Part shown: positions 1 through 64,000 of the stretch, piece by piece
Layout of the letters: each line of letters starts with the position of its first letter
Position numbering within the stretch: the stretch's first letter is position 1
From: a virus
Reading direction: 5' to 3' (one strand)
IMG/VR virus record: IMGVR_UViG_3300024346_006511
Span: 92,127-156,126 of that record
DNA length: 64,000 bases
The notes under the pieces: generated by a model
Database searches by the model: none
What the model was told of the DNA's origin: nothing
What the model saw: only the letters and a program-made list of their open reading frames with translations
Program-made: the position numbers and the translations under genes

Positions 1-1833
1 TTCGGCCTGTGTAGTTACATTTCCTGTTAAAGCTGCTTCTCTTAATTTATTTAAGTTTAACTGTTTACCGAGCATCATCTCAGTAGTCATTTCATCAGTT
101 AAACTTTTCTGGAAGTCTGTTGTTGATTCAGATGCAGCTCTTATGTCCTCCATTGACATACCTAACGATCTTGCTGCTGCAGCGGCTGCTGCTAATGCTC
201 CAGGTTGTTTCCCTATGCCTCTTAAAGTTGTGGCAGAGGCTTTACCTATATCTTCAAAAATAGCTTTAGTACTTATAGAGACGTTATTCATCTCATTAAA
301 CCTAGCTACTCCTGCTGTGACTGCATCAACAGTCTCAGTCATTGTCTTTTTATTCGCTGCTGAATTTTTAACTATATGAGCTACGGCATCAACAGATACT
401 CCGTATTTATTTGCTAACTTAATAGCTTGTTCTGTAGTTTCTTTGGTAAAGTCTAAAGACGTACCAAGAGAATCATTTATTCCTGCTATTGTAGCGGCAG
501 CTTCATTTAAAGGTACACTAAATTTTCCGGCTGCTGCAGAAACTCGACTCATCTGAGCTTGCATATTTACCATCGATCCAGCAACGCTCTTATTTAATGT
601 TACTACAGCTTCAGAAGACTTTTTGGCTCCATCAACTGCTAAAGAAATGAATGCTGTTAATGCAGCTGTAAGTCCTGCAAATACAAATCCTCCAAAAGCT
701 TTTCTAACCGCTTCTCCTGCTCCTTTTCCTTCTGCTTTTAGTGTTTTAAACTTCTTAGAAGCCTCCGATATACCACCAGTTAAGAAGCTAATTGCGCTAC
801 CTATAATAGGTATACCAGATGCAGCAGCTCCAAATTTCTCAAATGCTTCTATAAATTTTGGAGTGGCATTATTTACTTTTTCTATTTCAGTAGATAATCC
901 TTGAGCATAGTTTAAACCATTTTCTATCTCTTGAGCTGCTTTGCTAAGGTTTTCAACCATCATATCAGTGGTAATTACCTGAGCTGATAAGTCTTCTTGC
1001 TGTTCTTCTAATGCTTCTGCTACTGCTTTTTCTACCTTAAGCTTATCTTCTGCCGATTTTACTACGTTGGAAGCGTCAGTTTTCATTTTTTCAGCAGCTT
1101 CCATTTGCTCCGATTGAGCTTTTATATTATCTTGTTCAGCAGCTAGCTGTGCTTTTTTCTGATTTATTATTTTAACTAACTCACCTTGTGTTGCTTTTGC
1201 CCCTTTTGATTGTTCAAAAGCTTTTAATCCTTCCTTGCTGGATAGTAAAGCTATTTGCTTTGATAAGTCTTCACTCTTCTTTTGAGATTCAAATGCTGCA
1301 TCAGAAGCTGTTTTTCGTTGAGCCTCCGCATCTTTAGATATGTCTTTTTGTTGTTGTTTAGCAGCTATAACTTGTTCTTCAGCTAAAACAACTTGTTTAA
1401 TCTGTTCTAAAAGAGATACCTCATTCGCGTATAATTCTCGACCGAGTACTTCTGCTCTTTCTGCTAGCTCGGCTTTTTGTGCCTGTACTGATGCTTGTTC
1501 TGCTTCAGCTTTGAGTACCTGTTTTTCAAAAGCATTACGTGTTTTTGTATCTTTTAGCTGGTTCGTAGTAAAACCAGAAAGTTTTTTAGCAAGATCAATA
1601 TTATCTTTATATGATTTACTAAAGTTTTTTACTTGTCCTGCTATCTCATTACTAGACTTAACTGCGCGTTCGGCGAAGACAGCATCGGCTGCTCCAAGAT
1701 TCTTAAAGGCACCAGCTAACCCTTCAAGAGCTGCTTTAGCTTGCGCTCCTTCCCTATTGATCATTTTTAATTGATCTATACGTGCTTGTGTAGCTCCTTC
1801 GTTACCTTGTAGGGGATCTTTTTCTTCCGCCAT
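1..1833 (-). CDS. Tape measure protein, N-terminal part (runs off window start; missing from ORF track)
   Basis: ATG at 1833-1831 gives MAEEKDPLQGNEGATQARIDQLKMINREG...; Ala/Gln/Lys-rich helical frame apparently open to base 1; canonical position after tube and chaperone genes. Confidence 0.8.
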   Translation of the reverse strand, partial: MAEEKDPLQGNEGATQARIDQLKMINREGAQAKAALEGLAGAFKNLGAADAVFAERAVKSSNEIAGQVKNFSKSYKDNIDLAKKLSGFTTNQLKDTKTRNAFEKQVLKAEAEQASVQAQKAELAERAEVLGRELYANEVSLLEQIKQVVLAEEQVIAAKQQQKDISKDAEAQRKTASDAAFESQKKSEDLSKQIALLSSKEGLKAFEQSKGAKATQGELVKIINQKKAQLAAEQDNIKAQSEQMEAAEKMKTDASNVVKSAEDKLKVEKAVAEALEEQQEDLSAQVITTDMMVENLSKAAQEIENGLNYAQGLSTEIEKVNNATPKFIEAFEKFGAAASGIPIIGSAISFLTGGISEASKKFKTLKAEGKGAGEAVRKAFGGFVFAGLTAALTAFISLAVDGAKKSSEAVVTLNKSVAGSMVNMQAQMSRVSAAAGKFSVPLNEAAATIAGINDSLGTSLDFTKETTEQAIKLANKYGVSVDAVAHIVKNSAANKKTMTETVDAVTAGVARFNEMNNVSISTKAIFEDIGKASATTLRGIGKQPGALAAAAAAARSLGMSMEDIRAASESTTDFQKSLTDEMTTEMMLGKQLNLNKLREAALTGNVTTQAE

Positions 1834-1849
1834 TTACCTATGAGTTTAA

Positions 1850-1857
1850 TATAAATA
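1850..1857 (-). promoter_or_regulatory. Putative late promoter TATTTATA (tape measure)
   Basis: Recurrent intergenic motif, ~17 nt before ATG. Confidence 0.7.
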
Positions 1858-1861
1858 GCAA

Positions 1862-1884
1862 AGGCTCCTAATTATTTAGAAGCC
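1862..1884 (-). terminator. Hairpin GGCTTCTAA-ATAA-TTAGGAGCC with short T tail at the end of the frameshifted ORF
   Basis: Inverted repeat seen directly; weak U-tract. Confidence 0.45.
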
Positions 1885-2141
1885 GTTGTGCTATAGGATG
1901 GAGAAATATCCGGTCCTTTTGGTCTATTATCTGTGGTTTGTTGTTGAGCGCTTTCGTTTTCTTCGTTTTGCTCTTTATACCACTCGTTAATATAGTTGAA
2001 AGTTAATCTTCTTAACCATATCGGCATGTTATACACAGTATGCCAGTCATAGCCACCTTTACCATGAAATACTATGTCGTGTATTTGCCGAAATAATCTG
2101 CTTCGCGTTTCCGCAGCAGCGTTAGGCGTCAGGCCAAAAAA
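1872..2141 (-). CDS. Tail assembly chaperone C-terminal extension (lambda gpT / T4-like gp51 analogue), probably reached by a frameshift from the upstream ORF
   Basis: Hand translation FFGLTPNAAAETRSRLFRQIHDIVFHGKGGYDWHTVYNMPIWLRRLTFNYINEWYKEQ...TTASK*; no ATG until 2027; frame bounded upstream by TGA at 2153-2151. Confidence 0.75.
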   Translation of the reverse strand, partial: FFGLTPNAAAETRSRLFRQIHDIVFHGKGGYDWHTVYNMPIWLRRLTFNYINEWYKEQNEENESAQQQTTDNRPKGPDISPSYSTTASK

Positions 2142-2886
2142 AGTTGATCGTCACAGGGACGTCGATGTCCTCCCCAACACCGTCTTCATCCACATGGTAG
2201 ACTTTAAATTCAACATCTGGTTGTACTCTTGCGTATTCTTCTCTCAATGCTCTTGCATCTTGAGCTAATAGCCCTTGGTCAACAAACTGTCTTATTGTAG
2301 ATACCTCTCTATCTCCATTTACTGAAGTAATAATGTACTTCATTCTAGTTGATAGTGTAGCGCTACTTTCTCTGTTGATTTTCTTTAGTCCTTCTACTTC
2401 TCTGTCAATGTTTTTATCATCTCCATGAGTAAGAAGTTTAAAAGTTACTTCATTACCACTTTTAGGTAGTCCAAAAGTAAACTCTCTCTGTCCTTGTTCA
2501 AGACTATCGAAATCTAACTCTTTATCTTTGATTTCAGTTAAATCAACTGTAATATCTTTACCGTTATATTGAATATCGTAATCTTTACCGTAAGATAATA
2601 TACGTGCTGCAACCATAATTGCATTTTTGTCTCCAATAAGTAAATCGTTGTAGTTGAAATCTGATACGATTAGTGATTGTAATAACTTATCAATTACTAC
2701 TCCTTTTTCAATGTAGTTTTGATTCGTTAAGATATCTTCCTCTTTGGCAGTCATATACTTCATTTCGACTTTACCACTGGCCAGAGGGTGATCGGATGGG
2801 TATAACTTACCTTTAGATGGAATGTCTACCTGTTCGGTAGGGATTTGAAATTTAGGCTTTTCTGCCTTTTTTACTTGATTTTCCAT
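2122..2886 (-). CDS. Tail/baseplate-hub assembly chaperone (T4 gp26-like, lambda gpG position)
   Basis: LPSKG-like motif IPSKGKLY, MTAKEEDIL, C-terminal FFWP; lies between tube and tape measure. Confidence 0.75.
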   Translation of the reverse strand: MENQVKKAEKPKFQIPTEQVDIPSKGKLYPSDHPLASGKVEMKYMTAKEEDILTNQNYIEKGVVIDKLLQSLIVSDFNYNDLLIGDKNAIMVAARILSYGKDYDIQYNGKDITVDLTEIKDKELDFDSLEQGQREFTFGLPKSGNEVTFKLLTHGDDKNIDREVEGLKKINRESSATLSTRMKYIITSVNGDREVSTIRQFVDQGLLAQDARALREEYARVQPDVEFKVYHVDEDGVGEDIDVPVTINFFWPDA

Positions 2887-2915
2887 AAATTATTAATAAT
2901 TAGAACTAGTTTATA

Positions 2916-2923
2916 TATAAATA
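2916..2923 (-). promoter_or_regulatory. Putative late promoter TATTTATA (tail chaperone)
   Basis: Directly after the tube terminator, ~30 nt before ATG. Confidence 0.75.
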
Positions 2924-2957
2924 TACGAATATAAACTTTTAGAAACAACTATAAACT

Positions 2958-2982
2958 AAAAAAAAGCCCCACAAGGGGGCTT
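2958..2982 (-). terminator. Rho-independent terminator after tail tube gene
   Basis: AAGCCCC-CTTGT-GGGGCTT stem followed by a T run on the minus strand. Confidence 0.85.
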
Positions 2983-3009
2983 CTTAATATATAATAAAGT
3001 ATTTTATTC

Positions 3010-3495
3010 CTAGTAATTCAATATACAGTAATCCATGTTGATTGTAATTCCTAAATCAACTACTGCATCAGAAGACCAGTCAAATTGACCAAAGTCTCCG
3101 TTTGTAACGAATGCACCTTTAATGATCCATTCTCCAATTACGTCCCCTACAGGACCTAATACGTTAAGAGTTAAATCTTTTTTGTAGAAATCTGAATATC
3201 CAGCTCTACCAGTTACTGATTCGTATCCTAGTCTTGCCCATTCCATTACGGCTTGTGCTCCACTTGGAGTTATCGGATCGTATAGAGTCATAGTCATCTC
3301 TGCCCATTCTCTCTTTCCTCTAATTTTTCTGTATGAATTTATATGGTCTAGCTTTACTACGTTGTCTGTAAACGTAGGTGCTTTGACGTTTTTTATCATG
3401 AATGATGGAATTGCATCAATATACATGATAAATCTGTTTTGGACTTTCGGTTCGAAAGCTCTGAACATTATTTCGTTAGGATCTAATACTGCCAT
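3010..3495 (-). CDS. gp19: Tail tube protein (T4 gp19-like)
   Basis: FEPKVQNRF, W..MTMTLYD, EWIIKGAF motifs; directly after sheath. Confidence 0.88.
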   Translation of the reverse strand: MAVLDPNEIMFRAFEPKVQNRFIMYIDAIPSFMIKNVKAPTFTDNVVKLDHINSYRKIRGKREWAEMTMTLYDPITPSGAQAVMEWARLGYESVTGRAGYSDFYKKDLTLNVLGPVGDVIGEWIIKGAFVTNGDFGQFDWSSDAVVDLGITINMDYCILNY

Positions 3496-3511
3496 TTTAT
3501 GTTATCTTTAT

Positions 3512-3519
3512 TATAAATA
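3512..3519 (-). promoter_or_regulatory. Putative late promoter TATTTATA (tail tube)
   Basis: Recurrent motif. Confidence 0.7.
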
Positions 3520-3533
3520 TTCAACTTTTAAAT

Positions 3534-5276
3534 TTATTCACCTAATGTTGCACCTGTTGGTAAGATTACGAAATCAAGTGTAATGAATTCCGCTGTTTTT
3601 GCAGGCTGAATAAATATCTGCCCTACCAATTGGTTTCTGTCAATTACGTCTGCGGTGTTATTCGTGTCGTCCATTACTACTCTGTAAGCATAAAGACCTT
3701 GTCTCTGTACCACTGATTCTAAGTAAGGATTAACGTTAGACAAGAATGTATTTCTTGTTGCAATTGTATTTTGTTCGAATACTAATGATTTAGCTTGATC
3801 TCCTAAGAATTTCTTAAGGTCAATTAATAGTCTTCTAACATTTACTCTATCTAGTGCTGATTTTTTCTTCTGTAATGTCTTTTGACCGAATACTGATATT
3901 CCACTTCCTGGGAATGTAGCGATTGGGTTAACATTAGCACTATATAATGTATCTCTTTGAGATCTAGTTAATTTTCTTTCTGCTTGAATTACATCTGATA
4001 TTCCACCTCTAGTTAAACCAGCTGGTGCAAACCATGGTGCTGCAGCTCCGTCAGTGAATGTATATACACCTGGAATTACAACTGAGGCAGGAACGAACTC
4101 TAACTTGCCAGTTGAAGACTGCATTTGTAGCCAAGGCCAGTAAGTAGCTGCATAAGAACTATTAACTGATGCTGCATTTCCTGCTGCATTAGATACTGAA
4201 GTTCCATATGAAGATAAATCTACTACTGCAATATTGTCTCCTCTATTAGATGCTAATGAAATAACTGCATCTAATTGAGTTTTATGATCTCCGAATGAAT
4301 AAATTAATCCTGGAGCAGAAACGATATTGAAAACGTATTCGTCTTGGTTAGTTAAAATTGAAATAGCATCCGAATAATCTGCTGCTTCTAAACCTTGTGT
4401 ATTTCCAGCTGAAATTTCTGAGAAATGTTTGTTAGGTTCAGTTGACTGATATAAATTACCTGCTGCTCCGTGGAAAGATCCAGAAGATGCTACCGGTAAA
4501 GAACCAGTGTATGCTGCTGTTCTTACTGAAACTCCATCGTTAGCTAAGTAATTAAGTGTTTGTCTGTCTACAGATGCTACTCTAATGTAGTTAGATCTGT
4601 TTACATATGATCCTTTTGTAGAGATATAAGTCTGTCCACCATCTACTGATTTAGACTTATACTGATCTCCAATAATTTTAGCAACGTATCCTTCTGAATT
4701 AGGATCTAAACTAAGATCGTTGAATGATTCAAGTACTGTCTTTTGACTTAAATTATCATCTCCTCTTCTGATCAATAATGAGAATGTACCGTTCTTTGCG
4801 TCAACGTTACCGATTTCCCATCTAATATTTTCTGCGCTTCCGTCAACTAGTGACCCGTCGCTATTTTGTGCTCCTGCATCTCCTGCTCCTGTAGAGTTAT
4901 TAAGTATAGCTCCTTTTCCTAAAGTTTGGATAGTGAATGGCGCTGTACCTGCATCTGCTGAAGCGATTGTAGAGTTAGAAGCTCCAGTGAAGGAACCGTT
5001 TACTACTCTAGTAATCAATGCTGAGTTACCTCCTTGCTCAAAGTAGGACTTAACTGCTAGTGAGGTTAAAAATTCGTATTTGTTAGAACCAGACTCGAAA
5101 GTAACACCAAATTTGCTTTGGTAGCTACCGTATGAAGTAACCACTGTTGGTTCTTCTACTGGTCCGATTACTGTTGGCCCTATAAAAGCTGCACCAGCTT
5201 CTAATGGAGCGGGAGCAATAAAAGATCTATCTTGCTCTCTTGATAGTACCCCTGGGGAGATTAATGATTCTGCCAT
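3534..5276 (-). CDS. gp18: Tail sheath protein (T4 gp18-like)
   Basis: SPGV N-terminus, PWFAPAG.TRG, FGQKTL, RVNVRRL, FEQN, QPAKTAEFI motifs. Confidence 0.95.
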   Translation of the reverse strand: MAESLISPGVLSREQDRSFIAPAPLEAGAAFIGPTVIGPVEEPTVVTSYGSYQSKFGVTFESGSNKYEFLTSLAVKSYFEQGGNSALITRVVNGSFTGASNSTIASADAGTAPFTIQTLGKGAILNNSTGAGDAGAQNSDGSLVDGSAENIRWEIGNVDAKNGTFSLLIRRGDDNLSQKTVLESFNDLSLDPNSEGYVAKIIGDQYKSKSVDGGQTYISTKGSYVNRSNYIRVASVDRQTLNYLANDGVSVRTAAYTGSLPVASSGSFHGAAGNLYQSTEPNKHFSEISAGNTQGLEAADYSDAISILTNQDEYVFNIVSAPGLIYSFGDHKTQLDAVISLASNRGDNIAVVDLSSYGTSVSNAAGNAASVNSSYAATYWPWLQMQSSTGKLEFVPASVVIPGVYTFTDGAAAPWFAPAGLTRGGISDVIQAERKLTRSQRDTLYSANVNPIATFPGSGISVFGQKTLQKKKSALDRVNVRRLLIDLKKFLGDQAKSLVFEQNTIATRNTFLSNVNPYLESVVQRQGLYAYRVVMDDTNNTADVIDRNQLVGQIFIQPAKTAEFITLDFVILPTGATLGE

Positions 5277-5305
5277 TGTATCTTAAATTAGATTATTCGT
5301 TCTCT

Positions 5306-5313
5306 TATAAATA
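5306..5313 (-). promoter_or_regulatory. Putative late promoter TATTTATA (sheath, proximal)
   Basis: Recurrent motif. Confidence 0.7.
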
Positions 5314-5362
5314 TCGTTAGTAAATCGAAAACAGATCTGCCTGTTCGTATGATATTAACATT

Positions 5363-5370
5363 TATAAATA
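5363..5370 (-). promoter_or_regulatory. Putative late promoter TATTTATA (sheath, distal)
   Basis: Second copy in the same spacer. Confidence 0.6.
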
Positions 5371-5422
5371 GGAAAAGAAAGTTGAAAACCTACTAAGATA
5401 AAAATGTAAGTTAAAAAAGTTT

Positions 5423-5677
5423 TTACTTAAGGGAGTTAAACTCTCCAGTTTCTAGATTTACTGTACCTTTTCCGTACTTTTCTTCTAGTGATTTTGATAA
5501 GTTAACTTCTTCATTTCTTAACTTAGCTAAGAAGTCTTCTGCTCTTTCTTGTCTAGCTTCTATATCTAAATTAATTATACCTATTCTCCCGAATTCTTCG
5601 ACGATAGCTATATTTTTTGTTTTAATGTTTTCAAGTGCTTGAATTTCTTCTTGTGCTAATTTAGTTTTTTTTGCCAT
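5423..5677 (-). CDS. Small coiled-coil hypothetical protein
   Basis: 84 aa; ends LEEKYGKGTVNLETGEF; TAATG-coupled to upstream gene. Confidence 0.7.
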   Translation of the reverse strand: MAKKTKLAQEEIQALENIKTKNIAIVEEFGRIGIINLDIEARQERAEDFLAKLRNEEVNLSKSLEEKYGKGTVNLETGEFNSLK

Positions 5678-6312
5678 TACATTTTATTATTAGGTATGAT
5701 TAAATCTGTATCTACTATTATTGGCGTTTTATTATTACTAAACCACTCAGTCCAAAATATACTTCCTTCGTATTCTTTTCCGTACTTCTGTTCTAACGTG
5801 TTATCTAGTTTATACATAGACGCCTCTATATCATTTAATATAAGAAAGTTTTTTTTAAAAGCCAACGAATGACCAGAAAATAATCTTTCATCTATATTCT
5901 TATAGTATACTGAGCCATATAAACAGTCTTCTCTGTTGTAGTCTTTTAATAAAGGTCTCGTAGCTAGTTTAGCTTTATTAAAGTATTTCTGTGTATCACC
6001 TTTAAATTCAATCTTATCTCCTATCAAGTTAGGTTTAAATTTTACTATCTTGTCGTATATATCTATATTAGGTATAAGATCTAACGCTCTATAAGTTGAA
6101 TAAAAATAAGAATAAAGCTTTTTTTCGTACTTAGGAGGATCTACATAACATATCATCTTATTAGTATACTTCCTATATCTTTCAAGTTTATTTAACCATC
6201 TTGTATTATCTCTATCATTCCAGGTATGAACATATAAGTCATTACCTTTAATAAATGGAATTATATTATCGGACAGATCTTTTAAGTAACCTGAGATAAT
6301 TACTGCTTCCAT
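5677..6312 (-). CDS. Hypothetical protein, possibly glycosyltransferase-like
   Basis: 211 aa; AVIISG...LYVHTW and YDKIVKF segments; cluster context. Confidence 0.45.
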   Translation of the reverse strand: MEAVIISGYLKDLSDNIIPFIKGNDLYVHTWNDRDNTRWLNKLERYRKYTNKMICYVDPPKYEKKLYSYFYSTYRALDLIPNIDIYDKIVKFKPNLIGDKIEFKGDTQKYFNKAKLATRPLLKDYNREDCLYGSVYYKNIDERLFSGHSLAFKKNFLILNDIEASMYKLDNTLEQKYGKEYEGSIFWTEWFSNNKTPIIVDTDLIIPNNKM

Positions 6313-7253
6313 GTTTTCATGTCATTGTCATACGCTTGGTACCCTTTATTGAATATCTTAGAAGGGTAATTTTTGTAAGGTAATTGAAGGTGTTTGTTTT
6401 TATTCCAGCTAGACCCGTAACCAAATAAACGATATTGGGGTTTTTCATTTTTTGCTAATTTATCAAAATCTAGATCAGGTTCGCAAAATACATCTTCAAT
6501 GTCTTTGAGGTATTTACTCATCTGTTCTGTGTATAAATTAGTTCCATTTAAATTTAACTCTTTATCTAAATACTTTGCGAATGCTAAATGTTGTGTTGTA
6601 GAAGGATGTGTTTCGTCTTGTCTCTTTCCAGGACCTTCATAATAGTAGTGAGGACGTTCCATAGGTACTCCCCATATAAATTCTTCTACACTTGACAATG
6701 CTTTTGCTTTATTAAAAGCTTCTTTTAGTTTTTCAAATGGATAATATTCTTTTATATAGTCTATATCTTTATTAAAGAAGCTAGTTGAGTATGGTTCTCC
6801 GTAAAAAAGAGAAATCCAAGGGTCTAACATATTAAAGGTAGCAAACTTACATTTAAGGTGCCTGCTAACATCTTTTACTGCTCTTACATAATTAATAAGT
6901 TTATATGCTTCGGCAACTAAATTAAAGTATTTATCGACAACTTTAAGAGGAATATCTTCTTGGTATTCTAAAGTACCTGGAGTTCTAAAGTATATGTCAT
7001 GTCCGTGAATATGGTCCCATCTAGTTATACCTGACCATTGAACTATCACAGTATCGTTCTCAGTAAACTCGTATTTGCTTAGTAAGTGAACAGCAGTATT
7101 AAAGATATATGTGTTTCCTGCGCCTGAAGCTGCTGCATTAATTGTTTCATCAAAGTCTGCTCCTAGAATATCTGCATATGTAGGATAAGCATATTTAGAG
7201 TAACTACATCCGACAATGAACAGTCTTTTCTTATTGTAATCTTGTATTGCCAT
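6300..7253 (-). CDS. SGNH/GDSL-fold protein (acyl esterase or transferase)
   Basis: GCSY block I, G.GN block II, DETHP block V. Confidence 0.65.
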   Translation of the reverse strand: MAIQDYNKKRLFIVGCSYSKYAYPTYADILGADFDETINAAASGAGNTYIFNTAVHLLSKYEFTENDTVIVQWSGITRWDHIHGHDIYFRTPGTLEYQEDIPLKVVDKYFNLVAEAYKLINYVRAVKDVSRHLKCKFATFNMLDPWISLFYGEPYSTSFFNKDIDYIKEYYPFEKLKEAFNKAKALSSVEEFIWGVPMERPHYYYEGPGKRQDETHPSTTQHLAFAKYLDKELNLNGTNLYTEQMSKYLKDIEDVFCEPDLDFDKLAKNEKPQYRLFGYGSSWNKNKHLQLPYKNYPSKIFNKGYQAYDNDMKTWKQ

Positions 7254-8400
7254 AGTGCACCACCTCTATTGATTCATCTTTAGCAGTATATGATCTCCAT
7301 GGATCTAATACTATAGACCCTTCGGGGAATTCATAATCATGATGCTTGCCCATATGTCCTAATAGGTACACCGCTTTGTAGGGTACTGGTTGATCATATT
7401 CTGGTACAATACCTTGTTCAGCACAGAAATGACCTGTAAGTATTGATGTAGAGCCATCTTCATAGTCAACATCTGGTTTGTATGCTTTACCTAAAATTAT
7501 AATTGGTAACTGAGCATTCTTTGCTAAGGTTACTAGTTTATCAGCTAGATTCTTTGCTTGTTTTTCTCTAGCATTCATAATAGCATCGAATAAGTCATAT
7601 CCTATGTCTAAGTTTTCTGCCATATACCTTAGTGCAATATTGTCTCTAGGATGGCAACCTCCTCCATCTCCCATTCCTGCTTTCATATAGGAAGGACCTA
7701 ATATCCTTTGTGTAGATCTTTCGAGTGCGCCTGTTATTACATCTACATTAATATTACCTGATTTTTCAGCTACATCTTGTATCATATTAACTAAAGCTAC
7801 TTTAGTAGATATAAATGTATTGTAGAATATTTTTATTCCTTCTGCTTCATCCCAAGTACCTATTTCATATCTAGTACCTTCGGTAATAAATGTATGATAG
7901 AAATCTAAAAGTAATTTAGCATCTCCTGTTGTAGAACCGTCTTCTGTTCCAATAATAATCATTTCAGGGTTAACCATATCCCATTTTACTGTTCCCATAG
8001 CAATTAAGTATGGGTTATAGATAAACCTACCATTAGGAATTAAATCTATAAAATCTCTTCGTATTGTACCTGGTAAAACTGTAGATATAAGTACTACTAG
8101 TTGTTCCCTGTTAACGTGTTTATTTACTTCTGTAAGTACGTCTTTAACTATTTGGTAGTTAAAATCTTTATTAGGTAAATGTGCTGTAGGGTACCTACCG
8201 TCATAGTCTGGGTGATGAGGTGTTGGTACAGCAATAAAGATAAGTTGTCGATCTTGACATGCGTCTTTAATCGAAGGTACCATTTTAAAATTTTCAGGGG
8301 ATACTGTATTAATATCGTAACCTATTACGTCATGTTTTTCAGCCATGACTTCGGCTGATTCTTTACCGAGTTTGCCAACTCCTATAAATCCTATTTTCAT
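7231..8400 (-). CDS. ugd: UDP-glucose/GDP-mannose 6-dehydrogenase family
   Basis: GxGxxG (GVGKLG), AVPTP, ISTVLPGT, catalytic GGGCHPRD, GKAYKP. Confidence 0.9.
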   Translation of the reverse strand: MKIGFIGVGKLGKESAEVMAEKHDVIGYDINTVSPENFKMVPSIKDACQDRQLIFIAVPTPHHPDYDGRYPTAHLPNKDFNYQIVKDVLTEVNKHVNREQLVVLISTVLPGTIRRDFIDLIPNGRFIYNPYLIAMGTVKWDMVNPEMIIIGTEDGSTTGDAKLLLDFYHTFITEGTRYEIGTWDEAEGIKIFYNTFISTKVALVNMIQDVAEKSGNINVDVITGALERSTQRILGPSYMKAGMGDGGGCHPRDNIALRYMAENLDIGYDLFDAIMNAREKQAKNLADKLVTLAKNAQLPIIILGKAYKPDVDYEDGSTSILTGHFCAEQGIVPEYDQPVPYKAVYLLGHMGKHHDYEFPEGSIVLDPWRSYTAKDESIEVVHYGNTRLQ

Positions 8401-8434
8401 TGAAACTGTATTAATCTGTTATAACAATATATGA

Positions 8435-8442
8435 TATAAATA
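8435..8442 (-). promoter_or_regulatory. Putative late promoter TATTTATA (UDP-sugar dehydrogenase)
   Basis: Only copy seen inside the glycan cluster. Confidence 0.65.
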
Positions 8443-8456
8443 GCTAAAAAGCAACT

Positions 8457-10355
8457 TTAAGCGCGGTTAATGTTACACCTCCAGTATCTATTCTTTCTTT
8501 GATAATGGTAGGCTAAGTGGAAGAACTCTTTATCTGTCATCTCTTCCTTATCGTAATGATCTAATGTAAGTGTTTCCTCTTCAACTCCTAAAGCATGTTT
8601 TACTGAGTCAAGTTTATATGTTCTAGTAAATGGGTATACTCTATCATTAGTATGACACATATCAATATTTAACTCAATAGCATCTGTTGCATCTATTTTT
8701 AGTTTATCTGTACAGAATTTGTTGAGTTCTGATTTAAGTAAGTCTATATTCTTATAAAACACTATACTCGTTGCTCCTTTATATTCCCAGAATACATCAT
8801 CATCACCTAATACCTGTCTACCCCAAAACTCTTGTCTATCAAAAACTGCAGTTAATGAATCTACCGTCTCTTGCAACTCTCTACCGATAAGTGTGTCTGT
8901 ATCCATAAAGTACTCTAACATTTTCTCTATAACGTCTATGTGTTTATATTCGTATTTCGAGTTTAGATACTCTAAGAGATAATGTCCCCAACCGTAATAG
9001 TACATGACTATGAGAAGGTGAGCTAATAAATGACCTCTATATACTTCAATCGGATTCGCTGCATTAGTTCCAATAACACCCCAGGTCTTTTCAACTATAT
9101 AGTCTTCTAAATCATCTACACTTAAGTAAAAAGTATCTAACGGGACGTCTCTAAATTGAAGTCCGTGTTTTTCTATATACTCTGGTTGACCCATTTCAGC
9201 ATTAAATGTTAATACTAAGGGGTGTACCATCAAGAAGTCTTTTTGCCCTAAATCAATTAATCTTTGAATACCATCTTTTAATGAACTGTAGGTTTCTTCT
9301 GGCATTGGCCATATTAGTTCAGAGTAGGTAGGTATATCTTCTTTTCTGTATTTTTCTAAGTATTCAAAAGCAGCATCATATTTAAGGTTTAATCTTCTAG
9401 AAGCATCTAATGTTTCTTGATGTAAAGACTGCATAGCAAAAGTAACTCCTTTAAAGAGTCTAGTTCCTGCTTCTTTATCTAACATTGCTATTTCGTATAT
9501 CCGATCTGAGTTAGCTTTAGCCCATGTTACGTCCCAGAATTTAGGGTACCCATTTTCGAGTTTCTTTTTTATTACGTACTTAGTTATATCTACATCTCTT
9601 GGCATTAATCCCCAATTAGAGTCACATACTGCAACGTATTCTATTTTTCTATCAGACATCCAATCGATCTCTTTCTCGACTCTAGGCATTTCAAAGGTTT
9701 TAATCTTTTGCCAATATAAATCTCCAATATCACAAAAAGTACATCTATAGGGACAACCTCGAAGTGTTTCGTAAGTAACTTGCCACATTTGAGGACCATG
9801 TTCCTTTTCAACTCTTTCCATAATCCAGTCATAAAAACCTGTTAGGATCGGTGAGGGAATTAAATTTAAGTTATCTGCCCTTTGTGGAAGGGGACATAAA
9901 GTACCGCCTTTAGGAAATACATGAGGGATATCATCATATGATTCTCCTTTCAAATATCTTCTGAGGATTTCTTTTGAAGCCTGTTCTCCTTCTCCCATTA
10001 CTGCGATATCAAACATAGGATACTTTTCAAAGAATTCTTTATCTCTTTTATCTACATTTGGTCCACCGGTAATAGTAAGACAATCTGGGTATTTATCTTT
10101 AATTAATTTAGCGAGTACTTTATTATATTCCCAATTCCAGACATAGGAACTTAACATTACTACGTGAGGTTCTTTTTCTAAAGAATCTACATATGTATGT
10201 GGATTTTTCTTTTCTATTAATACGTCTGCTACTTCAAAGTTTTCTTTTACTGCTTTACTTGTACTAGCATACATCCATTGATAGCTAATAGCTACCGGTA
10301 AAAAGCTATTAGGACCATATTTATCCGCTACTTGTATTAAGTATAAGTTTTTCAT
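8457..10355 (-). CDS. Cobalamin-binding radical SAM enzyme (class B methylase-like)
   Basis: N-terminal B12-binding-like domain (SSYVWN, TGGPN, GEGE) followed by RGCPYRCTFC (CxxxCxxC). Confidence 0.85.
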   Translation of the reverse strand: MKNLYLIQVADKYGPNSFLPVAISYQWMYASTSKAVKENFEVADVLIEKKNPHTYVDSLEKEPHVVMLSSYVWNWEYNKVLAKLIKDKYPDCLTITGGPNVDKRDKEFFEKYPMFDIAVMGEGEQASKEILRRYLKGESYDDIPHVFPKGGTLCPLPQRADNLNLIPSPILTGFYDWIMERVEKEHGPQMWQVTYETLRGCPYRCTFCDIGDLYWQKIKTFEMPRVEKEIDWMSDRKIEYVAVCDSNWGLMPRDVDITKYVIKKKLENGYPKFWDVTWAKANSDRIYEIAMLDKEAGTRLFKGVTFAMQSLHQETLDASRRLNLKYDAAFEYLEKYRKEDIPTYSELIWPMPEETYSSLKDGIQRLIDLGQKDFLMVHPLVLTFNAEMGQPEYIEKHGLQFRDVPLDTFYLSVDDLEDYIVEKTWGVIGTNAANPIEVYRGHLLAHLLIVMYYYGWGHYLLEYLNSKYEYKHIDVIEKMLEYFMDTDTLIGRELQETVDSLTAVFDRQEFWGRQVLGDDDVFWEYKGATSIVFYKNIDLLKSELNKFCTDKLKIDATDAIELNIDMCHTNDRVYPFTRTYKLDSVKHALGVEEETLTLDHYDKEEMTDKEFFHLAYHYQRKNRYWRCNINRA

Positions 10356-11683
10356 ATGTCTTTAGAGTACCCTAAGTTGTCGTATATTTTTTTTGTAATG
10401 TTAGTAATAGGTAGAATAACTCCATGAAGATTCTCTTTACCTTTGTATTCTTTAGAGATATACTCTCTAAATACTCTCTTATTATGTATAGCAATAGGAA
10501 TAGACTTTAACTTAAGTTCATTAAGTTCATCATCTGATTTTAATGTAATGCTTTTTAGTAACCTGGTAATAGCAATAACTCTATCAGCTTCAGAAACTAT
10601 CTTATCATAAGATTCGTCCCATAAAGAATCATAAGTCATATATCCCATATCTTTGAGTTTCTCTAAAGAAAACGGTGAACCCATTATTATAAAAGGATGC
10701 CCAACACTAATAGGTTTCCATATTTTTTCTGAGAAAAATATACATCCAGGGTCCATAACAGTTTCTGAAACTACTGATAGGAATGTACTTTCATAATTTG
10801 ATAAAGTAAAGTTTGTTGCTAAATTATCTACAGTTGAGATATCAATACTTCTTTCTCCTTCGCTTCTAAATTTATTAAACGAATTTTCGTTTATTACATT
10901 ACCTGTATAAATGTCTGAGTATCTTAATCTGTTTTTTGGGAAACTTAAACTTATCAATCCTTTGTTTATTATTCTTTCTTGCCACATTAGGTATCCAAAA
11001 AGAAGTCTATGGTTACGTGGCTGTCTGTTGTAAGATAAGAAATATTTTTGAGGATTACTAATTTTAGCATCAAAAGGTACAATTTTTTCTTCATCGACTA
11101 TATACTCCTCAGGTGGATTGAAAAATGTTTCGAATGAGCTGCAACCGTATGCATTTATTTTCAGGTTGTTAGCCTTAACATATGTATCACATATTAAATT
11201 ACCGTGTATTACGCTTACGCTATAATCAGGTAGCTCAGCTTTGATTCTCCATCTTTCAATTATATCTAGTTCAGTGTTTGCAGTTCTAGTATACTTCCCT
11301 TCTGTTGTACATTCAATAATTAAGGCACACTTACCTATCTTAATGTCCTCTAATACAAGTTTAGATATACAAGAAAAACCGGTATCTAAGTTTAATCTAA
11401 AAAAATTATGATTATAAACTCTAATTATGTAGATGTGTTTATTGTCACCTATGTCTTCTATTTCTACGTCCTCATAATCTTCATGGAATGAAAGAGAATA
11501 GTGATGATCGTTATACTTACTTGGATCCTCTATGTATGCATTAATTACATCAGGTGTAAGAGTATGAAGTAGAGTGGGTATTTTCCCACCTTCTTGCATA
11601 TTCCAAGTTCTAGAAGTGCCGTTTGGTCTATTGTGCCCTATTATACTGTCGTAGGGCTCTCTACTACATAATATCTTTTCCAT
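10352..11683 (-). CDS. Putative GT-B glycosyltransferase (GT10-like C-terminal motif), paralog 3
   Basis: FLSYNR.PR.HR and VSET...FSEKIWKPI..GHPF...WDESYD. Confidence 0.55.
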   Translation of the reverse strand: MEKILCSREPYDSIIGHNRPNGTSRTWNMQEGGKIPTLLHTLTPDVINAYIEDPSKYNDHHYSLSFHEDYEDVEIEDIGDNKHIYIIRVYNHNFFRLNLDTGFSCISKLVLEDIKIGKCALIIECTTEGKYTRTANTELDIIERWRIKAELPDYSVSVIHGNLICDTYVKANNLKINAYGCSSFETFFNPPEEYIVDEEKIVPFDAKISNPQKYFLSYNRQPRNHRLLFGYLMWQERIINKGLISLSFPKNRLRYSDIYTGNVINENSFNKFRSEGERSIDISTVDNLATNFTLSNYESTFLSVVSETVMDPGCIFFSEKIWKPISVGHPFIIMGSPFSLEKLKDMGYMTYDSLWDESYDKIVSEADRVIAITRLLKSITLKSDDELNELKLKSIPIAIHNKRVFREYISKEYKGKENLHGVILPITNITKKIYDNLGYSKDI

Positions 11684-13037
11684 TGCCTAGTTTATCGTAT
11701 ATTCCCCAAAGTTCTCTTAAGACTTGTTCTGGTTTTTCGCTTGTTCCGTATCCCCACTTCTGAATCATATTTCTATAATGAAGTTGTTTGTTGAACTCTA
11801 ACACTTCATGCATTTCTTTTCTTATCTCTATCAGCTCTTCTTTACTTTTTTTGCTAAATCTATCTACTTCTTTAAGAATCATTTCTACTCTTAATCTGTA
11901 TTCCGTTACATGGTCGTAACTTTCATCCCACCATCGATCAAAGGTCTTATATCCTCTATTTCTTAAGTAATTTAGAGTACCTGGGTTTCCTAAAAGAAAG
12001 AACGGGTGTCCTACTTGTATAGCTTTCCATGTTTTTTCTGATATGAATAGTGTTTTGTTCTCTACTAAAGTTTCAGTAATTATAGAACAAAAGGTTGATT
12101 GAAAATCTTGTAAATCTATATTACAGGCTAGGTTAAAGAATAATTTTTTACCAATCTCTATCGGCAGTTGTTTATTTAGCTTTGCATACTCTTGATCTCG
12201 GATACCATCTGCTCTTAATACATTATTTGGAGTCCACCAATCTGGTTTACCTAAACTAACTAAACCTTTATCGAGTAAGTTATATTCAATTAACTTAGCT
12301 CCTAAATAAATTCTAGGTCCTCTAGGATTTCTATTATAACTAAGGTATAAAAATTTATTATCGTTAGGAATAAAATCAATTAATGGCTCCTCAAATTTAT
12401 CTGCGTTCCAATTATCAAAAGTATTATAAGGGTGTACTTTTATTCCTGAGTTTTTAATATCATCGTGTCCGTCTGCTTCTAAGTTTCCAGTAAAGAAGTG
12501 AACTGATCCTTTAGGAAAATGAGCTTTTTTCCTCCATTCTTCTGCTATTTTAAAATCGTCATTTCCTTCCATTCCGGAATAACCTTCCCATGGGTAAAAT
12601 AGTACAACTGCAGCATCACCGTTTCTTATATCATTTTGATATTGTTGATCGATTAAACTAAATCCTAATTCTCTATTTAATTCAAAGAATTGAGGATTAA
12701 AAACAGTTATAATATATAAATGATTAGCGCCTGATAGTTTATCTTTACTTTTATAAAAACAGTGATTCGGATCTATAATATGAGGACGATGCTGTAGTTC
12801 TAATTTTTCAGCATCAAACCACTCTCCTGTTTCTCCAAAAAAATTCCAGATGCCTAAGTTATAAGGGTAGTGAAAAGTACCTGTTTCTTTTTTATACCAA
12901 GTCTTTGAAGTACCGTTAGGTCTAGGGCCAGCAAAAATAGAATCATAACCTTCTTCACTGAGGTTAATCTGCAGCCAGTCCAATCCGTCCCAGGTATCAG
13001 GTATAGGTAGGTAACTATTTTCAATCTTATTGCTCAT
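11664..13037 (-). CDS. Putative GT-B glycosyltransferase (GT10-like C-terminal motif), paralog 2
   Basis: LSYNRNPR and ITET...ISEKTWKAI..GHPF...WDESYD. Confidence 0.55.
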   Translation of the reverse strand: MSNKIENSYLPIPDTWDGLDWLQINLSEEGYDSIFAGPRPNGTSKTWYKKETGTFHYPYNLGIWNFFGETGEWFDAEKLELQHRPHIIDPNHCFYKSKDKLSGANHLYIITVFNPQFFELNRELGFSLIDQQYQNDIRNGDAAVVLFYPWEGYSGMEGNDDFKIAEEWRKKAHFPKGSVHFFTGNLEADGHDDIKNSGIKVHPYNTFDNWNADKFEEPLIDFIPNDNKFLYLSYNRNPRGPRIYLGAKLIEYNLLDKGLVSLGKPDWWTPNNVLRADGIRDQEYAKLNKQLPIEIGKKLFFNLACNIDLQDFQSTFCSIITETLVENKTLFISEKTWKAIQVGHPFFLLGNPGTLNYLRNRGYKTFDRWWDESYDHVTEYRLRVEMILKEVDRFSKKSKEELIEIRKEMHEVLEFNKQLHYRNMIQKWGYGTSEKPEQVLRELWGIYDKLGNGKDIM

Positions 13038-13974
13038 ACTTCTTTCCTTTAATTACTTTTGCTAATACTTTAGCTATGAGTTGATGACCTTTAGGTGATG
13101 GATGAGAACAAGGTGTCATTAGCCCTTTAGGAGTAAAGTTTTTAAGTTCTCTAGGCCAGAAGTACCATAGGTGATCATTTCCTGCTAAATCATGTCTATT
13201 TTCCCTATCTAATAGTACATCTACCATTTGCTTTCTTCCTTTTGGTAGCATAGCTAAGTTGCTCCAATCTATCGTGTCTACTAAGTTTACAATGAGTCCA
13301 TCTTCGTCTTTAAAGCCTGGTGTAAAGTCTGTAAGAGCGTCTATAAGTTTTTCTCTTTCAAAAGCATGAGTAAAAGAATTAACTAAAAGCAACTTTGCAT
13401 TATTAAGTTTGCACCAGTTTTGTACTTCGACAATGTTTGAAATAACTTCTAAAGCTTCAGTTACAGGTGAGTATACTTCAGTAGCATATCCACTCCATAA
13501 GTTCTGTAGACCAATTTCTTCGCTATCAGTTATAGTTGGCCATATTGTATGAAAATAGTTATGACTATTGTTCAGACCTTTATTAAAAAAGTCAAACCTA
13601 ACCATTTGACCTACGAAGAATATTACTATTTTTTCTTTTGCTACTCCTAAGTTTAAGTCTGGATGAAGAGTGGTTAGAGCTTTTACTGTTGCTCTGTTTC
13701 CGTTACCTCTATATCCTAAGTTAATAGGAGTATAATCAGGAAAATGTTTTTTACATAATACATTAACGAAAGCATTATTATGTTCCTCTTCTCTTAAGGA
13801 ATTAAATTCATCAGACATAGGATTAATCATAGTCATTTTAGATTCTGACCAATCATATTTCTCCCATGTCTCTTTCGATACAGCTCCTTGACCTTCGACA
13901 AAAGAATCTCCTAAAGCTATAATTAACTTAGAGTCTTTATTTACTTTTAAACTTTTTCTGATGCTGTATTGCAT
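13027..13974 (-). CDS. SGNH/GDSL-fold protein
   Basis: ALGDSFVEG, NLG..GNGN, CSHPS.KGH. Confidence 0.7.
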   Translation of the reverse strand: MQYSIRKSLKVNKDSKLIIALGDSFVEGQGAVSKETWEKYDWSESKMTMINPMSDEFNSLREEEHNNAFVNVLCKKHFPDYTPINLGYRGNGNRATVKALTTLHPDLNLGVAKEKIVIFFVGQMVRFDFFNKGLNNSHNYFHTIWPTITDSEEIGLQNLWSGYATEVYSPVTEALEVISNIVEVQNWCKLNNAKLLLVNSFTHAFEREKLIDALTDFTPGFKDEDGLIVNLVDTIDWSNLAMLPKGRKQMVDVLLDRENRHDLAGNDHLWYFWPRELKNFTPKGLMTPCSHPSPKGHQLIAKVLAKVIKGKKYEQ

Positions 13975-15290
13975 AATCTATTAAATTTGTGAAATCCTTT
14001 TGGAGGTTTAAAAAGAGCATTAAATGTTAAAACGTTTCTATTATATTTCAATCTAGATTTCATCCAGCGAAAATGATTATGCCATTCGTTATTATCAGCT
14101 AAAGAGTTAATGTTTTCTACTATAGCATCTAATCTTTCTATATTATCTAACTCATCATAAGATTCATCAAATAAATTATCAAAAGTAAGGTAACCTAGTT
14201 TTTTTAGTTCTTTCAATGAACCTTTAGCTCCTAATATTTGAAATGGATGACTACATGCTATAGGTTTAAATACTTTTTCTGATAAAAATACAGACTGTTG
14301 AGAATCGTCAAATTGAGCTTCACTAACTATAGTACACCATGAATTTAACATTGACTTTTCATTTAGTCTTGCAATCTTATCTCCAGGGTTAGCTAAGTTG
14401 TCTGTTCCATCCCAACGCATTGGGGTAAACTGATGTGAATGTTCTAACTGCTGTACTTCAGGAGACCAGCCGTCTATGTCTACAGCTTCGTGAAGTACTT
14501 CATCATTCCAGGGGTTCATACTTATTAATCCATCAGGAAGTAACCCTGCATGAAATAGTTTATTAAAAAGTGCTATTCTATGCTTCCTAGGTTTACGGTT
14601 TAGGAAGTTATAAGGTTTAATTAATAGTGGATTGTTATCTTTATATTTAAGGTGGTCTTCATAAGTAGGAATATTTTGACCTTTCCTATTATAGTGGTCT
14701 ATGTTAAGGTATACATCAAATTCAAAATGTGTATACCCAAGTGTCTGAATACATTTTTTACCTGTCTTTTTTTCCCACTCTTCAGCTCTCTGTTCTAGTT
14801 GAGCATTTCCTGTTGTAAGTATTATGTTACTCGGATCAATACTTAATCTAACCGCTTCATCGTAAAAGAAATCAAATAGCCAATCAGTATGGTAGCCCTC
14901 AAGAGTATTATCAAATAATATGTATGCTCTTCCTTCTCGTAAATGCTTAAGGTATGTATCGCTAACTAGATCAAATATAGTGCTATATTTTCCTGCGTAT
15001 CCTGCCCAAGTTAGAGGAGATTCATGAACTCCTACTGGGATAATATATTTAATGCTAGGGTCTTTAACTACATCTTCTACAGAGTATGTATTAATATTCC
15101 ATTTTATCTTATCTTCTCCTGATTGGAAAAATATCCAATCTTCAGTTCTCTTTTCATGAAGGCTTCTGTGTTCTGTCTTCAGTATATTTAACCTATTAGC
15201 ATACGGAGACAAGCAAATTCTTTCATTGCCATTTTTATCTTCACCTGCTAGGTTAAGAGATGTTTCTAAATTTTCAAATACTAGGTTCAT
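13947..15290 (-). CDS. Putative GT-B glycosyltransferase (GT10-like C-terminal motif), paralog 1
   Basis: FLNRKPRKHR and VSEA...FLSEKVFKPI..SHPF...FDESYD. Confidence 0.55.
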   Translation of the reverse strand: MNLVFENLETSLNLAGEDKNGNERICLSPYANRLNILKTEHRSLHEKRTEDWIFFQSGEDKIKWNINTYSVEDVVKDPSIKYIIPVGVHESPLTWAGYAGKYSTIFDLVSDTYLKHLREGRAYILFDNTLEGYHTDWLFDFFYDEAVRLSIDPSNIILTTGNAQLEQRAEEWEKKTGKKCIQTLGYTHFEFDVYLNIDHYNRKGQNIPTYEDHLKYKDNNPLLIKPYNFLNRKPRKHRIALFNKLFHAGLLPDGLISMNPWNDEVLHEAVDIDGWSPEVQQLEHSHQFTPMRWDGTDNLANPGDKIARLNEKSMLNSWCTIVSEAQFDDSQQSVFLSEKVFKPIACSHPFQILGAKGSLKELKKLGYLTFDNLFDESYDELDNIERLDAIVENINSLADNNEWHNHFRWMKSRLKYNRNVLTFNALFKPPKGFHKFNRLCNTASEKV

Positions 15291-16293
15291 CTTTCCAGAA
15301 ACTATATAGTCCTTTATCTAATTCATAATTTTCCCAAAAGAATCTTTTTCTTTTTGGTTGCTGTTGTGCCCAATCCCACATTTCACTTAAACCTTCGTTT
15401 AACTCTACGGTATATTCGTATCCTAATATCTCCTGTGACTTTGCCCAGGTTGGATAAGCATCTTTAACTTCATGTCTTCCTTCTACATGCTCAACTTTAC
15501 CGTTTTTAATAACATCTCTAAGAATAGCATTAGATTCGTTAATACTGTGAAATTTAATTCCACCTAAGTTAATAATCTGTTTTGATGCTTCTTTTATCTT
15601 AGAAGCTTTATATAGAGGTTCTAAACAGTCTTCAATATTACTAAATGCTCTAGTCTGAGTTCCATCTCCAAATATTGTCATTGCTTGTCCATTCATGTAT
15701 TGATACATCCAGATACCGAGAACGTTCCTATATTTATCCCATATGTTCTGCCCTATACCGTAGACATTATGAGGTCTAATAATACACCAGTCTAATCCGT
15801 GCTGTTCTCCAGCAACTTGAATATCCATCTCACAGGCGTATTTTGCAATTCCATACGGGTCTATAGGTTTAGGAATATCTCCTTCATCAAAAGGTCTTTT
15901 ACCTTCCCAACCGTGACCGTATACTGCCATAGAAGACGTAAATACTAACCTCTTTACGTTAGCTCTTATACATTCATTAACTATCTTTGCAGTAGCAACA
16001 ACATTGTTATTATAATTATATGTTCTTATAAAAGGGGAGAGACCTTCTGCGGCATATGCAGCAAAATGGTAAACATAATCCGGCTGATGTGCTGAAAAGA
16101 TACCTTGGATGTTTTCACTCACTAAATCAGTCTCATAAAAGATAGTATCCTTGTGAACGTTCTCTCTAAATCCTCCTGATAAGTTATCTATACCCACTAT
16201 TTTGGTATCTGGGTAGTTTTTTCTGTAGTATTCAGCTAACCTACTTCCTAGTAGTCCTGCAACACCTGTAATTAGTATAGTTTCTTTACTCAT
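15274..16293 (-). CDS. NAD-dependent NDP-sugar epimerase/dehydratase (extended SDR)
   Basis: TGVAGLLG, FTSSMAVYG, YGIAK (YxxxK), RPHNVYG, GDGTQTR. Confidence 0.92.
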   Translation of the reverse strand: MSKETILITGVAGLLGSRLAEYYRKNYPDTKIVGIDNLSGGFRENVHKDTIFYETDLVSENIQGIFSAHQPDYVYHFAAYAAEGLSPFIRTYNYNNNVVATAKIVNECIRANVKRLVFTSSMAVYGHGWEGKRPFDEGDIPKPIDPYGIAKYACEMDIQVAGEQHGLDWCIIRPHNVYGIGQNIWDKYRNVLGIWMYQYMNGQAMTIFGDGTQTRAFSNIEDCLEPLYKASKIKEASKQIINLGGIKFHSINESNAILRDVIKNGKVEHVEGRHEVKDAYPTWAKSQEILGYEYTVELNEGLSEMWDWAQQQPKRKRFFWENYELDKGLYSFWKDEPSI

Positions 16294-17191
16294 TGTCTTG
16301 GTTTTGTTCTATTATAACCTCTCTGAAAGTACTTACTAATTGGTCTATTCCGTCTACATATTGTATAGGTTCTAAATCAATCAGCTCTTCCATTTTACTA
16401 AAGTCTACTTTGTAGCTCCTACTATCATCAGGAGAGTAATACTTAACAGTAAAATCTAATTTATTTCTCGTTACCATTTTAAGTATTAATTCCTGTTTAG
16501 TAGTATTCAAAATATTATACCCAATATTTAATATACTTTGGAAAGCATTTTTTTCTGCAAGTTCTTTTAGTACCCCGCAGAGAGTATGTATATTGATATT
16601 AGGTCTCCATGCTTCTGGATCATATACTTCTAAGTATTGGCTAAATAACACATCCTTAACAAAGTTATTAACAAGTAAATCATTTCTACCTACTCCTGAT
16701 GTGCCAAATAAAGTTGATAGTCTAACTATTTTAAACCTATCTTCATCGTATTTTTTAAGTAGATTTTCAGAATCTATTTTTAGCTTAGAGTATAAAGAGG
16801 TTACTTTAGTAGTAGATAATTCATTAACCATATTCTTTCTGTAGCCGTAAACAGAACAGCTACTAAAGAAAATTACCTGAGTATTGTTGTTTTGGCAAAT
16901 ATCAAGGGTTGTTTTTAATCCTGCAAGATGAGGTAATGGTTCTTCTAAGTCATTTATTTCATTTAACCTAGGTGATGCCATATAGAAAACGTAATCTGCT
17001 TCATTAAGTTCAGTCTCATATCTACCTATATTCTTTACATCGTCATTAATTAACTTCACTTCATCAGGGTAACCAAAGTTTTGCCCATATGTTAAGTTAT
17101 CAATAACTTTTACTTCGTGTCCAAATTGTGGCAGATAAGTCATTAGTTGACTTCCAATAAATCCTGCGCCGCCTATTAATGTAAATTTCAT
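16286..17191 (-). CDS. NAD-dependent NDP-sugar epimerase/dehydratase/reductase (extended SDR)
   Basis: GGAGFIG, FSSCSVYG, YSKLK (YxxxK). Confidence 0.88.
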   Translation of the reverse strand: MKFTLIGGAGFIGSQLMTYLPQFGHEVKVIDNLTYGQNFGYPDEVKLINDDVKNIGRYETELNEADYVFYMASPRLNEINDLEEPLPHLAGLKTTLDICQNNNTQVIFFSSCSVYGYRKNMVNELSTTKVTSLYSKLKIDSENLLKKYDEDRFKIVRLSTLFGTSGVGRNDLLVNNFVKDVLFSQYLEVYDPEAWRPNINIHTLCGVLKELAEKNAFQSILNIGYNILNTTKQELILKMVTRNKLDFTVKYYSPDDSRSYKVDFSKMEELIDLEPIQYVDGIDQLVSTFREVIIEQNQDNE

Positions 17192-17193
17192 AA

Positions 17194-18204
17194 TTAGTCT
17201 CTTACCATATCAGCAGTACAACAGTGAAAAGAACCTCCTAATGTTCTAGAGTGTCTAATCTTTAAGTCTAATGCTTCTATGTTATATTTTTTTAGTTCGT
17301 TAATTAATTCTGTTTGTCTATTATCCACACATACTGTATTCTCGTCTAATGAGATTAGATTTATACCTACCCATTCAGATGCTCTTAATACTCCTTTATA
17401 TCCAATATCTACCATCGGAGGAGAATATATAATATCCCAACCTTTAAAGAGTTCTGGCATATTACTTTCGTTTATTCTTGACGGATTTACAAGTGCCAGA
17501 CCGTCTCTAAGAATAGCAATCGTAGAATCAATATGAGAATACGAATACATATTTTCTAAGAAGTGGACCTTATATTTATCTCCTAGAATATTCTTTAACC
17601 AAGTATACCCTTTCTTGTTTCCTGTATTAGAATTTAAGTAAAGAATATCGTCATTATGTCTGAGAATATTAGCTGCATCGAATACAGGTTCTACTTCAGT
17701 TAATGTTAATTTATCTAAGTCATCTCTTTGATACGAATCATCAGTCAATCTCGGTTTAGGAGCGCAAACCCATTTGGTTCCTTTGTCCATATAATCAATA
17801 AACAGCTCTCTATATGCATCGTTCTCAAACTGTCTAGATCTTAACGTCATAGGTGATTCTATAAGGGTATCTCCAATGACTGTCATAGTATCTCTAGGGC
17901 AGAATGTATAGTATTGATCTGTTTCCCAATAGCCGTTAGACACAGTTTTTTTCGTATCTAGCAAATTAGGTCGGTGAACTTTCGCTCCGAAATCTTCTAA
18001 TGCTTTTGCTAATAAATCTAGGTCTTCAACAGACTCTTCATACACTTGAGGATCAAATAAGCCTCTTTCTGATGAAGGTATTGAGTTCTTATCTGCATAA
18101 TTAATAGCATGTAAGTCAGTACCGTGAAATGGTTGGTTTGCATTATCTACTCTACCGACTATTACTTCTTTTAATTTACCGTATTCGTTTTTTACGTTAA
18201 CCAT
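17194..18204 (-). CDS. Amidinotransferase (glycine / scyllo-inosamine-phosphate amidinotransferase family)
   Basis: NEYGKLKEVIVG, CPRD, FDAAN, HID, GGSFHC (Asp-His-Cys catalytic residues). Confidence 0.88.
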   Translation of the reverse strand: MVNVKNEYGKLKEVIVGRVDNANQPFHGTDLHAINYADKNSIPSSERGLFDPQVYEESVEDLDLLAKALEDFGAKVHRPNLLDTKKTVSNGYWETDQYYTFCPRDTMTVIGDTLIESPMTLRSRQFENDAYRELFIDYMDKGTKWVCAPKPRLTDDSYQRDDLDKLTLTEVEPVFDAANILRHNDDILYLNSNTGNKKGYTWLKNILGDKYKVHFLENMYSYSHIDSTIAILRDGLALVNPSRINESNMPELFKGWDIIYSPPMVDIGYKGVLRASEWVGINLISLDENTVCVDNRQTELINELKKYNIEALDLKIRHSRTLGGSFHCCTADMVRD

Positions 18205-18793
18205 TCTTAAATACTTTAAAACTATTTAGATTAGGGTAATTTTTATATGACCACTTCTTTGGTACCTTAGCTACTGCATCGTTTAAAGAATGCAATCCTT
18301 GAGTTGCTACCTCAGGAGTCATATAATAATGATATCCTATTTCTTCTATATCTTGTTGGGCCCATGGACCGTTTGAATTGTCTCTACCGTCATAAGTCAT
18401 GCATCTTAATTTATGAGATGCCTCCCTATTGTCTGTTAGTATCATACCTCCTCTTCCTAAACTTAAATGCTTTTGGAATTGAAAAGAAAGTACCATGAAC
18501 GTACCTTTAATATACGAATTTTTTTTCCAATAAACGGCTGAATCTATAATATTATTTGTAATATAGTAATAATCTTCCCATTCATCGTGAATAAATGTAC
18601 GTTTAATATTTAGCTTATCTGCTAACATAGGTACGGATAGATAAGTATGATAAGGAACTAAGATTTCTTCTGCCTTTGTATATCTCAAAGCCAATTCTAA
18701 TCCGTGTGTACAACAGTCTACTGCTACACCGTAATCAGCTCCATAGAACTCAGCAACTTGTTTCTCAAATGTTCCTACTAATCCAAAACTCAT
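18197..18793 (-). CDS. Short DegT/DnrJ/EryC1/StrS PLP-dependent sugar aminotransferase
   Basis: FEKQVAEF.G..YGVAVDCCT, IIDSA, SFQFQKHL..GRGGMI. Confidence 0.82.
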   Translation of the reverse strand: MSFGLVGTFEKQVAEFYGADYGVAVDCCTHGLELALRYTKAEEILVPYHTYLSVPMLADKLNIKRTFIHDEWEDYYYITNNIIDSAVYWKKNSYIKGTFMVLSFQFQKHLSLGRGGMILTDNREASHKLRCMTYDGRDNSNGPWAQQDIEEIGYHYYMTPEVATQGLHSLNDAVAKVPKKWSYKNYPNLNSFKVFKNG

Positions 18794-19839
18794 ACTAATG
18801 TCGAATAAGTGTTTAATGACTTTACATACTCTCTCAATATTCTATCTTTACCTTCGTTTATAAAATTATAAGGTACTGGTCTCATTCTCTGAATTGATGA
18901 TAACCATGTTGAATGTGGGGCACCAACTATAAAATTAGAGTTAGCTAAACACATCATATCTATTACGCTTTCTAGTGCAATTCTTTTAGAGCACTCAACA
19001 TCTTCTAAGTTTACATTCTTTGTTAAGTAAGAAGGTAGTGAATTAATTACATCTCTTCTTGTATATATTCTTGCATTAAATTTTGTTTTAAGATGTATAT
19101 ATTCCTTTTCTAATAAGTCACAACTAATATAAAACTTTTGATTTGGTGTTTGTTCTAGTATTTCTTTTATTAAAGCTGCGTATTTGCTATCTTCCCAGTA
19201 CTTGTAAATTGTATCATCTACTTGTGTATATTGAATATTATCTCTAACACTATCAGGAAGTTCTTTATAATTTTTATTTGTTTTGTATACTCCGTTTCCT
19301 CTTCTTATATGAAGACCTACACACCCTGTAGCTATTTGTCTGATAGCAGATCTTAGTTGGTGGTCTTTAATTTTTACACGGTGAAGTCCAGTAGGAATTT
19401 CTTTCTCATCTGCTCTAGCTAAAATCTTATCGATACAGGACCAATCAAAATCCACAACATATCTATTTTCTGGAAGATCGTAGTCTATGTAATCAGAAGT
19501 GTTCAGAAACTTATCCACTTCTTCGTTGCCTATTACTGGCAATTTAGTAATCTCTTTAGTATCGTAATTGAAATCGTAATTAGCTAACCAATCAGTTACT
19601 TCATCGTCATCACCTTCTAGTTTATAAATCTTTTCTGCTGGGAATTCTAAGTACTCGGTTTCATGCCAATACTTGTGTTCTAGTTGTAAGAAATGGTCTG
19701 TAGTAGAAGCGTTCTCTAAAACATAACAGGCATCCCAGTGTAGTAACCTATTGCCGAATCCTGTATCATAAGGTGTGTGTCCACCACCCCATGGTTCTTT
19801 AACTCTAATATACCTTCTATTTATAGGATCTTTTGCCAT
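18790..19839 (-). CDS. Fucosyltransferase-like GT-B enzyme (GT11/GT23/NodZ-type)
   Basis: GFGNRL, VGLHIRRG, FYISCD, DMMCLANSNFIVG...STW. Confidence 0.7.
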   Translation of the reverse strand: MAKDPINRRYIRVKEPWGGGHTPYDTGFGNRLLHWDACYVLENASTTDHFLQLEHKYWHETEYLEFPAEKIYKLEGDDDEVTDWLANYDFNYDTKEITKLPVIGNEEVDKFLNTSDYIDYDLPENRYVVDFDWSCIDKILARADEKEIPTGLHRVKIKDHQLRSAIRQIATGCVGLHIRRGNGVYKTNKNYKELPDSVRDNIQYTQVDDTIYKYWEDSKYAALIKEILEQTPNQKFYISCDLLEKEYIHLKTKFNARIYTRRDVINSLPSYLTKNVNLEDVECSKRIALESVIDMMCLANSNFIVGAPHSTWLSSIQRMRPVPYNFINEGKDRILREYVKSLNTYSTLV

Positions 19840-21344
19840 TTTACTTTCCCTTTGCTTTTTTTATTTCTCTCTGCTATTGCAGGTGGTAATGTTTGTTGTT
19901 TTTTCTTTCCTATATCTGGTTTATATTCTCCTGATTCGAAGTGAGTAATCCTACCGTCGTTTACTTTAACATCAGGTATTGATTGATCTACTTCTATAGT
20001 GTCGTACCATTCAACTAAGTCGGGGAAAGCTTCCCTAATGTCATGTCCTTTTCTTTTATCATATTGTTCATAAAAAGATTTAAAATCATGATAATGTTTT
20101 TCTTTATCTTCTTCTGTTTCTACATGACCTTGCTCTACTACATCAATATAGTCTATTAATCTTTCGATTTGAGCTTTTTCATGATCCATCATCAATGGAT
20201 GATCTTTTTTAATTTCGTACCAATCAGCTAATTTTTTATGTAGTTTCTTTTTTTCACTATCTGGTAAGTTTAATGGCGACATAAATGCTGGCCATCTAAG
20301 TATGTTCAAATCAATACCTGGGTTATTCATACCGTATTTTTCCTTAAGTACGAACATATCATCCATAAATTCAGTTATAGAATATAGACATAATGAGTTG
20401 ATAGTCATCATACAAATTACTTGTCTGAAGTTTCCTTCTTCTATTACTTTAACTAGATTATTTCTCCATACATCCCATACTAACCCATCTCTAATATATT
20501 CTGCTTGTATACCAAATGCTTCACAAGAAGTATATAAATCAAACTCTTTAATAGGGAGTGTATTAGACATATCAATTAACTTATTAATTAACTTATCATG
20601 TACTCCAAGATTAGAGTTAACAGCTAGTCTAAGATTAGGTGCAGGTGTTTTCTGCATAGTCTCTAAAAACTTCCAGAAGTTAAACGATGCAGAAGGTTCT
20701 CCACCGGTTACTCTAAGTTCCTGCAAGCCAGGAGCAAGTGTTGGCCACCATTCTATAAATGCATCTACATATGGATTATCTTTATTATTCTTACCAAAGA
20801 TATCTGCCCATGAACCATCTGAATGATATGCTCCTGCTGATGTTGTTTTAAATTTCTGATAAGGACCGTTTTCTTCTATGTCCTTAGCCCATGTAGTTGA
20901 GTACCCAGTATTACAATACGAACAAGCAAAGTTACAAGTTCTATCAAAAGATACTTCTACGGTCTTTAAAGGTATGTCATAATCCCATGGCAGTTCAGCT
21001 AGTTCAGCTATATCTTCATCAGAGTATATTCTACTCTTAAAAACTCTATCTCCTATTGAGTCGTTTCCTATATCTTCTACTTTCCAACAATATGAACACT
21101 CTGCTGGTCTAACACCTTCAAGCATCATTTTACGTATCTTCTTTTTGAAAGCAGTATTATGTAATGCTGAAGGATTAGTTTTAATCTCTTCTAAATCTAT
21201 TGGATGAGGTAAAGGTAGGTGACAGGAGTTAGTAAACCCATGTCCTAAATGTAAAGATGCATTGTACCATTTTGCAGCACAAAAACTTTCACTAACAGAA
21301 TCTAAATGTTCTGTTCTCCATTTTACTAAGTTCTGATCTGCCAT
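19821..21344 (-). CDS. Radical SAM enzyme with N-terminal twitch/SPASM-like cysteine cluster, paralog 2
   Basis: CAAKW...SCH...CSYCW, then CNFACSYC and TGGEP. Confidence 0.85.
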   Translation of the reverse strand: MADQNLVKWRTEHLDSVSESFCAAKWYNASLHLGHGFTNSCHLPLPHPIDLEEIKTNPSALHNTAFKKKIRKMMLEGVRPAECSYCWKVEDIGNDSIGDRVFKSRIYSDEDIAELAELPWDYDIPLKTVEVSFDRTCNFACSYCNTGYSTTWAKDIEENGPYQKFKTTSAGAYHSDGSWADIFGKNNKDNPYVDAFIEWWPTLAPGLQELRVTGGEPSASFNFWKFLETMQKTPAPNLRLAVNSNLGVHDKLINKLIDMSNTLPIKEFDLYTSCEAFGIQAEYIRDGLVWDVWRNNLVKVIEEGNFRQVICMMTINSLCLYSITEFMDDMFVLKEKYGMNNPGIDLNILRWPAFMSPLNLPDSEKKKLHKKLADWYEIKKDHPLMMDHEKAQIERLIDYIDVVEQGHVETEEDKEKHYHDFKSFYEQYDKRKGHDIREAFPDLVEWYDTIEVDQSIPDVKVNDGRITHFESGEYKPDIGKKKQQTLPPAIAERNKKSKGKVKWQKIL

Positions 21345-21931
21345 TATATTTTATTCATAAAGTTACAATCTCCAGTTAAATCAACTGATTTATCGTATAT
21401 ATACTCTTCAAAGGTGTGATGGCAAAGTAACTTATCTTCTTGCGTAACCTTAAATTCGTACAACTCTATATCAGTATAGTTTAAATTATATCCATTTTTA
21501 GGGAAGTTTCCTGCCCCAAATATTATATGAGGATCCATTTCAGTTGCAAATGCCTTTTCAGTCAAATCAACCTTGTGTACCTCTCTACTATTAATAAATA
21601 CCGTAAAACTTTGGTTTGGAATGTGCTTCCATGTAATTTTTAACCTTACATCGTCAAATACGGCAAAAGGTAAATCCCAGTACTCTGTTTTCTTATCCTC
21701 ATTCATCATCGTAAACAGTAACCTACCTTCGTATATATCGATTGCTGTATAGTGAGGAAGCAATGTAAAAAGAGTTCCTATAATACCTTCTACCTTCTTG
21801 ATTTTCATATCTACATATACTTCAAAAGGATTCAACCCAGTAAGTACTTTATTTGCAGGATATTCTGGAAAGGTATCACATATATGACTTGGCCAAAAGA
21901 CCCATGGATTACCACTACTTATATTTAGCAT
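21344..21931 (-). CDS. Hypothetical protein, possibly stand-alone LamG/ConA-like domain
   Basis: Beta-rich; FTVFINS...IIFGAG...LYEFKV...HHTFEE...DLTGDCN resembles a LamG C-terminal pattern. Confidence 0.45.
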   Translation of the reverse strand: MLNISSGNPWVFWPSHICDTFPEYPANKVLTGLNPFEVYVDMKIKKVEGIIGTLFTLLPHYTAIDIYEGRLLFTMMNEDKKTEYWDLPFAVFDDVRLKITWKHIPNQSFTVFINSREVHKVDLTEKAFATEMDPHIIFGAGNFPKNGYNLNYTDIELYEFKVTQEDKLLCHHTFEEYIYDKSVDLTGDCNFMNKI

Positions 21932-23288
21932 ACATTTTATCTAATTTAGGAAAAGTCTCTAAGAAATTAGTTCCTCTTCTCTTATCTAATTCATCAACAA
22001 ATATTACAAAGTCTTCTCTATTCTTTTCTTTATCGTAAAGAGCACTATGAGCTTTCGAATAATCGTATATTCGCTTTATCTTTTGTATCTCAACATTTGT
22101 AAAACCATATGCCTCGTGACTAAACTCTTTCTGACCATAGTATAAAGCTTTCTTTGCAGCTTCGAGTATAAGTTCCTTATGCTCTTCTTCCAATATACGA
22201 ACTGAAAGGTGATTAGGCCACCTTAAGTACGAAGTATCTAGTTGAATAGCTGAAATACTGTATCTCTGACCATTGTGGTACTTCTTTTTAATCTCAAATA
22301 TCTTATCTACTAACTCTCCGTAAGTAAAAACAGATAAAGCATTAAAAGTAGCCATAACATTAATCGTTACTTTAGGTAATTCAGTAAGTATCTTTTCTAC
22401 ATTTACCCAGAATTTATCATAATCCAGTCCATACCTAGTATATTCAGCTTGTGACTTAGTAGCTTCGACAGATGTAAATACTACTAATTCTTTTACCTTA
22501 TCGTTTTCACATATGACTTTTGCTTTTTCAATAAACTTATCAATTAAAGCATCGGGTACTCCAAGATTAGTATTAATTGATAGAGCTAACTCTGTGTTAG
22601 GTTCTTCTTGTTCGATTATATAGTCTAATACCTTAAAGGTATCCTTCGCAAGTAGAGGCTCTCCTCCAGTTATTCTGAATGTATGTAGATCTCTGTATAA
22701 ATCTGGCCACCATTTCCAAAATGCATCTACGTAAGGATTATGCTCGGAGTGCTTATACGGCATTTCACCTTTCGCTCTTAATTGTTCTATACCGTTAAAT
22801 TTGGTAGAAGTTGGATATGCTCCATGCTTCTCAATTTCATCAACCCATTTAGATGAGAATTGTGGACCACAGTAAGCACATTTAAAATTACATGTATTTG
22901 AAAAAGATACCTCTACGTAGCGAGGATTAAAATCATCTCTCCAGTTAGCCTTAACGATATCATCATAACTTTTGATAGACCAAGGCTCTGAAGATTTAAA
23001 TACTCTATCTGAAAATGAGTTAGAGTTATCTTCTACGTTCCAACAGTAATTACACTCTTCAGGTCTTTTACCTTCAAGCATCTCTTTCCTCTTAAATTTT
23101 TTAAATTTAGTATTGTGAAGAGCTGTTGGATTACGTTTTATTTCTGCTTCTTTTATTTTATGAGGAGAAGGGTGATGGCAAGAATGAGTCATACCCATAG
23201 ACAGGTGGATAGTAGATTGTGTCCATTTTGCAAGACACATACCACAGCCTACTTTATCTAACTTCCCTTTTACTTCTTCTGATGTCAT
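21915..23288 (-). CDS. Radical SAM enzyme with N-terminal twitch/SPASM-like cysteine cluster, paralog 1
   Basis: CGMCLAKW...SCHH...CNYCW, then CNFKCAYC and TGGEP. Confidence 0.85.
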   Translation of the reverse strand: MTSEEVKGKLDKVGCGMCLAKWTQSTIHLSMGMTHSCHHPSPHKIKEAEIKRNPTALHNTKFKKFKRKEMLEGKRPEECNYCWNVEDNSNSFSDRVFKSSEPWSIKSYDDIVKANWRDDFNPRYVEVSFSNTCNFKCAYCGPQFSSKWVDEIEKHGAYPTSTKFNGIEQLRAKGEMPYKHSEHNPYVDAFWKWWPDLYRDLHTFRITGGEPLLAKDTFKVLDYIIEQEEPNTELALSINTNLGVPDALIDKFIEKAKVICENDKVKELVVFTSVEATKSQAEYTRYGLDYDKFWVNVEKILTELPKVTINVMATFNALSVFTYGELVDKIFEIKKKYHNGQRYSISAIQLDTSYLRWPNHLSVRILEEEHKELILEAAKKALYYGQKEFSHEAYGFTNVEIQKIKRIYDYSKAHSALYDKEKNREDFVIFVDELDKRRGTNFLETFPKLDKMYAKYK

Positions 23289-24700
23289 AGTTTTATATTG
23301 ATCATTTTAGCCCAAGGTGTTAGTATGTCTTCACCTACTAGTTCATATTTAAGTGAGTTTATTCCATCTAATTTATAATCGATTTCATCTTGTTGCATTT
23401 GAAGTACATATCTACGCTCGTTTCTTGCTGTTGTTTCTCCTTTTGCGAACTTTCCGTTAACGATTCCTTCATCTTTGTGAGGTAAACATCTAAATCTACC
23501 GTCAGATCTATAAGGTAATATTGAGTTTGGTATTTTAATGTCCTCTACTTTTGTTTCAGTCATATACTCTTGAAACTCAGTTTGAGGATTTTTAAAATCT
23601 ATATCAATAGTTAACTCGTCTTTAGGTATAGTAGTCTCTAAGTTACTCACCTCTTTAGGTGTTAAAGCTCTTTTCCACGCAAACACCTTAGCAATATCTC
23701 CTTTGAAGAATTTTATAGTACTATCATCCGGTTCTGAAGGTGATGTACCGATATACCATGGCTCTGAACCGTAGTTCTTTAATCTACCTTGAAACTCTAA
23801 TGGTGATTGAGAACCGAATCCTCCTCTAGTATCTACTTCTGAGCCATTAAGGTAGAAGTGTGATTTTCTATCCATCGAATCAAATACAGCAGTCACCCAA
23901 GTCCATTGTTCATCGTATCTTTTTACCCACATATAGTTATGTTGATGAAAGTTGTTCCAATACGTTAACGAAATGGCTCTAGAATTATTAAATCCAATAC
24001 CGTAATCATATCCTTTAACCCTTATAACTGGGTATTCAACATATTTTCTTTCGTTACTACCGATCAAGAATATAGGGTTCTTATCAGGTTGCTGTCTAGC
24101 TCTCATTAATACCGAAACTGTGTGTGATCTAGAGTTTAGGGATCTCATAGGTTTAGTAAACGGTACTTTGATAAATGAATTATCTCCATTAAACCTCTTA
24201 TAGGGTTGAGAGGTGAGAGATTCTTGAATATATGTGTTATTAGTTAGACCTTCTTTATTACATCTCCAAAATAGATCATCGTCTTCCATTCCCCAATCCC
24301 AATATTCATTAGAATATCCATTAGTGGCTTCTACTTGTTCTTTTGAAAATACTACAGCTCCACCAAAATACTCATGGTATTTAAGACCGTAGTTCATTTG
24401 TGATATCTGTGTAGCAATGTGCCTAGGACCATCTTCTGGAAAGGAGTAGTCTGCACCACCACCTTTTTCAGGTATCATATCTATATCATGCCATACAATA
24501 TGTGTACATCCTTCTTCGAAAGCATGTTTAGCAGCAATGTTTTTAGTTGCTCCTCTATTGAATAATTTATCATCTACTTGATGACAAAAGTACATTTGAA
24601 AATCGATATTTTGCTCTTTTAAGTACTTACCTACTTTAGGTATAAACTCGTTAAGGTGCATTTCTCTATTACGATAAGGTACACATACTCCTAATTTCAT
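23285..24700 (-). CDS. GT7 (beta-1,4-galactosyltransferase-like) with inserted LamG domain, paralog 2
   Basis: VPYRNR, FNRG, HDID, YFGG, WGMEDDD; LamG-like middle; C-terminal GRFRCLPH...DGINSLKY. Confidence 0.85.
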   Translation of the reverse strand: MKLGVCVPYRNREMHLNEFIPKVGKYLKEQNIDFQMYFCHQVDDKLFNRGATKNIAAKHAFEEGCTHIVWHDIDMIPEKGGGADYSFPEDGPRHIATQISQMNYGLKYHEYFGGAVVFSKEQVEATNGYSNEYWDWGMEDDDLFWRCNKEGLTNNTYIQESLTSQPYKRFNGDNSFIKVPFTKPMRSLNSRSHTVSVLMRARQQPDKNPIFLIGSNERKYVEYPVIRVKGYDYGIGFNNSRAISLTYWNNFHQHNYMWVKRYDEQWTWVTAVFDSMDRKSHFYLNGSEVDTRGGFGSQSPLEFQGRLKNYGSEPWYIGTSPSEPDDSTIKFFKGDIAKVFAWKRALTPKEVSNLETTIPKDELTIDIDFKNPQTEFQEYMTETKVEDIKIPNSILPYRSDGRFRCLPHKDEGIVNGKFAKGETTARNERRYVLQMQQDEIDYKLDGINSLKYELVGEDILTPWAKMINIKL

Positions 24701-26097
24701 AATTTAACTGTTAATTGGGTTATATTTCTAACATTTGAGTTAGATAGTATCCTATATTTTAATGTAGTTAAGCCATCTTGTTCTAAAGTAGTAGATCCGT
24801 ACATAACTTCATTCATGAACTTTAACTGATTATACCTGGTTGTAATGTCTTTCCATCCTGTTGTCAAGAATCCATTATCCTCGTGATCTAAGGTCTTGTA
24901 ATCACTAGTTCTTCTGAATGGTACTTTAAGTACTCTATGTTTAGGTAAGTCGTATTGAACAACTTCACAGTCTACTATTTGACTATGCTCCTCTAGCTTA
25001 GCTATATCGATTAACTTATACTCTTTTATAAATTTAGCGTCTCCATATGATACTAAATTACCAGCACTTTGGTAGCTTTCAAAGTTATCTGCTAATCCAA
25101 AGTATTTGTTGTTTTGAACAGTAACTATTTCTTCATACGTTAATGCTTTATTCCATACAGCATAGGTATTAATATACCCTTTGAAAAAGTTATTATCTTC
25201 TTCTCTATCTGGGTCTGTACATCCTATATAAGCTTTACCTGCTTTATCGTATAGTCTCATAGGATTTTTTAATACCTCCGTACCTATGTGTTTAGCATTT
25301 TGGTATAATGAAGCAGTGTTTTTCTCTTTATTATATACAAAAGTTAACGTAGTCTTGACATTAGGTACTATATTAGAGTATATAAAATGGTGGTTCTTTT
25401 TGCTATCAAAAAACTCAACAGCAAATCTCCTAAAACTCGTATACATTATATTAAAGTCAAAACCTGGTATGCCAAAGGCTACGTACTTATCTTCTCTCTT
25501 ATTAGAGTCTAATGTATAACCTTTAGGTTCTAATGAAATATGTATAGAAAAATCACCTCTGGTTCTAATCCTATTAGGAACTTCAACATAAGAACTAACT
25601 CCGTTTAATTTTAAAGCTGCTGTGTTAGGGCCAGCATCATTTAGAGGAAGCTCGTCTAGCTTAATTCCTTTAAGTCTACATCTATGCAGTAAGTCATCAT
25701 CTTCAAATCCCCATCCCCAATACCTATTAGAAAAACCATTTATCTTTTTAAAGTCTTCTACTGGAAACATTGTTATGCCTCCAAAGTATTCCTCAAACGG
25801 TATATCTTGTGTAGCTAAATGTACAGGGTGATCAGCGTAAGAATAGTCCACTTTCTTAGGTAACATATCTACGTCGTGAAATACGACATAATCACATCCT
25901 AGTTTTTCTGCCTCTTGAAATCCTATGTTTAAAAGTTTACCTCTATTGAAAGATTGACTATCGTCTTGCTCTACTACTATTAGTTCATAAGGAATTTTTG
26001 CTCCATATAACTTAGCTTGGATAAGCATTTTAAACTTCAAGAGATGATCGTACCTGTCTCTGTAAGGTACAATTACTCCGAGTTTATGTACTGCCAT
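24697..26097 (-). CDS. GT7 (beta-1,4-galactosyltransferase-like) with inserted LamG domain, paralog 1
   Basis: VPYRDR, FNRGKLLNIG, HDVD, NGFSNRYWGWGFEDDD; LamG-like middle; C-terminal DGLTTLKY. Confidence 0.88.
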   Translation of the reverse strand: MAVHKLGVIVPYRDRYDHLLKFKMLIQAKLYGAKIPYELIVVEQDDSQSFNRGKLLNIGFQEAEKLGCDYVVFHDVDMLPKKVDYSYADHPVHLATQDIPFEEYFGGITMFPVEDFKKINGFSNRYWGWGFEDDDLLHRCRLKGIKLDELPLNDAGPNTAALKLNGVSSYVEVPNRIRTRGDFSIHISLEPKGYTLDSNKREDKYVAFGIPGFDFNIMYTSFRRFAVEFFDSKKNHHFIYSNIVPNVKTTLTFVYNKEKNTASLYQNAKHIGTEVLKNPMRLYDKAGKAYIGCTDPDREEDNNFFKGYINTYAVWNKALTYEEIVTVQNNKYFGLADNFESYQSAGNLVSYGDAKFIKEYKLIDIAKLEEHSQIVDCEVVQYDLPKHRVLKVPFRRTSDYKTLDHEDNGFLTTGWKDITTRYNQLKFMNEVMYGSTTLEQDGLTTLKYRILSNSNVRNITQLTVKL

Positions 26098-26303
26098 TAT
26101 TTGTCCTTGCCTTCAGTTAGATTATTATGCCATTCTGATAAGTAAAACTGTATTCTTCCGTCCCAGTCTTCTTTGTCGATTTCTTCAAACCATACAGTTA
26201 GAGCATCTAATGATACAGCGATCTTCTCTAACGCTTTAGTTTTTCTTTCTTCGATTAGAACTTTTTCAGCTTCTAATACTTCTTTGTCGATTTTTGCACT
26301 CAT
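26097..26303 (-). CDS. Small hypothetical protein
   Basis: 68 aa; overlaps both neighbours at stop/start junctions. Confidence 0.65.
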   Translation of the reverse strand: MSAKIDKEVLEAEKVLIEERKTKALEKIAVSLDALTVWFEEIDKEDWDGRIQFYLSEWHNNLTEGKDK

Positions 26304-27139
26304 ATTGTTATTATTAATTTACGTAATTCATCCCAGTGTGGGTAGTCTTTATATTCAATATACGAATTTTCTTTTAAATTAGCAACTAAATATTCGGGTT
26401 TAGTTATATCTATTTTCCAATCTGTTCTTGCAATAGCTCTATACATTTTACTGTACTCCTTAGAGAATGCGTAATCTTTTTTTATTTCAGCAACTTCTAA
26501 CATTCTAGTTAAACATGTACTATCCCATTTAAAGTGATGAACCTGAGTGAATACTTCTTCTACTGGCATTCTTCTTGGGTGGCTAGATCCCCAGCTATTA
26601 GTACCGTCATTAAATGAAGCGTAATGTTGCCCGGGAGTAACTTCTTGATAACCTTTCATTAATGTACATTTATTAGGACAGGCTTTTGACATAGGGTATC
26701 TAAAGAATCCTGCTAAAGGAAATGCTTCGTGAATATTAGTGTCTGCTGTTACTTTAGGAAAAGTACCATCTATACCTATTCTATCTATGAACCCTCCTGT
26801 AACAAAGTCATATCCTTTTCTCTCACATTGCTCGATGATGTCTTCTATAGGTTCAGGGTATACCTGTAATTCATCATCATCTGATACAATCCACCAGTCA
26901 TTTGGTCGTTGACTTTTAACGTAGTTATATAATTCAGTAACTCTTTCCCAATTGTATTTAGCTTCTGTTACAACTAAATATGGTTCGATTCCTAGTGCTT
27001 GGATTTCTTCTAGAATCCCGTCATCATCTGAATGTCTGTAGACAACTACATATGCTTTGTCTATGACATTTTCGTAATGCTTTAACATATGCGGAAGCAT
27101 ATGAGTATTTTTTCCTACTACTGTAACTAAATTAAGCAC
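26300..27139 (-). CDS. GT-A fold glycosyltransferase (GT2-like)
   Basis: MLPHMLKHY, WWIVSDDDEL (DxD), VHHFKW. Confidence 0.7.
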   Translation of the reverse strand: MLNLVTVVGKNTHMLPHMLKHYENVIDKAYVVVYRHSDDDGILEEIQALGIEPYLVVTEAKYNWERVTELYNYVKSQRPNDWWIVSDDDELQVYPEPIEDIIEQCERKGYDFVTGGFIDRIGIDGTFPKVTADTNIHEAFPLAGFFRYPMSKACPNKCTLMKGYQEVTPGQHYASFNDGTNSWGSSHPRRMPVEEVFTQVHHFKWDSTCLTRMLEVAEIKKDYAFSKEYSKMYRAIARTDWKIDITKPEYLVANLKENSYIEYKDYPHWDELRKLIITI

Positions 27140-27902
27140 GTCTAAAAATTGTTAATCCGGTTGAACTTGGTTTTGTATTTAATATCCCATGGTTATGAAA
27201 GTCGAATCTTTGCCATTCATCAGATATTTCACTTATAAACTTAGAAGGTCCGTTTGCAAACTCTTCATGATTGTTTAGATCAGATACATCCTTAGTAACG
27301 ATGTGTTTATTAGCGTATCTTATATCTGTATCGTGAATTGATATAATACCATTAGGGTTTAAAAGTTTACTGTATAAGGTAAAGTCTTGTTTAACATTCT
27401 CATATGAATGTCCTGCGTCGATATGAAGGTAATCTATCTTAATATCCTCTTTGACAAAAAAATCATAATAAGCTTTTTCTGTTGTATCGTTAACTATTCT
27501 AGGGTGAAATATTTTTCTTAAGAAAGAGTCTTCTTTTAACCAATCTACTTCTCCTCCTATGCCGTTGGCAGCATCTACAATAAATGTAGCTCCAATATCT
27601 CCCCAACTAAAGTCTGGTTTACCTTCGAAAATGCCTTGCTCATGTAAATCTATTCTTGCTTGAGTCATTATACGGGGAATAAATCCAGCACCAGAACCTA
27701 AACATACGCAGTTCTTAGCTCTCATATTTTGAATCATAGCATAAATAAGTAACCCATCTCCTAAGTGATAGTCTGTAGCACCGTGGGTCCATCTATACTT
27801 TACAGCATCATGTTCTATAATAATTTTACCGTTCTGATCTTGTTTATAAACTTGATTGTTGGTAATTTTATCAAATACAAAATTTTTATCTACTATACTC
27901 AT
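27132..27902 (-). CDS. Class I SAM-dependent methyltransferase (Methyltransf_24-like)
   Basis: CLGSGAG, IDYLHIDAGHSYENVKQD, GIISIHD. Confidence 0.85.
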   Translation of the reverse strand: MSIVDKNFVFDKITNNQVYKQDQNGKIIIEHDAVKYRWTHGATDYHLGDGLLIYAMIQNMRAKNCVCLGSGAGFIPRIMTQARIDLHEQGIFEGKPDFSWGDIGATFIVDAANGIGGEVDWLKEDSFLRKIFHPRIVNDTTEKAYYDFFVKEDIKIDYLHIDAGHSYENVKQDFTLYSKLLNPNGIISIHDTDIRYANKHIVTKDVSDLNNHEEFANGPSKFISEISDEWQRFDFHNHGILNTKPSSTGLTIFRRA

Positions 27903-28759
27903 TTCTTTGTTAAACTGCTTAGATCTATAAATTTATGAAAATTAATGCAATTACGCAACATTTCTATTTCTACATCGTAGGGATGGTCAGGAGAATTAGT
28001 TTTATACCATTTTTTTAATGGACCATAATGTCTAAACCATTGCCATGAATCTTCAATAGTCCATATACCGTCTGAGTTAACATTGCTCCATTTCCAATTA
28101 TTGCAGTCCCATTCTGTAGAGATTACAGCTCTATGTTCTACTTTATTTTTTACTAGTAAGTGTTTTAAGAGTAGCTGTTCTGCAAATATTAAGTACCTAG
28201 AATTAGGTGCTTTTAAAACAGTAAATTCTTCCATTAACTTAAGACTTAAGTTTGCGTATTCTTGAGTAAATACTGGATCTGGAAGATATAAGAAAGAGAC
28301 GTTAACAGACTCAGTTTTCCATCTTGGCTTATAAGATAGTCCTCTAATTAAAGGATCAAGTGAAGTAGGGTAATAACCTCTACCGAATTCTCTATTAGAA
28401 AATAAAACTTGATCTTTTACTATGTTGTGTTTGAAAGGCTTGAATACTAACGTGTCGCAGTCCATTATAATAACTGGTTCAGTCTGTAAAGCTAATACTT
28501 GAAGTTTAGAACTAGCCCAGAAATTAGTCTTATCAATAGGTCTGTCGTTGAAGTCAATGATTTCTATATTATCGTATAGAGATTGAACTCCAAGTTCTGT
28601 TATGAGTGAATGAGTTAATTCATCACAATATAACCATGTATCATCTTCAGGATGATTTCGTTTCCATAAACTTACTGAGGCCAGCATTAGTAAGGTGTTA
28701 AACTTACTGTAATCTTCTCTCTGTTTATTTATGTTTTCATAAACCCATATTATTTTCAA
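27899..28759 (-). CDS. GT-A fold glycosyltransferase-like protein (DUF6734-like), TTG start
   Basis: FWASSKL...QTEPVIIMDCD (DxD), FAEQLLL. Confidence 0.55.
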   Translation of the reverse strand: MKIIWVYENINKQREDYSKFNTLLMLASVSLWKRNHPEDDTWLYCDELTHSLITELGVQSLYDNIEIIDFNDRPIDKTNFWASSKLQVLALQTEPVIIMDCDTLVFKPFKHNIVKDQVLFSNREFGRGYYPTSLDPLIRGLSYKPRWKTESVNVSFLYLPDPVFTQEYANLSLKLMEEFTVLKAPNSRYLIFAEQLLLKHLLVKNKVEHRAVISTEWDCNNWKWSNVNSDGIWTIEDSWQWFRHYGPLKKWYKTNSPDHPYDVEIEMLRNCINFHKFIDLSSLTKK

Positions 28760-28781
28760 ATTAAAACCTTTTTAGTTATTT

Positions 28782-29261
28782 TTATGGTGATACGTGTGTA
28801 GTTGTAAAGTAAGCGTAGAAAGTAGTAACGCTATCATGTGCAGAAGATGTTAGGGATATAGTACCTGTTGTAGTACCTGCTCCGGTAGTACTTAATGCAG
28901 TTCCTCCTCCTTCTGAAGCATCTCTAAAAGAATGGAATGTATAAGGGTATGTAGCTGTTGCAGTTAAAGTAACAGATGATATAGTATTATAGTTAACGTT
29001 TAGTAACGTATGTGTAGTAAAAGCTGCTTGAGAATATCCTGCAGTTACAGCAACTGTTCCTCCTGTTTCAGATACTACGTTTCCGTATAGAAATTTATTT
29101 CCTCGAAGTTCAGATACTGAGTGTGGAGCAGTATCTGCTGGTTCTAATCCTGTCATAACAGTCGTTAAGCTTATATTGCTGTTGCTGCTATATGCATTAG
29201 ACCAGGCATCAAATGAATTAAATGATACGGGTAAATTACTTGCATAGTTGTATACTGCCAT
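28782..29261 (-). CDS. Ser/Thr-rich virion protein, possible fibre-tip adhesin
   Basis: 159 aa, Thr/Ser/Gly-rich; follows the fibre and a putative chaperone. Confidence 0.45.
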   Translation of the reverse strand: MAVYNYASNLPVSFNSFDAWSNAYSSNSNISLTTVMTGLEPADTAPHSVSELRGNKFLYGNVVSETGGTVAVTAGYSQAAFTTHTLLNVNYNTISSVTLTATATYPYTFHSFRDASEGGGTALSTTGAGTTTGTISLTSSAHDSVTTFYAYFTTTHVSP

Positions 29262-29265
29262 CTTA

Positions 29266-29814
29266 TTATATTTTTTCTATTTTATCTATAGGAAACAATT
29301 CTGACAACTTATTTTTAATAATTCCATATGCATATTCATATAAATTATTTAGGACCTGAGTATTTATTACTTCTTTTTTCTCTTTATAAGAACCTGTTTT
29401 TACTTCTTTTACTACTAGCTCATCCCTGTACTTTGTTACTTCGTCTCCGTTAGAGTCGAAACTTACATAAGGAATTTGCTCTATAACTTCCTTCTGTTCA
29501 TAAGTAGGAAATTCTATCTCTTCTATCTCAGCTAATGAAGCTTTAAATAGAATTGGTATACTAACTTCAACACCTTCACTCTCAGGTGAATCGTAGTATA
29601 AAACATCTGCAGGAACTAATCCTTCAGCATTTTTTAAGGGCTCATCTAAATACTTTCTATTGAACGCATGAGCTTTATCTATATTTAACCAAGTCGTAGT
29701 AGTTAATACTAACTCACTAGTTACTTTATTGAAGCGGTAGTTATCAATTCTAACATATGCTTCTTGTGTTGGACCGGATCCCGTTTCGAGATCTATATTT
29801 AATCTAAAACCCAT
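29266..29814 (-). CDS. Hypothetical protein, possible fibre assembly factor
   Basis: 182 aa; directly downstream of the S74-type fibre. Confidence 0.45.
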   Translation of the reverse strand: MGFRLNIDLETGSGPTQEAYVRIDNYRFNKVTSELVLTTTTWLNIDKAHAFNRKYLDEPLKNAEGLVPADVLYYDSPESEGVEVSIPILFKASLAEIEEIEFPTYEQKEVIEQIPYVSFDSNGDEVTKYRDELVVKEVKTGSYKEKKEVINTQVLNNLYEYAYGIIKNKLSELFPIDKIEKI

Positions 29815-29827
29815 TCTTTTATTTATT

Positions 29828-32800
29828 TTAACAGTTGCATTTATTTTCTAACTTATCTACTTTAGCAGATAATTCTTTTACTGCTTCTATTAGTACTGCA
29901 TTTAATTTAATATAATCAACTGCTAAGTATCCATTATCTCTTTCATGAACTAGTTCTGGATACTGTGCTTGCAGCTCTTGTGCTTTTACTCCAATATCAT
30001 GTCCTGTCTTACTAACAACGTCTTCGATTCCGTCTTTCCAATCAAATTCGTATCCTCCGATTGCATTTACTTTATCTAAAGCCCCTGTTAGTGGTGCAAA
30101 GTTTTCTTTTAATCTTTCATCAGAAGAATAGTATGCTGTAATATCTCCTGCTGCTCTAATCTCACCTGCTGTAGAAGACGCTCCTGTTCCTATACCTAAA
30201 GCGTTAAACTGTACATTGTCGTCTGTATCAATAGATAAACTTCCTCTTGATTGATCTCCTGTGTTTGTTCCTGAGTTTGTTCCGGTTATGTCACTGGTTA
30301 ATGCTATAGTACCCTCTGCTAGAGGAAGTGTCCAAGCATAGCTAGTATTCCCAGTAGTTGGGAAGTTTAAAGTTCCTGCTCCAGTACCACCAGTAAATAC
30401 ACGAAGTCGATCATTTGATGAATCGATTTCTATCAGAGCCATGTTTGTTGACTGAGCTGTTATTATACCGTTAGGATTTAGTGAAGCATTTGATTCATTT
30501 GGCGATACTCCTGCTCCAGTCCTTACGATAGCAGTTCCTGTTAACATACCAGAAAACGTATCTGCTTGATCACTTCTTAGGAACGATGTACTGTCAACAC
30601 CATCAAGCTTTTCAGAATCTGCTGCTTTACCGGAAGTTGTTAAGTATCCACTTAAATCTTGATCTGCAGTTGCATTCTCTTCAATACCATCTAATTTACC
30701 ATGGTCTGCATCTGTAAATACATTTGAATCATCTGCTGCCTCAACTGCTGCTCTAACTTCTGCGTCACTTAATTGTGTATTGGTTGTAGTATCTGGTGAT
30801 GTGATAGTTACTATGTAAGGACTTGCAGATGTTCCAGTTCCTGTTGTGTTTGTTCCTAATGTACCTGTTGCTGCTACAAACTTAATAAACTTGCCTTGAC
30901 CGATTGTTACATCATCATTATCATCATCTCTTAAACTCCAAGTAGTAAGTTGGTTTGTATTTGTATCTGTGTTTGTAGTATAAGATGGAGTTCTGTATAC
31001 ACCGTCATGAGCTAAGAAGGTTCCTGCTGAACCAGCTGCTGGTACAAAGTTACTGTTACCTGTACCTACTAAGGTTCTAATATCTGCTGCTGTTTGATCT
31101 GCAGTTGCATTCTCTTCAATTCCATCTAACTTAGTCTTATCACCGTTACCAAAAGCTCCTTCACTTGGTTGAACTTGATAAGAACTTAAATCTTGATCTC
31201 CGGTTGCTCCTGCTTCTATATTATCTAACTTAGTCTTATCACCGTTAACGAAAGCACCTTCACTTGGTTGTAATTGGTATGCACTAAGATCTTGATCTGC
31301 TGTTGCATTAGCTTCAATACCTGTTAGTTTAGTATGATCGGTTGCTGACATTACACCAGAAACACTATCTGTAGCTACTGGTATTACTGCGTTAGTACCG
31401 TCTGAAGATGTAATTGTTCTAGCACCTGTTGTACCAGTTATACCTAAATTTGTTGTAACGTTCTCTGTTACAGTAACAACACCTGTACCACCGTTAACGC
31501 TTGTTACAGCATCGGTTGGAGTTGCTAATAACGTATAGTCTGCCATAGTTCCAGCAGTACCACCGTTATGCATATATGTTTTATTCTCATCAGATCTAAC
31601 AACAACGTCACCTTCTTGTGCTGTTAATGCTAAATGAGCTGTTTGATTGGCTGCTGTCTGTACAGTTGTTAATGCTGTAGCTGCCATATTAGATACCGGT
31701 AAGGTACCTGTTACATCAGTTGATAAGTTAATTGCATTTCTAGTAAGAACCTGTCCTGATAATGTTACATAGTCTAATGAACCTCCTAAGGATACATCTG
31801 TTGAGTTATCAGTACCAGCTGCATCTACTCCTATATTACTTCTTATAGTTCCTTTATTACTATTAGATATACTTGTTGATGCTACTACTGCTGCAACGAT
31901 TTCTGCATTAGATTGATCTGCTGTTGCATTAGCTTCTATACCATCTAATTTAGTTTTGTCTCCATTAGCAAAAGCTCCTTCTGAAGGTTGTACCTGGTAA
32001 GAACTTAAATCCTGATCTGCAGTTGCTCCTGCTTCTATATTATCTAATTTAGTTTTATCACCATTAACAAAAGCACCTTCACTTGGCTGAACTTGGTATG
32101 AACTTAAATCTTGATCTGCTGTTGCACCTGTTTCAATACCGTCTAACTTAGTTTTATCACCGTTAGCAAAAGCTCCTTCTGAAGGTTTTAATTGATATGA
32201 AGTTAAATCTTGATCTGCTGTTGCACCTGTTTCAATACCGTCTAATTTATCAAACATTTCGTCTGACATAATACCCCAGTTATCTGTAGTAGCTAAAGTT
32301 AATGCTACATTAGTACCGTCTGAGGAATTAATTGAGAATCCAGTTCCACTTACTGTTTTAGATAAGTTAGTAGTTACGTTAGATACTTTTGCGGTGTTTG
32401 CATCAATTTCATCGAATAAACCTGGTGATAAAAGACCAGATGCACTTGTTGTAGCGATTGGAATAACAGCATTAGTACCGTCAGATGAAACAATTGTTCT
32501 AGCACCTGTTGTACCAGTTATAGATAAATTTGTAGTTACGTTGTGATTAACATCCGTTTCTTTAGCGTTGTTAAGAACGTGTTCGTCAAATATTGCTTTA
32601 GACATTACACCCGATACGCTTGTTGTAGCGATTGGAATAACAGCATCAGTACCATCTGAAGAAACTATTGTTCTAGCTCCAGTTGTGCCTGTAATACTTA
32701 AATTTGTTGTAACGTTAGTTACCTTATCGTTGTTGTCTGAGATATTACCAATTTCTGTAGAACTAATAGTTCTAGTATTTCCTGCGAGTGCAGTAGTATT

Positions 32801-33385
32801 GGTTGATCCTAATTGTAAAGTCGTTACTGAACCTCCTAATGAGATGGCTGAACCATCTATTGATATAGAAGAGTTTGTTAGTTGATCGTTTGCTAAACCG
32901 GTAACTTGATCTGACCCTGAGAATATAGTAGGTAGATTAGTAAGGTTAGGGAAACTATATGTTGAGTTACTTGAAAGGTTTACGCTAGATAACGTAGCGT
33001 CAGTATTCAATACTGCTAAGCTTCCTAGTCCAAGGGAAGTTCTAACTGTATTTCCGCTCTCTAAAACAAATGAAGATCCTGCTCCAACAATGAATGTACT
33101 GTCAGTAGGATTTAAATTTGATATGTCATTTAAGTTTTCGTGATAAGCCTGTACGTCTGTACCGATTACTGATCCGATTTGTGCTCTTGCTTGTGCAGAT
33201 GAACCGGAAACTAATCCGTTTGGTCTATTTAGTATGTTTGCATACTCTACACTGTCTGCTGTTAAGCCGGTAAAATTACCGACTCCTGTGAATGAACCAG
33301 AAAATGAACCTGTAAATGCCGAGTCAGAGACTCCTGATCCGGATTGGAAGGTTAAATTTGATACTTTAGGACTATCTATTCTCAT
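29828..33385 (-). CDS. Long tail fibre with C-terminal intramolecular chaperone (peptidase S74)
   Basis: YSSDERLKEN...GVKAQE...VDYIKL..VLIEAVKEL; repetitive shaft. Confidence 0.88.
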   Translation of the reverse strand: MRIDSPKVSNLTFQSGSGVSDSAFTGSFSGSFTGVGNFTGLTADSVEYANILNRPNGLVSGSSAQARAQIGSVIGTDVQAYHENLNDISNLNPTDSTFIVGAGSSFVLESGNTVRTSLGLGSLAVLNTDATLSSVNLSSNSTYSFPNLTNLPTIFSGSDQVTGLANDQLTNSSISIDGSAISLGGSVTTLQLGSTNTTALAGNTRTISSTEIGNISDNNDKVTNVTTNLSITGTTGARTIVSSDGTDAVIPIATTSVSGVMSKAIFDEHVLNNAKETDVNHNVTTNLSITGTTGARTIVSSDGTNAVIPIATTSASGLLSPGLFDEIDANTAKVSNVTTNLSKTVSGTGFSINSSDGTNVALTLATTDNWGIMSDEMFDKLDGIETGATADQDLTSYQLKPSEGAFANGDKTKLDGIETGATADQDLSSYQVQPSEGAFVNGDKTKLDNIEAGATADQDLSSYQVQPSEGAFANGDKTKLDGIEANATADQSNAEIVAAVVASTSISNSNKGTIRSNIGVDAAGTDNSTDVSLGGSLDYVTLSGQVLTRNAINLSTDVTGTLPVSNMAATALTTVQTAANQTAHLALTAQEGDVVVRSDENKTYMHNGGTAGTMADYTLLATPTDAVTSVNGGTGVVTVTENVTTNLGITGTTGARTITSSDGTNAVIPVATDSVSGVMSATDHTKLTGIEANATADQDLSAYQLQPSEGAFVNGDKTKLDNIEAGATGDQDLSSYQVQPSEGAFGNGDKTKLDGIEENATADQTAADIRTLVGTGNSNFVPAAGSAGTFLAHDGVYRTPSYTTNTDTNTNQLTTWSLRDDDNDDVTIGQGKFIKFVAATGTLGTNTTGTGTSASPYIVTITSPDTTTNTQLSDAEVRAAVEAADDSNVFTDADHGKLDGIEENATADQDLSGYLTTSGKAADSEKLDGVDSTSFLRSDQADTFSGMLTGTAIVRTGAGVSPNESNASLNPNGIITAQSTNMALIEIDSSNDRLRVFTGGTGAGTLNFPTTGNTSYAWTLPLAEGTIALTSDITGTNSGTNTGDQSRGSLSIDTDDNVQFNALGIGTGASSTAGEIRAAGDITAYYSSDERLKENFAPLTGALDKVNAIGGYEFDWKDGIEDVVSKTGHDIGVKAQELQAQYPELVHERDNGYLAVDYIKLNAVLIEAVKELSAKVDKLENKCNC
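31094..31335 (-). repeat. Second array of the same 99-bp repeat, about 2.4 units
   Basis: Same unit as 31913-32251; another partial copy near 30660-30700. Confidence 0.85.
31913..32251 (-). repeat. 99-bp (33-aa) tandem coding repeat DKTKLDGIE.GATADQDLSSYQVQPSEGAF.NG, about 3.4 units
   Basis: Near-identical units visible in DNA and protein. Confidence 0.9.
32285..32720 (-). repeat. Three copies of a ~52-55-aa repeat VTTNLS.TGTTGARTI.SSDGT.AVIP.ATT; a fourth copy near 31340-31460
   Basis: Visible in translation and DNA. Confidence 0.8.
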
Positions 33386-33413
33386 TACTTTATTTTATTT
33401 GAGTTATCTTATT

Positions 33414-33421
33414 TATAAATA
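33414..33421 (-). promoter_or_regulatory. Putative late promoter TATTTATA (long fibre and downstream glycan genes)
   Basis: Recurrent motif. Confidence 0.7.
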
Positions 33422-33422
33422 T

Positions 33423-33752
33423 CTACTTTTTTACAACAACCGTTCCACTAAATTCATCAGAAAATAGTACTCTGGTTCTAGAAGAACTGATTGATATTAT
33501 ATCTTTTGGGATAACCTGATATCCGTTAGCATCATATACCTGTACTATAGGATATGGCTCGGATAAATTATGATCTATATTATATGAAAGGGAACCTCCA
33601 ACTACAGATTTAGTGAAGGTTGATGGTATGCTTAAATTGCTTAAAGAAGAACCGTCTCCACTAAAAGCGTTAGCAGCGACTGTACCTATTACAGTAAGAG
33701 AATTTAGGTTAGCGTCAGAACCGCTAGTTATTAGTTTTTTCCAATTTGGCAT
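33423..33752 (-). CDS. Small fibre-family protein (WKK..SGS N-terminus, HNL..VQVYD domain)
   Basis: MPNWKKLITSGS; shares modules with neighbouring fibre genes. Confidence 0.7.
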   Translation of the reverse strand: MPNWKKLITSGSDANLNSLTVIGTVAANAFSGDGSSLSNLSIPSTFTKSVVGGSLSYNIDHNLSEPYPIVQVYDANGYQVIPKDIISISSSRTRVLFSDEFSGTVVVKK

Positions 33753-33760
33753 GTTACTTA

Positions 33761-33811
33761 TATTACGGTTGGTAACTCTTTCGAGCCCACTTCCTATTAA
33801 GGCCTATAATA
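33761..33811 (-). ncRNA. Candidate structured 5' leader RNA (three-way junction)
   Basis: Minus strand TATTATAGG-CCT TAAT AGG-AAG-TGG GCTC GAAA GAGT TA CCA-A-CCGTAATA, between promoter motif and ATG. Confidence 0.55.
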
Positions 33812-33819
33812 GCTTTAAA

Positions 33820-33827
33820 TATAAATA
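33820..33827 (-). promoter_or_regulatory. Putative late promoter TATTTATA (upstream of structured leader)
   Basis: Recurrent motif. Confidence 0.7.
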
Positions 33828-33852
33828 TCGGTAAAAAAAGTTAAATAAGCAA

Positions 33853-34056
33853 CTACTTTTTAAGTAAATTGGAAAGTTTAGAAAATACTACATAGAATAG
33901 TTCAAACTCTGCTCCTTTAAAATTAGCTTGTCTAAGTTTAGTGAGTATGAATTGTATTTCCTGTTGTGTGAGATCAGTATTAACAGCCTCGTCTTTTTGC
34001 ATCTTATCTTTAGCTGCTTTTCCTGTCAATATTTTACCTTTATTTATAAACGCCAT
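33853..34056 (-). CDS. Small hypothetical protein (start reassigned to MAFINKG)
   Basis: ATG at 34056 has an A-rich upstream region and avoids overlap with the upstream gene. Confidence 0.6.
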   Translation of the reverse strand: MAFINKGKILTGKAAKDKMQKDEAVNTDLTQQEIQFILTKLRQANFKGAEFELFYVVFSKLSNLLKK

Positions 34057-34072
34057 TTTTTTAAATAACTTC

Positions 34073-35209
34073 TTAAGAATAGATGAAAATTGTTCCACTG
34101 TCTATTTTGATATTACCATTTTTTTGATATTCTGAAATGTCTGCATGTCCTGCATCTATATCTACTACTGCTGAAGCGAATGCTGATGGAGTAGCTGTTG
34201 TTGCATTTTGTGCTAATGATTCTACGTATCCAAATCTTGAACCATCAAATACGTAAGCATGACCTTCTCCGCTTCCTTCATCAATTACTAAACCTCCTAC
34301 GTCTGGATTTGCTGAACCAGAGTTAAGTAGGATAAATTTATCTTCTACTAATAGGTTTGCTGTTTGTACTGATGTTGTTGTGCCTTGTACTACAAGATCT
34401 CCAGTTAAAGTTAAGTCTGCAAATTCTACATTGTTAGTTGTACCTAAGCCTAATTGAGCAGACGAAGATACTAATCCATCGATGTTAAATAAATTTGCAT
34501 CTATTTGAGCTGAAGATGAAATAATACCGGAAGGTATGTTCTGTACTTCTGTATAGCTAATCTGTGCTGATGATGATAAGAAAGTAGGTCTGTTAATTAT
34601 GTTTGCATAAGGAATAGATCCAGATACAATATGACCACCTTTCCCTACTATCACTCTACCACTTGTAGGGTCGCTAAAGGTAACTGTTAATACGTTATCA
34701 CTTGTAGTGACTACGCTAGCAGGTATCATCATGGCATCATTGCCATCGTATACCGTTGCTACAATATTTTTGGACTCGAAGTTGTGAGTAACTGCTACTG
34801 TTGTCTGATTTGTAAAAGTATTAATAACGGTAGCTGATTGATCAACTGTAATGTTAGAAATATTAGAACCGTCTCCTACAAAAGCTGTTGCTGTTACTGT
34901 TCCTGATCCAAAATCAACACTATTATTATTTAGTGTAGCTTCAACTTGAGTTGACGAAGATATTATTCCGTTAGGAACATTTGATAATTCAGTATAATCT
35001 GAGGTTAATCCGTCAAATCTAGATGCAATAGAACCAGATAGGGAAGTAAAAGAACCGGAAATATCAGAAGCGATTTCTCCAGAGTTATGAATAACGCCAG
35101 TTATGTTAGCTCCAGCTCCACTAAATGAAGAGGCTGCTACATTATTATCTACTACTATAGAATTTAATTCGGGCGATGATCCGCTGACAATTACTTTTTT
35201 CCAGGTCAT
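34073..35209 (-). CDS. Fibre/appendage protein (WKK..SGS family)
   Basis: MTWKKVIVSGS; THNF..VYD domain; C-terminal DKFILLNSGSANPD domain. Confidence 0.7.
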   Translation of the reverse strand: MTWKKVIVSGSSPELNSIVVDNNVAASSFSGAGANITGVIHNSGEIASDISGSFTSLSGSIASRFDGLTSDYTELSNVPNGIISSSTQVEATLNNNSVDFGSGTVTATAFVGDGSNISNITVDQSATVINTFTNQTTVAVTHNFESKNIVATVYDGNDAMMIPASVVTTSDNVLTVTFSDPTSGRVIVGKGGHIVSGSIPYANIINRPTFLSSSAQISYTEVQNIPSGIISSSAQIDANLFNIDGLVSSSAQLGLGTTNNVEFADLTLTGDLVVQGTTTSVQTANLLVEDKFILLNSGSANPDVGGLVIDEGSGEGHAYVFDGSRFGYVESLAQNATTATPSAFASAVVDIDAGHADISEYQKNGNIKIDSGTIFIYS

Positions 35210-35251
35210 TTTATATTGTTTTATTTTGTAATAACTGTAACTAAATTAAAG

Positions 35252-35286
35252 GGCATGTAGGGGAGCGGTGAGACTCCCCATTAGCC
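35252..35286 (-). promoter_or_regulatory. GC-rich intergenic hairpin (GGGGAG/CTCCCC), terminator/attenuator or processing site
   Basis: Inverted repeat 35260-35279 with outer GGC/GCC pairing in an AT-rich spacer. Confidence 0.55.
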
Positions 35287-35307
35287 AATAATTATTATTT
35301 GTTTTAT

Positions 35308-36651
35308 TTACACATATATAAAGATATCATCTGAAGAGTCAACTTTCATGTTACCTCTCTTGTGATATTCTGCGTCAGTAATGTCATGTGCTACATTATC
35401 TTGATCTACTACTAAAGCTACATAAGCTTCTGAGTTAGCTGAAGTTGCTGTTGAAGATACACTTTGGTTAATACCAAATCTTCCGTCGCCTTCGTCATAT
35501 ATAAGTCCGTGACCTGTTCCTGAACCTTCATCGATAATAATACCACCTTGATCTGGATTAGCTGATCCTGAGTTAAGAAGTATAAATTTATCTTTAATTG
35601 CTGTGTTAGTCGTACTTAGAGTTGTTGTAGTACCTTGTACTGTTAAGTCTCCAGTTACAACTTGATTTCCGTTGATAGTTAATCCTGCAAATGTAGGACT
35701 ATCTGCTGATTGTAATCCTGTATCGATATCACCACCATTAACTCCATTTATAGTAGCTCTTACTGTACCTTGAGAAGGTGAAGTAAATGCTGAAGCTGAA
35801 ACGATTCCGTTTGCGATATCAATTGCTACTTTATTATCAGATACTGTAGTAGTAACACCTAATCCTCCTTCGAAAGTTAATTTCTGACCACCTGCTACAA
35901 CATCGTCATTACCTACATCTGCTCCAACTGTAAATGAAGTTGCAATTGCTGCTGTACTTGCTGCTGTAATACGTCCTTGATCATCAACTGTAAAAGTTGG
36001 TACTGCTGTAGTACTACCGTAAGATCCAGCTGTTACTGCTGTATTAGCTAATTTAGCTGCTGTTACTTGATCATCTCCAATGTGTGCTGTATCGATAGCA
36101 CCATCTACAAAATGCTCACTATTAATTGAGTTGTCAGCGATCTTGTCTCCGTTTACTGCATCAGCTGCTATTTCATCAGTACCTACTGCTGAATCTGCTA
36201 AATGAGAGTTAGCAATACCTCCTGCTTTAACTCTAACTGCTCCAGTACCGTCTGTTGCAGATAATTCAATAGACGAACCATCTACTGTGACTTCTAATTC
36301 ATCGGCGTTGGCTGTAATACCGTCTCCACCGACTACATTAACTGTTAAGTCTCCTGAAGCTCCACCGCCTGTAAGACCTGTACCAGCTGTTACGCCAGTT
36401 ACGTCTCCAGCGTTAGCTACGAAGTTTAATTTTCCTGTTGTGTCATCATAGGTGACTGTGATGTTTGTTTCTGTTCCGCCATCTACCATAGCTCCGACGA
36501 TATCTTCAATACCTTCGTTTCTACCTGTAATGTTTGCGAATGTTAAGTTGGTCAAACTTGAACCGTCTCCGTTTGTTGCTAAAAAATTAGCGTCATTCGA
36601 TAGTTGGGACACACCACTTCCCGAGACAATGACCTTTTTCCATGTTGCCAT
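35308..36651 (-). CDS. Fibre/appendage protein (WKK..SGS family)
   Basis: MATWKKVIVSGS; AV..KIA shaft repeats; C-terminal domain paralogous to 34073-35209. Confidence 0.7.
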   Translation of the reverse strand: MATWKKVIVSGSGVSQLSNDANFLATNGDGSSLTNLTFANITGRNEGIEDIVGAMVDGGTETNITVTYDDTTGKLNFVANAGDVTGVTAGTGLTGGGASGDLTVNVVGGDGITANADELEVTVDGSSIELSATDGTGAVRVKAGGIANSHLADSAVGTDEIAADAVNGDKIADNSINSEHFVDGAIDTAHIGDDQVTAAKLANTAVTAGSYGSTTAVPTFTVDDQGRITAASTAAIATSFTVGADVGNDDVVAGGQKLTFEGGLGVTTTVSDNKVAIDIANGIVSASAFTSPSQGTVRATINGVNGGDIDTGLQSADSPTFAGLTINGNQVVTGDLTVQGTTTTLSTTNTAIKDKFILLNSGSANPDQGGIIIDEGSGTGHGLIYDEGDGRFGINQSVSSTATSANSEAYVALVVDQDNVAHDITDAEYHKRGNMKVDSSDDIFIYV

Positions 36652-36704
36652 AATAATTATTTAAATTGTGTTTTTAGTTTTAACTCATTTTGAGTTGTTA
36701 TATT

Positions 36705-36712
36705 AATAAATA
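36705..36712 (-). promoter_or_regulatory. Putative late promoter variant TATTTATT
   Basis: One mismatch; same CTATTTAT context. Confidence 0.55.
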
Positions 36713-36720
36713 GTCCTATG

Positions 36721-37527
36721 TTATACTCCAAGGTAGAGGTTTTTATCGTTTCCAAAATAAATACTGCCTTCCTGTGCGGTTGGTGTATTAGATTGGGATA
36801 TTAAATTCAATACTCCGTTATTACTTACCGAAAATACTTCAAGTGAACCTGATGTTATACTTAAAGGTTTTCCAGTTGAGCTCCAATCAATAGTTAAAGA
36901 GCCTGTTATTTCAAAATCTTCATTAGCTGAGAATACAGATCCTGTTTGTTGGAAAATTCCTGTATCTGCTAATGCATTTATTGCGTTAATAAAATGACCT
37001 GACCCTGTATCTAAAGAGATACCGTCAGTCGTTAGTTGCATACCTAGCCCAGGATCTACATCTAAAGATACCGAACCGGCAGAACCTCCACCTGTTAATC
37101 CATCTCCTGCAAATACTGCAGAGATGTCTCCTGTTCCGGAAACACTACTTGCTTCCCATTTTTGATTTGAGGAGTTATACTGTAATATTTGTCCATTACT
37201 TAATGAACCGGTTGATACGTCTGTTAACTCTCCTATGTTAGATGCTCCACCTCCACCAGATCCAAATCCAGTGAAAGAACTCCATGCTACAGAATCAGTA
37301 AATGTATTAACATAATCTGCTAAAGTAACAGTTGCTTGATAAGTTGATGATTCAGCTTCAACCCAAACTATTTGTTTATCAGCAATTTGTGATACAGGTA
37401 TATTGTTTAGTTCGCCAGTATCAGCAACAGTCCTAAAAGCACCACGAATAAATTGTACGTCTGCTAAGGCTACCCCTGATCCTGAGGCTGCTGATGTTAA
37501 CTCTAATTTCGAACTAAATAATGGCAT
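36721..37527 (-). CDS. Fibre/appendage-associated protein
   Basis: Gly/Ser-rich; LTDV...NGQILQYNS...KWE motif typical of phage fibres. Confidence 0.6.
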   Translation of the reverse strand: MPLFSSKLELTSAASGSGVALADVQFIRGAFRTVADTGELNNIPVSQIADKQIVWVEAESSTYQATVTLADYVNTFTDSVAWSSFTGFGSGGGGASNIGELTDVSTGSLSNGQILQYNSSNQKWEASSVSGTGDISAVFAGDGLTGGGSAGSVSLDVDPGLGMQLTTDGISLDTGSGHFINAINALADTGIFQQTGSVFSANEDFEITGSLTIDWSSTGKPLSITSGSLEVFSVSNNGVLNLISQSNTPTAQEGSIYFGNDKNLYLGV

Positions 37528-37541
37528 CTATCTATCTTCTT

Positions 37542-40500
37542 TTATGTCGGTAAACTACCGTTTGCTGCTACTAGCCTCATTTTAAAGCCAGAAGCTATTG
37601 CGTTCTGTGATTTTCTCCCAAATACAAACCATTCACTATATCCCAGATGTGCTGAGTCTAAAGTAACAGAATGTAATACTCCTGATTCTATTCCGAATCC
37701 ATTACCATCTACATCCATACATGGTACTGCTCCTCCTGCTGTACTATTAAACGATTCTTGAATCGTTGTTGGTACTGTCATATCGGAACCAGAAGGGTAA
37801 ACTATAATTACTTGTCCAGTAGTGTTAGCGCTTATCGTTCCTAATGCTGATAATACACTATCTAAGTCTGAACCTGATCCACTAGTCTGTAAAGTGGCTG
37901 TTTGACCGCCTGCTAAACTAATAGAAGTACTTCCTACATCTCCACTCTTAAATTTATAGAATGGTGATGATGTATTTGCTGTATAAGCAGTAACTTCTGG
38001 TGGTACATCACTATTGACTGTACTACCGCCCATTACTCCTAAATAATTAGCTCCAAAACCTGCATCTGAACCGTATGTAGAAGTATAAACGTATACTAAT
38101 CCATAATCTGCTGATTGTGCAATTACTATTGAAGCTGTATCTGTCCCTGTTTTACCAAAGGCATCTGTAGCAGTTACTGTAAATGTATATGTACCAGCTG
38201 CTAAGGCACTATTTGCATCTATATCCCATGATGTTCCATTGGAATTGTTAGATGTTACTGTAAAATCGGAAGCATTAGTACCTGATAAAGCTAATGTTAT
38301 TGGATAATCTGATTCTGTATCTGAAATTGATACTGAAGCGCATAGTACTCCATTTGCTATGTTATCTGATTCTAAACTTCCTTGTTCACTTACTGTTACA
38401 GAAGGGCTACTATTTGCTACAACTAATACCGTAACACTTCCTGAACCAATATTGTTATATTGATCTTGGAAAGTAATATTAGATGTTATATTATCGCCTG
38501 CTGATGTAGATGAACCGCTTAGGTTTGTACCTACGGTAAGGTTACCAGATGAATTTACCGTTATGCTTGCATTACTTGAAGTAAATGACGAAACAGCTTG
38601 GCTACCGTAGGAAGGTGAGTACGTAACTCCGACATCTGCTTGAGTTCCCGTTCTACCATTTGAAGTTATTTTAATCTCGTCACCATCTAGAGCTGATTCA
38701 ATAATTCTAAACGTTCCATTGGTAGTTAAAGTACCAACTACTGCTTGTGAAATACTAAATGTATGAGTAGATGTGCGAGAAGCAAACCCTTCTGCATCAG
38801 CTATGGTAATTCCTACGGTGTAGTTACCTGCTGCTAATGCTGAGGTTGCCCTTATTAAGTAAGTATCACCAGATTTAGTTGCTGATACGTTATTTCCTTG
38901 ATCATCGAAGACAAATGAATTATGATCTATTCCATTGCCTTCTGCATCACTAAATGAAACTGATACTAGGTTGTTACCTGGTACAGCTTTATTAGTATTC
39001 TGATTTGCACTTACATTACTAAACGTAATTGTTGGTGCTGTATTGTCTGTTATGTTGACAGTGAATGCTTGAGTAGCTTCAGTACCAAAAGTATTAGTTG
39101 CTGTTACTATTCCGCTTAATTGATCACCTCCAACATCAGCTGAACCGGATATATCTCTAGCCAGAGTTAAATATCCATTTGAGTTTATATTAAAGTCGTT
39201 TGAAGAACTAACTGCCCAAGTTACTGTTTGATTAGAAGTAAATCTTGATGTAGTTCCTGAATATCCATTTGAGTTATCGTATATATTATTACTGCTAACT
39301 GCTGATTCAATTACATATAAGGTAGTATCTCCACTTATTGAAGGAGCTGTATCATCACTTATAGGTATAGTAATAATTCCTGTGTCAGAACCGTTATTAT
39401 ACGCATCAGTAACAACTACTTGGTACTTGTATTCATCAATTAAATCAGAATTAAGATGTACTCCGTTCTTTCTAGTGACTACTCCTGCTGAAGATACAGT
39501 AAAAGCATCTTCTGTTGGGTCTGTTAGTTGTGCAGTACCAGAATATGAACCTGTATTTACTTCTCCACCGTCAACTTCTAAACTATATAATGTAGCATTC
39601 TTAAAAGTTATAGTATCTCCTTCTGGATCTGTAGCTGTTATTGTTCCTACTGTAGTTCCTGCTGAGCTATTTTCATTTATAGTACTCAGAGTCTGATTAT
39701 TGACTGTTGGTTGAGTATTATCTGTTACGTTAATAGTAATGGGTAAAGAAGTAACCGAATCTGCATCTTGACCTGCTTCATAATGAGCATCTGATGCTGT
39801 AATAGACATATTATAAGAAGTAATGCTTTCATAATCTAGAGAAGCAGTGACTTGATTTATAGCTACATAAGTAGGGTATTTAATAATACTAAAATGTCCG
39901 TTAAGATCTGAACCTGAATTGATAGTTATACTATCACTCTCTGTATCTGTAAAATATACCTTAGTAACTTCTCCTGAGCTTGCATTTTCGTTTCTTGAAG
40001 TACTAAATGATGTTATTTGGTTACCAGAAATGCTACTTTCTCTAAATATAGGAGCAGCATTTGGTGTAACTCTAATATATATTGTTTTAGTAGAAGAAGC
40101 TCCTATTGTATCTGTTGCTTTTACTACTACTGGGTGAGCTAAAGTTCCATCACCTCTATTATCCGTGTTAAATGCAGTTGCTGTTGGTACAGTATTTAAT
40201 TTTAATACTCCATTATCAACTATTACAAATCCATCTGTATAAGAATCATCAATACTGAAGGTAATACTCTGAGATTCAGCATCTGTACCGGTTATGGTAA
40301 CTATTGATGAAGCATTTGCAGTATACTCTTCAATTACTTGATTTCCTGTAGTAATAGTTGGTGCTGTATTAGGATAAAAGACTGCTGTTAAGAAATCTTC
40401 TATTGTTCCTGAGCTACCTGGATTAAAAGAGTTAAATAAAGGGTGATCTGTGTTAGATACTACTCTATTACCGTCAAATTGGTTATTAAATGCTGATTGT

Positions 40501-42464
40501 TCGGTACCATCTGGATTCATAAACTTAACAGACCCAGAAGTAACATATAAATGTCTAAATGGTGCTAATGCACTACCTAAATCGTTAATACTTGACTCTG
40601 GAATGATACTTCCGCTTACTATCTGGTTCCCTATAAAGGTATTCGAACCAGAAGTAGCGTAAGAACCTGTTTTTGAATTTAACCCACTGATATCTGAGTG
40701 AGAACCTACTGCATATGAAGAAGTAGCAGCTAATAAGCCGTCTACTGTACTTTGTATTGAACTAGTAAAGGTATTTAAACCAGTAACATCAGATTGCTCT
40801 GATCCAGTTATAAATCCTAAGTTAATTATTTGTAAAGACGATGAAATAGTACCTGCTGAAGTCTCAGAACCACCAGATCCAAAGCCTAATGATGCTGCTG
40901 ATGCAGAAGTAATATACCCTAAGTCAGATATCTGTGTAGAACCTGATATAGTGCCGTCTACTGCTGATGTTAAGAAAGATCCAGTAACACTATTAATATG
41001 ATTTACTTGAGATTGTATAGATCCTGTAAAGCTATTAAGAGAATTTATGTCTGAATGTGATCCTACAGCATATGATGATGTAGCTGCTAATAAACCATCT
41101 ACTTGACTCTGTATAGAGCCAGAAAAGACGTTTAATCCTACTACATCTGCTTGTACTGAACCGGTTATGAAGCCTAATCCAGCTATTTGTAATGATGATG
41201 ATACGGTACCTGGTGAAACACTTGCTCCTCCTTCACCAAATCCAGCTAATGCAGCTGATGCTGATGTTAAGAATGATAAATCAGTAATTTGTTGTGAACT
41301 ACTAATAATTCCACTAGGGGTATTAATAATATCTGAGTATACACTACCGGTTATGAACCCTAAGTCTATTATCTGTGCAGAAGATGATACTGTTCCAGCA
41401 CTTACTACAGAAGCTCCTCCAAATCCTAAGTCAGATATCTGTTGTGATGATGATATAAGGTTAGTTGGTGTGTTTAATACAGAGCTATACTCTACAGAAC
41501 CAGAAAATATATGTCCTCCAACAGTTACAACTACGTGTCCTGTTGAATATTCAGCGAAAGTTACCTTTACGTTGTTATTATCTACTAATTGGGTAGAAGC
41601 AGGTATATACTGGAATCCATTCTCATCATAAACTGTTACATTTACGTTCTGAGTGTTAAAACTATGAGTAATACTAACAGATCCTGTCTGATCGAAGTCT
41701 GATCTTATAGAACTTATAGTATCTACTGCAATACCAGTTAATCCTGAACCGTCTCCTTTAAAAGCTGATGCTGAAACTAATCCAGTACCGAAGTTTACTG
41801 TAGTATCTAGTAAGTTAGTTGATATCTGACTAGAGCCAGACATTATATTACTAGGAATATTTACTAAATCTAAATAAGTTGAACCAGTTATATAGCCTAA
41901 TGTACCTACTTGAGCAGAAGAGCTAATAATACCACCTGGAACGTTGGTTAAATCTGAGTATCTAGCGATATCTGAGGAAGTAACGAATCCTAAGTCAAGT
42001 ATTTGCTTAGATCCACTTAATACATCCTTTCTATACCCTAAATTATATATTTGTGCTGAAGATGAGATAACATCTCTATTATATCCAAGTGCATCTATCT
42101 GTAAAGAAGAGGATATGATGTTAGAACTATCAGCTTTAAGAAAATATGATGAGGTAGCAGCATTTAAGTTAGGTATACTACCTGTAACTGCCTCTAATCT
42201 TTCTACTCTTTGATCATTAGATTGAGTATAAAGGTTAATAGATGCAGAATGTAGTCTTAATGAACCAATATTAGGATTAGCCCCTGCTTGAAGCGAATCT
42301 ATCGTAGCCATTACATCCCTACCGTTGAAAGTAAGTTGAGAACCAGTAATATTAAATGAACCAGTAAGATTAAGACTTTGAGCACCAGGAACTAATTGAG
42401 TCTGAGCGACTCCTCCCTTCATGAAAGCTAATGATCCTGATAATGCGCCGGTAAACTTCGCCAT
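37542..42464 (-). CDS. Giant fibre/adhesin with Ser-rich repeats and several cadherin-like domains
   Basis: N..P.....E, LDYE, ITATDPEGD, VTDNTQP motifs; N-terminal ISSS.QI..LG repeats. Confidence 0.75.
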   Translation of the reverse strand: MAKFTGALSGSLAFMKGGVAQTQLVPGAQSLNLTGSFNITGSQLTFNGRDVMATIDSLQAGANPNIGSLRLHSASINLYTQSNDQRVERLEAVTGSIPNLNAATSSYFLKADSSNIISSSLQIDALGYNRDVISSSAQIYNLGYRKDVLSGSKQILDLGFVTSSDIARYSDLTNVPGGIISSSAQVGTLGYITGSTYLDLVNIPSNIMSGSSQISTNLLDTTVNFGTGLVSASAFKGDGSGLTGIAVDTISSIRSDFDQTGSVSITHSFNTQNVNVTVYDENGFQYIPASTQLVDNNNVKVTFAEYSTGHVVVTVGGHIFSGSVEYSSVLNTPTNLISSSQQISDLGFGGASVVSAGTVSSSAQIIDLGFITGSVYSDIINTPSGIISSSQQITDLSFLTSASAALAGFGEGGASVSPGTVSSSLQIAGLGFITGSVQADVVGLNVFSGSIQSQVDGLLAATSSYAVGSHSDINSLNSFTGSIQSQVNHINSVTGSFLTSAVDGTISGSTQISDLGYITSASAASLGFGSGGSETSAGTISSSLQIINLGFITGSEQSDVTGLNTFTSSIQSTVDGLLAATSSYAVGSHSDISGLNSKTGSYATSGSNTFIGNQIVSGSIIPESSINDLGSALAPFRHLYVTSGSVKFMNPDGTEQSAFNNQFDGNRVVSNTDHPLFNSFNPGSSGTIEDFLTAVFYPNTAPTITTGNQVIEEYTANASSIVTITGTDAESQSITFSIDDSYTDGFVIVDNGVLKLNTVPTATAFNTDNRGDGTLAHPVVVKATDTIGASSTKTIYIRVTPNAAPIFRESSISGNQITSFSTSRNENASSGEVTKVYFTDTESDSITINSGSDLNGHFSIIKYPTYVAINQVTASLDYESITSYNMSITASDAHYEAGQDADSVTSLPITINVTDNTQPTVNNQTLSTINENSSAGTTVGTITATDPEGDTITFKNATLYSLEVDGGEVNTGSYSGTAQLTDPTEDAFTVSSAGVVTRKNGVHLNSDLIDEYKYQVVVTDAYNNGSDTGIITIPISDDTAPSISGDTTLYVIESAVSSNNIYDNSNGYSGTTSRFTSNQTVTWAVSSSNDFNINSNGYLTLARDISGSADVGGDQLSGIVTATNTFGTEATQAFTVNITDNTAPTITFSNVSANQNTNKAVPGNNLVSVSFSDAEGNGIDHNSFVFDDQGNNVSATKSGDTYLIRATSALAAGNYTVGITIADAEGFASRTSTHTFSISQAVVGTLTTNGTFRIIESALDGDEIKITSNGRTGTQADVGVTYSPSYGSQAVSSFTSSNASITVNSSGNLTVGTNLSGSSTSAGDNITSNITFQDQYNNIGSGSVTVLVVANSSPSVTVSEQGSLESDNIANGVLCASVSISDTESDYPITLALSGTNASDFTVTSNNSNGTSWDIDANSALAAGTYTFTVTATDAFGKTGTDTASIVIAQSADYGLVYVYTSTYGSDAGFGANYLGVMGGSTVNSDVPPEVTAYTANTSSPFYKFKSGDVGSTSISLAGGQTATLQTSGSGSDLDSVLSALGTISANTTGQVIIVYPSGSDMTVPTTIQESFNSTAGGAVPCMDVDGNGFGIESGVLHSVTLDSAHLGYSEWFVFGRKSQNAIASGFKMRLVAANGSLPT

Positions 42465-42519
42465 TTGTTAAATTAGTTTATTAAATCTAGTTGAAACCCG
42501 GCATTTATACGCCATTTTA

Positions 42520-42527
42520 TATAAATA
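42520..42527 (-). promoter_or_regulatory. Putative late promoter TATTTATA (giant fibre)
   Basis: Recurrent motif. Confidence 0.7.
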
Positions 42528-42537
42528 GGTAGTGATG

Positions 42538-43389
42538 TTAAAGATTACTCTCTGTTTCAGCACCGAATTTTAATTCTCCTTTAGAATAGAACTTTTTACT
42601 ATTATGTGCATGTGCATTAATGGCGTCAGTTATGATATGCCCTAGTAATTTAATACTAAATTCTGTTTTTATTATTCTATCGTTACCTTGAACTATCTCT
42701 GCTGAGGTAGTATAGGTGTCTATTTGTGCTCTGAATGAAAACTTACTTGGATCTCCCCAATATGAGTCAGATGCGAAGTTAATACCCTCTACAATCTTAT
42801 TATTCTGCTCTACATAGTCGGTATATATAATACATGAGTAAGTAATGTTAACATAATCAGGTATAGCTACTGCGTAAAACTCTTTAACGGGAGTTCTATT
42901 GTTTAGAATACCAAATCTATCATATACATTCTTCTTAGAGAACTTTTTTTCGTATATTCCATAGTTCATTGGATTATTACCATCCATTTTATTCCCTAAC
43001 TGTCTATTCTTCTCTAAACTGTCTCTTCTAAATACTATTAACGGTGCTTGCATCTTACCATTCTTATCGCGGTAATAACCGTCTTTCTGCATGGATGCCC
43101 AACGTTCAGGAGAACCATATACAAGTGGTACCTTTATGTTTTTAGCGTTCTGTGTTACGGTTGGTTGAAGAACTTCGTTAAAGTAGTAGTATATAGCTTC
43201 ATCTATGTCTTTTATACCTACAGAAAAGTTTTTTACATCATCACCTTTACGGCTTACCTGTTTAGCTCTGTCTTGTTGATCAGTAGGACCGCTTTTTTGT
43301 CTTACCTCCCCTGATTCTGGTGAGTAAGCTTTAAATTGCTGTCTTCTAAGTTCTTCTTGTGACTTAGGTATAGGTTTTTTATCTGCCAT
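42538..43389 (-). CDS. Tail completion / sheath terminator (T4 gp15-like)
   Basis: IKVPLVYGSPERW, PDYVNITY; position after neck genes. Confidence 0.7.
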   Translation of the reverse strand: MADKKPIPKSQEELRRQQFKAYSPESGEVRQKSGPTDQQDRAKQVSRKGDDVKNFSVGIKDIDEAIYYYFNEVLQPTVTQNAKNIKVPLVYGSPERWASMQKDGYYRDKNGKMQAPLIVFRRDSLEKNRQLGNKMDGNNPMNYGIYEKKFSKKNVYDRFGILNNRTPVKEFYAVAIPDYVNITYSCIIYTDYVEQNNKIVEGINFASDSYWGDPSKFSFRAQIDTYTTSAEIVQGNDRIIKTEFSIKLLGHIITDAINAHAHNSKKFYSKGELKFGAETESNL

Positions 43390-43390
43390 C

Positions 43391-43870
43391 TTATCTAACT
43401 TCTGTTAATCCTACCTTATCTGCTCTTGTTAAGTGACAATCTACTATAATAGACAGAGAAGAACCAAATCCGCTACCGGCTAAATTGTAAGACTTATCTC
43501 TACCTAAGAAAAGAGTATTCTCTCTAACTGTATCTACTTCATAATAGTCGTTATTCCATTCTACTATATCTCCAACTTCTGGAACCATATTAGAGTCAAC
43601 TAAATCTTGTCTTATAAATGCAAATGATGCTTCTCTTCCTAAATCAGGACCAAATTCTTGAATATCTACTACTTGATCACCTCTAGTTATTAGACAAGCA
43701 AGCTTTAAAGCGTTCCAGTACGACTTCTGTAATGCTTCACCATATAAGTTAACATCTGTATCTTCTAAACTGAGCTTATGGTACAATACCTGTTGTTCTA
43801 CTATATCTTGTAGTAGTTCACGGTTAATATTGACTAATAAGTCAAAGTCTCTGTTAGATCCAAATAGCAT
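43391..43870 (-). CDS. Head closure / neck protein (T4 gp14-like)
   Basis: LYGEAL, PEVGDIV.W..YYEV. Confidence 0.7.
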   Translation of the reverse strand: MLFGSNRDFDLLVNINRELLQDIVEQQVLYHKLSLEDTDVNLYGEALQKSYWNALKLACLITRGDQVVDIQEFGPDLGREASFAFIRQDLVDSNMVPEVGDIVEWNNDYYEVDTVRENTLFLGRDKSYNLAGSGFGSSLSIIVDCHLTRADKVGLTEVR

Positions 43871-44169
43871 TACTTCTCTTCTATTGTATTTTCACCTACC
43901 TCTATTGCAACTATACCACTATACTTGGAAGTAGCATTTGCTTTTAGCGCTGCAAAAGCCTCTGCGGGTTCTTTCTGGCTTATTATTTTAATTTTATATG
44001 TTGCCTTATTAGCATCTGAGTTTTCTGATGCAATAGTACAAGTTGTTACTCCAGGTAAAGCTCTTATAGCATCATCATATCCAGTAGGCCCATCGTCACT
44101 AAAGGTTATTTGAACCATAGCTTCGTAAGTTCTGTATTCTATTTCTAATATGATGTCTGTAAGTTTCAT
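43870..44169 (-). CDS. Small putative internal head protein
   Basis: MKLTDIILE leader; IRALPGVTT core. Confidence 0.55.
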   Translation of the reverse strand: MKLTDIILEIEYRTYEAMVQITFSDDGPTGYDDAIRALPGVTTCTIASENSDANKATYKIKIISQKEPAEAFAALKANATSKYSGIVAIEVGENTIEEK

Positions 44170-45311
44170 TATCCTACGTATATAGTCATTGGTACAGATT
44201 TTAAGATATTTTCTACATCTTCTGACTCTTTAGCTTGTGCTTCTAATTGAGCTGATCTTCCTGTTGAGGTTAAAGTCTCTCTAAGCTGTGTTAGTAGAGC
44301 TATTTTTTCTGCTCTTGCATCAGTTAATAGATCTGCTTGATTTAAAGTAGCTTCTGAACCAGGTACTGGTACCGTCTGATACTTTCCTCTTACATACCCT
44401 AATACTTCTTTAGCGAGAGCTAAACTATAATTAAAGATCCATTGACGTCCTACACTATTAATCTGTCTGTATTGAGGATTTTCGTAAGGTACTTCTGATA
44501 TGCTTGTTATCAGTCCTGGATTATTTTTATAGTTGAGTTTTTGTTTGTCGTCTACTTTATAATACTCAAACCACATCTTCCCTTCTCCAGCTGGAATAGG
44601 AAATAATTTTAATTGGTTATTTACTAATTCAAAAGTATAAGTAGATTTTCTTATCTGATCATTAAATTCAATTGCTTGAGTTTTTAATATATCATATGAA
44701 GTAGGCATCATTAAAAAATTAACACCAGGACTAAAGCTACCAAAATCAAAAGCAGTCATTAAGGACTGTACTCCTGTTCCGGTTCCAGCATAAGGGTCAA
44801 AATACCTTAGTATTGCAGGAGGTGCTTGATAGAATACTTTTCTTACTTCTATACCTCCGGTTATTCCTTGATCATCAGCCCATTCATTTAAGTTATATGT
44901 CTGTTGATTCTTATTTACTGTGATTGAGCCACTGTATTTAGTTACGTTACCTCCAACACCTGCTTCAGTACCGTAGTGTTTAGATATTTCTACTATTCTA
45001 CTAATAGAAGGATCTACTAATTGATTATTTACTAAACTACCTGTTGAGCCTCCTTCAAGACTTAAGTAATTTTCTCTTATCTTATATTGAAAGACTTCAT
45101 TTCCGTAAGTAGTTACTGCTTCTTCAAAGCAAGCAAACATTTGTTCTTGTTGCAATTCAACATCCATAAGTGGATACCCAAGTCGGGTACCTACAAATTT
45201 AGCTACTTTTACAGCATCGGTTTGAAAGGAGGTATCAGTATCATAAAACCCAAAAGGAGTATCTCCTGAGTTGAATGTAGCTGAGCCATTCCATATAGTT
45301 ACATTTGCCAT
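44169..45311 (-). CDS. Neck / head-tail adaptor (T4 gp13-like)
   Basis: RLGYPLMDVEL, WIFNYSLALAKEVLG.VRGKY..VP.PG...LN. Confidence 0.8.
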   Translation of the reverse strand: MANVTIWNGSATFNSGDTPFGFYDTDTSFQTDAVKVAKFVGTRLGYPLMDVELQQEQMFACFEEAVTTYGNEVFQYKIRENYLSLEGGSTGSLVNNQLVDPSISRIVEISKHYGTEAGVGGNVTKYSGSITVNKNQQTYNLNEWADDQGITGGIEVRKVFYQAPPAILRYFDPYAGTGTGVQSLMTAFDFGSFSPGVNFLMMPTSYDILKTQAIEFNDQIRKSTYTFELVNNQLKLFPIPAGEGKMWFEYYKVDDKQKLNYKNNPGLITSISEVPYENPQYRQINSVGRQWIFNYSLALAKEVLGYVRGKYQTVPVPGSEATLNQADLLTDARAEKIALLTQLRETLTSTGRSAQLEAQAKESEDVENILKSVPMTIYVG

Positions 45312-45325
45312 TGCTTAGTTTTACT

Positions 45326-45333
45326 TATAAATA
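45326..45333 (-). promoter_or_regulatory. Putative late promoter TATTTATA (neck genes)
   Basis: Recurrent motif. Confidence 0.7.
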
Positions 45334-45337
45334 GTGG

Positions 45338-46024
45338 TTAGTCTCTGAAGGTCTTATATACTTCTAATAGAGGTGCGACAATATCATGCCTATGATTCTG
45401 TGCTAATGAGTGAGTAACGAAACCTTTTACTTGTTCTTCAAGTCTAGAAAGGAAAGAAAATCCAGTCTCTCTTTTATCTCTTAAGTCAATTTGAGCCATA
45501 TCTCCACATATACACATCTTAGAATTTTTACCTAATCTGCCTATAACTGTTTCCATTTGAGGATGAGTTACGTTTTGTGCTTCATCAACTATTACAAAAG
45601 AGTTTAAAAATGTTCTACCTCTCATAAATGCAAAAGGTACTATTTCTATATTACCTGCTTCCATTTCCTTCTTTACCTTCTCTTCATTATATAACATGAA
45701 TAAGTTATGATAGATAGGGGCTAACCAAGGGTCCATTTTAGCCTGAAGATCTCCTGGTAAGAAACCTATATCTTCTTTAGCTACAGTTGGTCTTGTTATA
45801 ATAATCTTATCTATACGTTTGGTAAATAGTAGATCTAAAGCTACTTGTGTTGCTACTAGCGTTTTACCGCTACCTGCCATTCCTTTTAGTACTGTTACTG
45901 GATTGTCTAGTATTAACTTTTTTGCTTCTTTTTGTTCATCATTTAGTTGAACGTTAAATTTAATCGGGCGTTTTGGTCTTCTTTTTTCGACGAAAACTTC
46001 GTCGGTGTGAGGTTTACTTGCCAT
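45338..46024 (-). CDS. phoH: PhoH-family ATPase
   Basis: GMAGSGKT, GFLPGDL, FMRGRT, DEAQN, GDMAQID. Confidence 0.95.
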   Translation of the reverse strand: MASKPHTDEVFVEKRRPKRPIKFNVQLNDEQKEAKKLILDNPVTVLKGMAGSGKTLVATQVALDLLFTKRIDKIIITRPTVAKEDIGFLPGDLQAKMDPWLAPIYHNLFMLYNEEKVKKEMEAGNIEIVPFAFMRGRTFLNSFVIVDEAQNVTHPQMETVIGRLGKNSKMCICGDMAQIDLRDKRETGFSFLSRLEEQVKGFVTHSLAQNHRHDIVAPLLEVYKTFRD

Positions 46025-46060
46025 ATGTCTTTTATAAATTAAGATAGAATCTTTATTACT

Positions 46061-46068
46061 TATAAATA
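46061..46068 (-). promoter_or_regulatory. Putative late promoter TATTTATA (phoH)
   Basis: Directly after the capsid terminator. Confidence 0.75.
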
Positions 46069-46074
46069 GGACAT

Positions 46075-46101
46075 AAAAAAAGAGGCCCGAAGGCCTCTCT
46101 T
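46075..46101 (-). terminator. Rho-independent terminator after major capsid gene (cUUCGg loop)
   Basis: AGAGGCC-TTCG-GGCCTCT followed by a T run on the minus strand. Confidence 0.92.
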
Positions 46102-46123
46102 AATATTACTCTAAGGGGTTATC

Positions 46124-47713
46124 CTAGATCTGATCTAAGTCAGAGATAAAGATTTTTCCGTAGAATTCAGGTCTGATCATCTTCTTAGCGTAACGAGTCA
46201 TTAAACCTTTTCTTGGAGTGAAGGTTTCTGGATCGTATACTAGAGGAGTCATCATTAATGGTACATAAGGAGCATATACAGCACCTGCTTCCAAGAACTG
46301 AGAACCTCTATATCCCATAAGGATTGTGTTTTCAGTCATGTAAGGGTTTTTGTATACTTGGAATCTTGAAGCTAAGCTTCCGATTCTTTGTACTCCCATT
46401 GCAAACTTATCTTGGTTTCCGTCAGTTTGTGCAGCATATCCAGGAATTGATTCTAGGATTGTAGCAACTGAAGGAGAACATACTAGGAAGTTAGCACCAC
46501 CTCTTAATGTTTTCTGGTGAATCTTGTTAGATACTTTTTGGATTTTAGTTCCTAAAGTTTGGAACCATTGTCCTTGAGTATTGTAGAAATCAGAAGTAGC
46601 AGCAGTCCATGCACCACCTTGGAAGTTCTTGTTGTTTTCAACAGACCATCTTTCAGTAGTTACAGCACCTTTAATCAACATATCTAAAATCTCTAAATCG
46701 ATTTCCATAGAAATGTATTCACTTAATAGTGAAGTCAATTCTGCTTCTGCATCGATTGAGTGATATGCGTTAAGGTCTTGTGCAAATTCTGGTGTCCATT
46801 GCGCCTTTAGCTTTCTTGTCTTAGCAACAATTGCCTCAGATTGCAATTTAACATCGATCTCTGGAATACTAATTGAAGTATCAACAGCTACAGTTGAATC
46901 AGCCTCAAAGTCACCTCTTGTGTTATCAGTTGGTTGTTTGTGGTAGATTACTTGTACGTTGTCAGAGTTGTTTACACCTCCTGCAGCAGATTGTACTAAT
47001 ACTAGGTTAGACCCAGAAATTTTAGTAAATTGCTTGTGGATTACAGCTGAACCAGATTCTGCACTTAATTCAAATGCTCTAATTCCTTCTGCGTCGTAAG
47101 CTGGGATAGAAGAAAGAGGTATTAATACCGCTTCGTAATCTGCTAATGTTAATCCAGCGTCAAAGCCTACATCTTTCAATAAGGCAGCTTGTACTGTTGC
47201 AGCAGCTTCAGTTCCAGTTACTTGGTTGATAGTGTATCCGAATTGTCCAGCGCCATAAAGACCTCCAGAAACGTCTACATCTTCTCCCATTTTGTTAGCT
47301 CCATCAGTTACGTTACCGTACATGTTTTCGCCATCTGCTCTTCCGTTTACTCCAGTACCGTACTTAAAGTCTAAGTAGAATACTAGCCCAGAAGGCAAGT
47401 TCATTGGTTGTACACTTACGAAGTCTTGCGCTACGATTTGAGCGAATACTTTTCTCACAAGTGGTAAAGCAACACCAGCCCAGTTTTCTCCTTGGCCTGC
47501 AGTAAAGCCTGAGCCTCCTGCTTGAGTTGCGTTTGCTTCTGCTACGATTTGTTTAGCTTGGTTCTCAAGAATAACAGCCATGTTACCAGCGTGCTTTTCA
47601 TCAGAGATACCTTCTAACAATCCAGAAGCGCTCCATTTCTCAGCTAAACGAGCAGCATCTGCTTGTACGCTTTTGAAAGTGTTAGAGCTTTCTAATAATT
47701 GATTTAATTCCAT
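46124..47713 (-). CDS. gp23: Major capsid protein (T4 gp23-like)
   Basis: VQPMNLPSGLVF, AKTRKLKAQWTPEFAQDL, YAPYVPL, TRYA. Confidence 0.96.
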   Translation of the reverse strand: MELNQLLESSNTFKSVQADAARLAEKWSASGLLEGISDEKHAGNMAVILENQAKQIVAEANATQAGGSGFTAGQGENWAGVALPLVRKVFAQIVAQDFVSVQPMNLPSGLVFYLDFKYGTGVNGRADGENMYGNVTDGANKMGEDVDVSGGLYGAGQFGYTINQVTGTEAAATVQAALLKDVGFDAGLTLADYEAVLIPLSSIPAYDAEGIRAFELSAESGSAVIHKQFTKISGSNLVLVQSAAGGVNNSDNVQVIYHKQPTDNTRGDFEADSTVAVDTSISIPEIDVKLQSEAIVAKTRKLKAQWTPEFAQDLNAYHSIDAEAELTSLLSEYISMEIDLEILDMLIKGAVTTERWSVENNKNFQGGAWTAATSDFYNTQGQWFQTLGTKIQKVSNKIHQKTLRGGANFLVCSPSVATILESIPGYAAQTDGNQDKFAMGVQRIGSLASRFQVYKNPYMTENTILMGYRGSQFLEAGAVYAPYVPLMMTPLVYDPETFTPRKGLMTRYAKKMIRPEFYGKIFISDLDQI

Positions 47714-47741
47714 GATTAATTTTTTAGGATTTTAATTTTAT

Positions 47742-48848
47742 TTATTTTATAATACCAGCTAACTTCTGCATTCTAAGAACAGATTCAGATACGTTTCCAA
47801 TTACTCCTGGTTTACTTGCTGTAATTCCAGTAGCTTTAGATGCAGATCCTTTATGCTCTTTAATGCTAGTTGTTTCTTTTTTAGTAACAACATTTTCGCT
47901 AACTGTTTCAAAAACTAATTTTACTTCTTTAACTGTTTCAGCTTTATCGAAAGCAGCAATAATGTTTACTTTCTGTGATTCTGATAAGTTGTTTGCTTTG
48001 AAGATTTTGTTAACATAAAGTAACTTAGAGTTTAGTAAATTAACTTCGTTTAATTCACTTCTTAAAGTTTCAATAGTTGATAAAGCTTCAGTTAAGTCTT
48101 CTTTGATGGTATCGTTAACGTTAGATTCTTTAGAATCAGATTCTGCATCGATTTCATTTTTAGTAGGTCCGTCTTTAACTTCGTCTACTTCTTTGTCATC
48201 TTTTGCTTCATCCATTTCTTTGTCATCTTTCTTACCTTCTTCCATATCGTCTTCGCTTTCGCCTTCTGATACAGCTTCTAGTTCTCTAATTAACTCATCT
48301 AAGTCAATCTCTTCTTCGCCTTCTTCTCCAGCTAAAGGATCTCCCTCGCCTGGTTCTTCAATTGCTCCAGCGTCCATATCGTCAGCTCCCATTTCAGGTT
48401 CCATCTCAGCTTCACCAGCGCCCATTTCTTGGCTAATGATGTCTCTAATAAGGTCTTTGAAATCTTCTACTGATAGATCTTTTAGATCTTCGTCTTCTGC
48501 TGGCTCTTCTAATTCGTCTTCAGCTTCCTCAGGAGCTTCTTCTCCTTCACCGTCTGCTTCTAATTCGTCTTCTTCGTCTTCTGCTTCTTCTACAGCTGTA
48601 AATTCTTCCTCCACTGCTTCGTCTTTGTCGTCTTTAGCAGGAGCTTCATTAACATCTTCATCGTCTGATTCTGTTACTGCTACTTCGTCGACGTCTTTGT
48701 CTTCCATCTCTTGAAGTTTTGCAGCTAACATATCTTTTAAATGAGGAGTCAATGACTCTTCTAAAGCTTCCTTGGCGTTTGCAATAGCGGCTTCTCTTAC
48801 AGACTTAGCTTCAGCAATAGCTTGCTTGAATAAATCTTTGTTTGCCAT
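47742..48848 (-). CDS. Prohead core scaffold (T4 gp22-like)
   Basis: Very acidic coiled-coil; directly upstream of capsid gene; ends MQKLAGI. Confidence 0.8.
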   Translation of the reverse strand: MANKDLFKQAIAEAKSVREAAIANAKEALEESLTPHLKDMLAAKLQEMEDKDVDEVAVTESDDEDVNEAPAKDDKDEAVEEEFTAVEEAEDEEDELEADGEGEEAPEEAEDELEEPAEDEDLKDLSVEDFKDLIRDIISQEMGAGEAEMEPEMGADDMDAGAIEEPGEGDPLAGEEGEEEIDLDELIRELEAVSEGESEDDMEEGKKDDKEMDEAKDDKEVDEVKDGPTKNEIDAESDSKESNVNDTIKEDLTEALSTIETLRSELNEVNLLNSKLLYVNKIFKANNLSESQKVNIIAAFDKAETVKEVKLVFETVSENVVTKKETTSIKEHKGSASKATGITASKPGVIGNVSESVLRMQKLAGIIK

Positions 48849-48868
48849 TTTTTAAAAATAATGTGTGG

Positions 48869-48936
48869 TTTCTACGATTATTATAAATCGTAATAGAAAA
48901 TATAAGTTTGTGTTGATGCCATATAAGAGATGGCAT
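48869..48936 (-). promoter_or_regulatory. Two hairpins in the 5' leader of the scaffold-capsid operon
   Basis: TACGATT/AATCGTA stem with outer TTTCTA/TAGAAA pairing (48869-48899) and ATGCCAT/ATGGCAT stem (48916-48936). Confidence 0.55.
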
Positions 48937-48943
48937 ATTCGTA

Positions 48944-48951
48944 TATAAATA
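48944..48951 (-). promoter_or_regulatory. Putative late promoter TATTTATA (scaffold and capsid)
   Basis: Recurrent motif. Confidence 0.7.
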
Positions 48952-48989
48952 TATACTTATTCCGGAAAACTTAGTAAATAGGGAAACTT

Positions 48990-49523
48990 TTATATTGATG
49001 ATGCAGCGGATCCGACTGCTCCTGCAATCTCACCTCCAATTACTGCTATATCTCTACCTTTAAGTGCTGCTTTTACAGCAGATACAGAAGCGGAAGCAAG
49101 TCCTCCACCTTTAAGAGCATTCATAGCACCGATACCAGCTTTAACTCCTAGACCGGCTAATATGGCTATAAATAAACCTTTAGCAACTAATTGTCTTTTC
49201 TTCTCATCTCTAATGAAAGGCTTAATAAACCCTGAAAGAGCATTTACTATGTTAACTTCGTTGTTGTGGGCCCATTTATGAACTGCATCAGCTTTATCAG
49301 CTGCTTTATCTAAATTCATCTTTCTAAGAGCCGTCGCAGCATACTTACCTAAAACGTCTAATACTGTGTTAGTTGCTAATGCCCAAGATAATACACCTAC
49401 TGTTGTAATTACTTCGTTAACATCCTGTTCTCCTTCTTTACCGAATTCAGCTTCCATTGCTTTTGCAAGATCGGCTGCCATTTGGGATTCTGCACTTTCT
49501 AGTATAAGATCTGCTATCTTCAT
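48990..49523 (-). CDS. Putative internal head protein with hydrophobic Gly/Ala helices
   Basis: MKIADLILE leader; LFIAILAGLGVKAGIG segment. Confidence 0.55.
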   Translation of the reverse strand: MKIADLILESAESQMAADLAKAMEAEFGKEGEQDVNEVITTVGVLSWALATNTVLDVLGKYAATALRKMNLDKAADKADAVHKWAHNNEVNIVNALSGFIKPFIRDEKKRQLVAKGLFIAILAGLGVKAGIGAMNALKGGGLASASVSAVKAALKGRDIAVIGGEIAGAVGSAASSI

Positions 49524-50101
49524 TATGCTCTTAATATGTCGTTTATAATAAGGTCTAAATTAGCATATTTAGATACCTTTATTTTACCTTCAGATAAAGA
49601 TACTGGATTCATAAATGCTCCATGTGTAGATGGATTAGATACAAAATCCCAACATACTAATTCAAAATCGTCTTGTACTTCTAAAGTACCTTCGTTTGTT
49701 TGTTGTACTGAACCTGTACCTCTAGATGAAATACCGATTGTATGACCTGCTCTAGCAATTTCTTTTACGATATTACCAGAAGGTGTATTAAGTAGTTCTA
49801 CACGTCCCATAAGGTCGTCTCCTTTCCACCATAACTCTTTTACTATATGAGAGGCGTTCTTAAGAGAGACAACAGGAGACTCAGGGTGATCAAGTTCTCC
49901 GTAAGCATTTCCTTGCTTAACAAACTCTTTGATATATCTTTCTGATTCTCTTAGTAAAATGTCTTTACTATATGTACGTCCATTTTGATTCTTTGCAACT
50001 GCTCTTTGCATTACTCCTTCTACCTCATATACTCCCGGCTTAGTTTTTGATTCCTTAAGTACCGGTCTGAATGGTGTTACGTCTACTAATAGTTGTGCCA
50101 T
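49523..50101 (-). CDS. gp21: Prohead core protease (T4 gp21-like)
   Basis: NQNGRTY, GELDHP, GISSRGTGS, WDFVSNPS. Confidence 0.93.
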   Translation of the reverse strand: MAQLLVDVTPFRPVLKESKTKPGVYEVEGVMQRAVAKNQNGRTYSKDILLRESERYIKEFVKQGNAYGELDHPESPVVSLKNASHIVKELWWKGDDLMGRVELLNTPSGNIVKEIARAGHTIGISSRGTGSVQQTNEGTLEVQDDFELVCWDFVSNPSTHGAFMNPVSLSEGKIKVSKYANLDLIINDILRA

Positions 50102-50102
50102 A

Positions 50103-52019
50103 TTATTTTTTCTTTTTGTTCTTCCCGTAAGAAGACTCTCTTAATGGAGCGAAAACATTACTTTTTGGTGCAGGTGCTGTTTCGAATTCATCTAAACCTT
50201 GCGCCCTTTTAGCTGCATCAATTTCTGCACTAGAAATAGTTCTAACTTTAGGAGTATCTAGTCCTTTTAAGAAACCTGTCTTAGTTACAGGTCTAAGGTC
50301 TTTACTAAATGCTGTTTCAATAGCTGGTGCTAAGAAGCCTCCTACTTTTAAACCTTCTTCGTTTCTTATCTCACCTAAAGTATCGTATACTTTTTGTATT
50401 TTCTCTCTAGTCTTATCGTAATAAGCTTCAATGTCTGTTACTATATTTTGTAAGTCTAGTATTGCTCCTTTCATACCTTCAAAGCCTGCATAATCTTCTG
50501 CAAACTTAGCTAGTTGGTTAGTAGCTGCTTCATTAATAGCTTTATCTTCTTTTAAGACCTTACTAATGATAGCTCTAACATTTTCTTTCATGGCTTTTTT
50601 AATAGCCTTGTCTTTAGCAGCTTTATAATCATCTCCGTCTACGTCTCCATCTCCGTCATGATCTTTTCCTTTCTTTTCGTCAATCTTTGGTACACCTACA
50701 TCATGTCTGTCTAACTCATCTTCGTCATCCCAAGGACCTCTCATAATATCAACACCAATGTTGTAATGATCTCCTATAGCGTACATTACCTCTTCGGCTT
50801 CTTCTCTTCCTGTAGTGTCGTTATTTTCAGCTCTATCTTCTATAAGAGCAACAAATTCTTGTAAACCACCTACTCTTTCACTTACTACTTCGCCGCCTCT
50901 AGGTACATAATTCTCATCTCTTTCTCTCATTGGAAAAGCTCCTTCGAATATACCTGCTAGAGTTTCTTTTATCTCTTTTCTATATTTTTTTAATGCATCT
51001 GTTGCTTCTGCTCTATCTCCTGCTTTTATAGCATCTATTACATCACCTAAGTGAGTGTTTTCTCTATGATAGTTTACATCTTCGAATGAATCGTAGATAG
51101 CTTGCATAGTTTCAACTGGAGTATTAACTCTTACTTTAAGTCCTGCTTTAAGCATACCTTCATAATCGAAGTCAGTAGAGAACATATCACCAGGCTTATA
51201 TTCATGAGGACGTTCGTCCATGCTTCCTGGAGTATAATTCTTTATAGCATCCATTTGAGCTGCATCCATTTCTTCTACATCATGTTCTTTGCCCATTGCC
51301 GCTTTAATTGCAGCATCTTTCTTGTCTAAGTACTCTTCTTCATCTTCTTCTATGTAATCAGATGGACTTTCATAGTTAACTGATACAAACTCATCAAATT
51401 CGTCTACTATCTCTTCTGGACTTGCTCCTCTAATGTCGTTAAAGTGAGTCTTAATAAAGTCTTTTATTACTTCGTTGTCTGCTTGTCTTTCTTTTTTCAA
51501 TAAAGCAATTAAGTCAACTGTCTGCTCTCTTAATGCAGAAGGTTCAGCATTCTCTTTAAGAGTAGCTTTCTTCATAGCATTAAAAGTATCTGCGTCTTTA
51601 GCTCCTCTTTTAGTTTCTTTCATTTTATCATGCTTATCTACTCCTGCTGATTCTCCAGCCATAAGGTTGTAGTAGAATGCTTGATCTTTTTGTAAGTTAA
51701 GGATAGTTTGCTGTCTAGCTTTGATGTATTGTTCTTTTGTGACAACTCCAGAAGAATCAATACCAGCTTTATTCAATTCATAGTTAACTCCTCTATCAAT
51801 ACTAGTTAATGAGAAATTATCTTCAGGTGATTTGATATGTCTGATATCTTTTAATTTATTTTCTGATATCATTCCTCTATTCTTTAGAATCTGTACTGAA
51901 TCTTCAAATCCATTAGATACTGTTAAATAGTTAGGGAACGCTTGCTTCATTTGACGAAGGAACTCCCCTTTAGCCATTGAGCCTTCTAGTACGGAGTTAT
52001 ATTTTTCAGTTGCTGTCAT
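50103..52019 (-). CDS. Acidic putative internal head/core protein
   Basis: Many hydrophobic-x-E sites; DHDGDGDVDGDD motif; lies in head cluster. Confidence 0.55.
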   Translation of the reverse strand: MTATEKYNSVLEGSMAKGEFLRQMKQAFPNYLTVSNGFEDSVQILKNRGMISENKLKDIRHIKSPEDNFSLTSIDRGVNYELNKAGIDSSGVVTKEQYIKARQQTILNLQKDQAFYYNLMAGESAGVDKHDKMKETKRGAKDADTFNAMKKATLKENAEPSALREQTVDLIALLKKERQADNEVIKDFIKTHFNDIRGASPEEIVDEFDEFVSVNYESPSDYIEEDEEEYLDKKDAAIKAAMGKEHDVEEMDAAQMDAIKNYTPGSMDERPHEYKPGDMFSTDFDYEGMLKAGLKVRVNTPVETMQAIYDSFEDVNYHRENTHLGDVIDAIKAGDRAEATDALKKYRKEIKETLAGIFEGAFPMRERDENYVPRGGEVVSERVGGLQEFVALIEDRAENNDTTGREEAEEVMYAIGDHYNIGVDIMRGPWDDEDELDRHDVGVPKIDEKKGKDHDGDGDVDGDDYKAAKDKAIKKAMKENVRAIISKVLKEDKAINEAATNQLAKFAEDYAGFEGMKGAILDLQNIVTDIEAYYDKTREKIQKVYDTLGEIRNEEGLKVGGFLAPAIETAFSKDLRPVTKTGFLKGLDTPKVRTISSAEIDAAKRAQGLDEFETAPAPKSNVFAPLRESSYGKNKKKK

Positions 52020-52021
52020 GT

Positions 52022-52207
52022 TTATACTTCTTTGTATCCTTGTTTCTTTAATGTCTTTTTTGCTCTTTTTGCATTCCCAAAAGCGAAAGGAGTAGCATAA
52101 TTCATTCCTTGTCCAGGAGTAAATGTAGCTGAACCGCCAGTAACGTTTGCTTCGTCTAACTCTTGCATTACTTCTCTAACTAGTGATACTACTTCTGATC
52201 TCTTCAT
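52022..52207 (-). CDS. Small putative internal head protein
   Basis: MKRSEVVSLVREVMQELDE leader, then ATPFAF and a basic tail. Confidence 0.6.
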   Translation of the reverse strand: MKRSEVVSLVREVMQELDEANVTGGSATFTPGQGMNYATPFAFGNAKRAKKTLKKQGYKEV

Positions 52208-53061
52208 TATAGAGTCTTAAGTTCATTTACTAGGTCGTAATACTGCATTAAGTTAACTAAGTGACTATCACTTATCGCATCAGTCTTCTTTAACGGAACA
52301 ATTGCTTTAGAAACTTCTTCTAATTTAATCTTAACTACCTTATCTTTTACCTTACTAGCAAATTTTCCTACTTGAATTGATATCTTACCAAGTTCTTCAT
52401 TAACAATGTTGCGTAAACGTGCTTTTGAGTTAACTGAGGTAATAAATTCTTTGAGTATAAATTTTTGTTCTGGAAGTAAGTCCTTGTAGTTATCGTTAAA
52501 CTTCTCTAATAATATTTTAAAAGTCAACAACCTCAAGTCCTTATCGTACTTCGAATACTCTTCTATTAAGGTATCCTTTACGCTGTCCTCGTTTTGCTTT
52601 GTTGCAGTTAAGTGCTCTAGGATTGTTAACTTATTATCTACTAAATATTGTGGATCTACCATTTCAGCATTATTCTGTGCTTCAAGTAGACAATATAGTG
52701 CAGCAAGAGCTTTATAGTCTCTTACCGATATGCTAAAAAACTCCTCTAGATTATAATGTTTCTTAATCTCAGAGATAAGTTTATATTTTTGTGATTTAAG
52801 TAGCTTTTGATCTAGTTTTCTAGATACTTCAGTTACTGTAGAAAGAATAGCTTCTGCCTTTCTTTGTGCTACGCCATTTGCTTTGATTACAAGACTATAC
52901 ATCTTATACTCTTTAGCTAATGTAGATTTATTCGCGAAATACTCTCGTATAATGCTTACAGCCGGTGAATTCCTATTACTAAGAGTATCAGCGGCAATCT
53001 GCTTGACTAATAATTCGAATATTAGCCCAGTATTTTTATACTTGGAATGCTTTATTTTCAT
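52207..53061 (-). CDS. Head-cluster hypothetical protein (possible prohead core component)
   Basis: KHSKYKNTGLIFELL; helical; between portal and protease. Confidence 0.55.
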   Translation of the reverse strand: MKIKHSKYKNTGLIFELLVKQIAADTLSNRNSPAVSIIREYFANKSTLAKEYKMYSLVIKANGVAQRKAEAILSTVTEVSRKLDQKLLKSQKYKLISEIKKHYNLEEFFSISVRDYKALAALYCLLEAQNNAEMVDPQYLVDNKLTILEHLTATKQNEDSVKDTLIEEYSKYDKDLRLLTFKILLEKFNDNYKDLLPEQKFILKEFITSVNSKARLRNIVNEELGKISIQVGKFASKVKDKVVKIKLEEVSKAIVPLKKTDAISDSHLVNLMQYYDLVNELKTL

Positions 53062-53077
53062 TATACACGTTTACTAT

Positions 53078-53085
53078 TATAAATA
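53078..53085 (-). promoter_or_regulatory. Putative late promoter TATTTATA (core/protease genes)
   Basis: Recurrent motif. Confidence 0.7.
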
Positions 53086-53089
53086 TGCA

Positions 53090-54982
53090 CTACTTACCTA
53101 AATCTTTAATGTTCTCTTCACTTAGTAGACTAGAAGTGTCTTTATTACTGTCTTTCTTAAAGACAATCTGTTTTAAGTCACTAAGTTGACGATTTAATAT
53201 TGATTTGGCTTTCGTTTCATTTACGTTATCTGCATCGCTGGGGAATCCACCCTTCATACCATGCTGTCCTAGAGGATCTCTTCCTCCTAAGGCATCGTTT
53301 GTTCCATATACTGATGCTTTTTCTGTTGGTCTACCACCTTCTGGTCCAGGCTCTCCCCATTCAGGAGTTTCATCGTAGCCTTTTGGTACATCTCCAGGAC
53401 TTCCACCTTTAGGAGTAGAAGTAGATCTTCTACCGTACATAGATGCTAAGTCATGTGGTGTACCGTAAGTCATACCAGAGCTAGCTGGATCGTTACCTTC
53501 ACCTTCGATTTGTGCTCTTCTAAATTTACGTTTCTCATCTTCAATCATTAAGTCTCTCATTTCCATATAAGAATCTTCTGATAGATCGAATATGTTTTCA
53601 TAGATGTAATCTGATGAGAATAGTTTAGAGTCTTGCATTTGAGCAGCTAAATCTACTTTCTCTTTAAGTAGTGCTACTTTTTCTTGTTCAAAGATAATTG
53701 ACGGTGTAGTTAGTTTAATTTCAAAATTAGTTAAACTCTCTCCTTGAAAACCTTGTGTGTATAAATGTACTAATGCAATTTTAGTTAATTCAGACTCCAT
53801 TATCTTTTGGATTCTTTCTACTGTTCTTGCAAATCGTATATCTTCTGCTGCTAAAGTAGCTTTACCACTTAAGTCACCTTCGTAACCAAAGTAAGCTTTA
53901 GGTATCTTTAATGCAGCAAATAACTTAGCCTGTAAGTATTGAACGTCTCCTGTTCCATCATACTCTAAGCCTTTAGTTGTCTCTATTCTTGTTGAAGTAT
54001 CTCCTCCTCTGACTGGTAGATAAAAATCTTCCATCATATTCTGCATGTTAAACTTCAAGTTATATTGTCCTGTATTAGGATCAACATAAGGAGTCTTCTT
54101 CATACTGTTAATAGTAGTTTGCATAAACTGCTCTACTTCATTAGGAGGTATTGAACCTACATTAATATAGAACATTCTCTTCTCAGGTGCTCTCATTATA
54201 CGATGAATTAACATCGCATCTTCCATTAAGGTAGTTTGTTTAAATATCTTTCTTGCTGGCTCTAAATAAGATCTACCGTAAGGTAAGTAGTGTACATCAG
54301 AAATTAATCTGAAGTGAGCCATTTCGTAATTATCTATTTTTATTCTACTTGACTGCTTACTATTAGGTAAGTAGTTAGTATCTGTAGATGCTGCAATTCC
54401 GTCAGGATCTAATTCGAATTCTACTTTATTAGGATTCTCTTCATCATGACCTTCTAAACGAGCAATATGATAAACAGTGTAAGGTAGTACGTTATATACT
54501 CCAAACTTCTCTGCTATCTCTAACTTCAAGAAAAAGTCTCCGTACTTACACATCTGTCTAGTCCAGGACCATAAGTTAAATTCTATATTTAATACGTCAT
54601 AGAATAAGTTATATAGAACTCTTTGAATATTTTCATCTGAAGATTTAATTGCTAAAACTTCGTTTTGATCATTCTTTACTGATGCTTCATCTGCTATAAC
54701 GTCAAGTGCTGATGCTATGATAGGATCAGTGTCCATTGCTTCATAGTCAGAGTATAACTGAATCCTAAGTGTTTGGTAGTTTAAGTTAGGATTAAAGATG
54801 TTAGCTTTGTTATACGTATACAGACGAGTAAACCTATCCATTAATGAATTAGTCTTAACTTTACCTGTAGTTTGTATTGATTGTGTGTCCGCTACCTTTA
54901 ACTGTGTTCCACCGACGTTTCTTATAACTACGTCGTTAGAGAATAGTCTCTGGAGTCTTCCGAACAATGATGTATCTGCCAT
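53090..54982 (-). CDS. gp20: Portal protein (T4 gp20-like)
   Basis: LMEDAMLIHRIMRAPEKRMFYINVG, MEDFYLP.RG, LFAALKIPK. Confidence 0.95.
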   Translation of the reverse strand: MADTSLFGRLQRLFSNDVVIRNVGGTQLKVADTQSIQTTGKVKTNSLMDRFTRLYTYNKANIFNPNLNYQTLRIQLYSDYEAMDTDPIIASALDVIADEASVKNDQNEVLAIKSSDENIQRVLYNLFYDVLNIEFNLWSWTRQMCKYGDFFLKLEIAEKFGVYNVLPYTVYHIARLEGHDEENPNKVEFELDPDGIAASTDTNYLPNSKQSSRIKIDNYEMAHFRLISDVHYLPYGRSYLEPARKIFKQTTLMEDAMLIHRIMRAPEKRMFYINVGSIPPNEVEQFMQTTINSMKKTPYVDPNTGQYNLKFNMQNMMEDFYLPVRGGDTSTRIETTKGLEYDGTGDVQYLQAKLFAALKIPKAYFGYEGDLSGKATLAAEDIRFARTVERIQKIMESELTKIALVHLYTQGFQGESLTNFEIKLTTPSIIFEQEKVALLKEKVDLAAQMQDSKLFSSDYIYENIFDLSEDSYMEMRDLMIEDEKRKFRRAQIEGEGNDPASSGMTYGTPHDLASMYGRRSTSTPKGGSPGDVPKGYDETPEWGEPGPEGGRPTEKASVYGTNDALGGRDPLGQHGMKGGFPSDADNVNETKAKSILNRQLSDLKQIVFKKDSNKDTSSLLSEENIKDLGK

Positions 54983-54998
54983 CTAAAATATATTTTTA

Positions 54999-55006
54999 TA
55001 TAAATA
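54999..55006 (-). promoter_or_regulatory. Putative late promoter TATTTATA (portal)
   Basis: Recurrent motif. Confidence 0.7.
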
Positions 55007-55008
55007 GT

Positions 55009-56583
55009 CTATTTTAATATCCAACTGATATCTTCTGTTGTACGACCATTATCTACAATATAAGGATTATTTTGTTGGGATCCAACTGATTTAATGACTG
55101 CTTTGTTTTTAGCATTAAGATTAGTAAAAGAAGAGAGTTGAGCTCTTGCTAAGTCTATTCCTTGTTGTCTTAATCTAAGTGCAGTATCCCTTACATATAG
55201 TGCCGTAGCGCATGAAATAATAAGGTCATCATTATATCTATCCTGTGCTTGTGCTTTTCCGTTCTTCCATACAAATACTCTCATTTCAGACATAAGTCTC
55301 TTAGATTGTATAGTTGCTGAATGATCCCTAATATACTCTATCATCTTAGCTATCACTAATGGTCTAGTTCTAGCCGACATTGTAAAGCCTGGTACTAATT
55401 TATCTCTTTCAAACTTATGCATATAAGTCTCTACTGTCTCCATATTATTAGTAGCACTATAGAACAAGTTACGATATTCACGTGCTATAATCTGTTCTAT
55501 GGTAGACCAACCAATATTAGCGTTTTCTACTACTAGAAGTGCTTCATTATATTCTGAGGCTATACCTACTAGCATATTACCAAAATCTCTTGGAGCTATC
55601 TTACCTTTGTACTCTCCTACTTGAGTGGCTGTTTCTATGTCAAATATGTGAAATGCAGAATAATCTCTTCCATCTCCTCGAGCAACATCTGCTACAACCA
55701 TATATGATTTAGTGTAGTCTACTCCTTCCCATACCCAGAAGTTACCGTCTACTCCTCTTCTTTCTAGAGGATCCTTTTGATAGGTTTGTTCATAAAATGA
55801 CATATCATCCGGTTCAAATACTGTATCCCCAGAAGCTAAGAAGTCACAATCACATTCCTGTCCTGCCATCTTAGGTCCAAGGTCAGCATTCTGTTGCTCT
55901 CTCCATGCTTCATTTCTTTCAGGATGTACTGTCCATGGTAATCTTATAGGTAAAAAACTATTTTCACCGCTTTCTGCTTTTTCCCACGTTTGATGGAACC
56001 AGTTACCAATACCGTTAGGAGTTGATAAAGCCATACACTGTCCACCAGTAGCTAGTGTTTGTTGAGCAGCTGCAAACGTTTCGTCAATGTTATCAATAAA
56101 GGCGGCCTCATCAATAAGTAAGAGCGATACCGCTTCGGATCTTGCTGCATCAGCATTAGATGATTTCGCTGTAATTTTAGATCCATTCTTAAGTCTTAGT
56201 GATAATTTGTTTTTCTCTAATGCAGGTAGCTTTAACCATTTAGGTAGCTGATCATACATAAACATTGTCTTTGTAACTAAGTTACGGGCAGTTGCTTGTG
56301 TAGTTGCTAATGCTAGTACGTTCTTATCTTTATGAAATAACATCAGCCATAAACTATAAGCAGCAGCTAAAGTAGAAATACCAAGCTGTCTAGACTTAAG
56401 AGTAATAAGGTATTGATGATCTTTAAATAAGTGTAGTACTTTACCTTGAAATGGATATAAGTTAAATAAGATACGGCCACGAGTAGGATGCTGTATATAG
56501 CAATACTTCTTCATGAAATAGGCCGGATCTTTAGCACACTTAATATACTCTTGTGCTATTATCTTTTTAATATCTTGTGCCAT
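55009..56583 (-). CDS. terL: Terminase large subunit (T4 gp17-like)
   Basis: LKSRQLGIST (Walker A), LLLIDEAAF (Walker B), STPNG, ADVARG.G.DYS, DDL. Confidence 0.96.
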   Translation of the reverse strand: MAQDIKKIIAQEYIKCAKDPAYFMKKYCYIQHPTRGRILFNLYPFQGKVLHLFKDHQYLITLKSRQLGISTLAAAYSLWLMLFHKDKNVLALATTQATARNLVTKTMFMYDQLPKWLKLPALEKNKLSLRLKNGSKITAKSSNADAARSEAVSLLLIDEAAFIDNIDETFAAAQQTLATGGQCMALSTPNGIGNWFHQTWEKAESGENSFLPIRLPWTVHPERNEAWREQQNADLGPKMAGQECDCDFLASGDTVFEPDDMSFYEQTYQKDPLERRGVDGNFWVWEGVDYTKSYMVVADVARGDGRDYSAFHIFDIETATQVGEYKGKIAPRDFGNMLVGIASEYNEALLVVENANIGWSTIEQIIAREYRNLFYSATNNMETVETYMHKFERDKLVPGFTMSARTRPLVIAKMIEYIRDHSATIQSKRLMSEMRVFVWKNGKAQAQDRYNDDLIISCATALYVRDTALRLRQQGIDLARAQLSSFTNLNAKNKAVIKSVGSQQNNPYIVDNGRTTEDISWILK

Positions 56584-56585
56584 AA

Positions 56586-57998
56586 CTAACTTACTTTAAT
56601 GTAAACAGATGAAATAGAACTTTTTGATCCTGCATAATTAACTATGTCTGTTAATGCATTGGACACTGATGCTTTATCTCCTGTTTCAATAATCTTTATA
56701 AACGAAAGAGCTTGATATTTTGATGATATCCAGTCTGTACTCTTTTCTTTTAGTTCTTCAGAGGATATATTAAACCCTCCGTATTTTTTTGCAATATCAA
56801 TAAAGTTGTTTACAAACTCATCTGATAAATTAATCGAATCTGCTAATGCATTTTTCTGAGTAGGTAGTGGATCTAGTCCTGCTTTCTGAATTAATAAGCT
56901 TATTACTCCTCCTCCGATCTTTCCTTGGTTAGCAGTCTTACCTTTTATCTCTCCTTGGAAGCTTGTACCGTCTGTAGTAAATGTTCTTAGCTGCATTTTT
57001 ACGCCAGAGTCAAAACTTATGTAAGCATCCTTAGATGTAGGAGAAACTATAGAAGAAGCGTATCCATCTTTCTCAGCAGATGCTTCTTTATTTAGTACAC
57101 TCATTTTACTATCTGGTCCTAACTTCTTTAACGACACACCTATAAGTTTCTTTTCGCTAAATAGCTCCAATAGGTGGTTATTTAATTCAGCTATGTCTCC
57201 ATTTCGTAAAGTAACGTTTTTAATTGAAGGAGATACAATCCATATATCTGCAGGATTCCATTTATCGTCTGATATTCTCCATCCGTTATCTTTTCTTACT
57301 TTTTTCCAAGCTGTGTATATAGACTCTACAAATGATGAGCCTCTATGGTATTCAAAACCAGTTCCTGCAAAAGAGTTAAGTTTCTTAGCAGTATTGATAA
57401 ACGTTAAAGCCCATCCTGGTGAATTAATAATAAATTGAATTATATCAGCAACTGGAGTATTAGAGTCAATATCACTTACTACAGAATTAAGTTTTTCTTC
57501 TGTTAAATCTGCTACTGAGATTTCACTACCTATCTTCTGTGCTAAAGCATTAACTAAGCATTGAGCTGTTTCTTGAATAGCTGTCTGTGCAGCACCTCCT
57601 CCAGAACCTTTACCTCCTCCAAAATCATCAGATTTTTTAAGTTTAGAAGTAGTTATTTTATTTCCTTCTTTATCTTCTAAGGTAACTGGCCCTTTGCCTA
57701 TATCCCAAGCTTCTAATTCTGCTACTTTAGATCCTGCTGGATCGTTAACTAAAAAGGTTCCGCCTTTATCTAATTCTAAAGGTTCTTTATTTTTAATTTT
57801 GTAGATTAGTATATCTATCCTTTCTTCTTTTGTTTTAGAGTTTTGCTTACTTAACTCTTTAGGAGTAAGGGGTGTTTCATTTAGATTAAAACCAAACATA
57901 GATTCAAATAGAGCCATATCCTTTTCATTATTAATGTCAGGATATCCTTTTTTGGTCTTATAGGACCATTCTAGTATAACTCTATCTATAAGATTCAT
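56586..57998 (-). CDS. Putative capsid-packaged PD-(D/E)xK-like nuclease
   Basis: Leader MNLIDRVILE...LNE; TAIQE, WNPADIW, LIGVSLKK. Confidence 0.5.
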   Translation of the reverse strand: MNLIDRVILEWSYKTKKGYPDINNEKDMALFESMFGFNLNETPLTPKELSKQNSKTKEERIDILIYKIKNKEPLELDKGGTFLVNDPAGSKVAELEAWDIGKGPVTLEDKEGNKITTSKLKKSDDFGGGKGSGGGAAQTAIQETAQCLVNALAQKIGSEISVADLTEEKLNSVVSDIDSNTPVADIIQFIINSPGWALTFINTAKKLNSFAGTGFEYHRGSSFVESIYTAWKKVRKDNGWRISDDKWNPADIWIVSPSIKNVTLRNGDIAELNNHLLELFSEKKLIGVSLKKLGPDSKMSVLNKEASAEKDGYASSIVSPTSKDAYISFDSGVKMQLRTFTTDGTSFQGEIKGKTANQGKIGGGVISLLIQKAGLDPLPTQKNALADSINLSDEFVNNFIDIAKKYGGFNISSEELKEKSTDWISSKYQALSFIKIIETGDKASVSNALTDIVNYAGSKSSISSVYIKVS

Positions 57999-57999
57999 A

Positions 58000-59103
58000 T
58001 TATGCTTCTGGTTCTTCTCCGTCTTCGAAGTCTATTGTTTCACCTCCTAAGTCAGCTCCGCCGCCTTCTTCTCCTCCGGCATCATCTCCTGCTAGTGAAT
58101 CAACGTCTGCGCCGCCTTCTTCACCGCCTTCAGCTCCACCTTCTCCACCCGGGAAGTCACCGCCTCCACCTCCTCCGCCTCCGGAATCAGTATCAGCGGG
58201 CTCTCCTTCTCCAGCCCCGCTCATAGGACCTTCTTTGTAAAGTCTAGCCAACTTATCTAAAGCTTGTTGGTATTCATCTATCTTTTCAATATAATAGCGT
58301 TTACCTAATATTTGTGCTTCAAACCCAGTTCCTGTCCATTTAAGGATATAGGATTGTCCGTTTTTAATGTTCACCCTGAAAGACGATGGACGTGGAGAGA
58401 TCCAGTCGATGCTTTCTACGAACTCCTTAAACTGTCCGGTTTGTAACTTAATAATAGCTTTTTTCAATGTTGGGAACTTTCCCAGGATTTCATCAGTAGC
58501 GTCTTCTAATACAGTCTCTTCTGGAGCTTCTGTATCTGGTTCTTCTTCTGGTGTTGGTTCTTCTTCGTTTAGAGAATCGATAAGAGATTCATTTAAAGTC
58601 CGAGATGTTTTATATTCTTCTAACTTAGTAGTCATTAGTTCACTCATTCTCTGAAGTTTAAGTAAACTATATTGTTCTGGTCTTTCTGTTCTAAGGTATC
58701 TTTGTATTTTTCTGAAGTTAGTTTTAATAAGTTCAAATAACTCTCTTGCTGCTTGATCTTGTCTAACATCGTCAGAGCCCATTAGTTTTTTAATGTCTTG
58801 TATGATACCTGCGTAATTCTTATAAAGTGCAGAGAAAGAGGGTAAAGTAAGTATTTTATGCCCTATGCTTCCTGTTGTAGTGTTCTTTTCTGTAGCTTTA
58901 AAGTATGTATCCATAGCTTGGTTGAAAAAATCATGCTCACCACCGTAATTAGGTTCACCGTATCTTTTAACAATACTTTTTCTCTGTGAATCAGAAATAT
59001 CTTCCCACTGTACAGTACCACCTTTAGATTGGATAGCCTGTTGGGACATTTCATTAATGACGTCAGAGTAAGCCTCGAGTATGAGTTTTTCTAATTTATG
59101 CAT
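58000..59103 (-). CDS. Putative internal head protein with Gly/Glu-rich tail
   Basis: MHKLEKLILE...VINE leader; LNE sites. Confidence 0.55.
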   Translation of the reverse strand: MHKLEKLILEAYSDVINEMSQQAIQSKGGTVQWEDISDSQRKSIVKRYGEPNYGGEHDFFNQAMDTYFKATEKNTTTGSIGHKILTLPSFSALYKNYAGIIQDIKKLMGSDDVRQDQAARELFELIKTNFRKIQRYLRTERPEQYSLLKLQRMSELMTTKLEEYKTSRTLNESLIDSLNEEEPTPEEEPDTEAPEETVLEDATDEILGKFPTLKKAIIKLQTGQFKEFVESIDWISPRPSSFRVNIKNGQSYILKWTGTGFEAQILGKRYYIEKIDEYQQALDKLARLYKEGPMSGAGEGEPADTDSGGGGGGGGDFPGGEGGAEGGEEGGADVDSLAGDDAGGEEGGGADLGGETIDFEDGEEPEA

Positions 59104-59106
59104 ATC

Positions 59107-62100
59107 TTACTTCTTTTTCTTTTTGTAGCCTTTATGCCAATGTTCATTCATAGTGATCACTTTTAAGTGCTCAGCAGGAACATCTTCTACTAACCTATTT
59201 CCTTTTTTAAAGAATACATCATAGTGAGTTACTACATGCTTATTACCTTCTTTAACTAAAGTATGTTGTTCGTCTAAACATATACCTGCTCCATATACTT
59301 CATGTACAACGTGTGCTGCACAGTCATGAGCAAATCCAGGTCCTGCTTCCTCTAATTCACTTTTATTAACTAAAGTTAATTTAAAAGAGTCATGTAAGCC
59401 AGTTTTCTTTTTACCTACTTTACCGTTAGTAACTCTAACATAAGCATCATGTTTTCCAACTTTTCCATCTACTCTTTGGTAAATATTACCGTGTTGATTT
59501 TTAACATAATCTCCAGGCATAATTTGACCTCCTTTAGCTTCATTTTTAGCTTCTTTTTTAAACTCATCTTTATGGTGAGTATAATATTTCTGAGCATCCA
59601 TTGGAAGTTTATATATAGAAAGACCGTCTTTGAGAGCTCTTTTAATTTGCTTAATCATTCTCTCTTTAGAAGCTTCATTTACTTCGTTTATATCGGCATC
59701 TAATTCAAACTTCTTAAATTTATTTAAATCGTTTAAACTTTTCAATTCAACTCTTTTGCCGTCATTATCTAATCCGTAAATATTACCATCATACTTACCC
59801 ATTCCATCAGAACGTTTACCTGCTAATTTCTGTTTTAATTCAGCTCCTGCTCTACGTTTAGATACTGATGTGACCATTCCTAGGTCTTTTCTAGTAGCTT
59901 CTTCCATATGTCTCTTACCTAAACCAGGTAAGTTTCTTAGATCTTGTACATACTGATCTGTTTTAACTAGAATAGTACCTAAATTTTTACCCTCATCATT
60001 TTCATCTACTTTCATTAAGGTAATTGCAGATACGCCAGGATTAAAGTCTGGATCTTTATCTTTAAAGTTACTATTGTAGTATTGTTTTTGATGCATTCTA
60101 TATTTATCACCTTCATGCTCTAATACATGATATTGCATGTGAACAAACATTGGTGCATATCGACCCATTCTAGCTTTGATACCACTCTTATCATGTTTCT
60201 TTAAAGCTTCAAATGCATCGTTTTCACTAGCTACCCCTTTAGGTAATAGATCTGCAAATAATTGTTTACCGAACATATCAGGCGATCTTTTGTTGGCATC
60301 GTCGATTACTTCTGAGCCTTTAAATGAATTGTCTGTAAATTCTTTTAATGTTTCTTTTTTATCAGCTTCTTTTCTATCTTTAGTAGCCTTTGACATTGGC
60401 CATTTATAGTTAGTACCTTGATGTTTTCCTTTGTATTCCTCTTCATTTACTCCGTCAAAATCTCTTTGTTTCAAAGCTGCCATAATAGCATAAACAGCAT
60501 CTTGCTCTTCATAGTCGTATCTCTTAGCCATTGCTTTGATGAATTGAGCTACTTTTTTAGATACTTCTGGGTTAAGACTTTCATTAGTAGATTCGTTATA
60601 CTCATCGTCATCATCATCGCCGTAATAGAATCCTAAGTTTTCTTGTTCTTCTTTCGAGTACTCACTAGATAGCTTTTGTCTAAATTCAGAAACGCTTCCA
60701 ATCCATTCCATTATTACCTCTACACATCCAGGATTATCTTCTATAAATTCGTCAAACCCTTGTCTATATCCTAATGCTCCAAATATTTCATCTAAATCTC
60801 TAGAAGCATATTCGTTTATGTTCTTTTCATCTAGATCTTGTCCCATATTAGTACCTGAGACAGCATTATCTAATTGCTTTTCTAATTTCTTTTTAGTAAT
60901 AGTAAGAGTTTTAAGTTGATCAACAACTGATTTATCTCCTGCTTTATATTTCTTGGCAAGATCTTTCATCATAGTAATTACTAAATCGTATGCTTTTTGT
61001 ATTTTTTTAGCTCCTCCTCTATGTCCTTTTGAAGGGTGTTGATGTGATTCATCGGTATAAGCATCATACTTATCTTGGTCGTCTTGTGCTGCGTTTAACA
61101 TATCGTTTAAGTCGTGATCGTCTGTGAATTCTCCTCTAGGAAAAGTAACAGCATTAGGTAAATCATCTCCTCTTCCAACATGAAGTACATAATCTTGATC
61201 TTCTTTATAGTTATTTTTTAAGTGATCAACTACTTGTTGTATCATATCTAAATCGTATCCAAAGGTAACTAATGTACCGTTGTCTAATACTTCATCTTTT
61301 CTAGGATCATCTGCCCAACCAGCTTCGTAGTCAGCATCATTTCTAGCATCCTCTTCTTCATCTTCACTTACCTTACCTACTGCTGTATCGTAGTCCATAG
61401 GCTTAATTCTACCTGATGCTTTTTCAATAGCGTTGTCAATCTTATTTAACATATCACCATATCTATCAGCTACTGGTCCTCCTGTTGTTTCGATTTCTGG
61501 ATCGTTCTCCATCTCTCTTTCTATCTCAGCTCTTTTATCTTTAAGCTGTTTGATTAAGAGTCTCTTCTTACCGTTTATTCTTTGATCTTTCCTATCTCTA
61601 GCGTGCATTTGATCTACTTTCTTAAGATCAGCATTTCTCTTTTTAGCGACTCTCATTCTCATTAAGACAGGGTCGTTAAGGTCTGTTGCTTCATCCATAT
61701 CTGCTGAAGAATCTACTACAGTAATATCATTAGCTCGTAAATCCATTGCTGCATCATATACAAATGCTCCTCCATCTTCTTCTGGCTCTTGATAAAATTC
61801 TGAATCTGCTTCTGCATCTCCGTACATATCGTCAAAGCCATCTTCATGTCTGAATATAAAGTAGAATATTACATTACCAGCTCCATCGTTATCTACTACC
61901 TCCATTTTAACGTAAGTAGGGTCAATGTTTTGATCTAGTATAGCTTGTGCTTTTTTATAATCGGCGCTAGGAACTTTTAAGTAGTGGTGATCATCTCCTT
62001 CACCTTCACCTAGTGGACGACCTTCGTCATCATATCCTACTCCGTGATCTTCTTCATCATCTTTCTGTTCCTGGTCTGGATCATGTTTTTCTAACTGTAA

Positions 62101-63117
62101 GCGATCTATTTGATCGTATCTTACTTCATGTTCTTCTCCATCATTATCTACACCAAATACAGTCTCGTCATGCCACATTGCAGCATTATCGTCATTACCG
62201 TTCTTTGGATTATATATAATTAAGTACTTATCATCATGAGTTCTAATCATAGCATCGTCTGCTTGACCTAGATAAGCTAATAGTTTATGTTTAGTATACC
62301 CTTGGTTATCGTCTTCTTTAACTCCTACTTTACTTCTTTTAGCAAATACCTTATCTTTATCTTCGTCAGATAATTTACTGAAGTCATTACCAAATTCTTT
62401 ATGTGCAATTAAATCTAATCTATCTTCTTCTTCGTGACTTAATTTTCTATCTTTATATTGAAAGTTTTCACTAAATGATTTAAAATGTTTTTGAAGTTCA
62501 TTAGATAATACGTCTACATTTATAATAGCTTCTCCTGAAGGTTTAACTCCTACATCAACTAATTCTTTATCAAAGCTAAAGTCTGCTAAGTGTAAGGTAT
62601 CGTCAACAATATGAAATGAAAAAGCATCATCTTTACCGTTCTTATAATCTACTTCAACATCAAAAGAATTTTCTTCGATATGTGTAGCTCTCATAGTTCT
62701 TACAGCATCTCCTATTGCTTTAAGAGACATAGCTACTGCTTTACCTACTTGCTTTGCAATTGACTTTGTTTCTTCTACTGAAAATTCTACTCCGGCGTTC
62801 TTCTTTAACCTCTCTTTTATTTCCTCTCCATCAGCAGATTTAATACCTTTGATATCATCTGCATCTTTTAAAGCATCTACTTCATCATCAGATAATGATG
62901 CTGCAGAGGTTTGTCCTGATTTAGGTGTGAGAATGTAAGTTTTACTACCTTCTTTAAGAATCTTCTTATATTTAGATATAGATTCATTAACTGAGATAAT
63001 ATTTTTTTGAGCCTGTTGTCTTTCTTCTGGTGTTGAGTTACTTAGATCCTTTTGTTGAAAAAGGGCAAGTGTCTTTTCACACTTTATTAGACGACGTTTA
63101 ATTTCATTGTAAGTCAT
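59107..63117 (-). CDS. Large acidic modular protein, putative protease-processed internal-head polyprotein
   Basis: 1336 aa; short modules separated by hydrophobic-x-E sites; promoter motif upstream. Confidence 0.55.
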   Translation of the reverse strand: MTYNEIKRRLIKCEKTLALFQQKDLSNSTPEERQQAQKNIISVNESISKYKKILKEGSKTYILTPKSGQTSAASLSDDEVDALKDADDIKGIKSADGEEIKERLKKNAGVEFSVEETKSIAKQVGKAVAMSLKAIGDAVRTMRATHIEENSFDVEVDYKNGKDDAFSFHIVDDTLHLADFSFDKELVDVGVKPSGEAIINVDVLSNELQKHFKSFSENFQYKDRKLSHEEEDRLDLIAHKEFGNDFSKLSDEDKDKVFAKRSKVGVKEDDNQGYTKHKLLAYLGQADDAMIRTHDDKYLIIYNPKNGNDDNAAMWHDETVFGVDNDGEEHEVRYDQIDRLQLEKHDPDQEQKDDEEDHGVGYDDEGRPLGEGEGDDHHYLKVPSADYKKAQAILDQNIDPTYVKMEVVDNDGAGNVIFYFIFRHEDGFDDMYGDAEADSEFYQEPEEDGGAFVYDAAMDLRANDITVVDSSADMDEATDLNDPVLMRMRVAKKRNADLKKVDQMHARDRKDQRINGKKRLLIKQLKDKRAEIEREMENDPEIETTGGPVADRYGDMLNKIDNAIEKASGRIKPMDYDTAVGKVSEDEEEDARNDADYEAGWADDPRKDEVLDNGTLVTFGYDLDMIQQVVDHLKNNYKEDQDYVLHVGRGDDLPNAVTFPRGEFTDDHDLNDMLNAAQDDQDKYDAYTDESHQHPSKGHRGGAKKIQKAYDLVITMMKDLAKKYKAGDKSVVDQLKTLTITKKKLEKQLDNAVSGTNMGQDLDEKNINEYASRDLDEIFGALGYRQGFDEFIEDNPGCVEVIMEWIGSVSEFRQKLSSEYSKEEQENLGFYYGDDDDDEYNESTNESLNPEVSKKVAQFIKAMAKRYDYEEQDAVYAIMAALKQRDFDGVNEEEYKGKHQGTNYKWPMSKATKDRKEADKKETLKEFTDNSFKGSEVIDDANKRSPDMFGKQLFADLLPKGVASENDAFEALKKHDKSGIKARMGRYAPMFVHMQYHVLEHEGDKYRMHQKQYYNSNFKDKDPDFNPGVSAITLMKVDENDEGKNLGTILVKTDQYVQDLRNLPGLGKRHMEEATRKDLGMVTSVSKRRAGAELKQKLAGKRSDGMGKYDGNIYGLDNDGKRVELKSLNDLNKFKKFELDADINEVNEASKERMIKQIKRALKDGLSIYKLPMDAQKYYTHHKDEFKKEAKNEAKGGQIMPGDYVKNQHGNIYQRVDGKVGKHDAYVRVTNGKVGKKKTGLHDSFKLTLVNKSELEEAGPGFAHDCAAHVVHEVYGAGICLDEQHTLVKEGNKHVVTHYDVFFKKGNRLVEDVPAEHLKVITMNEHWHKGYKKKKK

Positions 63118-63148
63118 AATGAGCGGTTATTATATATAGGTATATAAG

Positions 63149-63156
63149 TATAAATA
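63149..63156 (-). promoter_or_regulatory. Putative late promoter TATTTATA (internal proteins and terminase)
   Basis: Recurrent motif. Confidence 0.7.
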
Positions 63157-63158
63157 GA

Positions 63159-63788
63159 CTAACTCTCCCAAATAACGTTCTTGAACTTCTCAGGAGATAA
63201 TCCAAAGTAGTTAGTGCGCCATTCAGTTTGATTAAAAAAATCTAAGTTAATCCATTGGTCTTTTATCTTCCATAGTTTTATAGCAATCTCATCCCAGTCT
63301 TGATTAAGGACGAACTGCTCGATTTCTAATTTTTTTTCTATTACTGCCTCATAGTTAAAAGCATCCCATTCATAATGGAAAACTTCAAATACAGCATCTG
63401 GAGATACATAATCAATTGATATGTCAATTCCCCATTTAGGTTTCATTTTAATTAACTTATACAACATTGGATTATACTCTTCTGCATGTATCTGTAATTG
63501 CTCTAATGCTTGGTCTGAGAATCCTTTTCTTTCAAATAAGTCTGAGTGATTAATATGTGCTCCGTCTTTTTTATCCCATGTTATCCAATCATATCTTAAA
63601 CAATCTTCATGTCTTCTTTCGATAGGGGCATATCCGTTACGGACTAAGAAAGCCTGTTCGGCTTTAGTTAAATGATAACCATTTTGATCAAATAAATCTA
63701 CACTGTGAATGTCTTGTAGTACTTCCATGTCCTCAATGGCATCAAGGAAGTTAGGTTCACTATGTAGTTTTGAATTTGTTAATATCAT
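63159..63788 (-). CDS. Hypothetical protein
   Basis: 209 aa; aromatic-rich globular sequence; ATGA overlap with upstream gene. Confidence 0.7.
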   Translation of the reverse strand: MILTNSKLHSEPNFLDAIEDMEVLQDIHSVDLFDQNGYHLTKAEQAFLVRNGYAPIERRHEDCLRYDWITWDKKDGAHINHSDLFERKGFSDQALEQLQIHAEEYNPMLYKLIKMKPKWGIDISIDYVSPDAVFEVFHYEWDAFNYEAVIEKKLEIEQFVLNQDWDEIAIKLWKIKDQWINLDFFNQTEWRTNYFGLSPEKFKNVIWES

Positions 63789-64000
63789 TTTTTACCACCT
63801 TTCATATTCGCACACCAATGATACATCTTTGCTTTTTCACCTGATGCATTTTTAGCCTTTCTACGAAGGTCGGTTACAGAACCATTACAACTAGCACCAG
63901 ACTTTTTTACACGTCCAGGTCTTGACTTACCTTTCTTCTTCCCATCTTTGAAGTTTTCGGTAGCAAGTATCTCTCCGATCATCTGTGCTAATGTTAATCT
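63785..64000 (-). CDS. Small basic putative internal protein (frame open to window end)
   Basis: RLTLAQMIGEILATE, then ENFKDGK...HWCANMKGGKK. Confidence 0.6.
   Translation of the reverse strand, partial: RLTLAQMIGEILATENFKDGKKKGKSRPGRVKKSGASCNGSVTDLRRKAKNASGEKAKMYHWCANMKGGKK

What the first reader, a model, noticed from the sequence alone, without database searches (positions are those of the whole stretch)
5423..28759. A 23-kb glycan synthesis and tailoring cluster inside the virion operon: candidate virion glycosylation system
Seen: 23 tightly overlapped genes lie between the fibre genes and the sheath. They include about nine glycosyltransferase-like genes from several folds (2x GT7, GT2-like, DUF6734-like, fucosyltransferase-like, 3x GT10-like, one weak candidate), NDP-sugar enzymes, three radical SAMs, a methyltransferase and two SGNH proteins. 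I saw no promoter motif or terminator between the fibre promoter (33414) and 8442, and no obvious flippase, polymerase or membrane anchor. Established: Mimiviridae and chloroviruses glycosylate their own fibrils or capsids, and some mycobacteriophages glycosylate capsid and tube with a few GTs. Inference: this is a late, soluble pathway that builds a complex glycan on the Ser/Thr-rich fibres or capsid, at giant-virus scale in a tailed phage.
Basis: partly seen in the sequence, partly recalled or inferred. Interest (0 to 1): 0.9.

Follow-up and report, generated by a model that had tools for sequence, protein, structure and literature searches.

The report
Hypervariable sugar-building island beside phage tail fibres
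An uncultured marine relative of Flavobacterium phage immuto carries 22 soluble sugar-making, sugar-tailoring and sugar-transferring genes between its tail-fibre and tail-sheath genes. The set most likely sugar-coats the virus particle, which has been shown so far only for mycobacteriophages and giant viruses, but the target is unproven.

Summary
Window 5677-28759 (minus strand) carries 22 overlapping genes plus a conserved 68-aa ORF. I confirmed two GT7+LamG enzymes, a GT2-like protein, DUF6734, a fucosyltransferase-superfamily lead, three GT-B paralogs of a virus-restricted family, a sugar dehydrogenase, two SDRs, a short DegT, a StrB1-like amidinotransferase, two twitch radical SAMs, a TokK-like B12 radical SAM and a methyltransferase. 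The two SGNH calls are weak. No product has a membrane segment.

Corrections: 5423-5677 is a backbone gene, "GT10-like" is only generic GT-B, and the promoter-like motif is genome-wide, not late-specific.

New findings:
- Cultured immuto lacks the island.
- The slot between fibres and sheath is hypervariable in the clade: empty, radical-SAM arrays, or other sugar cassettes.
- The order S74-fibre, 18x-aa gene, Ser/Thr-rich 16x-aa gene, DUF6734, MT, GT2, GT7, GT7 is kept in phages whose sheaths are only 50% identical.
- One LamG-like module sits on both GT7s and, in relatives, on the radical SAM.

Best reading: late cytoplasmic glycosylation of fibre or virion proteins (about 0.5). Rivals are host-envelope glycans, a soluble aminoglycoside-like product and DNA. 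The acceptor is untested. This scan has already noted the same module in other genomes.

The parts
27899..28759 (-). DUF6734 protein (286 aa from the TTG start). First gene of the island; function unknown, possibly GT-like.
   Evidence: Pfam PF20508 E 7.5e-12, 45.7 bits against cut-off 27. Holds the same first position in G005, G006 and G007.
27132..27902 (-). Methyltransf_24 SAM-dependent methyltransferase.
   Evidence: Pfam PF13578 E 2.7e-10. Conserved order MT24-GT2_4-GT7b-GT7a in 7 or more loci.
26300..27139 (-). GT2-like glycosyltransferase (Glyco_tranf_2_4).
   Evidence: Pfam PF13704, 28.9 bits against cut-off 27.5. 83% identical in G005.
26097..26303 (-). Conserved 68-aa ORF of unknown function between GT2_4 and GT7b.
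   Evidence: 64% identical in G005. Several relatives have a gap of about 200 nt at this place. No Pfam or PHROG match.
24697..26097 (-). GT7b: beta4GalT-like catalytic domain with a LamG-like module.
   Evidence: Pfam Glyco_transf_7N, 7C and Laminin_G_3, all above cut-off. Paralog of GT7a (26% identity, E 1e-47).
23285..24700 (-). GT7a: beta4GalT-like catalytic domain with a LamG/pentraxin-like jellyroll, followed by a C-terminal segment with an invariant His.
   Evidence: Pfam. AF2 pLDDT 84. Foldseek: beta4GalT7/T1 at E 3e-13, 32-35% identity, rmsd about 2 A, and pentraxin/LamG hits. Giant-virus GT7-like proteins appear in BFVD. H408 is invariant.
21915..23288 (-). Twitch-domain radical SAM (457 aa).
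   Evidence: NCBIfam NF033640, 339.6 bits against cut-off 170. In jumbo relatives it is fused to a LamG-like N-terminus.
21344..21931 (-). Stand-alone LamG-like module (195 aa) between the two radical SAM genes.
   Evidence: hhalign against the GT7 insertion: 97.6%, E 3e-12. Against the N-terminus of the 706-aa radical SAM of L011: 98.2%, E 3.7e-14. dN/dS 0.024.
19821..21344 (-). Twitch-domain radical SAM (507 aa), paralog of 21915-23288.
   Evidence: NF033640, 309 bits. 38% identical to its paralog. Only cultured-phage hit: Ralstonia jumbo phage RsoM2USA, 49%.
18790..19839 (-). Candidate fucosyltransferase-superfamily glycosyltransferase (349 aa).
   Evidence: Atlas feature search 0.95-0.96 to O-FucT, FUT8_N_cat and NodZ clusters; a lead only. 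No Pfam, NCBIfam or PHROG match.
18197..18793 (-). Short (198 aa) DegT-type PLP aminotransferase that keeps the PLP lysine and lacks the C-terminal domain.
   Evidence: Pfam PF01041 E 1e-19. Alignment to perosamine synthetase keeps the SF..K lysine. The same short form is 52% identical in cyanophage S-SCSM2R ORF305.
17194..18204 (-). L-arginine-dependent amidinotransferase, StrB1-like.
   Evidence: PDB 1bwd inosamine-phosphate amidinotransferase, E 1.3e-90 over the full length; also HsvA, SxtG and AGAT. 43% identical to S-SCSM2R ORF309.
16286..17191 (-). SDR epimerase/reductase (301 aa). In jumbo relatives it is fused to the P3 GT-B transferase.
   Evidence: Pfam Epimerase E 4e-19. Fused forms of 706-728 aa.
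15274..16293 (-). SDR NDP-sugar epimerase/dehydratase (339 aa).
   Evidence: Pfam Epimerase E 4e-44 and GDP_Man_Dehyd E 3e-27. Below every NCBIfam equivalog cut-off.
13947..15290 (-). P3c, GT-B-fold glycosyltransferase-like paralog.
   Evidence: Paralogy with P3a and P3b (E 1e-15 to 1e-18).
13027..13974 (-). Weak SGNH/GDSL-like protein (315 aa).
   Evidence: Lipase_GDSL E 0.0027, below cut-off. Lies next to P3 genes in several relatives.
11664..13037 (-). P3b, GT-B-fold glycosyltransferase-like protein of a virus-restricted family.
   Evidence: AF2 pLDDT 87. VIA Z 11.7, and the 31 best chains are all glycosyltransferases, most of them classic GT-B enzymes. 452 relatives, all unnamed. At least 536 IMG/VR loci, 1 of 185,579 species genomes, 0 cultured phages. 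Usually adjacent to the sugar dehydrogenase.
10352..11683 (-). P3a, GT-B paralog.
   Evidence: 32% identical to P3b, E 3e-64.
8457..10355 (-). Cobalamin-dependent radical SAM C-methyltransferase.
   Evidence: Pfam B12-binding and Radical_SAM. PDB TokK E 2e-68 and CysS E 2e-42. KedN5 subfamily E 2.5e-61, below its cut-off.
7231..8400 (-). NDP-sugar 6-dehydrogenase (UDP-glucose dehydrogenase-like). Preceded by the promoter-like motif at 8435-8442.
   Evidence: Pfam UDPG_MGDP_dh_N and central domain. TIGR03026 at 147.6 bits, below its cut-off of 189.8. Motif.
6300..7253 (-). Unknown 317-aa protein, possibly SGNH-like.
   Evidence: Only DUF6071 at E 0.01. Homologs recur beside the dehydrogenase.
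5677..6312 (-). Unknown 211-aa protein; last gene of the island.
   Evidence: No family match. Conserved in relatives at 41-73% identity. dN/dS 0.12.
5423..5677 (-). 84-aa backbone gene; NOT part of the island.
   Evidence: 46% identical to the immuto gene just upstream of its sheath. Present in island-free relatives.
28782..29261 (-). Ser/Thr-rich (32%) 159-aa protein directly upstream of the island; candidate acceptor or fibre accessory.
   Evidence: Composition. Homolog of the same size, place and composition in G005, G006 and G007.
29266..29814 (-). 182-aa protein between the fibre and the 159-aa gene.
   Evidence: Homologs at the same place: 52% in G005, 28% in G006 and G007.
29828..33385 (-). 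1185-aa repeat-rich tail fibre with a C-terminal S74 intramolecular chaperone.
   Evidence: Pfam Peptidase_S74 E 6e-15. Sequence repeats. S74 fibres lie 1-15 kb from the island in G006-G010.
3534..5276 (-). Tail sheath; downstream boundary of the slot.
   Evidence: Pfam Phage_sheath_1 and 1C. 60% identical to immuto's sheath.

Best explanation
The island is a phage-encoded, entirely cytoplasmic pathway that builds a complex, heavily tailored glycan on a macromolecular acceptor made late in infection. The most likely acceptors are the neighbouring tail-fibre proteins or the small Ser/Thr-rich 159-aa protein, and possibly other virion proteins.

Proposed flow (inferred):
1. Host UDP-glucose or a similar precursor is oxidised by the NDP-sugar dehydrogenase and reshaped by the two SDRs.
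2. A twitch radical SAM oxidises a sugar hydroxyl, by analogy with BtrN. The short DegT aminates the product and the StrB1-like enzyme amidinates it, giving a guanidino sugar.
3. About eight transferases (two GT7, GT2-like, a FucT-like candidate, three GT-B paralogs, perhaps DUF6734) assemble the chain.
4. The O-methyltransferase, the B12 radical SAM C-methyltransferase and the SGNH-like proteins decorate it.
5. The LamG-like module on both GT7 enzymes, which also stands alone or is fused to the radical SAM, steers these enzymes to the same growing glycoconjugate. At least part of the tailoring therefore happens after attachment.

The locus behaves like a serotype locus. Its content is exchanged between related phages, and its left arm stays welded to the fibre genes.

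Shown: gene content, solubility, conservation, linkage, shared LamG module. Inferred: every chemical step and the acceptor.
For: 1. All 22 products are soluble, and the genome holds no polytopic membrane protein that could be a flippase, polymerase or ligase. It also has no Bac_transf initiating transferase.

2. The island is on the same strand as the fibre, sheath and tube genes. Nineteen of 22 junctions overlap. No coding-strand terminator-like site occurs until 2985-2961, after the tube gene.

3. The cassette S74-fibre, 175-182 aa, Ser/Thr-rich 159-163 aa, DUF6734, MT24, GT2_4, GT7b, GT7a is conserved in the window, G005, G006 and G007. G007 is a complete 179-kb genome whose sheath is only 50% identical, and its island again lies between fibre and sheath. 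S74 fibres lie within 1-15 kb of the island in G008, G009 and G010.

4. The same LamG-like module is found in GT7a, GT7b and the stand-alone 195-aa ORF, and is fused to the radical SAM in L011. This points to a shared macromolecular substrate.

5. The slot is hypervariable among phages with 61-85% identical sheaths. It can be empty, hold arrays of twitch radical SAMs, or hold a NeuB/CMP-sugar cassette. This matches the clade-specific fibril glycan clusters of Megavirinae (PMC10117803).

6. Purifying selection acts on 14 of 15 island genes tested (dN/dS 0.02-0.22; u317 gave no estimate because dS was saturated). Island dS is higher than in the flanking sheath and tube, which suggests exchange.

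7. Short contigs of both island and fibre genes occur in four marine metatranscriptome libraries from three studies. One contig bridges GT7b, the 68-aa ORF and GT2_4. This is weak, because DNA carry-over cannot be excluded.

8. Precedent: phage-encoded transferases glycosylate the capsid and tail tube of mycobacteriophages (Freeman et al. 2023, as cited in PMC12619734).
Against: - No virion glycan has been measured.
- Gene position is circumstantial. Fibre genes and a receptor-modifying island could be linked for host-range reasons alone.
- In one jumbo-phage fragment (G004) the sheath lies about 90 kb from the module, so linkage to virion genes is not universal.
- The fibre-enriched [ST]-G-S tripeptide does not vary in the sheath with island presence.
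- Peripheral LPS and O-antigen transferases of bacteria are also soluble, so lack of membrane segments does not exclude action on host lipid-linked intermediates.
- Late timing is not shown.
Confidence: 0.5

Rival explanations
1. Host envelope glycan remodelling. The soluble transferases act at the inner face of the membrane on host undecaprenyl-linked LPS, capsule or glycoprotein intermediates. Host flippases and ligases then change the infected cell's surface, for example to stop superinfection or to keep progeny from sticking to debris. The link to fibre genes would then reflect co-selection of receptor binding and receptor masking.
For: - Sugar clusters in lytic marine phages have been read this way since P-SSM2 (24 'LPS genes'; PMC1079782).
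- Relatives' islands include GT25 (an LPS family) and NeuB/CMP-sugar genes typical of surface polysaccharides.
- The same genome carries an operon of exported envelope proteins (earlier finding e1-5787737).
- Bacterial core and O-antigen transferases are likewise free of membrane segments.
Against: - No initiating phosphoglycosyltransferase, flippase, polymerase, ligase or ABC exporter is present anywhere in the 94%-complete genome.
- The island is embedded in the virion gene block of a phage with no sign of lysogeny in the window.
- The P3 GT-B family is essentially absent from cellular genomes (1 of 185,579). That is odd for enzymes working on host-type lipid-linked glycans.
- LamG modules fused to enzymes suggest a soluble macromolecular target.
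Confidence: 0.2
2. A soluble small molecule or free oligosaccharide. The island would be an aminoglycoside-like biosynthetic cluster whose product is released at lysis or acts inside the cell, for instance against competing phages or on host translation.
For: - StrB1-like amidinotransferase (E 1e-90).
- Twitch radical SAMs of the broad class that includes BtrN.
- DegT aminotransferase.
- B12 radical SAM methyltransferase.
- Carbamoyltransferase in relatives.
- The authors of cyanophage S-SCSM2R called the homologous trio 'antibiotic synthesis genes' (PMC12801897).
Against: - No cyclitol synthase (dehydroquinate-synthase-like or inositol-phosphate synthase) appears among the island's Pfam results.
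- About eight transferases are far more than known aminoglycoside pathways need.
- There is no exporter or self-resistance gene.
- LamG targeting modules and the conserved linkage to fibre genes are unexplained by this reading.
Confidence: 0.1
3. DNA hypermodification. The transferases glycosylate a modified base in phage DNA to evade restriction.
For: The P3 model's tied structural neighbours include T4 beta- and alpha-glucosyltransferases and the DNA arabinosyltransferase of phage HY126. HY126 carries arabinosylated 5-hydroxycytosine DNA according to PMC13326640. Phages are known to hang poly-sugars on DNA.
Against: - The genome already has a separate 7-deazaguanine (formyl-preQ1) DNA modification cluster elsewhere (earlier finding e1-5787748; not re-tested here).
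- No thymidylate-synthase-family hydroxylase or hydroxymethylase is present in the 94%-complete genome.
- No Tet_JBP match was found, but the control was silent, so this is inconclusive.
- The island sits in the virion block, not with replication genes.
- Known DNA arabinosylation sugar pathways differ from this one.
Confidence: 0.05

Closest known systems
Mycobacteriophage virion glycosylation (Che8, Corndog, Myrna; Freeman et al. 2023, Cell Host Microbe; known here only through citation in PMC12619734)
   Same: Phage-encoded soluble glycosyltransferases sit next to structural genes. The proposed action is on virion proteins in the cytoplasm.
   Different: Those systems have a few transferases and use host sugar nucleotides. 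This island has 22 genes with its own sugar-nucleotide tailoring: amidination, radical SAM chemistry, and C- and O-methylation. Its enzyme families are unrelated (GT7+LamG and a virus-only GT-B family). The host is a Gram-negative marine Bacteroidota-type bacterium. No glycan has been demonstrated here.
Megavirinae (Mimivirus) fibril glycosylation gene clusters and chlorovirus capsid glycosylation (PMC10117803, PMC9614988)
   Same: Virus-encoded sugar-nucleotide pathways for rare, bacterial-like amino and methylated sugars are clustered with transferases. Cluster content is clade-specific. GT7-like proteins also occur in Megaviridae.
   Different: This is a tailed phage of 156 kb, not a giant virus of eukaryotes. 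The island is welded to tail-fibre genes. It contains twitch and B12 radical SAM enzymes and an amidinotransferase, which to my knowledge have not been reported in the giant-virus clusters.
'LPS gene' clusters of T4-like cyanophages (P-SSM2, 24 genes; PMC1079782) and the GT/short-DegT/radical SAM/amidinotransferase cluster of S-SCSM2R (PMC12801897)
   Same: These are large sugar epimerase, transferase and synthase clusters in lytic marine myophages, of unproven function. S-SCSM2R shares the short DegT (52%) and the amidinotransferase (43%).
   Different: The cyanophage clusters lie in hypervariable non-structural regions. No cultured phage record matches the GT7+LamG or P3 proteins.
Bacterial O-antigen, capsule and flagellin glycosylation islands
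   Same: The logic is that of a serotype locus. Conserved sugar-nucleotide genes sit beside fast-diverging transferases, and whole cassettes are swapped at one chromosomal slot.
   Different: There is no initiating transferase, flippase, polymerase or ligase. The core transferase family is virus-restricted.

Membership tests
Phage virion protein glycosylation system (mycobacteriophage type) | Phage-encoded glycosyltransferases located with virion structural genes | tested here: met
   The island lies between the fibre and sheath genes on the same strand. The same place is kept in G005 and G007.
Phage virion protein glycosylation system (mycobacteriophage type) | Glycan covalently attached to capsid, tail or fibre proteins | not testable with these tools
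   Needs glycoproteomics or glycan staining of virions.
Phage virion protein glycosylation system (mycobacteriophage type) | Sequence homology of the transferases to the Che8/Corndog enzymes | not tested
   tblastn of GT7a and P3b against 50,697 phage records (INPHARED, Aug 2025) gave no match. I did not check whether that collection holds Che8 or Corndog, and no direct comparison with their enzymes was made.
Giant-virus-type autonomous glycosylation cluster | Virus-encoded sugar-nucleotide modifying enzymes clustered with transferases | tested here: met
   Dehydrogenase, two SDRs, aminotransferase and amidinotransferase together with about eight GT-like genes.
Giant-virus-type autonomous glycosylation cluster | Clade-specific variation of cluster content | tested here: met
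   The slot's content differs among immuto-like contigs.
Wzx/Wzy- or ABC-dependent surface polysaccharide locus | Initiating polyprenyl-phosphate glycosyltransferase | tested here: not met
   No Bac_transf match in the genome, with a positive control. No such Pfam hit in the island. The WecA-type family PF00953 was not searched separately. The only ORFs with 4 membrane-like segments are DUF6580 and an unassigned 368-aa protein.
Wzx/Wzy- or ABC-dependent surface polysaccharide locus | Flippase, polymerase or exporter with many membrane spans | tested here: not met
   No ORF in 156 kb has more than 4 hydrophobic 19-residue windows.
Phage DNA glycosylation system | Enzyme that makes a hydroxylated or hydroxymethylated pyrimidine (thymidylate synthase homolog or TET/JBP) | tested here: not met
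   PF00303 is absent, with a positive control. PF12851 is absent, but the control was silent, so that part is inconclusive.
Aminoglycoside-type biosynthetic gene cluster | Cyclitol-forming enzyme (2-deoxy-scyllo-inosose synthase or inositol-phosphate synthase) | tested here: not met
   No such Pfam family among the 22 island proteins, even at E up to 10 for the unassigned ones.
Aminoglycoside-type biosynthetic gene cluster | StrB1-type amidinotransferase | tested here: met
   1bwd, E 1.3e-90, full length.
CAZy GT7 (beta4-galactosyltransferase-like) | GT7 N- and C-terminal catalytic regions with the DxD motif and fold | tested here: met
   Pfam 7N and 7C above cut-off in both proteins. HD.D and EDDD are invariant. 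Foldseek to beta4GalT7/T1 at E 3e-13.
CAZy GT10 (alpha1,3-fucosyltransferase) for the three P3 paralogs | Specific similarity to GT10 above other GT-B families | tested here: inconclusive
   GT10 chains score Z 10.2-10.9, tied with many GT-B families at Z 10-11.7. No Pfam hit. Atlas gives 0.79 only. An invariant SEK motif is present.
NCBIfam NF033640 twitch-domain radical SAM | Score above the curated cut-off | tested here: met
   309 and 340 bits against a cut-off of 170.

The most novel reading that the evidence does not exclude
The slot between fibre and sheath is a phage 'glycotype' locus: a swappable cassette that sets the sugar coat of the receptor-binding fibres. In this cassette, lectin-like LamG modules dock GT7 transferases and twitch radical SAM enzymes onto the protein-bound glycan, so radical chemistry edits sugars after attachment. 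The resulting coat would be zwitterionic (uronic acid plus guanidino sugar) and C- and O-alkylated, serving to evade host or grazer recognition or to tune adsorption.
Probability: 0.2. Interest if true: 0.9.

Novelty: new variant of a known kind. Interest (0 to 1): 0.7.

Why it matters
Virion glycosylation by phage-encoded enzymes has been shown experimentally only in mycobacteriophages. Autonomous viral glycan synthesis has been shown only in giant viruses. This island would extend both to abundant marine phages of Bacteroidota-type hosts.

- The phage is held by at least 14 marine DNA runs.
- The P3 family recurs in at least 536 viral contigs.

If true, phage particles in the sea carry variable, phage-made sugar coats. 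That bears on adsorption, host range, aggregation, grazing and the chemistry of viral organic matter.

The island also points to untested enzymology: a virus-restricted GT-B family, LamG-tagged GT7 and twitch radical SAM enzymes, a half-size DegT, and a sugar amidinotransferase.

The 20-year-old habit of calling such clusters 'LPS genes' becomes directly testable.

Tried and rejected
Synteny was taken from IMG/VR loci instead.
- Megablast of the island against cultured phages gave no match.
- tblastn of P3b and GT7a against 50,697 phage records gave no match.
- A profile search of the P3 family against PDB sequences found nothing meaningful.
- PHROGs gave no match for ten unassigned proteins. 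NCBIfam and relaxed Pfam left 5677-6312, 6300-7253 and the 68-aa ORF unassigned.
- Sigma-70 promoter scans were below shuffle expectation and are uninformative for this host type.
- Sequon test: [ST]-G-S is enriched in fibre proteins. The 1640-aa protein has 28 against 7 expected, and SGS over all outer proteins is 32 against 8.2. In sheath orthologs the count is the same with and without the island (3.9 against 4.5). I therefore do not use it as support.
- Complex prediction of the LamG-like 195-aa protein with the 159-aa Ser/Thr-rich protein gave no verdict (score 0.01).
- Sheath adjacency in jumbo fragments: only one of four had a detectable sheath, and it lay far from the module. These records are 33-48% complete.
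- RNA-library contigs cannot rank expression or give timing.
- Parts of the 20-kb stretch without RNA contigs are not evidence of silence.

Full report
WHERE WE ARE. The window is bases 92127-156126 of a 156,126-bp IMG/VR viral contig, estimated 94% complete. The nearest cultured relative is Flavobacterium phage vB_FspM_immuto, with a sheath 60% identical. At least 14 marine metagenome runs hold the island-fibre stretch almost letter for letter. All genes of the region lie on the minus strand.

THE OBSERVATION. From 28759 down to 5423 there are 22 ORFs of 84-632 aa and a conserved 68-aa ORF at 26097-26303. Nineteen of 22 junctions are overlaps.

Pfam, NCBIfam, PDB sequence search and two structure models give the following, in transcription order:
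- DUF6734
- Methyltransf_24
- Glyco_tranf_2_4
- the 68-aa ORF
- GT7b and GT7a (Glyco_transf_7N and 7C plus Laminin_G_3)
- twitch radical SAM
- a 195-aa LamG-like protein
- twitch radical SAM
- a 349-aa fucosyltransferase-superfamily candidate
- a 198-aa DegT
- a StrB1-like amidinotransferase
- two SDRs
- P3c
- a weak SGNH protein
- P3b and P3a
- a TokK/CysS-like B12 radical SAM
- an NDP-sugar dehydrogenase
- two unknowns

These assignments rest.

The three P3 paralogs fold as GT-B (pLDDT 87). The 31 best structural neighbours are all glycosyltransferases, most of them classic GT-B enzymes, at Z up to 11.7. GT10 fucosyltransferases are tied with many others. GT7a's first 155 residues superpose on beta4GalT7/T1 (E 3e-13, 32-35% identity), and the middle is a LamG/pentraxin jellyroll.

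None of the products has a membrane-like segment.
- 'GT10-like' is no more than generic GT-B.
- The SGNH calls are weak.
- Gene 5423-5677 is a backbone gene that immuto also has just before its sheath.

THE ISLAND IS AN INSERT IN A VARIABLE SLOT. Window and immuto are collinear from the major capsid protein to the tube. Immuto has only about 2.4 kb of small genes (lysozyme and others) where the window has 23 kb.

I looked at 50 immuto-like IMG/VR contigs (sheath 61-85% identical) that have at least 2.5 kb upstream of the sheath. The same slot shows several states:
- empty (L130, L149, L164);
- versions of the dehydrogenase/P3 arm;
- only DUF6734;
- arrays of five to eight twitch radical SAM paralogs (L120, L123, L127).

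In L126 the slot holds a different sugar pathway altogether: NeuB, a CMP-sugar cytidylyltransferase, an aminotransferase and a SPASM radical SAM. In L159 it holds a nucleotidyltransferase/mannose-6-phosphate isomerase set. So the slot behaves like a serotype locus.

THE MODULE IS OLD, CONSERVED AND VIRUS-RESTRICTED.
- The P3 family has 452 relatives at E up to 1e-5, all unnamed. Some are fused to an NDP-sugar epimerase.
- It is found in at least 536 IMG/VR loci, in 1 of 185,579 species genomes and in no cultured phage record.
- In 29 of 79 loci, five or more island gene families co-occur. The order is conserved: MT24, GT2_4, GT7b, GT7a, radical SAM, LamG, radical SAM, u349, short DegT, amidinotransferase, SDR, P3, dehydrogenase. 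This includes fragments of jumbo phages of about 330 kb.
- Relatives add a carbamoyltransferase, a full-length DegT, GDSL proteins, DUF5672, GT25 and a cytidylyltransferase.
- Against the closest ortholog set (L003), 14 island genes have dN/dS 0.02-0.22. One, u317, gave no estimate because dS was saturated.
- Island dS (0.5-2.2) exceeds that of the flanking sheath and tube (0.18-0.35). The transferases diverge most. The pattern is purifying selection combined with exchange.

LINKAGE TO THE FIBRE. G005 (139 kb, 84% complete) is fully syntenic from the 1640-aa fibre-like protein to the sheath. In G006 and G007 the order is S74-fibre, a 175-aa homolog of the window's 182-aa protein, and a 163-aa protein with 31-32% Ser+Thr that is homologous to the window's 159-aa protein (E 1e-5). 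Then follow DUF6734, MT24, GT2_4, GT7b and GT7a.

G007 is a complete 179-kb genome with terminal repeats. Its sheath is only 50% identical to the window's, and it lies directly after the island. So the arrangement fibre, island, sheath predates the split from immuto, which has lost it or never gained it. In G008, G009 and G010 the only S74-bearing fibre gene also lies 1-15 kb from the island. In the one jumbo fragment where a sheath was found, it is about 90 kb away.

A SHARED LECTIN-LIKE MODULE. The 195-aa ORF wedged between the two radical SAM genes is homologous to the LamG-like insertion of the GT7 pair (hhalign 97.6%, E 3e-12). In the jumbo relative L011 the same module is the N-terminus of the 706-aa radical SAM (98.2%, E 3.7e-14). 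Four enzymes carrying one binding module argues for a common macromolecular substrate. It also argues for radical SAM action on the assembled glycoconjugate rather than only on free sugar nucleotides.

WHAT THE CHEMISTRY SUGGESTS (inference).
- Dehydrogenase plus SDRs: uronic acid or derived sugars. The fusion of the SDR to P3 and the near-constant P3-dehydrogenase adjacency suggest that P3b transfers that product.
- Twitch radical SAM (the class that includes BtrN, from general knowledge), short DegT and StrB1-like amidinotransferase would perform oxidation, amination and amidination, giving a guanidino sugar.
- Methyltransf_24 and a TokK/CysS-type B12 enzyme would perform O-methylation and C-methylation.

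The homologous short DegT and amidinotransferase of cyanophage S-SCSM2R sit among five transferases. That paper calls them 'antibiotic synthesis genes' of unclear purpose.

WHICH ACCEPTOR? These points favour a cytoplasmic macromolecule made late, and the fibres or the 159-aa protein are the obvious candidates:
- The proteins are soluble, and the genome has no initiating transferase, flippase, polymerase or ligase.
- The island sits in the virion block without a terminator.
- The linkage to the fibre is conserved.
- The LamG module is shared.

Short contigs of island and fibre genes occur in four metatranscriptome libraries of three studies. This is only weak evidence of transcription.

It is absent for 25 kb, from 33410 to 8442. 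But it occurs all over the genome, so it says nothing about timing.

Evidence against DNA as acceptor:
- There is no thymidylate-synthase-family enzyme.
- A separate deazaguanine DNA modification cluster exists elsewhere in the genome.

Evidence against a small molecule:
- There is no cyclitol synthase.
- There are too many transferases.
- The LamG modules and fibre linkage go unexplained.

The envelope reading (the classical 'LPS genes' idea) stays alive, because peripheral transferases need no membrane segment and this phage also encodes exported envelope proteins.

A fibre-enriched [ST]-G-S tripeptide did not vary with island presence in sheath orthologs. A complex prediction of the LamG protein with the 159-aa protein gave no verdict. 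Neither result is used as evidence.

COMPARISON AND NOVELTY. The system works like the autonomous glycosylation clusters of Megavirinae, which are clade-specific and make rare sugars. It also works like mycobacteriophage virion glycosylation. It is organised like a bacterial serotype locus. It is not a member of the surface-polysaccharide, DNA-glycosylation or aminoglycoside classes, because defining features of each were tested and not met.

Large sugar clusters in lytic marine myophages have been known since 2005, so size alone is not new. The following are new to my knowledge and in the papers I could search:
- the conserved weld to fibre genes;
- cassette swapping at one slot;
- the LamG-tagged GT7 and radical SAM set;
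- the virus-only GT-B family;
- the amidinotransferase branch.

This scan has already flagged the same module in other genomes.

VERDICT. The finding is worth an experiment.

Noticed in passing
L120, L123, L127, L117, L111, L105 (upstream of the sheath): In related phages the same slot holds tandem arrays of five to eight divergent twitch radical SAM paralogs (22-60% identity to the window's pair), sometimes with few or no transferases.
   Followed up: partly
L126:281-9658 and L159:612-7703: Other immuto-like phages carry different sugar cassettes in the same slot. L126 has NeuB, a CMP-sugar cytidylyltransferase, a class I/II aminotransferase, a SPASM radical SAM and a 2-hydroxyacid dehydrogenase. 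L159 has a nucleotidyltransferase/mannose-6-phosphate isomerase set.
   Followed up: partly
window 26097-26303: A 68-aa ORF lies between GT2_4 and GT7b. It is 64% identical in G005, and more distant relatives have a gap of similar size there. It matches no family.
   Followed up: partly
whole genome; in the window at 1850, 2916, 3512, 5306, 5363, 8435, 33414, 33820, 42520, 45326, 46061, 48944, 53078, 54999, 63149: The octamer TATAAATA on the + strand (TATTTATA on the coding strand) occurs 34 times in the genome, 28 of them in the 7% that is intergenic, 17-90 nt upstream of start codons. It is probably the phage's or host's general promoter element, not a late-specific one.
   Followed up: partly
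window 37542-42464, 36721-37527, 34073-35209: The tripeptide [ST]-G-S is strongly over-represented in the 1640-aa fibre-like protein (28 against 7 expected from shuffles) and in two smaller fibre proteins. It is absent from all 21 island enzymes.
   Followed up: partly
window 18197-18793; L083:6281-6868: A half-length DegT (about 198 aa, PLP lysine kept, no C-terminal domain) is conserved as such in this clade, in jumbo relatives (228 aa) and in cyanophage S-SCSM2R, where it is annotated as AHBA synthase. It is unclear how it works without the C-terminal domain.
   Followed up: partly
L087:10001-12256: The only cellular-genome hit of the P3 family is a P3 plus sugar-dehydrogenase pair on a 136-kb contig of a Pyrinomonadaceae MAG. 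I did not check whether that contig is viral.
   Followed up: no
window 2961-2985 (minus strand): A strong intrinsic-terminator-like hairpin (10-bp stem, 5 GC pairs, T-run) lies just after the tube gene. It is the first such site downstream of the fibre promoter region.
   Followed up: no
L082 (Ralstonia phage RsoM2USA, record 126846-128228): The only cultured phage with a close twitch radical SAM homolog (49% identity) is a 344-kb Ralstonia jumbo phage. All of its neighbouring genes are annotated as hypothetical.
   Followed up: no

Follow-up and report, generated by a model that had tools for sequence, protein, structure and literature searches.

A StrB1-type amidinotransferase gene coupled to a half-size DegT-fold aminotransferase gene in a glycan operon of a marine phage

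The window analysed here is a 64,000-nucleotide stretch (positions 92,127 to 156,126 of the virus record IMGVR_UViG_3300024346_006511) from a marine phage with Flavobacteria-type hosts. It contains a 24-kb glycan operon (~5.7-29.8 kb of the window), which adjoins tail genes and is set in the late virion module, with tail sheath and tail tube genes at 3010-5276 and a tail fibre gene at 29828-33385 as its flanks. No terminator-like site was found on the minus strand in 5.2-24 kb. The eight ORFs in 15274-23288 all lie on the minus strand, are intact and closely spaced, and the same 8 kb is present at ~99% identity in a marine metagenome of 2020, which is separate from the source. About nine glycosyltransferases are interspersed with the genes of this region. 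The features of the operon are as follows:

7231-8400, minus strand: Ugd-like NDP-sugar 6-dehydrogenase (PF00984 and PF03721; UDP-glucose 6-dehydrogenases of the PDB at ~3e-19)
8457-10355, minus strand: B12-binding radical SAM protein, KedN5-like (NF033712 at 2.5e-61, under its cut-off)
10352-15290, minus strand: three paralogous GT-B glycosyltransferases (443, 457 and 447 aa), which match each other, and an SGNH/GDSL-like protein (13027-13974)
15274-16293, minus strand: SDR2, GalE-like NDP-sugar 4-epimerase/oxidoreductase, 339 aa (PF01370, E 4e-44)
16286-17191, minus strand: SDR1, extended SDR of the epimerase/oxidoreductase type, 301 aa (PF01370, E 4e-19)
17194-18204, minus strand: StrB1-type L-arginine amidinotransferase, 336 aa (PDB 1bwd, StrB1, E 1.3e-90 over residues 1-335)
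18197-18793, minus strand: mini-DegT, half-size protein with the PLP sugar-aminotransferase fold, 198 aa (PF01041, E 1e-19)
18790-19839, minus strand: O-FucT/NodZ/FUT8-like glycosyltransferase, 349 aa (HIRRGN motif in the sequence)
19821-21344, minus strand: radical SAM 2, N-terminal-twitch family, 507 aa (NCBIfam NF033640 'N_Twi_rSAM', E 4.8e-92)
21344-21931, minus strand: 195-aa protein between the radical SAMs (no Pfam, NCBIfam or PHROG match)
21915-23288, minus strand: radical SAM 1, N-terminal-twitch family, 457 aa (NCBIfam NF033640 'N_Twi_rSAM', E 2.6e-101, above cut-off)
23285-28759, minus strand: two GT7-like glycosyltransferases with LamG domains, a GT2, a methyltransferase and a DUF6734 protein (Pfam matches), ending next to the tail-fibre genes

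An earlier note on this DNA had described a DegT-type aminotransferase overlapping an amidinotransferase with intact Asp/His/Cys motifs, two SDRs downstream and two twitch-like radical SAMs upstream. All of this was borne out, including the strand: the mini-DegT stop overlaps the amidinotransferase start by 8 nt, all five StrB1 active-site residues are kept, and the flanking proteins match PF01370 (both SDRs) and NF033640 (both radical SAMs). The fucosyltransferase-like glycosyltransferase (18790-19839) and the 195-aa ORF (21344-21931) were missing from that note. The glycosyltransferase has no direct Pfam match, and its closest Atlas clusters (0.95-0.96) bear PF10250, PF05830 or PF19745. An AlphaFold2 model of the 457-aa GT-B paralogue (pLDDT 80) gave only GT-B enzymes as Foldseek matches.

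The amidinotransferase is ~48% identical to StrB1, with a bit score of 307, compared to 181-198 for AGAT/HsvA/SxtG-type amidinotransferases (PDB E values of 2e-57 for HsvA, 2e-52 for SxtG and 3e-52 for AGAT). AGAT/GATM, CyrA, SxtG and HsvA share the fold and the catalytic Cys-His-Asp machinery with it, but score far lower and form its outgroup, and the insertions specific to AGAT are absent from the phage enzyme, whose indel pattern is that of StrB1. Residues D105, D176, H224, D226 and C328 align with StrB1 D108, D179, H227, D229 and C332, and these five positions are invariant or nearly so among relatives. The phylogeny that had been proposed as a check, against StrB1, AGAT and SxtG, placed the phage protein inside the StrB1-containing superclade, apart from the AGAT/SxtG-like proteins (SH-aLRT 95), in a deep viral clade outside StrB1's bacterial clade. 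Judged by its sequence, the enzyme truly belongs to the StrB1 type, and its predicted active site is intact.

The possibility that mini-DegT is a gene fragment was ruled out, since its matches include at least 7,936 proteins of about the same length. Among its relatives D84 and the motif S103-F-Q-x-x-K108 are invariant. The AlphaFold2 model (pLDDT 89.6) has GDP-perosamine synthase, AHBA synthase, PseC, ArnB and BtrR as its top Foldseek matches, all of them 360-420 aa long. What the model shows is a DegT core, conserved and folded with confidence, in which the PLP lysine and the aspartate are retained and the C-terminal domain found in the solved family members of 360-420 aa is missing. In the DegT family this domain contributes to nucleotide-sugar binding, and hence the use of NDP-sugars by mini-DegT is uncertain. 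A GalE-like SDR is found nearby in 28 of 73 mini-DegT loci, which matches the expectation for a keto-sugar transaminase.

Both SDRs carry epimerase-type motifs (SSCSVYG and YSKLK in SDR1, SSMAVYG and YGIAK in SDR2), and the Asp/Glu of 4,6-dehydratases or decarboxylases is missing from both; in SDR1 it is the dehydratase/decarboxylase Glu that is absent. The top PDB match of SDR2 is the UDP-glucose 4-epimerase 4zrm (3.6e-42), while those of SDR1 are 6vo6 and UDP-glucuronate decarboxylases (~1e-11). In three relatives (L009, L010 and L012) the slot of SDR1 is taken by a small 2OG oxygenase. In radical SAM 1 the residues C18, C37, C79 and C82 and the motif C133-x3-C137-x2-C140 are conserved in 28 homologues, and radical SAM 2 has the identical cysteine pattern. 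The analogy with the twitch radical SAM dehydrogenase BtrN, drawn in the earlier note, was not sustained: the auxiliary four-Cys domain is N-terminal in both proteins, and radical SAM 1 has no PDB relative, with BtrN unmatched at E<=10. The 195-aa ORF is kept together with the radical SAM pair in close relatives.

The gene identities, the active-site residues, the fold, the coupling and the recurrent co-occurrence described below are directly supported. The explanation that we favor, and to which we give an even chance, is that these genes form the sugar-tailoring core of the phage operon, in which a sugar taken from the host would become first an amino sugar and next a guanidino sugar, as part of a glycan built by the phage. 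The coupled amidinotransferase and mini-DegT would most likely equip a sugar with a guanidino group, which carries a positive charge. We found no characterised phage pathway of this kind in the literature, in line with the earlier note, which knew of none.

The co-occurrence of the two genes in other genomes, also suggested as a check, was recurrent and not obligate. Both genes occur within 5 kb in 16 of the 39 viral loci left after dereplication, spread over at least three deep clades, and they stand side by side in close relatives as well as in two further clades; 59% of the viral amidinotransferase loci (23/39) have no mini-DegT within 5 kb and 92% of the mini-DegT loci have no amidinotransferase. 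The commonest neighbor of the viral amidinotransferase is the GT-B paralogue family (24 of the 39 loci), followed by mini-DegT and Ugd (16 each), N-twitch radical SAM (14), FucT-like glycosyltransferase (11), B12 radical SAM (10) and carbamoyltransferase (5). The phage-specific partners (glycosyltransferases, Ugd, radical SAMs) were absent from 80 bacterial amidinotransferase loci, where the only matches were generic SDRs (9 and 4 loci) and DegTs of full length (3 loci).

These neighborhoods also bear on an alternative that we regard as unlikely, in which the amidinotransferase has a non-sugar amine as its acceptor (an amino acid, a polyamine, a protein lysine, or a glycan-borne amine or amino acid, e.g. 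on a uronic acid) and mini-DegT merely belongs to the same tailoring operon. The likeness to StrB1 leaves the acceptor unspecified, because members of the bacterial clade are mostly found by PKS/NRPS, ATP-grasp ligase, Orn/Arg decarboxylase and methyltransferase genes. Characterised amidinotransferases use glycine (AGAT, CyrA), lysine (AmtA) or polyamines (HsvA) as acceptors. Since 23 of the 39 viral loci are without an aminotransferase within 5 kb, the acceptor cannot in every case be a sugar amine that mini-DegT has produced; in one viral clade only Ugd-like and GT-B genes adjoin the amidinotransferase, and in several lineages it lies beside a methyltransferase-like protein, outside recognisable glycan genes. 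Against a non-sugar acceptor stand the start/stop overlap of the two genes, their adjacency in several deep clades, and the lack of ATP-grasp, decarboxylase and NRPS genes in Pfam/NCBIfam scans of the operon. The indel pattern, that of StrB1 rather than AGAT, also argues against it, as it reportedly accompanies an active site that is more open and fits a bulky acceptor.

Another explanation, which we consider rather doubtful, is that the glycan, whether or not it contains a guanidino sugar, remodels the envelope polysaccharide or LPS of the infected cell through host lipid-carrier pathways, for example as a superinfection block or an altered surface. The host Und-P machinery could complete such a pathway, and the cultured relative immuto has its glycan cluster apart from virion genes. 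However, the search of the phage genome detected no Bac_transf, Glycos_transf_4, Wzx or Wzy, that is no gene for lipid-carrier initiation (including an initiating phosphoglycosyl transferase), flippase or polymerase. The operon has the tail sheath gene on one side and the tail fibre genes on the other, and the lectin-like LamG domains on two glycosyltransferases are compatible with protein targets. Mycobacteriophage capsid and tail are glycosylated by glycosyltransferases encoded beside structural genes, and chlorovirus and mimivirus have glycan machinery. In gene content the phage resembles such systems in having soluble glycosyltransferases in or beside the structural module without lipid-carrier, flippase or polymerase genes, while its set is far larger and chemically richer (amidinotransferase, mini-DegT, three radical SAMs, Ugd).

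It is improbable that the genes serve to make a free small molecule, either aminoglycoside-like or a guanidino-cyclitol, as a pseudo-oligosaccharide put together by soluble glycosyltransferases. The streptidine-like logic put forward earlier stood in part: as in the streptidine branch (StsC, then StrB1), the gene of a DegT-fold PLP enzyme is next to, and here coupled with, that of a StrB1-type amidinotransferase. Among bacteria a DegT lies within 10 kb of this amidinotransferase type only in streptomycin-type Streptomyces loci, which provides a precedent for DegT followed by amidino transfer on one carbon. In contrast, the phage aminotransferase is half-size (198 vs ~400-420 aa), and the context is that of glycan assembly, with genes mixed with about nine glycosyltransferases, well above known aminoglycoside pathways, in an operon within the late virion module. 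The guanidino-cyclitol product of the earlier note is disfavored, as neither an inositol-1-phosphate synthase nor a Gfo/Idh/MocA dehydrogenase was detected in the search of the phage genome; a nucleotidyltransferase (NTP_transferase) was likewise absent from it. Bacteroidota hosts could supply inositol, and the synthase was detected in the control genome of B. thetaiotaomicron. The absent lipid-carrier genes would also fit cytoplasmic assembly, and Foldseek ranks the pseudo-glycosyltransferase VldE first for the GT-B family, though with a TM of only ~0.36. Pfam/NCBIfam scans of the operon revealed no exporter or self-resistance gene, the radical SAMs are related to BtrN at the superfamily level only, and glycan tailoring is more likely than a small-molecule product.

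Relatives of both genes are present within 3 kb of each other, amid glycosyltransferases, in the cultured cyanophage S-SCSM2R (mini-DegT 52% and amidinotransferase 43% identical). Its ORF305-309 comprise an 'AHBA synthase family' protein, a radical SAM, a glycosyltransferase, a 2OG oxygenase and an 'inosamine amidinotransferase', and these 'antibiotic synthesis genes' were read as such from annotation only, without experiments (BMC Biol 2025, PMC12801897). S-SCSM2R is a T4-like phage, its radical SAM is of another, shorter type, and a small 2OG oxygenase lies beside its amidinotransferase where the phage studied here has an SDR.

A hydrolase function (arginine deiminase or DDAH-like) in place of amidino transfer is very improbable: the superfamily is common to both, some sources auto-name relatives 'N-dimethylarginine dimethylaminohydrolase', and a weak NCBIfam DDAH match exists (E 0.0098, 58 residues), but full-length similarity is only to the amidinotransferases StrB1, HsvA, SxtG and AGAT, with no deiminase or DDAH among PDB matches at E<=1.

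The favored conversion of a host-derived sugar into a guanidino sugar has a parallel in routes to NDP-4-amino sugars, such as Ugd/ArnA/ArnB (UDP-4-amino-4-deoxy-L-arabinose) and those of perosamine and viosamine. These also combine a Ugd-like enzyme, extended SDRs and a DegT-fold enzyme in one operon; the best structural matches of mini-DegT include ArnB, PseC and perosamine synthase, and UDP-glucuronate decarboxylases appear among the PDB matches of SDR1. Unlike in those routes, the phage SDRs are without the decarboxylase/dehydratase Glu/Asp, and the aminotransferase would be followed by an amidinotransferase, with no formyl- or acetyltransferase.

For the proposed pathway we infer all substrates, the order of steps and the glycan target. 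A keto-sugar would come from an oxidoreductase, the candidates being SDR1, SDR2 or one of the radical SAMs, and mini-DegT with PLP (Schiff base at Lys108, Asp84 at the pyridine N) would turn the keto group into an amine. The amidinotransferase would load the amidino group of L-arginine on Cys328, assisted by His224, Asp226, Asp105 and Asp176, with release of ornithine, and hand it to the new sugar amine to give a guanidino-deoxy sugar. This sugar would enter an oligosaccharide through the O-FucT-like, three GT-B, two GT7-like/LamG and GT2 glycosyltransferases, and further decoration of the product may be the work of the B12 radical SAM, methyltransferase and SGNH enzyme. Because lipid-carrier, flippase and polymerase genes are absent and the operon lies inside the virion module, the acceptor is most likely a soluble target, possibly virion proteins. 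The operon would build a decorated glycan out of host nucleotide sugars, and a zwitterionic glycan combining the guanidino sugar with uronic acid, as the earlier note had envisaged, is a possibility.

The window comprises bases 92127-156126 of an IMG/VR record that is 156 kb long with an estimated completeness of 94%. The major capsid protein of the record shares 66% identity with its counterpart in Flavobacterium phage vB_FspM_immuto (Immutovirus), a Baltic myophage of 160 kb. Genes for a portal, a terminase, a sheath, a tube and a tail fibre were found, and nearly all genes are carried by the minus strand. Megablast of the 8 kb at 15274-23288 against 50,697 phage records returned no close DNA relative; a marine metagenome from 2020, not listed among the potential sources of the record, contains this stretch at ~99% identity, and over half of the words sampled from the stretch recur in seawater metagenomes up to 2024. 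The operon of interest is bracketed by the tail sheath/tube genes (3010-5276) and the tail-fibre gene (29828-33385), and its part at 15274-23288 has eight open reading frames, which in transcription order (23288 to 15274) are the following:

21915-23288, minus strand: gene 1, radical SAM protein, 457 aa
minus strand: gene 2, 195-aa protein without assigned family
19821-21344, minus strand: gene 3, radical SAM protein, 507 aa
minus strand: gene 4, 349-aa protein
18197-18793, minus strand: gene 5, DegT-like protein (mini-DegT), 198 aa
17194-18204, minus strand: gene 6, amidinotransferase (AT), 336 aa
16286-17191, minus strand: gene 7, SDR1, 301 aa, PF01370
15274-16293, minus strand: gene 8, SDR2, 339 aa, PF01370, which ends the series at 15274

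Adjacent genes share 1-19 nt or are separated by 2 nt, with an 8-nt overlap between the stop of mini-DegT and the start of AT, and no terminator-like site was found on the minus strand within 5.2-24 kb. A sigma-70 promoter scan gave results below the shuffled expectation; such a scan is uninformative for a Bacteroidota-type phage. A LamG-type relationship of the 195-aa ORF to the GT7 enzymes was also considered, and neither BLASTP nor Pfam at E≤10 gave a match. The gene set that the earlier note had read from the DNA is real, as seen from the matches of AT to StrB1 (PDB 1bwd), of the radical SAM proteins to NF033640, and of the SDRs to PF01370.

By its sequence, AT belongs to the subfamily of StrB1, the inosamine-phosphate amidinotransferase of the streptomycin pathway, as indicated by full-length homology, active-site residues and grouping with StrB1. 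The match to 1bwd (E 1.3e-90, 307 bits) aligns query residues 1-335 with chain residues 3-339, and the other solved amidinotransferases in the PDB search scored 198 bits (HsvA), 181 bits (SxtG) and 181 bits (AGAT). Residues D105, D176, H224, D226 and C328 align with D108, D179, H227, D229 and C332 of StrB1, which are the catalytic Cys-His-Asp and two substrate-binding Asp residues, and each of these positions is either invariant or conserved to at least 90% across ten diverse relatives. The absence of a Pfam match (E≤0.01) was not counted against membership, because the match in the PDB is full-length. The relatives of AT among 1.84 billion cluster representatives number 1,374 at E≤0.001 and 176 at E≤1e-30, and scans with a profile built from a 10-sequence alignment detected at least 590 viral (IMG/VR) contigs and 184 stretches in prokaryote genomes.

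The phylogeny that the earlier note had proposed was obtained as a maximum likelihood tree of 107 sequences with an AGAT-like outgroup, and it placed the enzyme on the StrB1 side. A StrB1-like superclade of 99 viral and bacterial rows was set apart from the outgroup with an SH-aLRT value of 95. Of the 59 bacterial sequences within it, 58 form one clade (SH-aLRT 98), to which the Streptomyces griseus protein belongs, and the remaining one, from a Bdellovibrionales MAG, groups with viral sequences. A check of the labels identified the S. griseus protein as StrB1 itself (775 bits to 1bwd) and AGAT as the best match of outgroup sequence P0307. The viral ATs form five or six deep clades beside the bacterial clade; that of the window belongs to a 17-member viral clade (SH-aLRT 99), which lies next to, but outside, the bacterial clade with StrB1. 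The AGAT-like proteins carry one 8-10-residue and two 2-residue insertions, whereas StrB1 and all viral ATs are without them.

Likeness to StrB1 does not reveal the acceptor, which has to be judged from the context rather than from the sequence class. The commonest neighbours at 59 dereplicated bacterial StrB1-like genes were PKS/NRPS-type megasynthases (18 loci), and ABC exporters, ATP-grasp ligases, Orn/Arg decarboxylases and methyltransferases were also common, while a DegT-family gene (397-422 aa) occurred within 10 kb of AT only at three streptomycin-type Streptomyces loci. The mostly PKS/NRPS, ATP-grasp, decarboxylase and methyltransferase contexts mean that the automatic annotation "inosamine amidinotransferase" is often too specific. 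The bacterial carriers (loci L088-L167) are cyanobacteria, Acidobacteriota, Heliobacteria and actinomycetes, mostly outside aminocyclitol clusters.

Enzymes of the DegT/DnrJ/EryC1/StrS family have two domains and ~360-420 aa, whereas mini-DegT has 198 aa and is without the C-terminal small domain. It covers only positions 26-109 and 163-236 of the Pfam DegT profile, and it keeps the PLP-binding Lys (SFxxxK; S103-F-Q-F-Q-K108) and the pyridine-nitrogen Asp (D84). In an alignment of 28 members D84, S103-F-Q105, K108, G115-G116 and a GYHYYMTPE block are invariant. The AlphaFold2 model (pLDDT 89.6) gave 168 Foldseek matches at E≤0.001, and the listed top ones are DegT-family PLP enzymes (GDP-perosamine synthase, AHBA synthase, PseC, ArnB and BtrR), all 360-420 aa long, with TM values of 0.62-0.75 on the query and ~0.33-0.41 on the target. 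The partial Pfam coverage, the invariant residues, and the lengths and TM values of the Foldseek matches together identify mini-DegT, at the level of sequence and model, as the PLP core of a sugar aminotransferase minus its C-terminal domain. Its matches at E≤1e-5 number at least 7,936 proteins of 108-347 aa, and the best 120 are 195-226 aa long, so that shortness is a trait of the family as a whole. Pattern scans located at least 588 loci on viral contigs, but among 185,579 genomes of prokaryote species only 26 loci, mostly in MAGs and single-cell assemblies and a few in Bdellovibrio. The family is thus very large and almost purely viral, and none of the solved DegT-family structures is as short. 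As a minimal PLP transaminase scaffold mini-DegT is of interest in its own right.

The two radical SAM proteins matched the N-terminal twitch family NF033640 of NCBIfam with 339.6 and 309.1 bits, at a curated cut-off of 170 bits. The CX3CX2C motif (C133-x3-C137-x2-C140) is conserved, and so are four further cysteines located N-terminally to it (C18, C37, C79 and C82), which suggests that these proteins probably hold two clusters. The analogy to BtrN, the butirosin twitch radical SAM enzyme, that was drawn in the earlier note did not hold: a PDB search at E≤10 matched neither BtrN nor any other solved enzyme, and the BtrN type has a C-terminal twitch domain for the auxiliary cluster, whereas the additional cysteines of the phage proteins are N-terminal. 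At related viral loci (L015:2528-5329 and L016-L027) the first of these radical SAM proteins lies inside a much longer ORF of 685-934 aa, fused to an additional domain.

Both SDRs carry GalE-type motifs (SSCSVYG...YSKLK in SDR1 and SSMAVYG...YGIAK in SDR2) without the acidic residues of dehydratases and decarboxylases. The best solved relative of SDR2 is UDP-glucose 4-epimerase (3.6e-42), and those of SDR1, all weak, are a putative sugar-nucleotide epimerase/dehydratase and UDP-glucuronate decarboxylases. In near relatives of the window (L009, L010 and L012) the slot after AT is occupied by a 165-172-aa protein instead of SDR1. This protein, which is absent from the window, directly adjoins AT at 12 of the 39 dereplicated viral loci, in different clades, including cyanophage S-SCSM2R (examples are L009:2379-2888, L010:2300-2794, L012:11014-11532, L001:11498-11992 and L073:9480-9998). 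It matched no Pfam or PHROG family, and its alignment shows HxD...H...R, a pattern that small 2OG/Fe(II) oxygenases typically have. The sharing of one slot by an NAD-dependent oxidoreductase and an oxygenase would be compatible with a role in supplying or processing an oxidized carbon. In a sister viral clade, proteins of 707-735 aa encoded directly after AT combine an SDR1-like domain with a GT-B glycosyltransferase of the 443-457-aa family (L016:11013-13136, L020:11013-13172, L025:11008-13215 and L028:10999-13152), which hints that the SDR and this glycosyltransferase work on the same sugar.

The 443-457-aa family is represented in the operon by three paralogues (10352-15290, minus strand), which match no Pfam or PHROG family. 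Many paralogues per locus are typical of it, and with a model of pLDDT 80 all Foldseek matches were GT-B enzymes, the top one being the pseudo-glycosyltransferase VldE, at a TM value of only ~0.36. A conserved ETxxxxxxFxSEKxxKP block in these proteins recalls the motif of GT10 fucosyltransferases. The 349-aa protein has an HxRRG motif and lies closest to Atlas clusters of O-FucT/NodZ/FUT8-like type. With two GT7-like/LamG enzymes and a GT2 enzyme added, the operon encodes about nine glycosyltransferases.

Such genes also surround AT in other viruses. When 84 viral AT loci were searched by phmmer with the window proteins, the 443-457-aa family was found at 50, mini-DegT at 42, Ugd-like proteins at 38, N-twitch radical SAM proteins at 36 and the B12 radical SAM protein at 24. 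The glycosyltransferase, Ugd and N-twitch families were found at none of 80 bacterial AT loci, where generic matches were SDR2-like (9), SDR1-like (4), DegT-like (3) and B12 radical SAM (1). After dereplication at 90% AT identity 39 viral loci were left, and within 5 kb of AT these had the 443-457-aa family (24), Ugd (16), N-twitch radical SAM proteins (14), the 165-172-aa protein (12), the 349-aa family (11), B12 radical SAM proteins (10), 2OG oxygenases (7) and carbamoyltransferases (5). The carbamoyltransferases are of the NodU/CmcH type (L039:12717-14201 and four other loci), and their presence with AT suggests that some forms of the glycan are further decorated by O-carbamoylation. ATs with few or no glycan neighbours repeatedly adjoin a 360-520-aa protein (L031, L034, L037, L043, L063, L065 and L074, an example being L037:3251-4333), which is weakly similar to DNA methyltransferases in their SAM-binding part (PHROG 12517 and 498).

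The linkage of AT and mini-DegT in other genomes, which the earlier note had proposed to check, is partial: mini-DegT was present at 16 (41%) of the 39 dereplicated viral AT loci, and when 73 loci were selected by mini-DegT, only 6 of them had AT and 28 had a GalE-like SDR. Mini-DegT is located immediately upstream of AT in the close relatives of the window, in L015 and in the clade of L059, L070, L072 and L080, and at a distance of 1.4-3.4 kb in other clades and in S-SCSM2R. Mini-DegT thus looks like a sugar transaminase in general viral use, and AT like an addition to it in a minority of glycan clusters.

The order of steps that the earlier note had borrowed from streptidine synthesis is still the best available model for this pair: a carbon would be oxidized, mini-DegT would transaminate it and AT would amidinate the amine, giving a guanidino sugar within a glycan made by the phage. 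Judged from the gene content, such a sugar is the most likely product, rather than a streptidine-like cyclitol or a free antibiotic. A serious rival is that the acceptor of AT is not a sugar, since many viral ATs have no aminotransferase nearby. A streptidine-type pathway requires genes for cyclitol supply and oxidation, and the phage record has neither: family searches of the 156-kb record (94% complete) detected no inositol-1-phosphate synthase, Gfo/Idh/MocA dehydrogenase, second DegT protein or sugar nucleotidyltransferase, and no kinase was among the Pfam matches of the operon. The starting material of the phage must therefore come from the host, as nucleotide sugars or as a cyclitol. That a lytic marine phage makes, while infecting, a free, aminoglycoside-like guanidino pseudo-oligosaccharide, which affects the host or rival phages or cells, we consider very improbable; the soluble GT-B enzymes would then build on an amino-then-guanidino sugar or on a host-derived cyclitol. 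A role of the operon in DNA hypermodification was set aside in view of its about nine glycosyltransferases.

As to where the guanidino-sugar glycan would be attached, family searches of the whole record also detected no Bac_transf or Glycos_transf_4 initiating transferase, Wzx flippase or Wzy polymerase, and so the phage alone cannot run a lipid-linked surface-polysaccharide pathway. Phage virion glycosylation systems have soluble glycosyltransferases encoded within the structural module or next to it and no lipid-carrier or export genes, and the operon, by its genes and position, fits this arrangement. The missing genes, the position between sheath and fibre, and the lack of a terminator-like site favour, short of proof, a soluble acceptor, such as virion proteins. 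There is a weak hint that the module is expressed in relatives. One cDNA metatranscriptome and two "metatranscriptomic WGS" runs (X18-X20, marine) contain short contigs 90-97% identical to parts of the region, which touch SDR2, AT, mini-DegT, the FucT-like glycosyltransferase and the radical SAM proteins; these were not taken as proof of transcription, because they come from relatives and the libraries may contain DNA.

To our knowledge, true guanidino groups on sugars occur naturally only in aminocyclitol antibiotics, e.g., streptomycin, and not in glycans. The literature searched contained no description of a glycan with a guanidino sugar, and nothing on function was found for guanidino sugars with amidinotransferases, for twitch radical SAM proteins in phages, or for Immutovirus. 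It is conceivable, albeit on balance doubtful, that the phage makes the first natural glycan with a true guanidino sugar and displays it on its virions. In cyanophage S-SCSM2R an "AHBA synthase family" protein, a radical SAM protein and an "inosamine amidinotransferase" were called "antibiotic synthesis genes" from annotation alone (PMC12801897), and the first of these is mini-DegT. With this cultured carrier the idea is directly testable. If true, it would give glycobiology a new, strongly cationic building block, and would provide a function for an enzyme pair of at least several hundred uncultured viral contigs. It would also raise the question of the role of charged glycans in marine phages, be it in adsorption to anionic host polysaccharides, in virion protection, or in surface remodelling.
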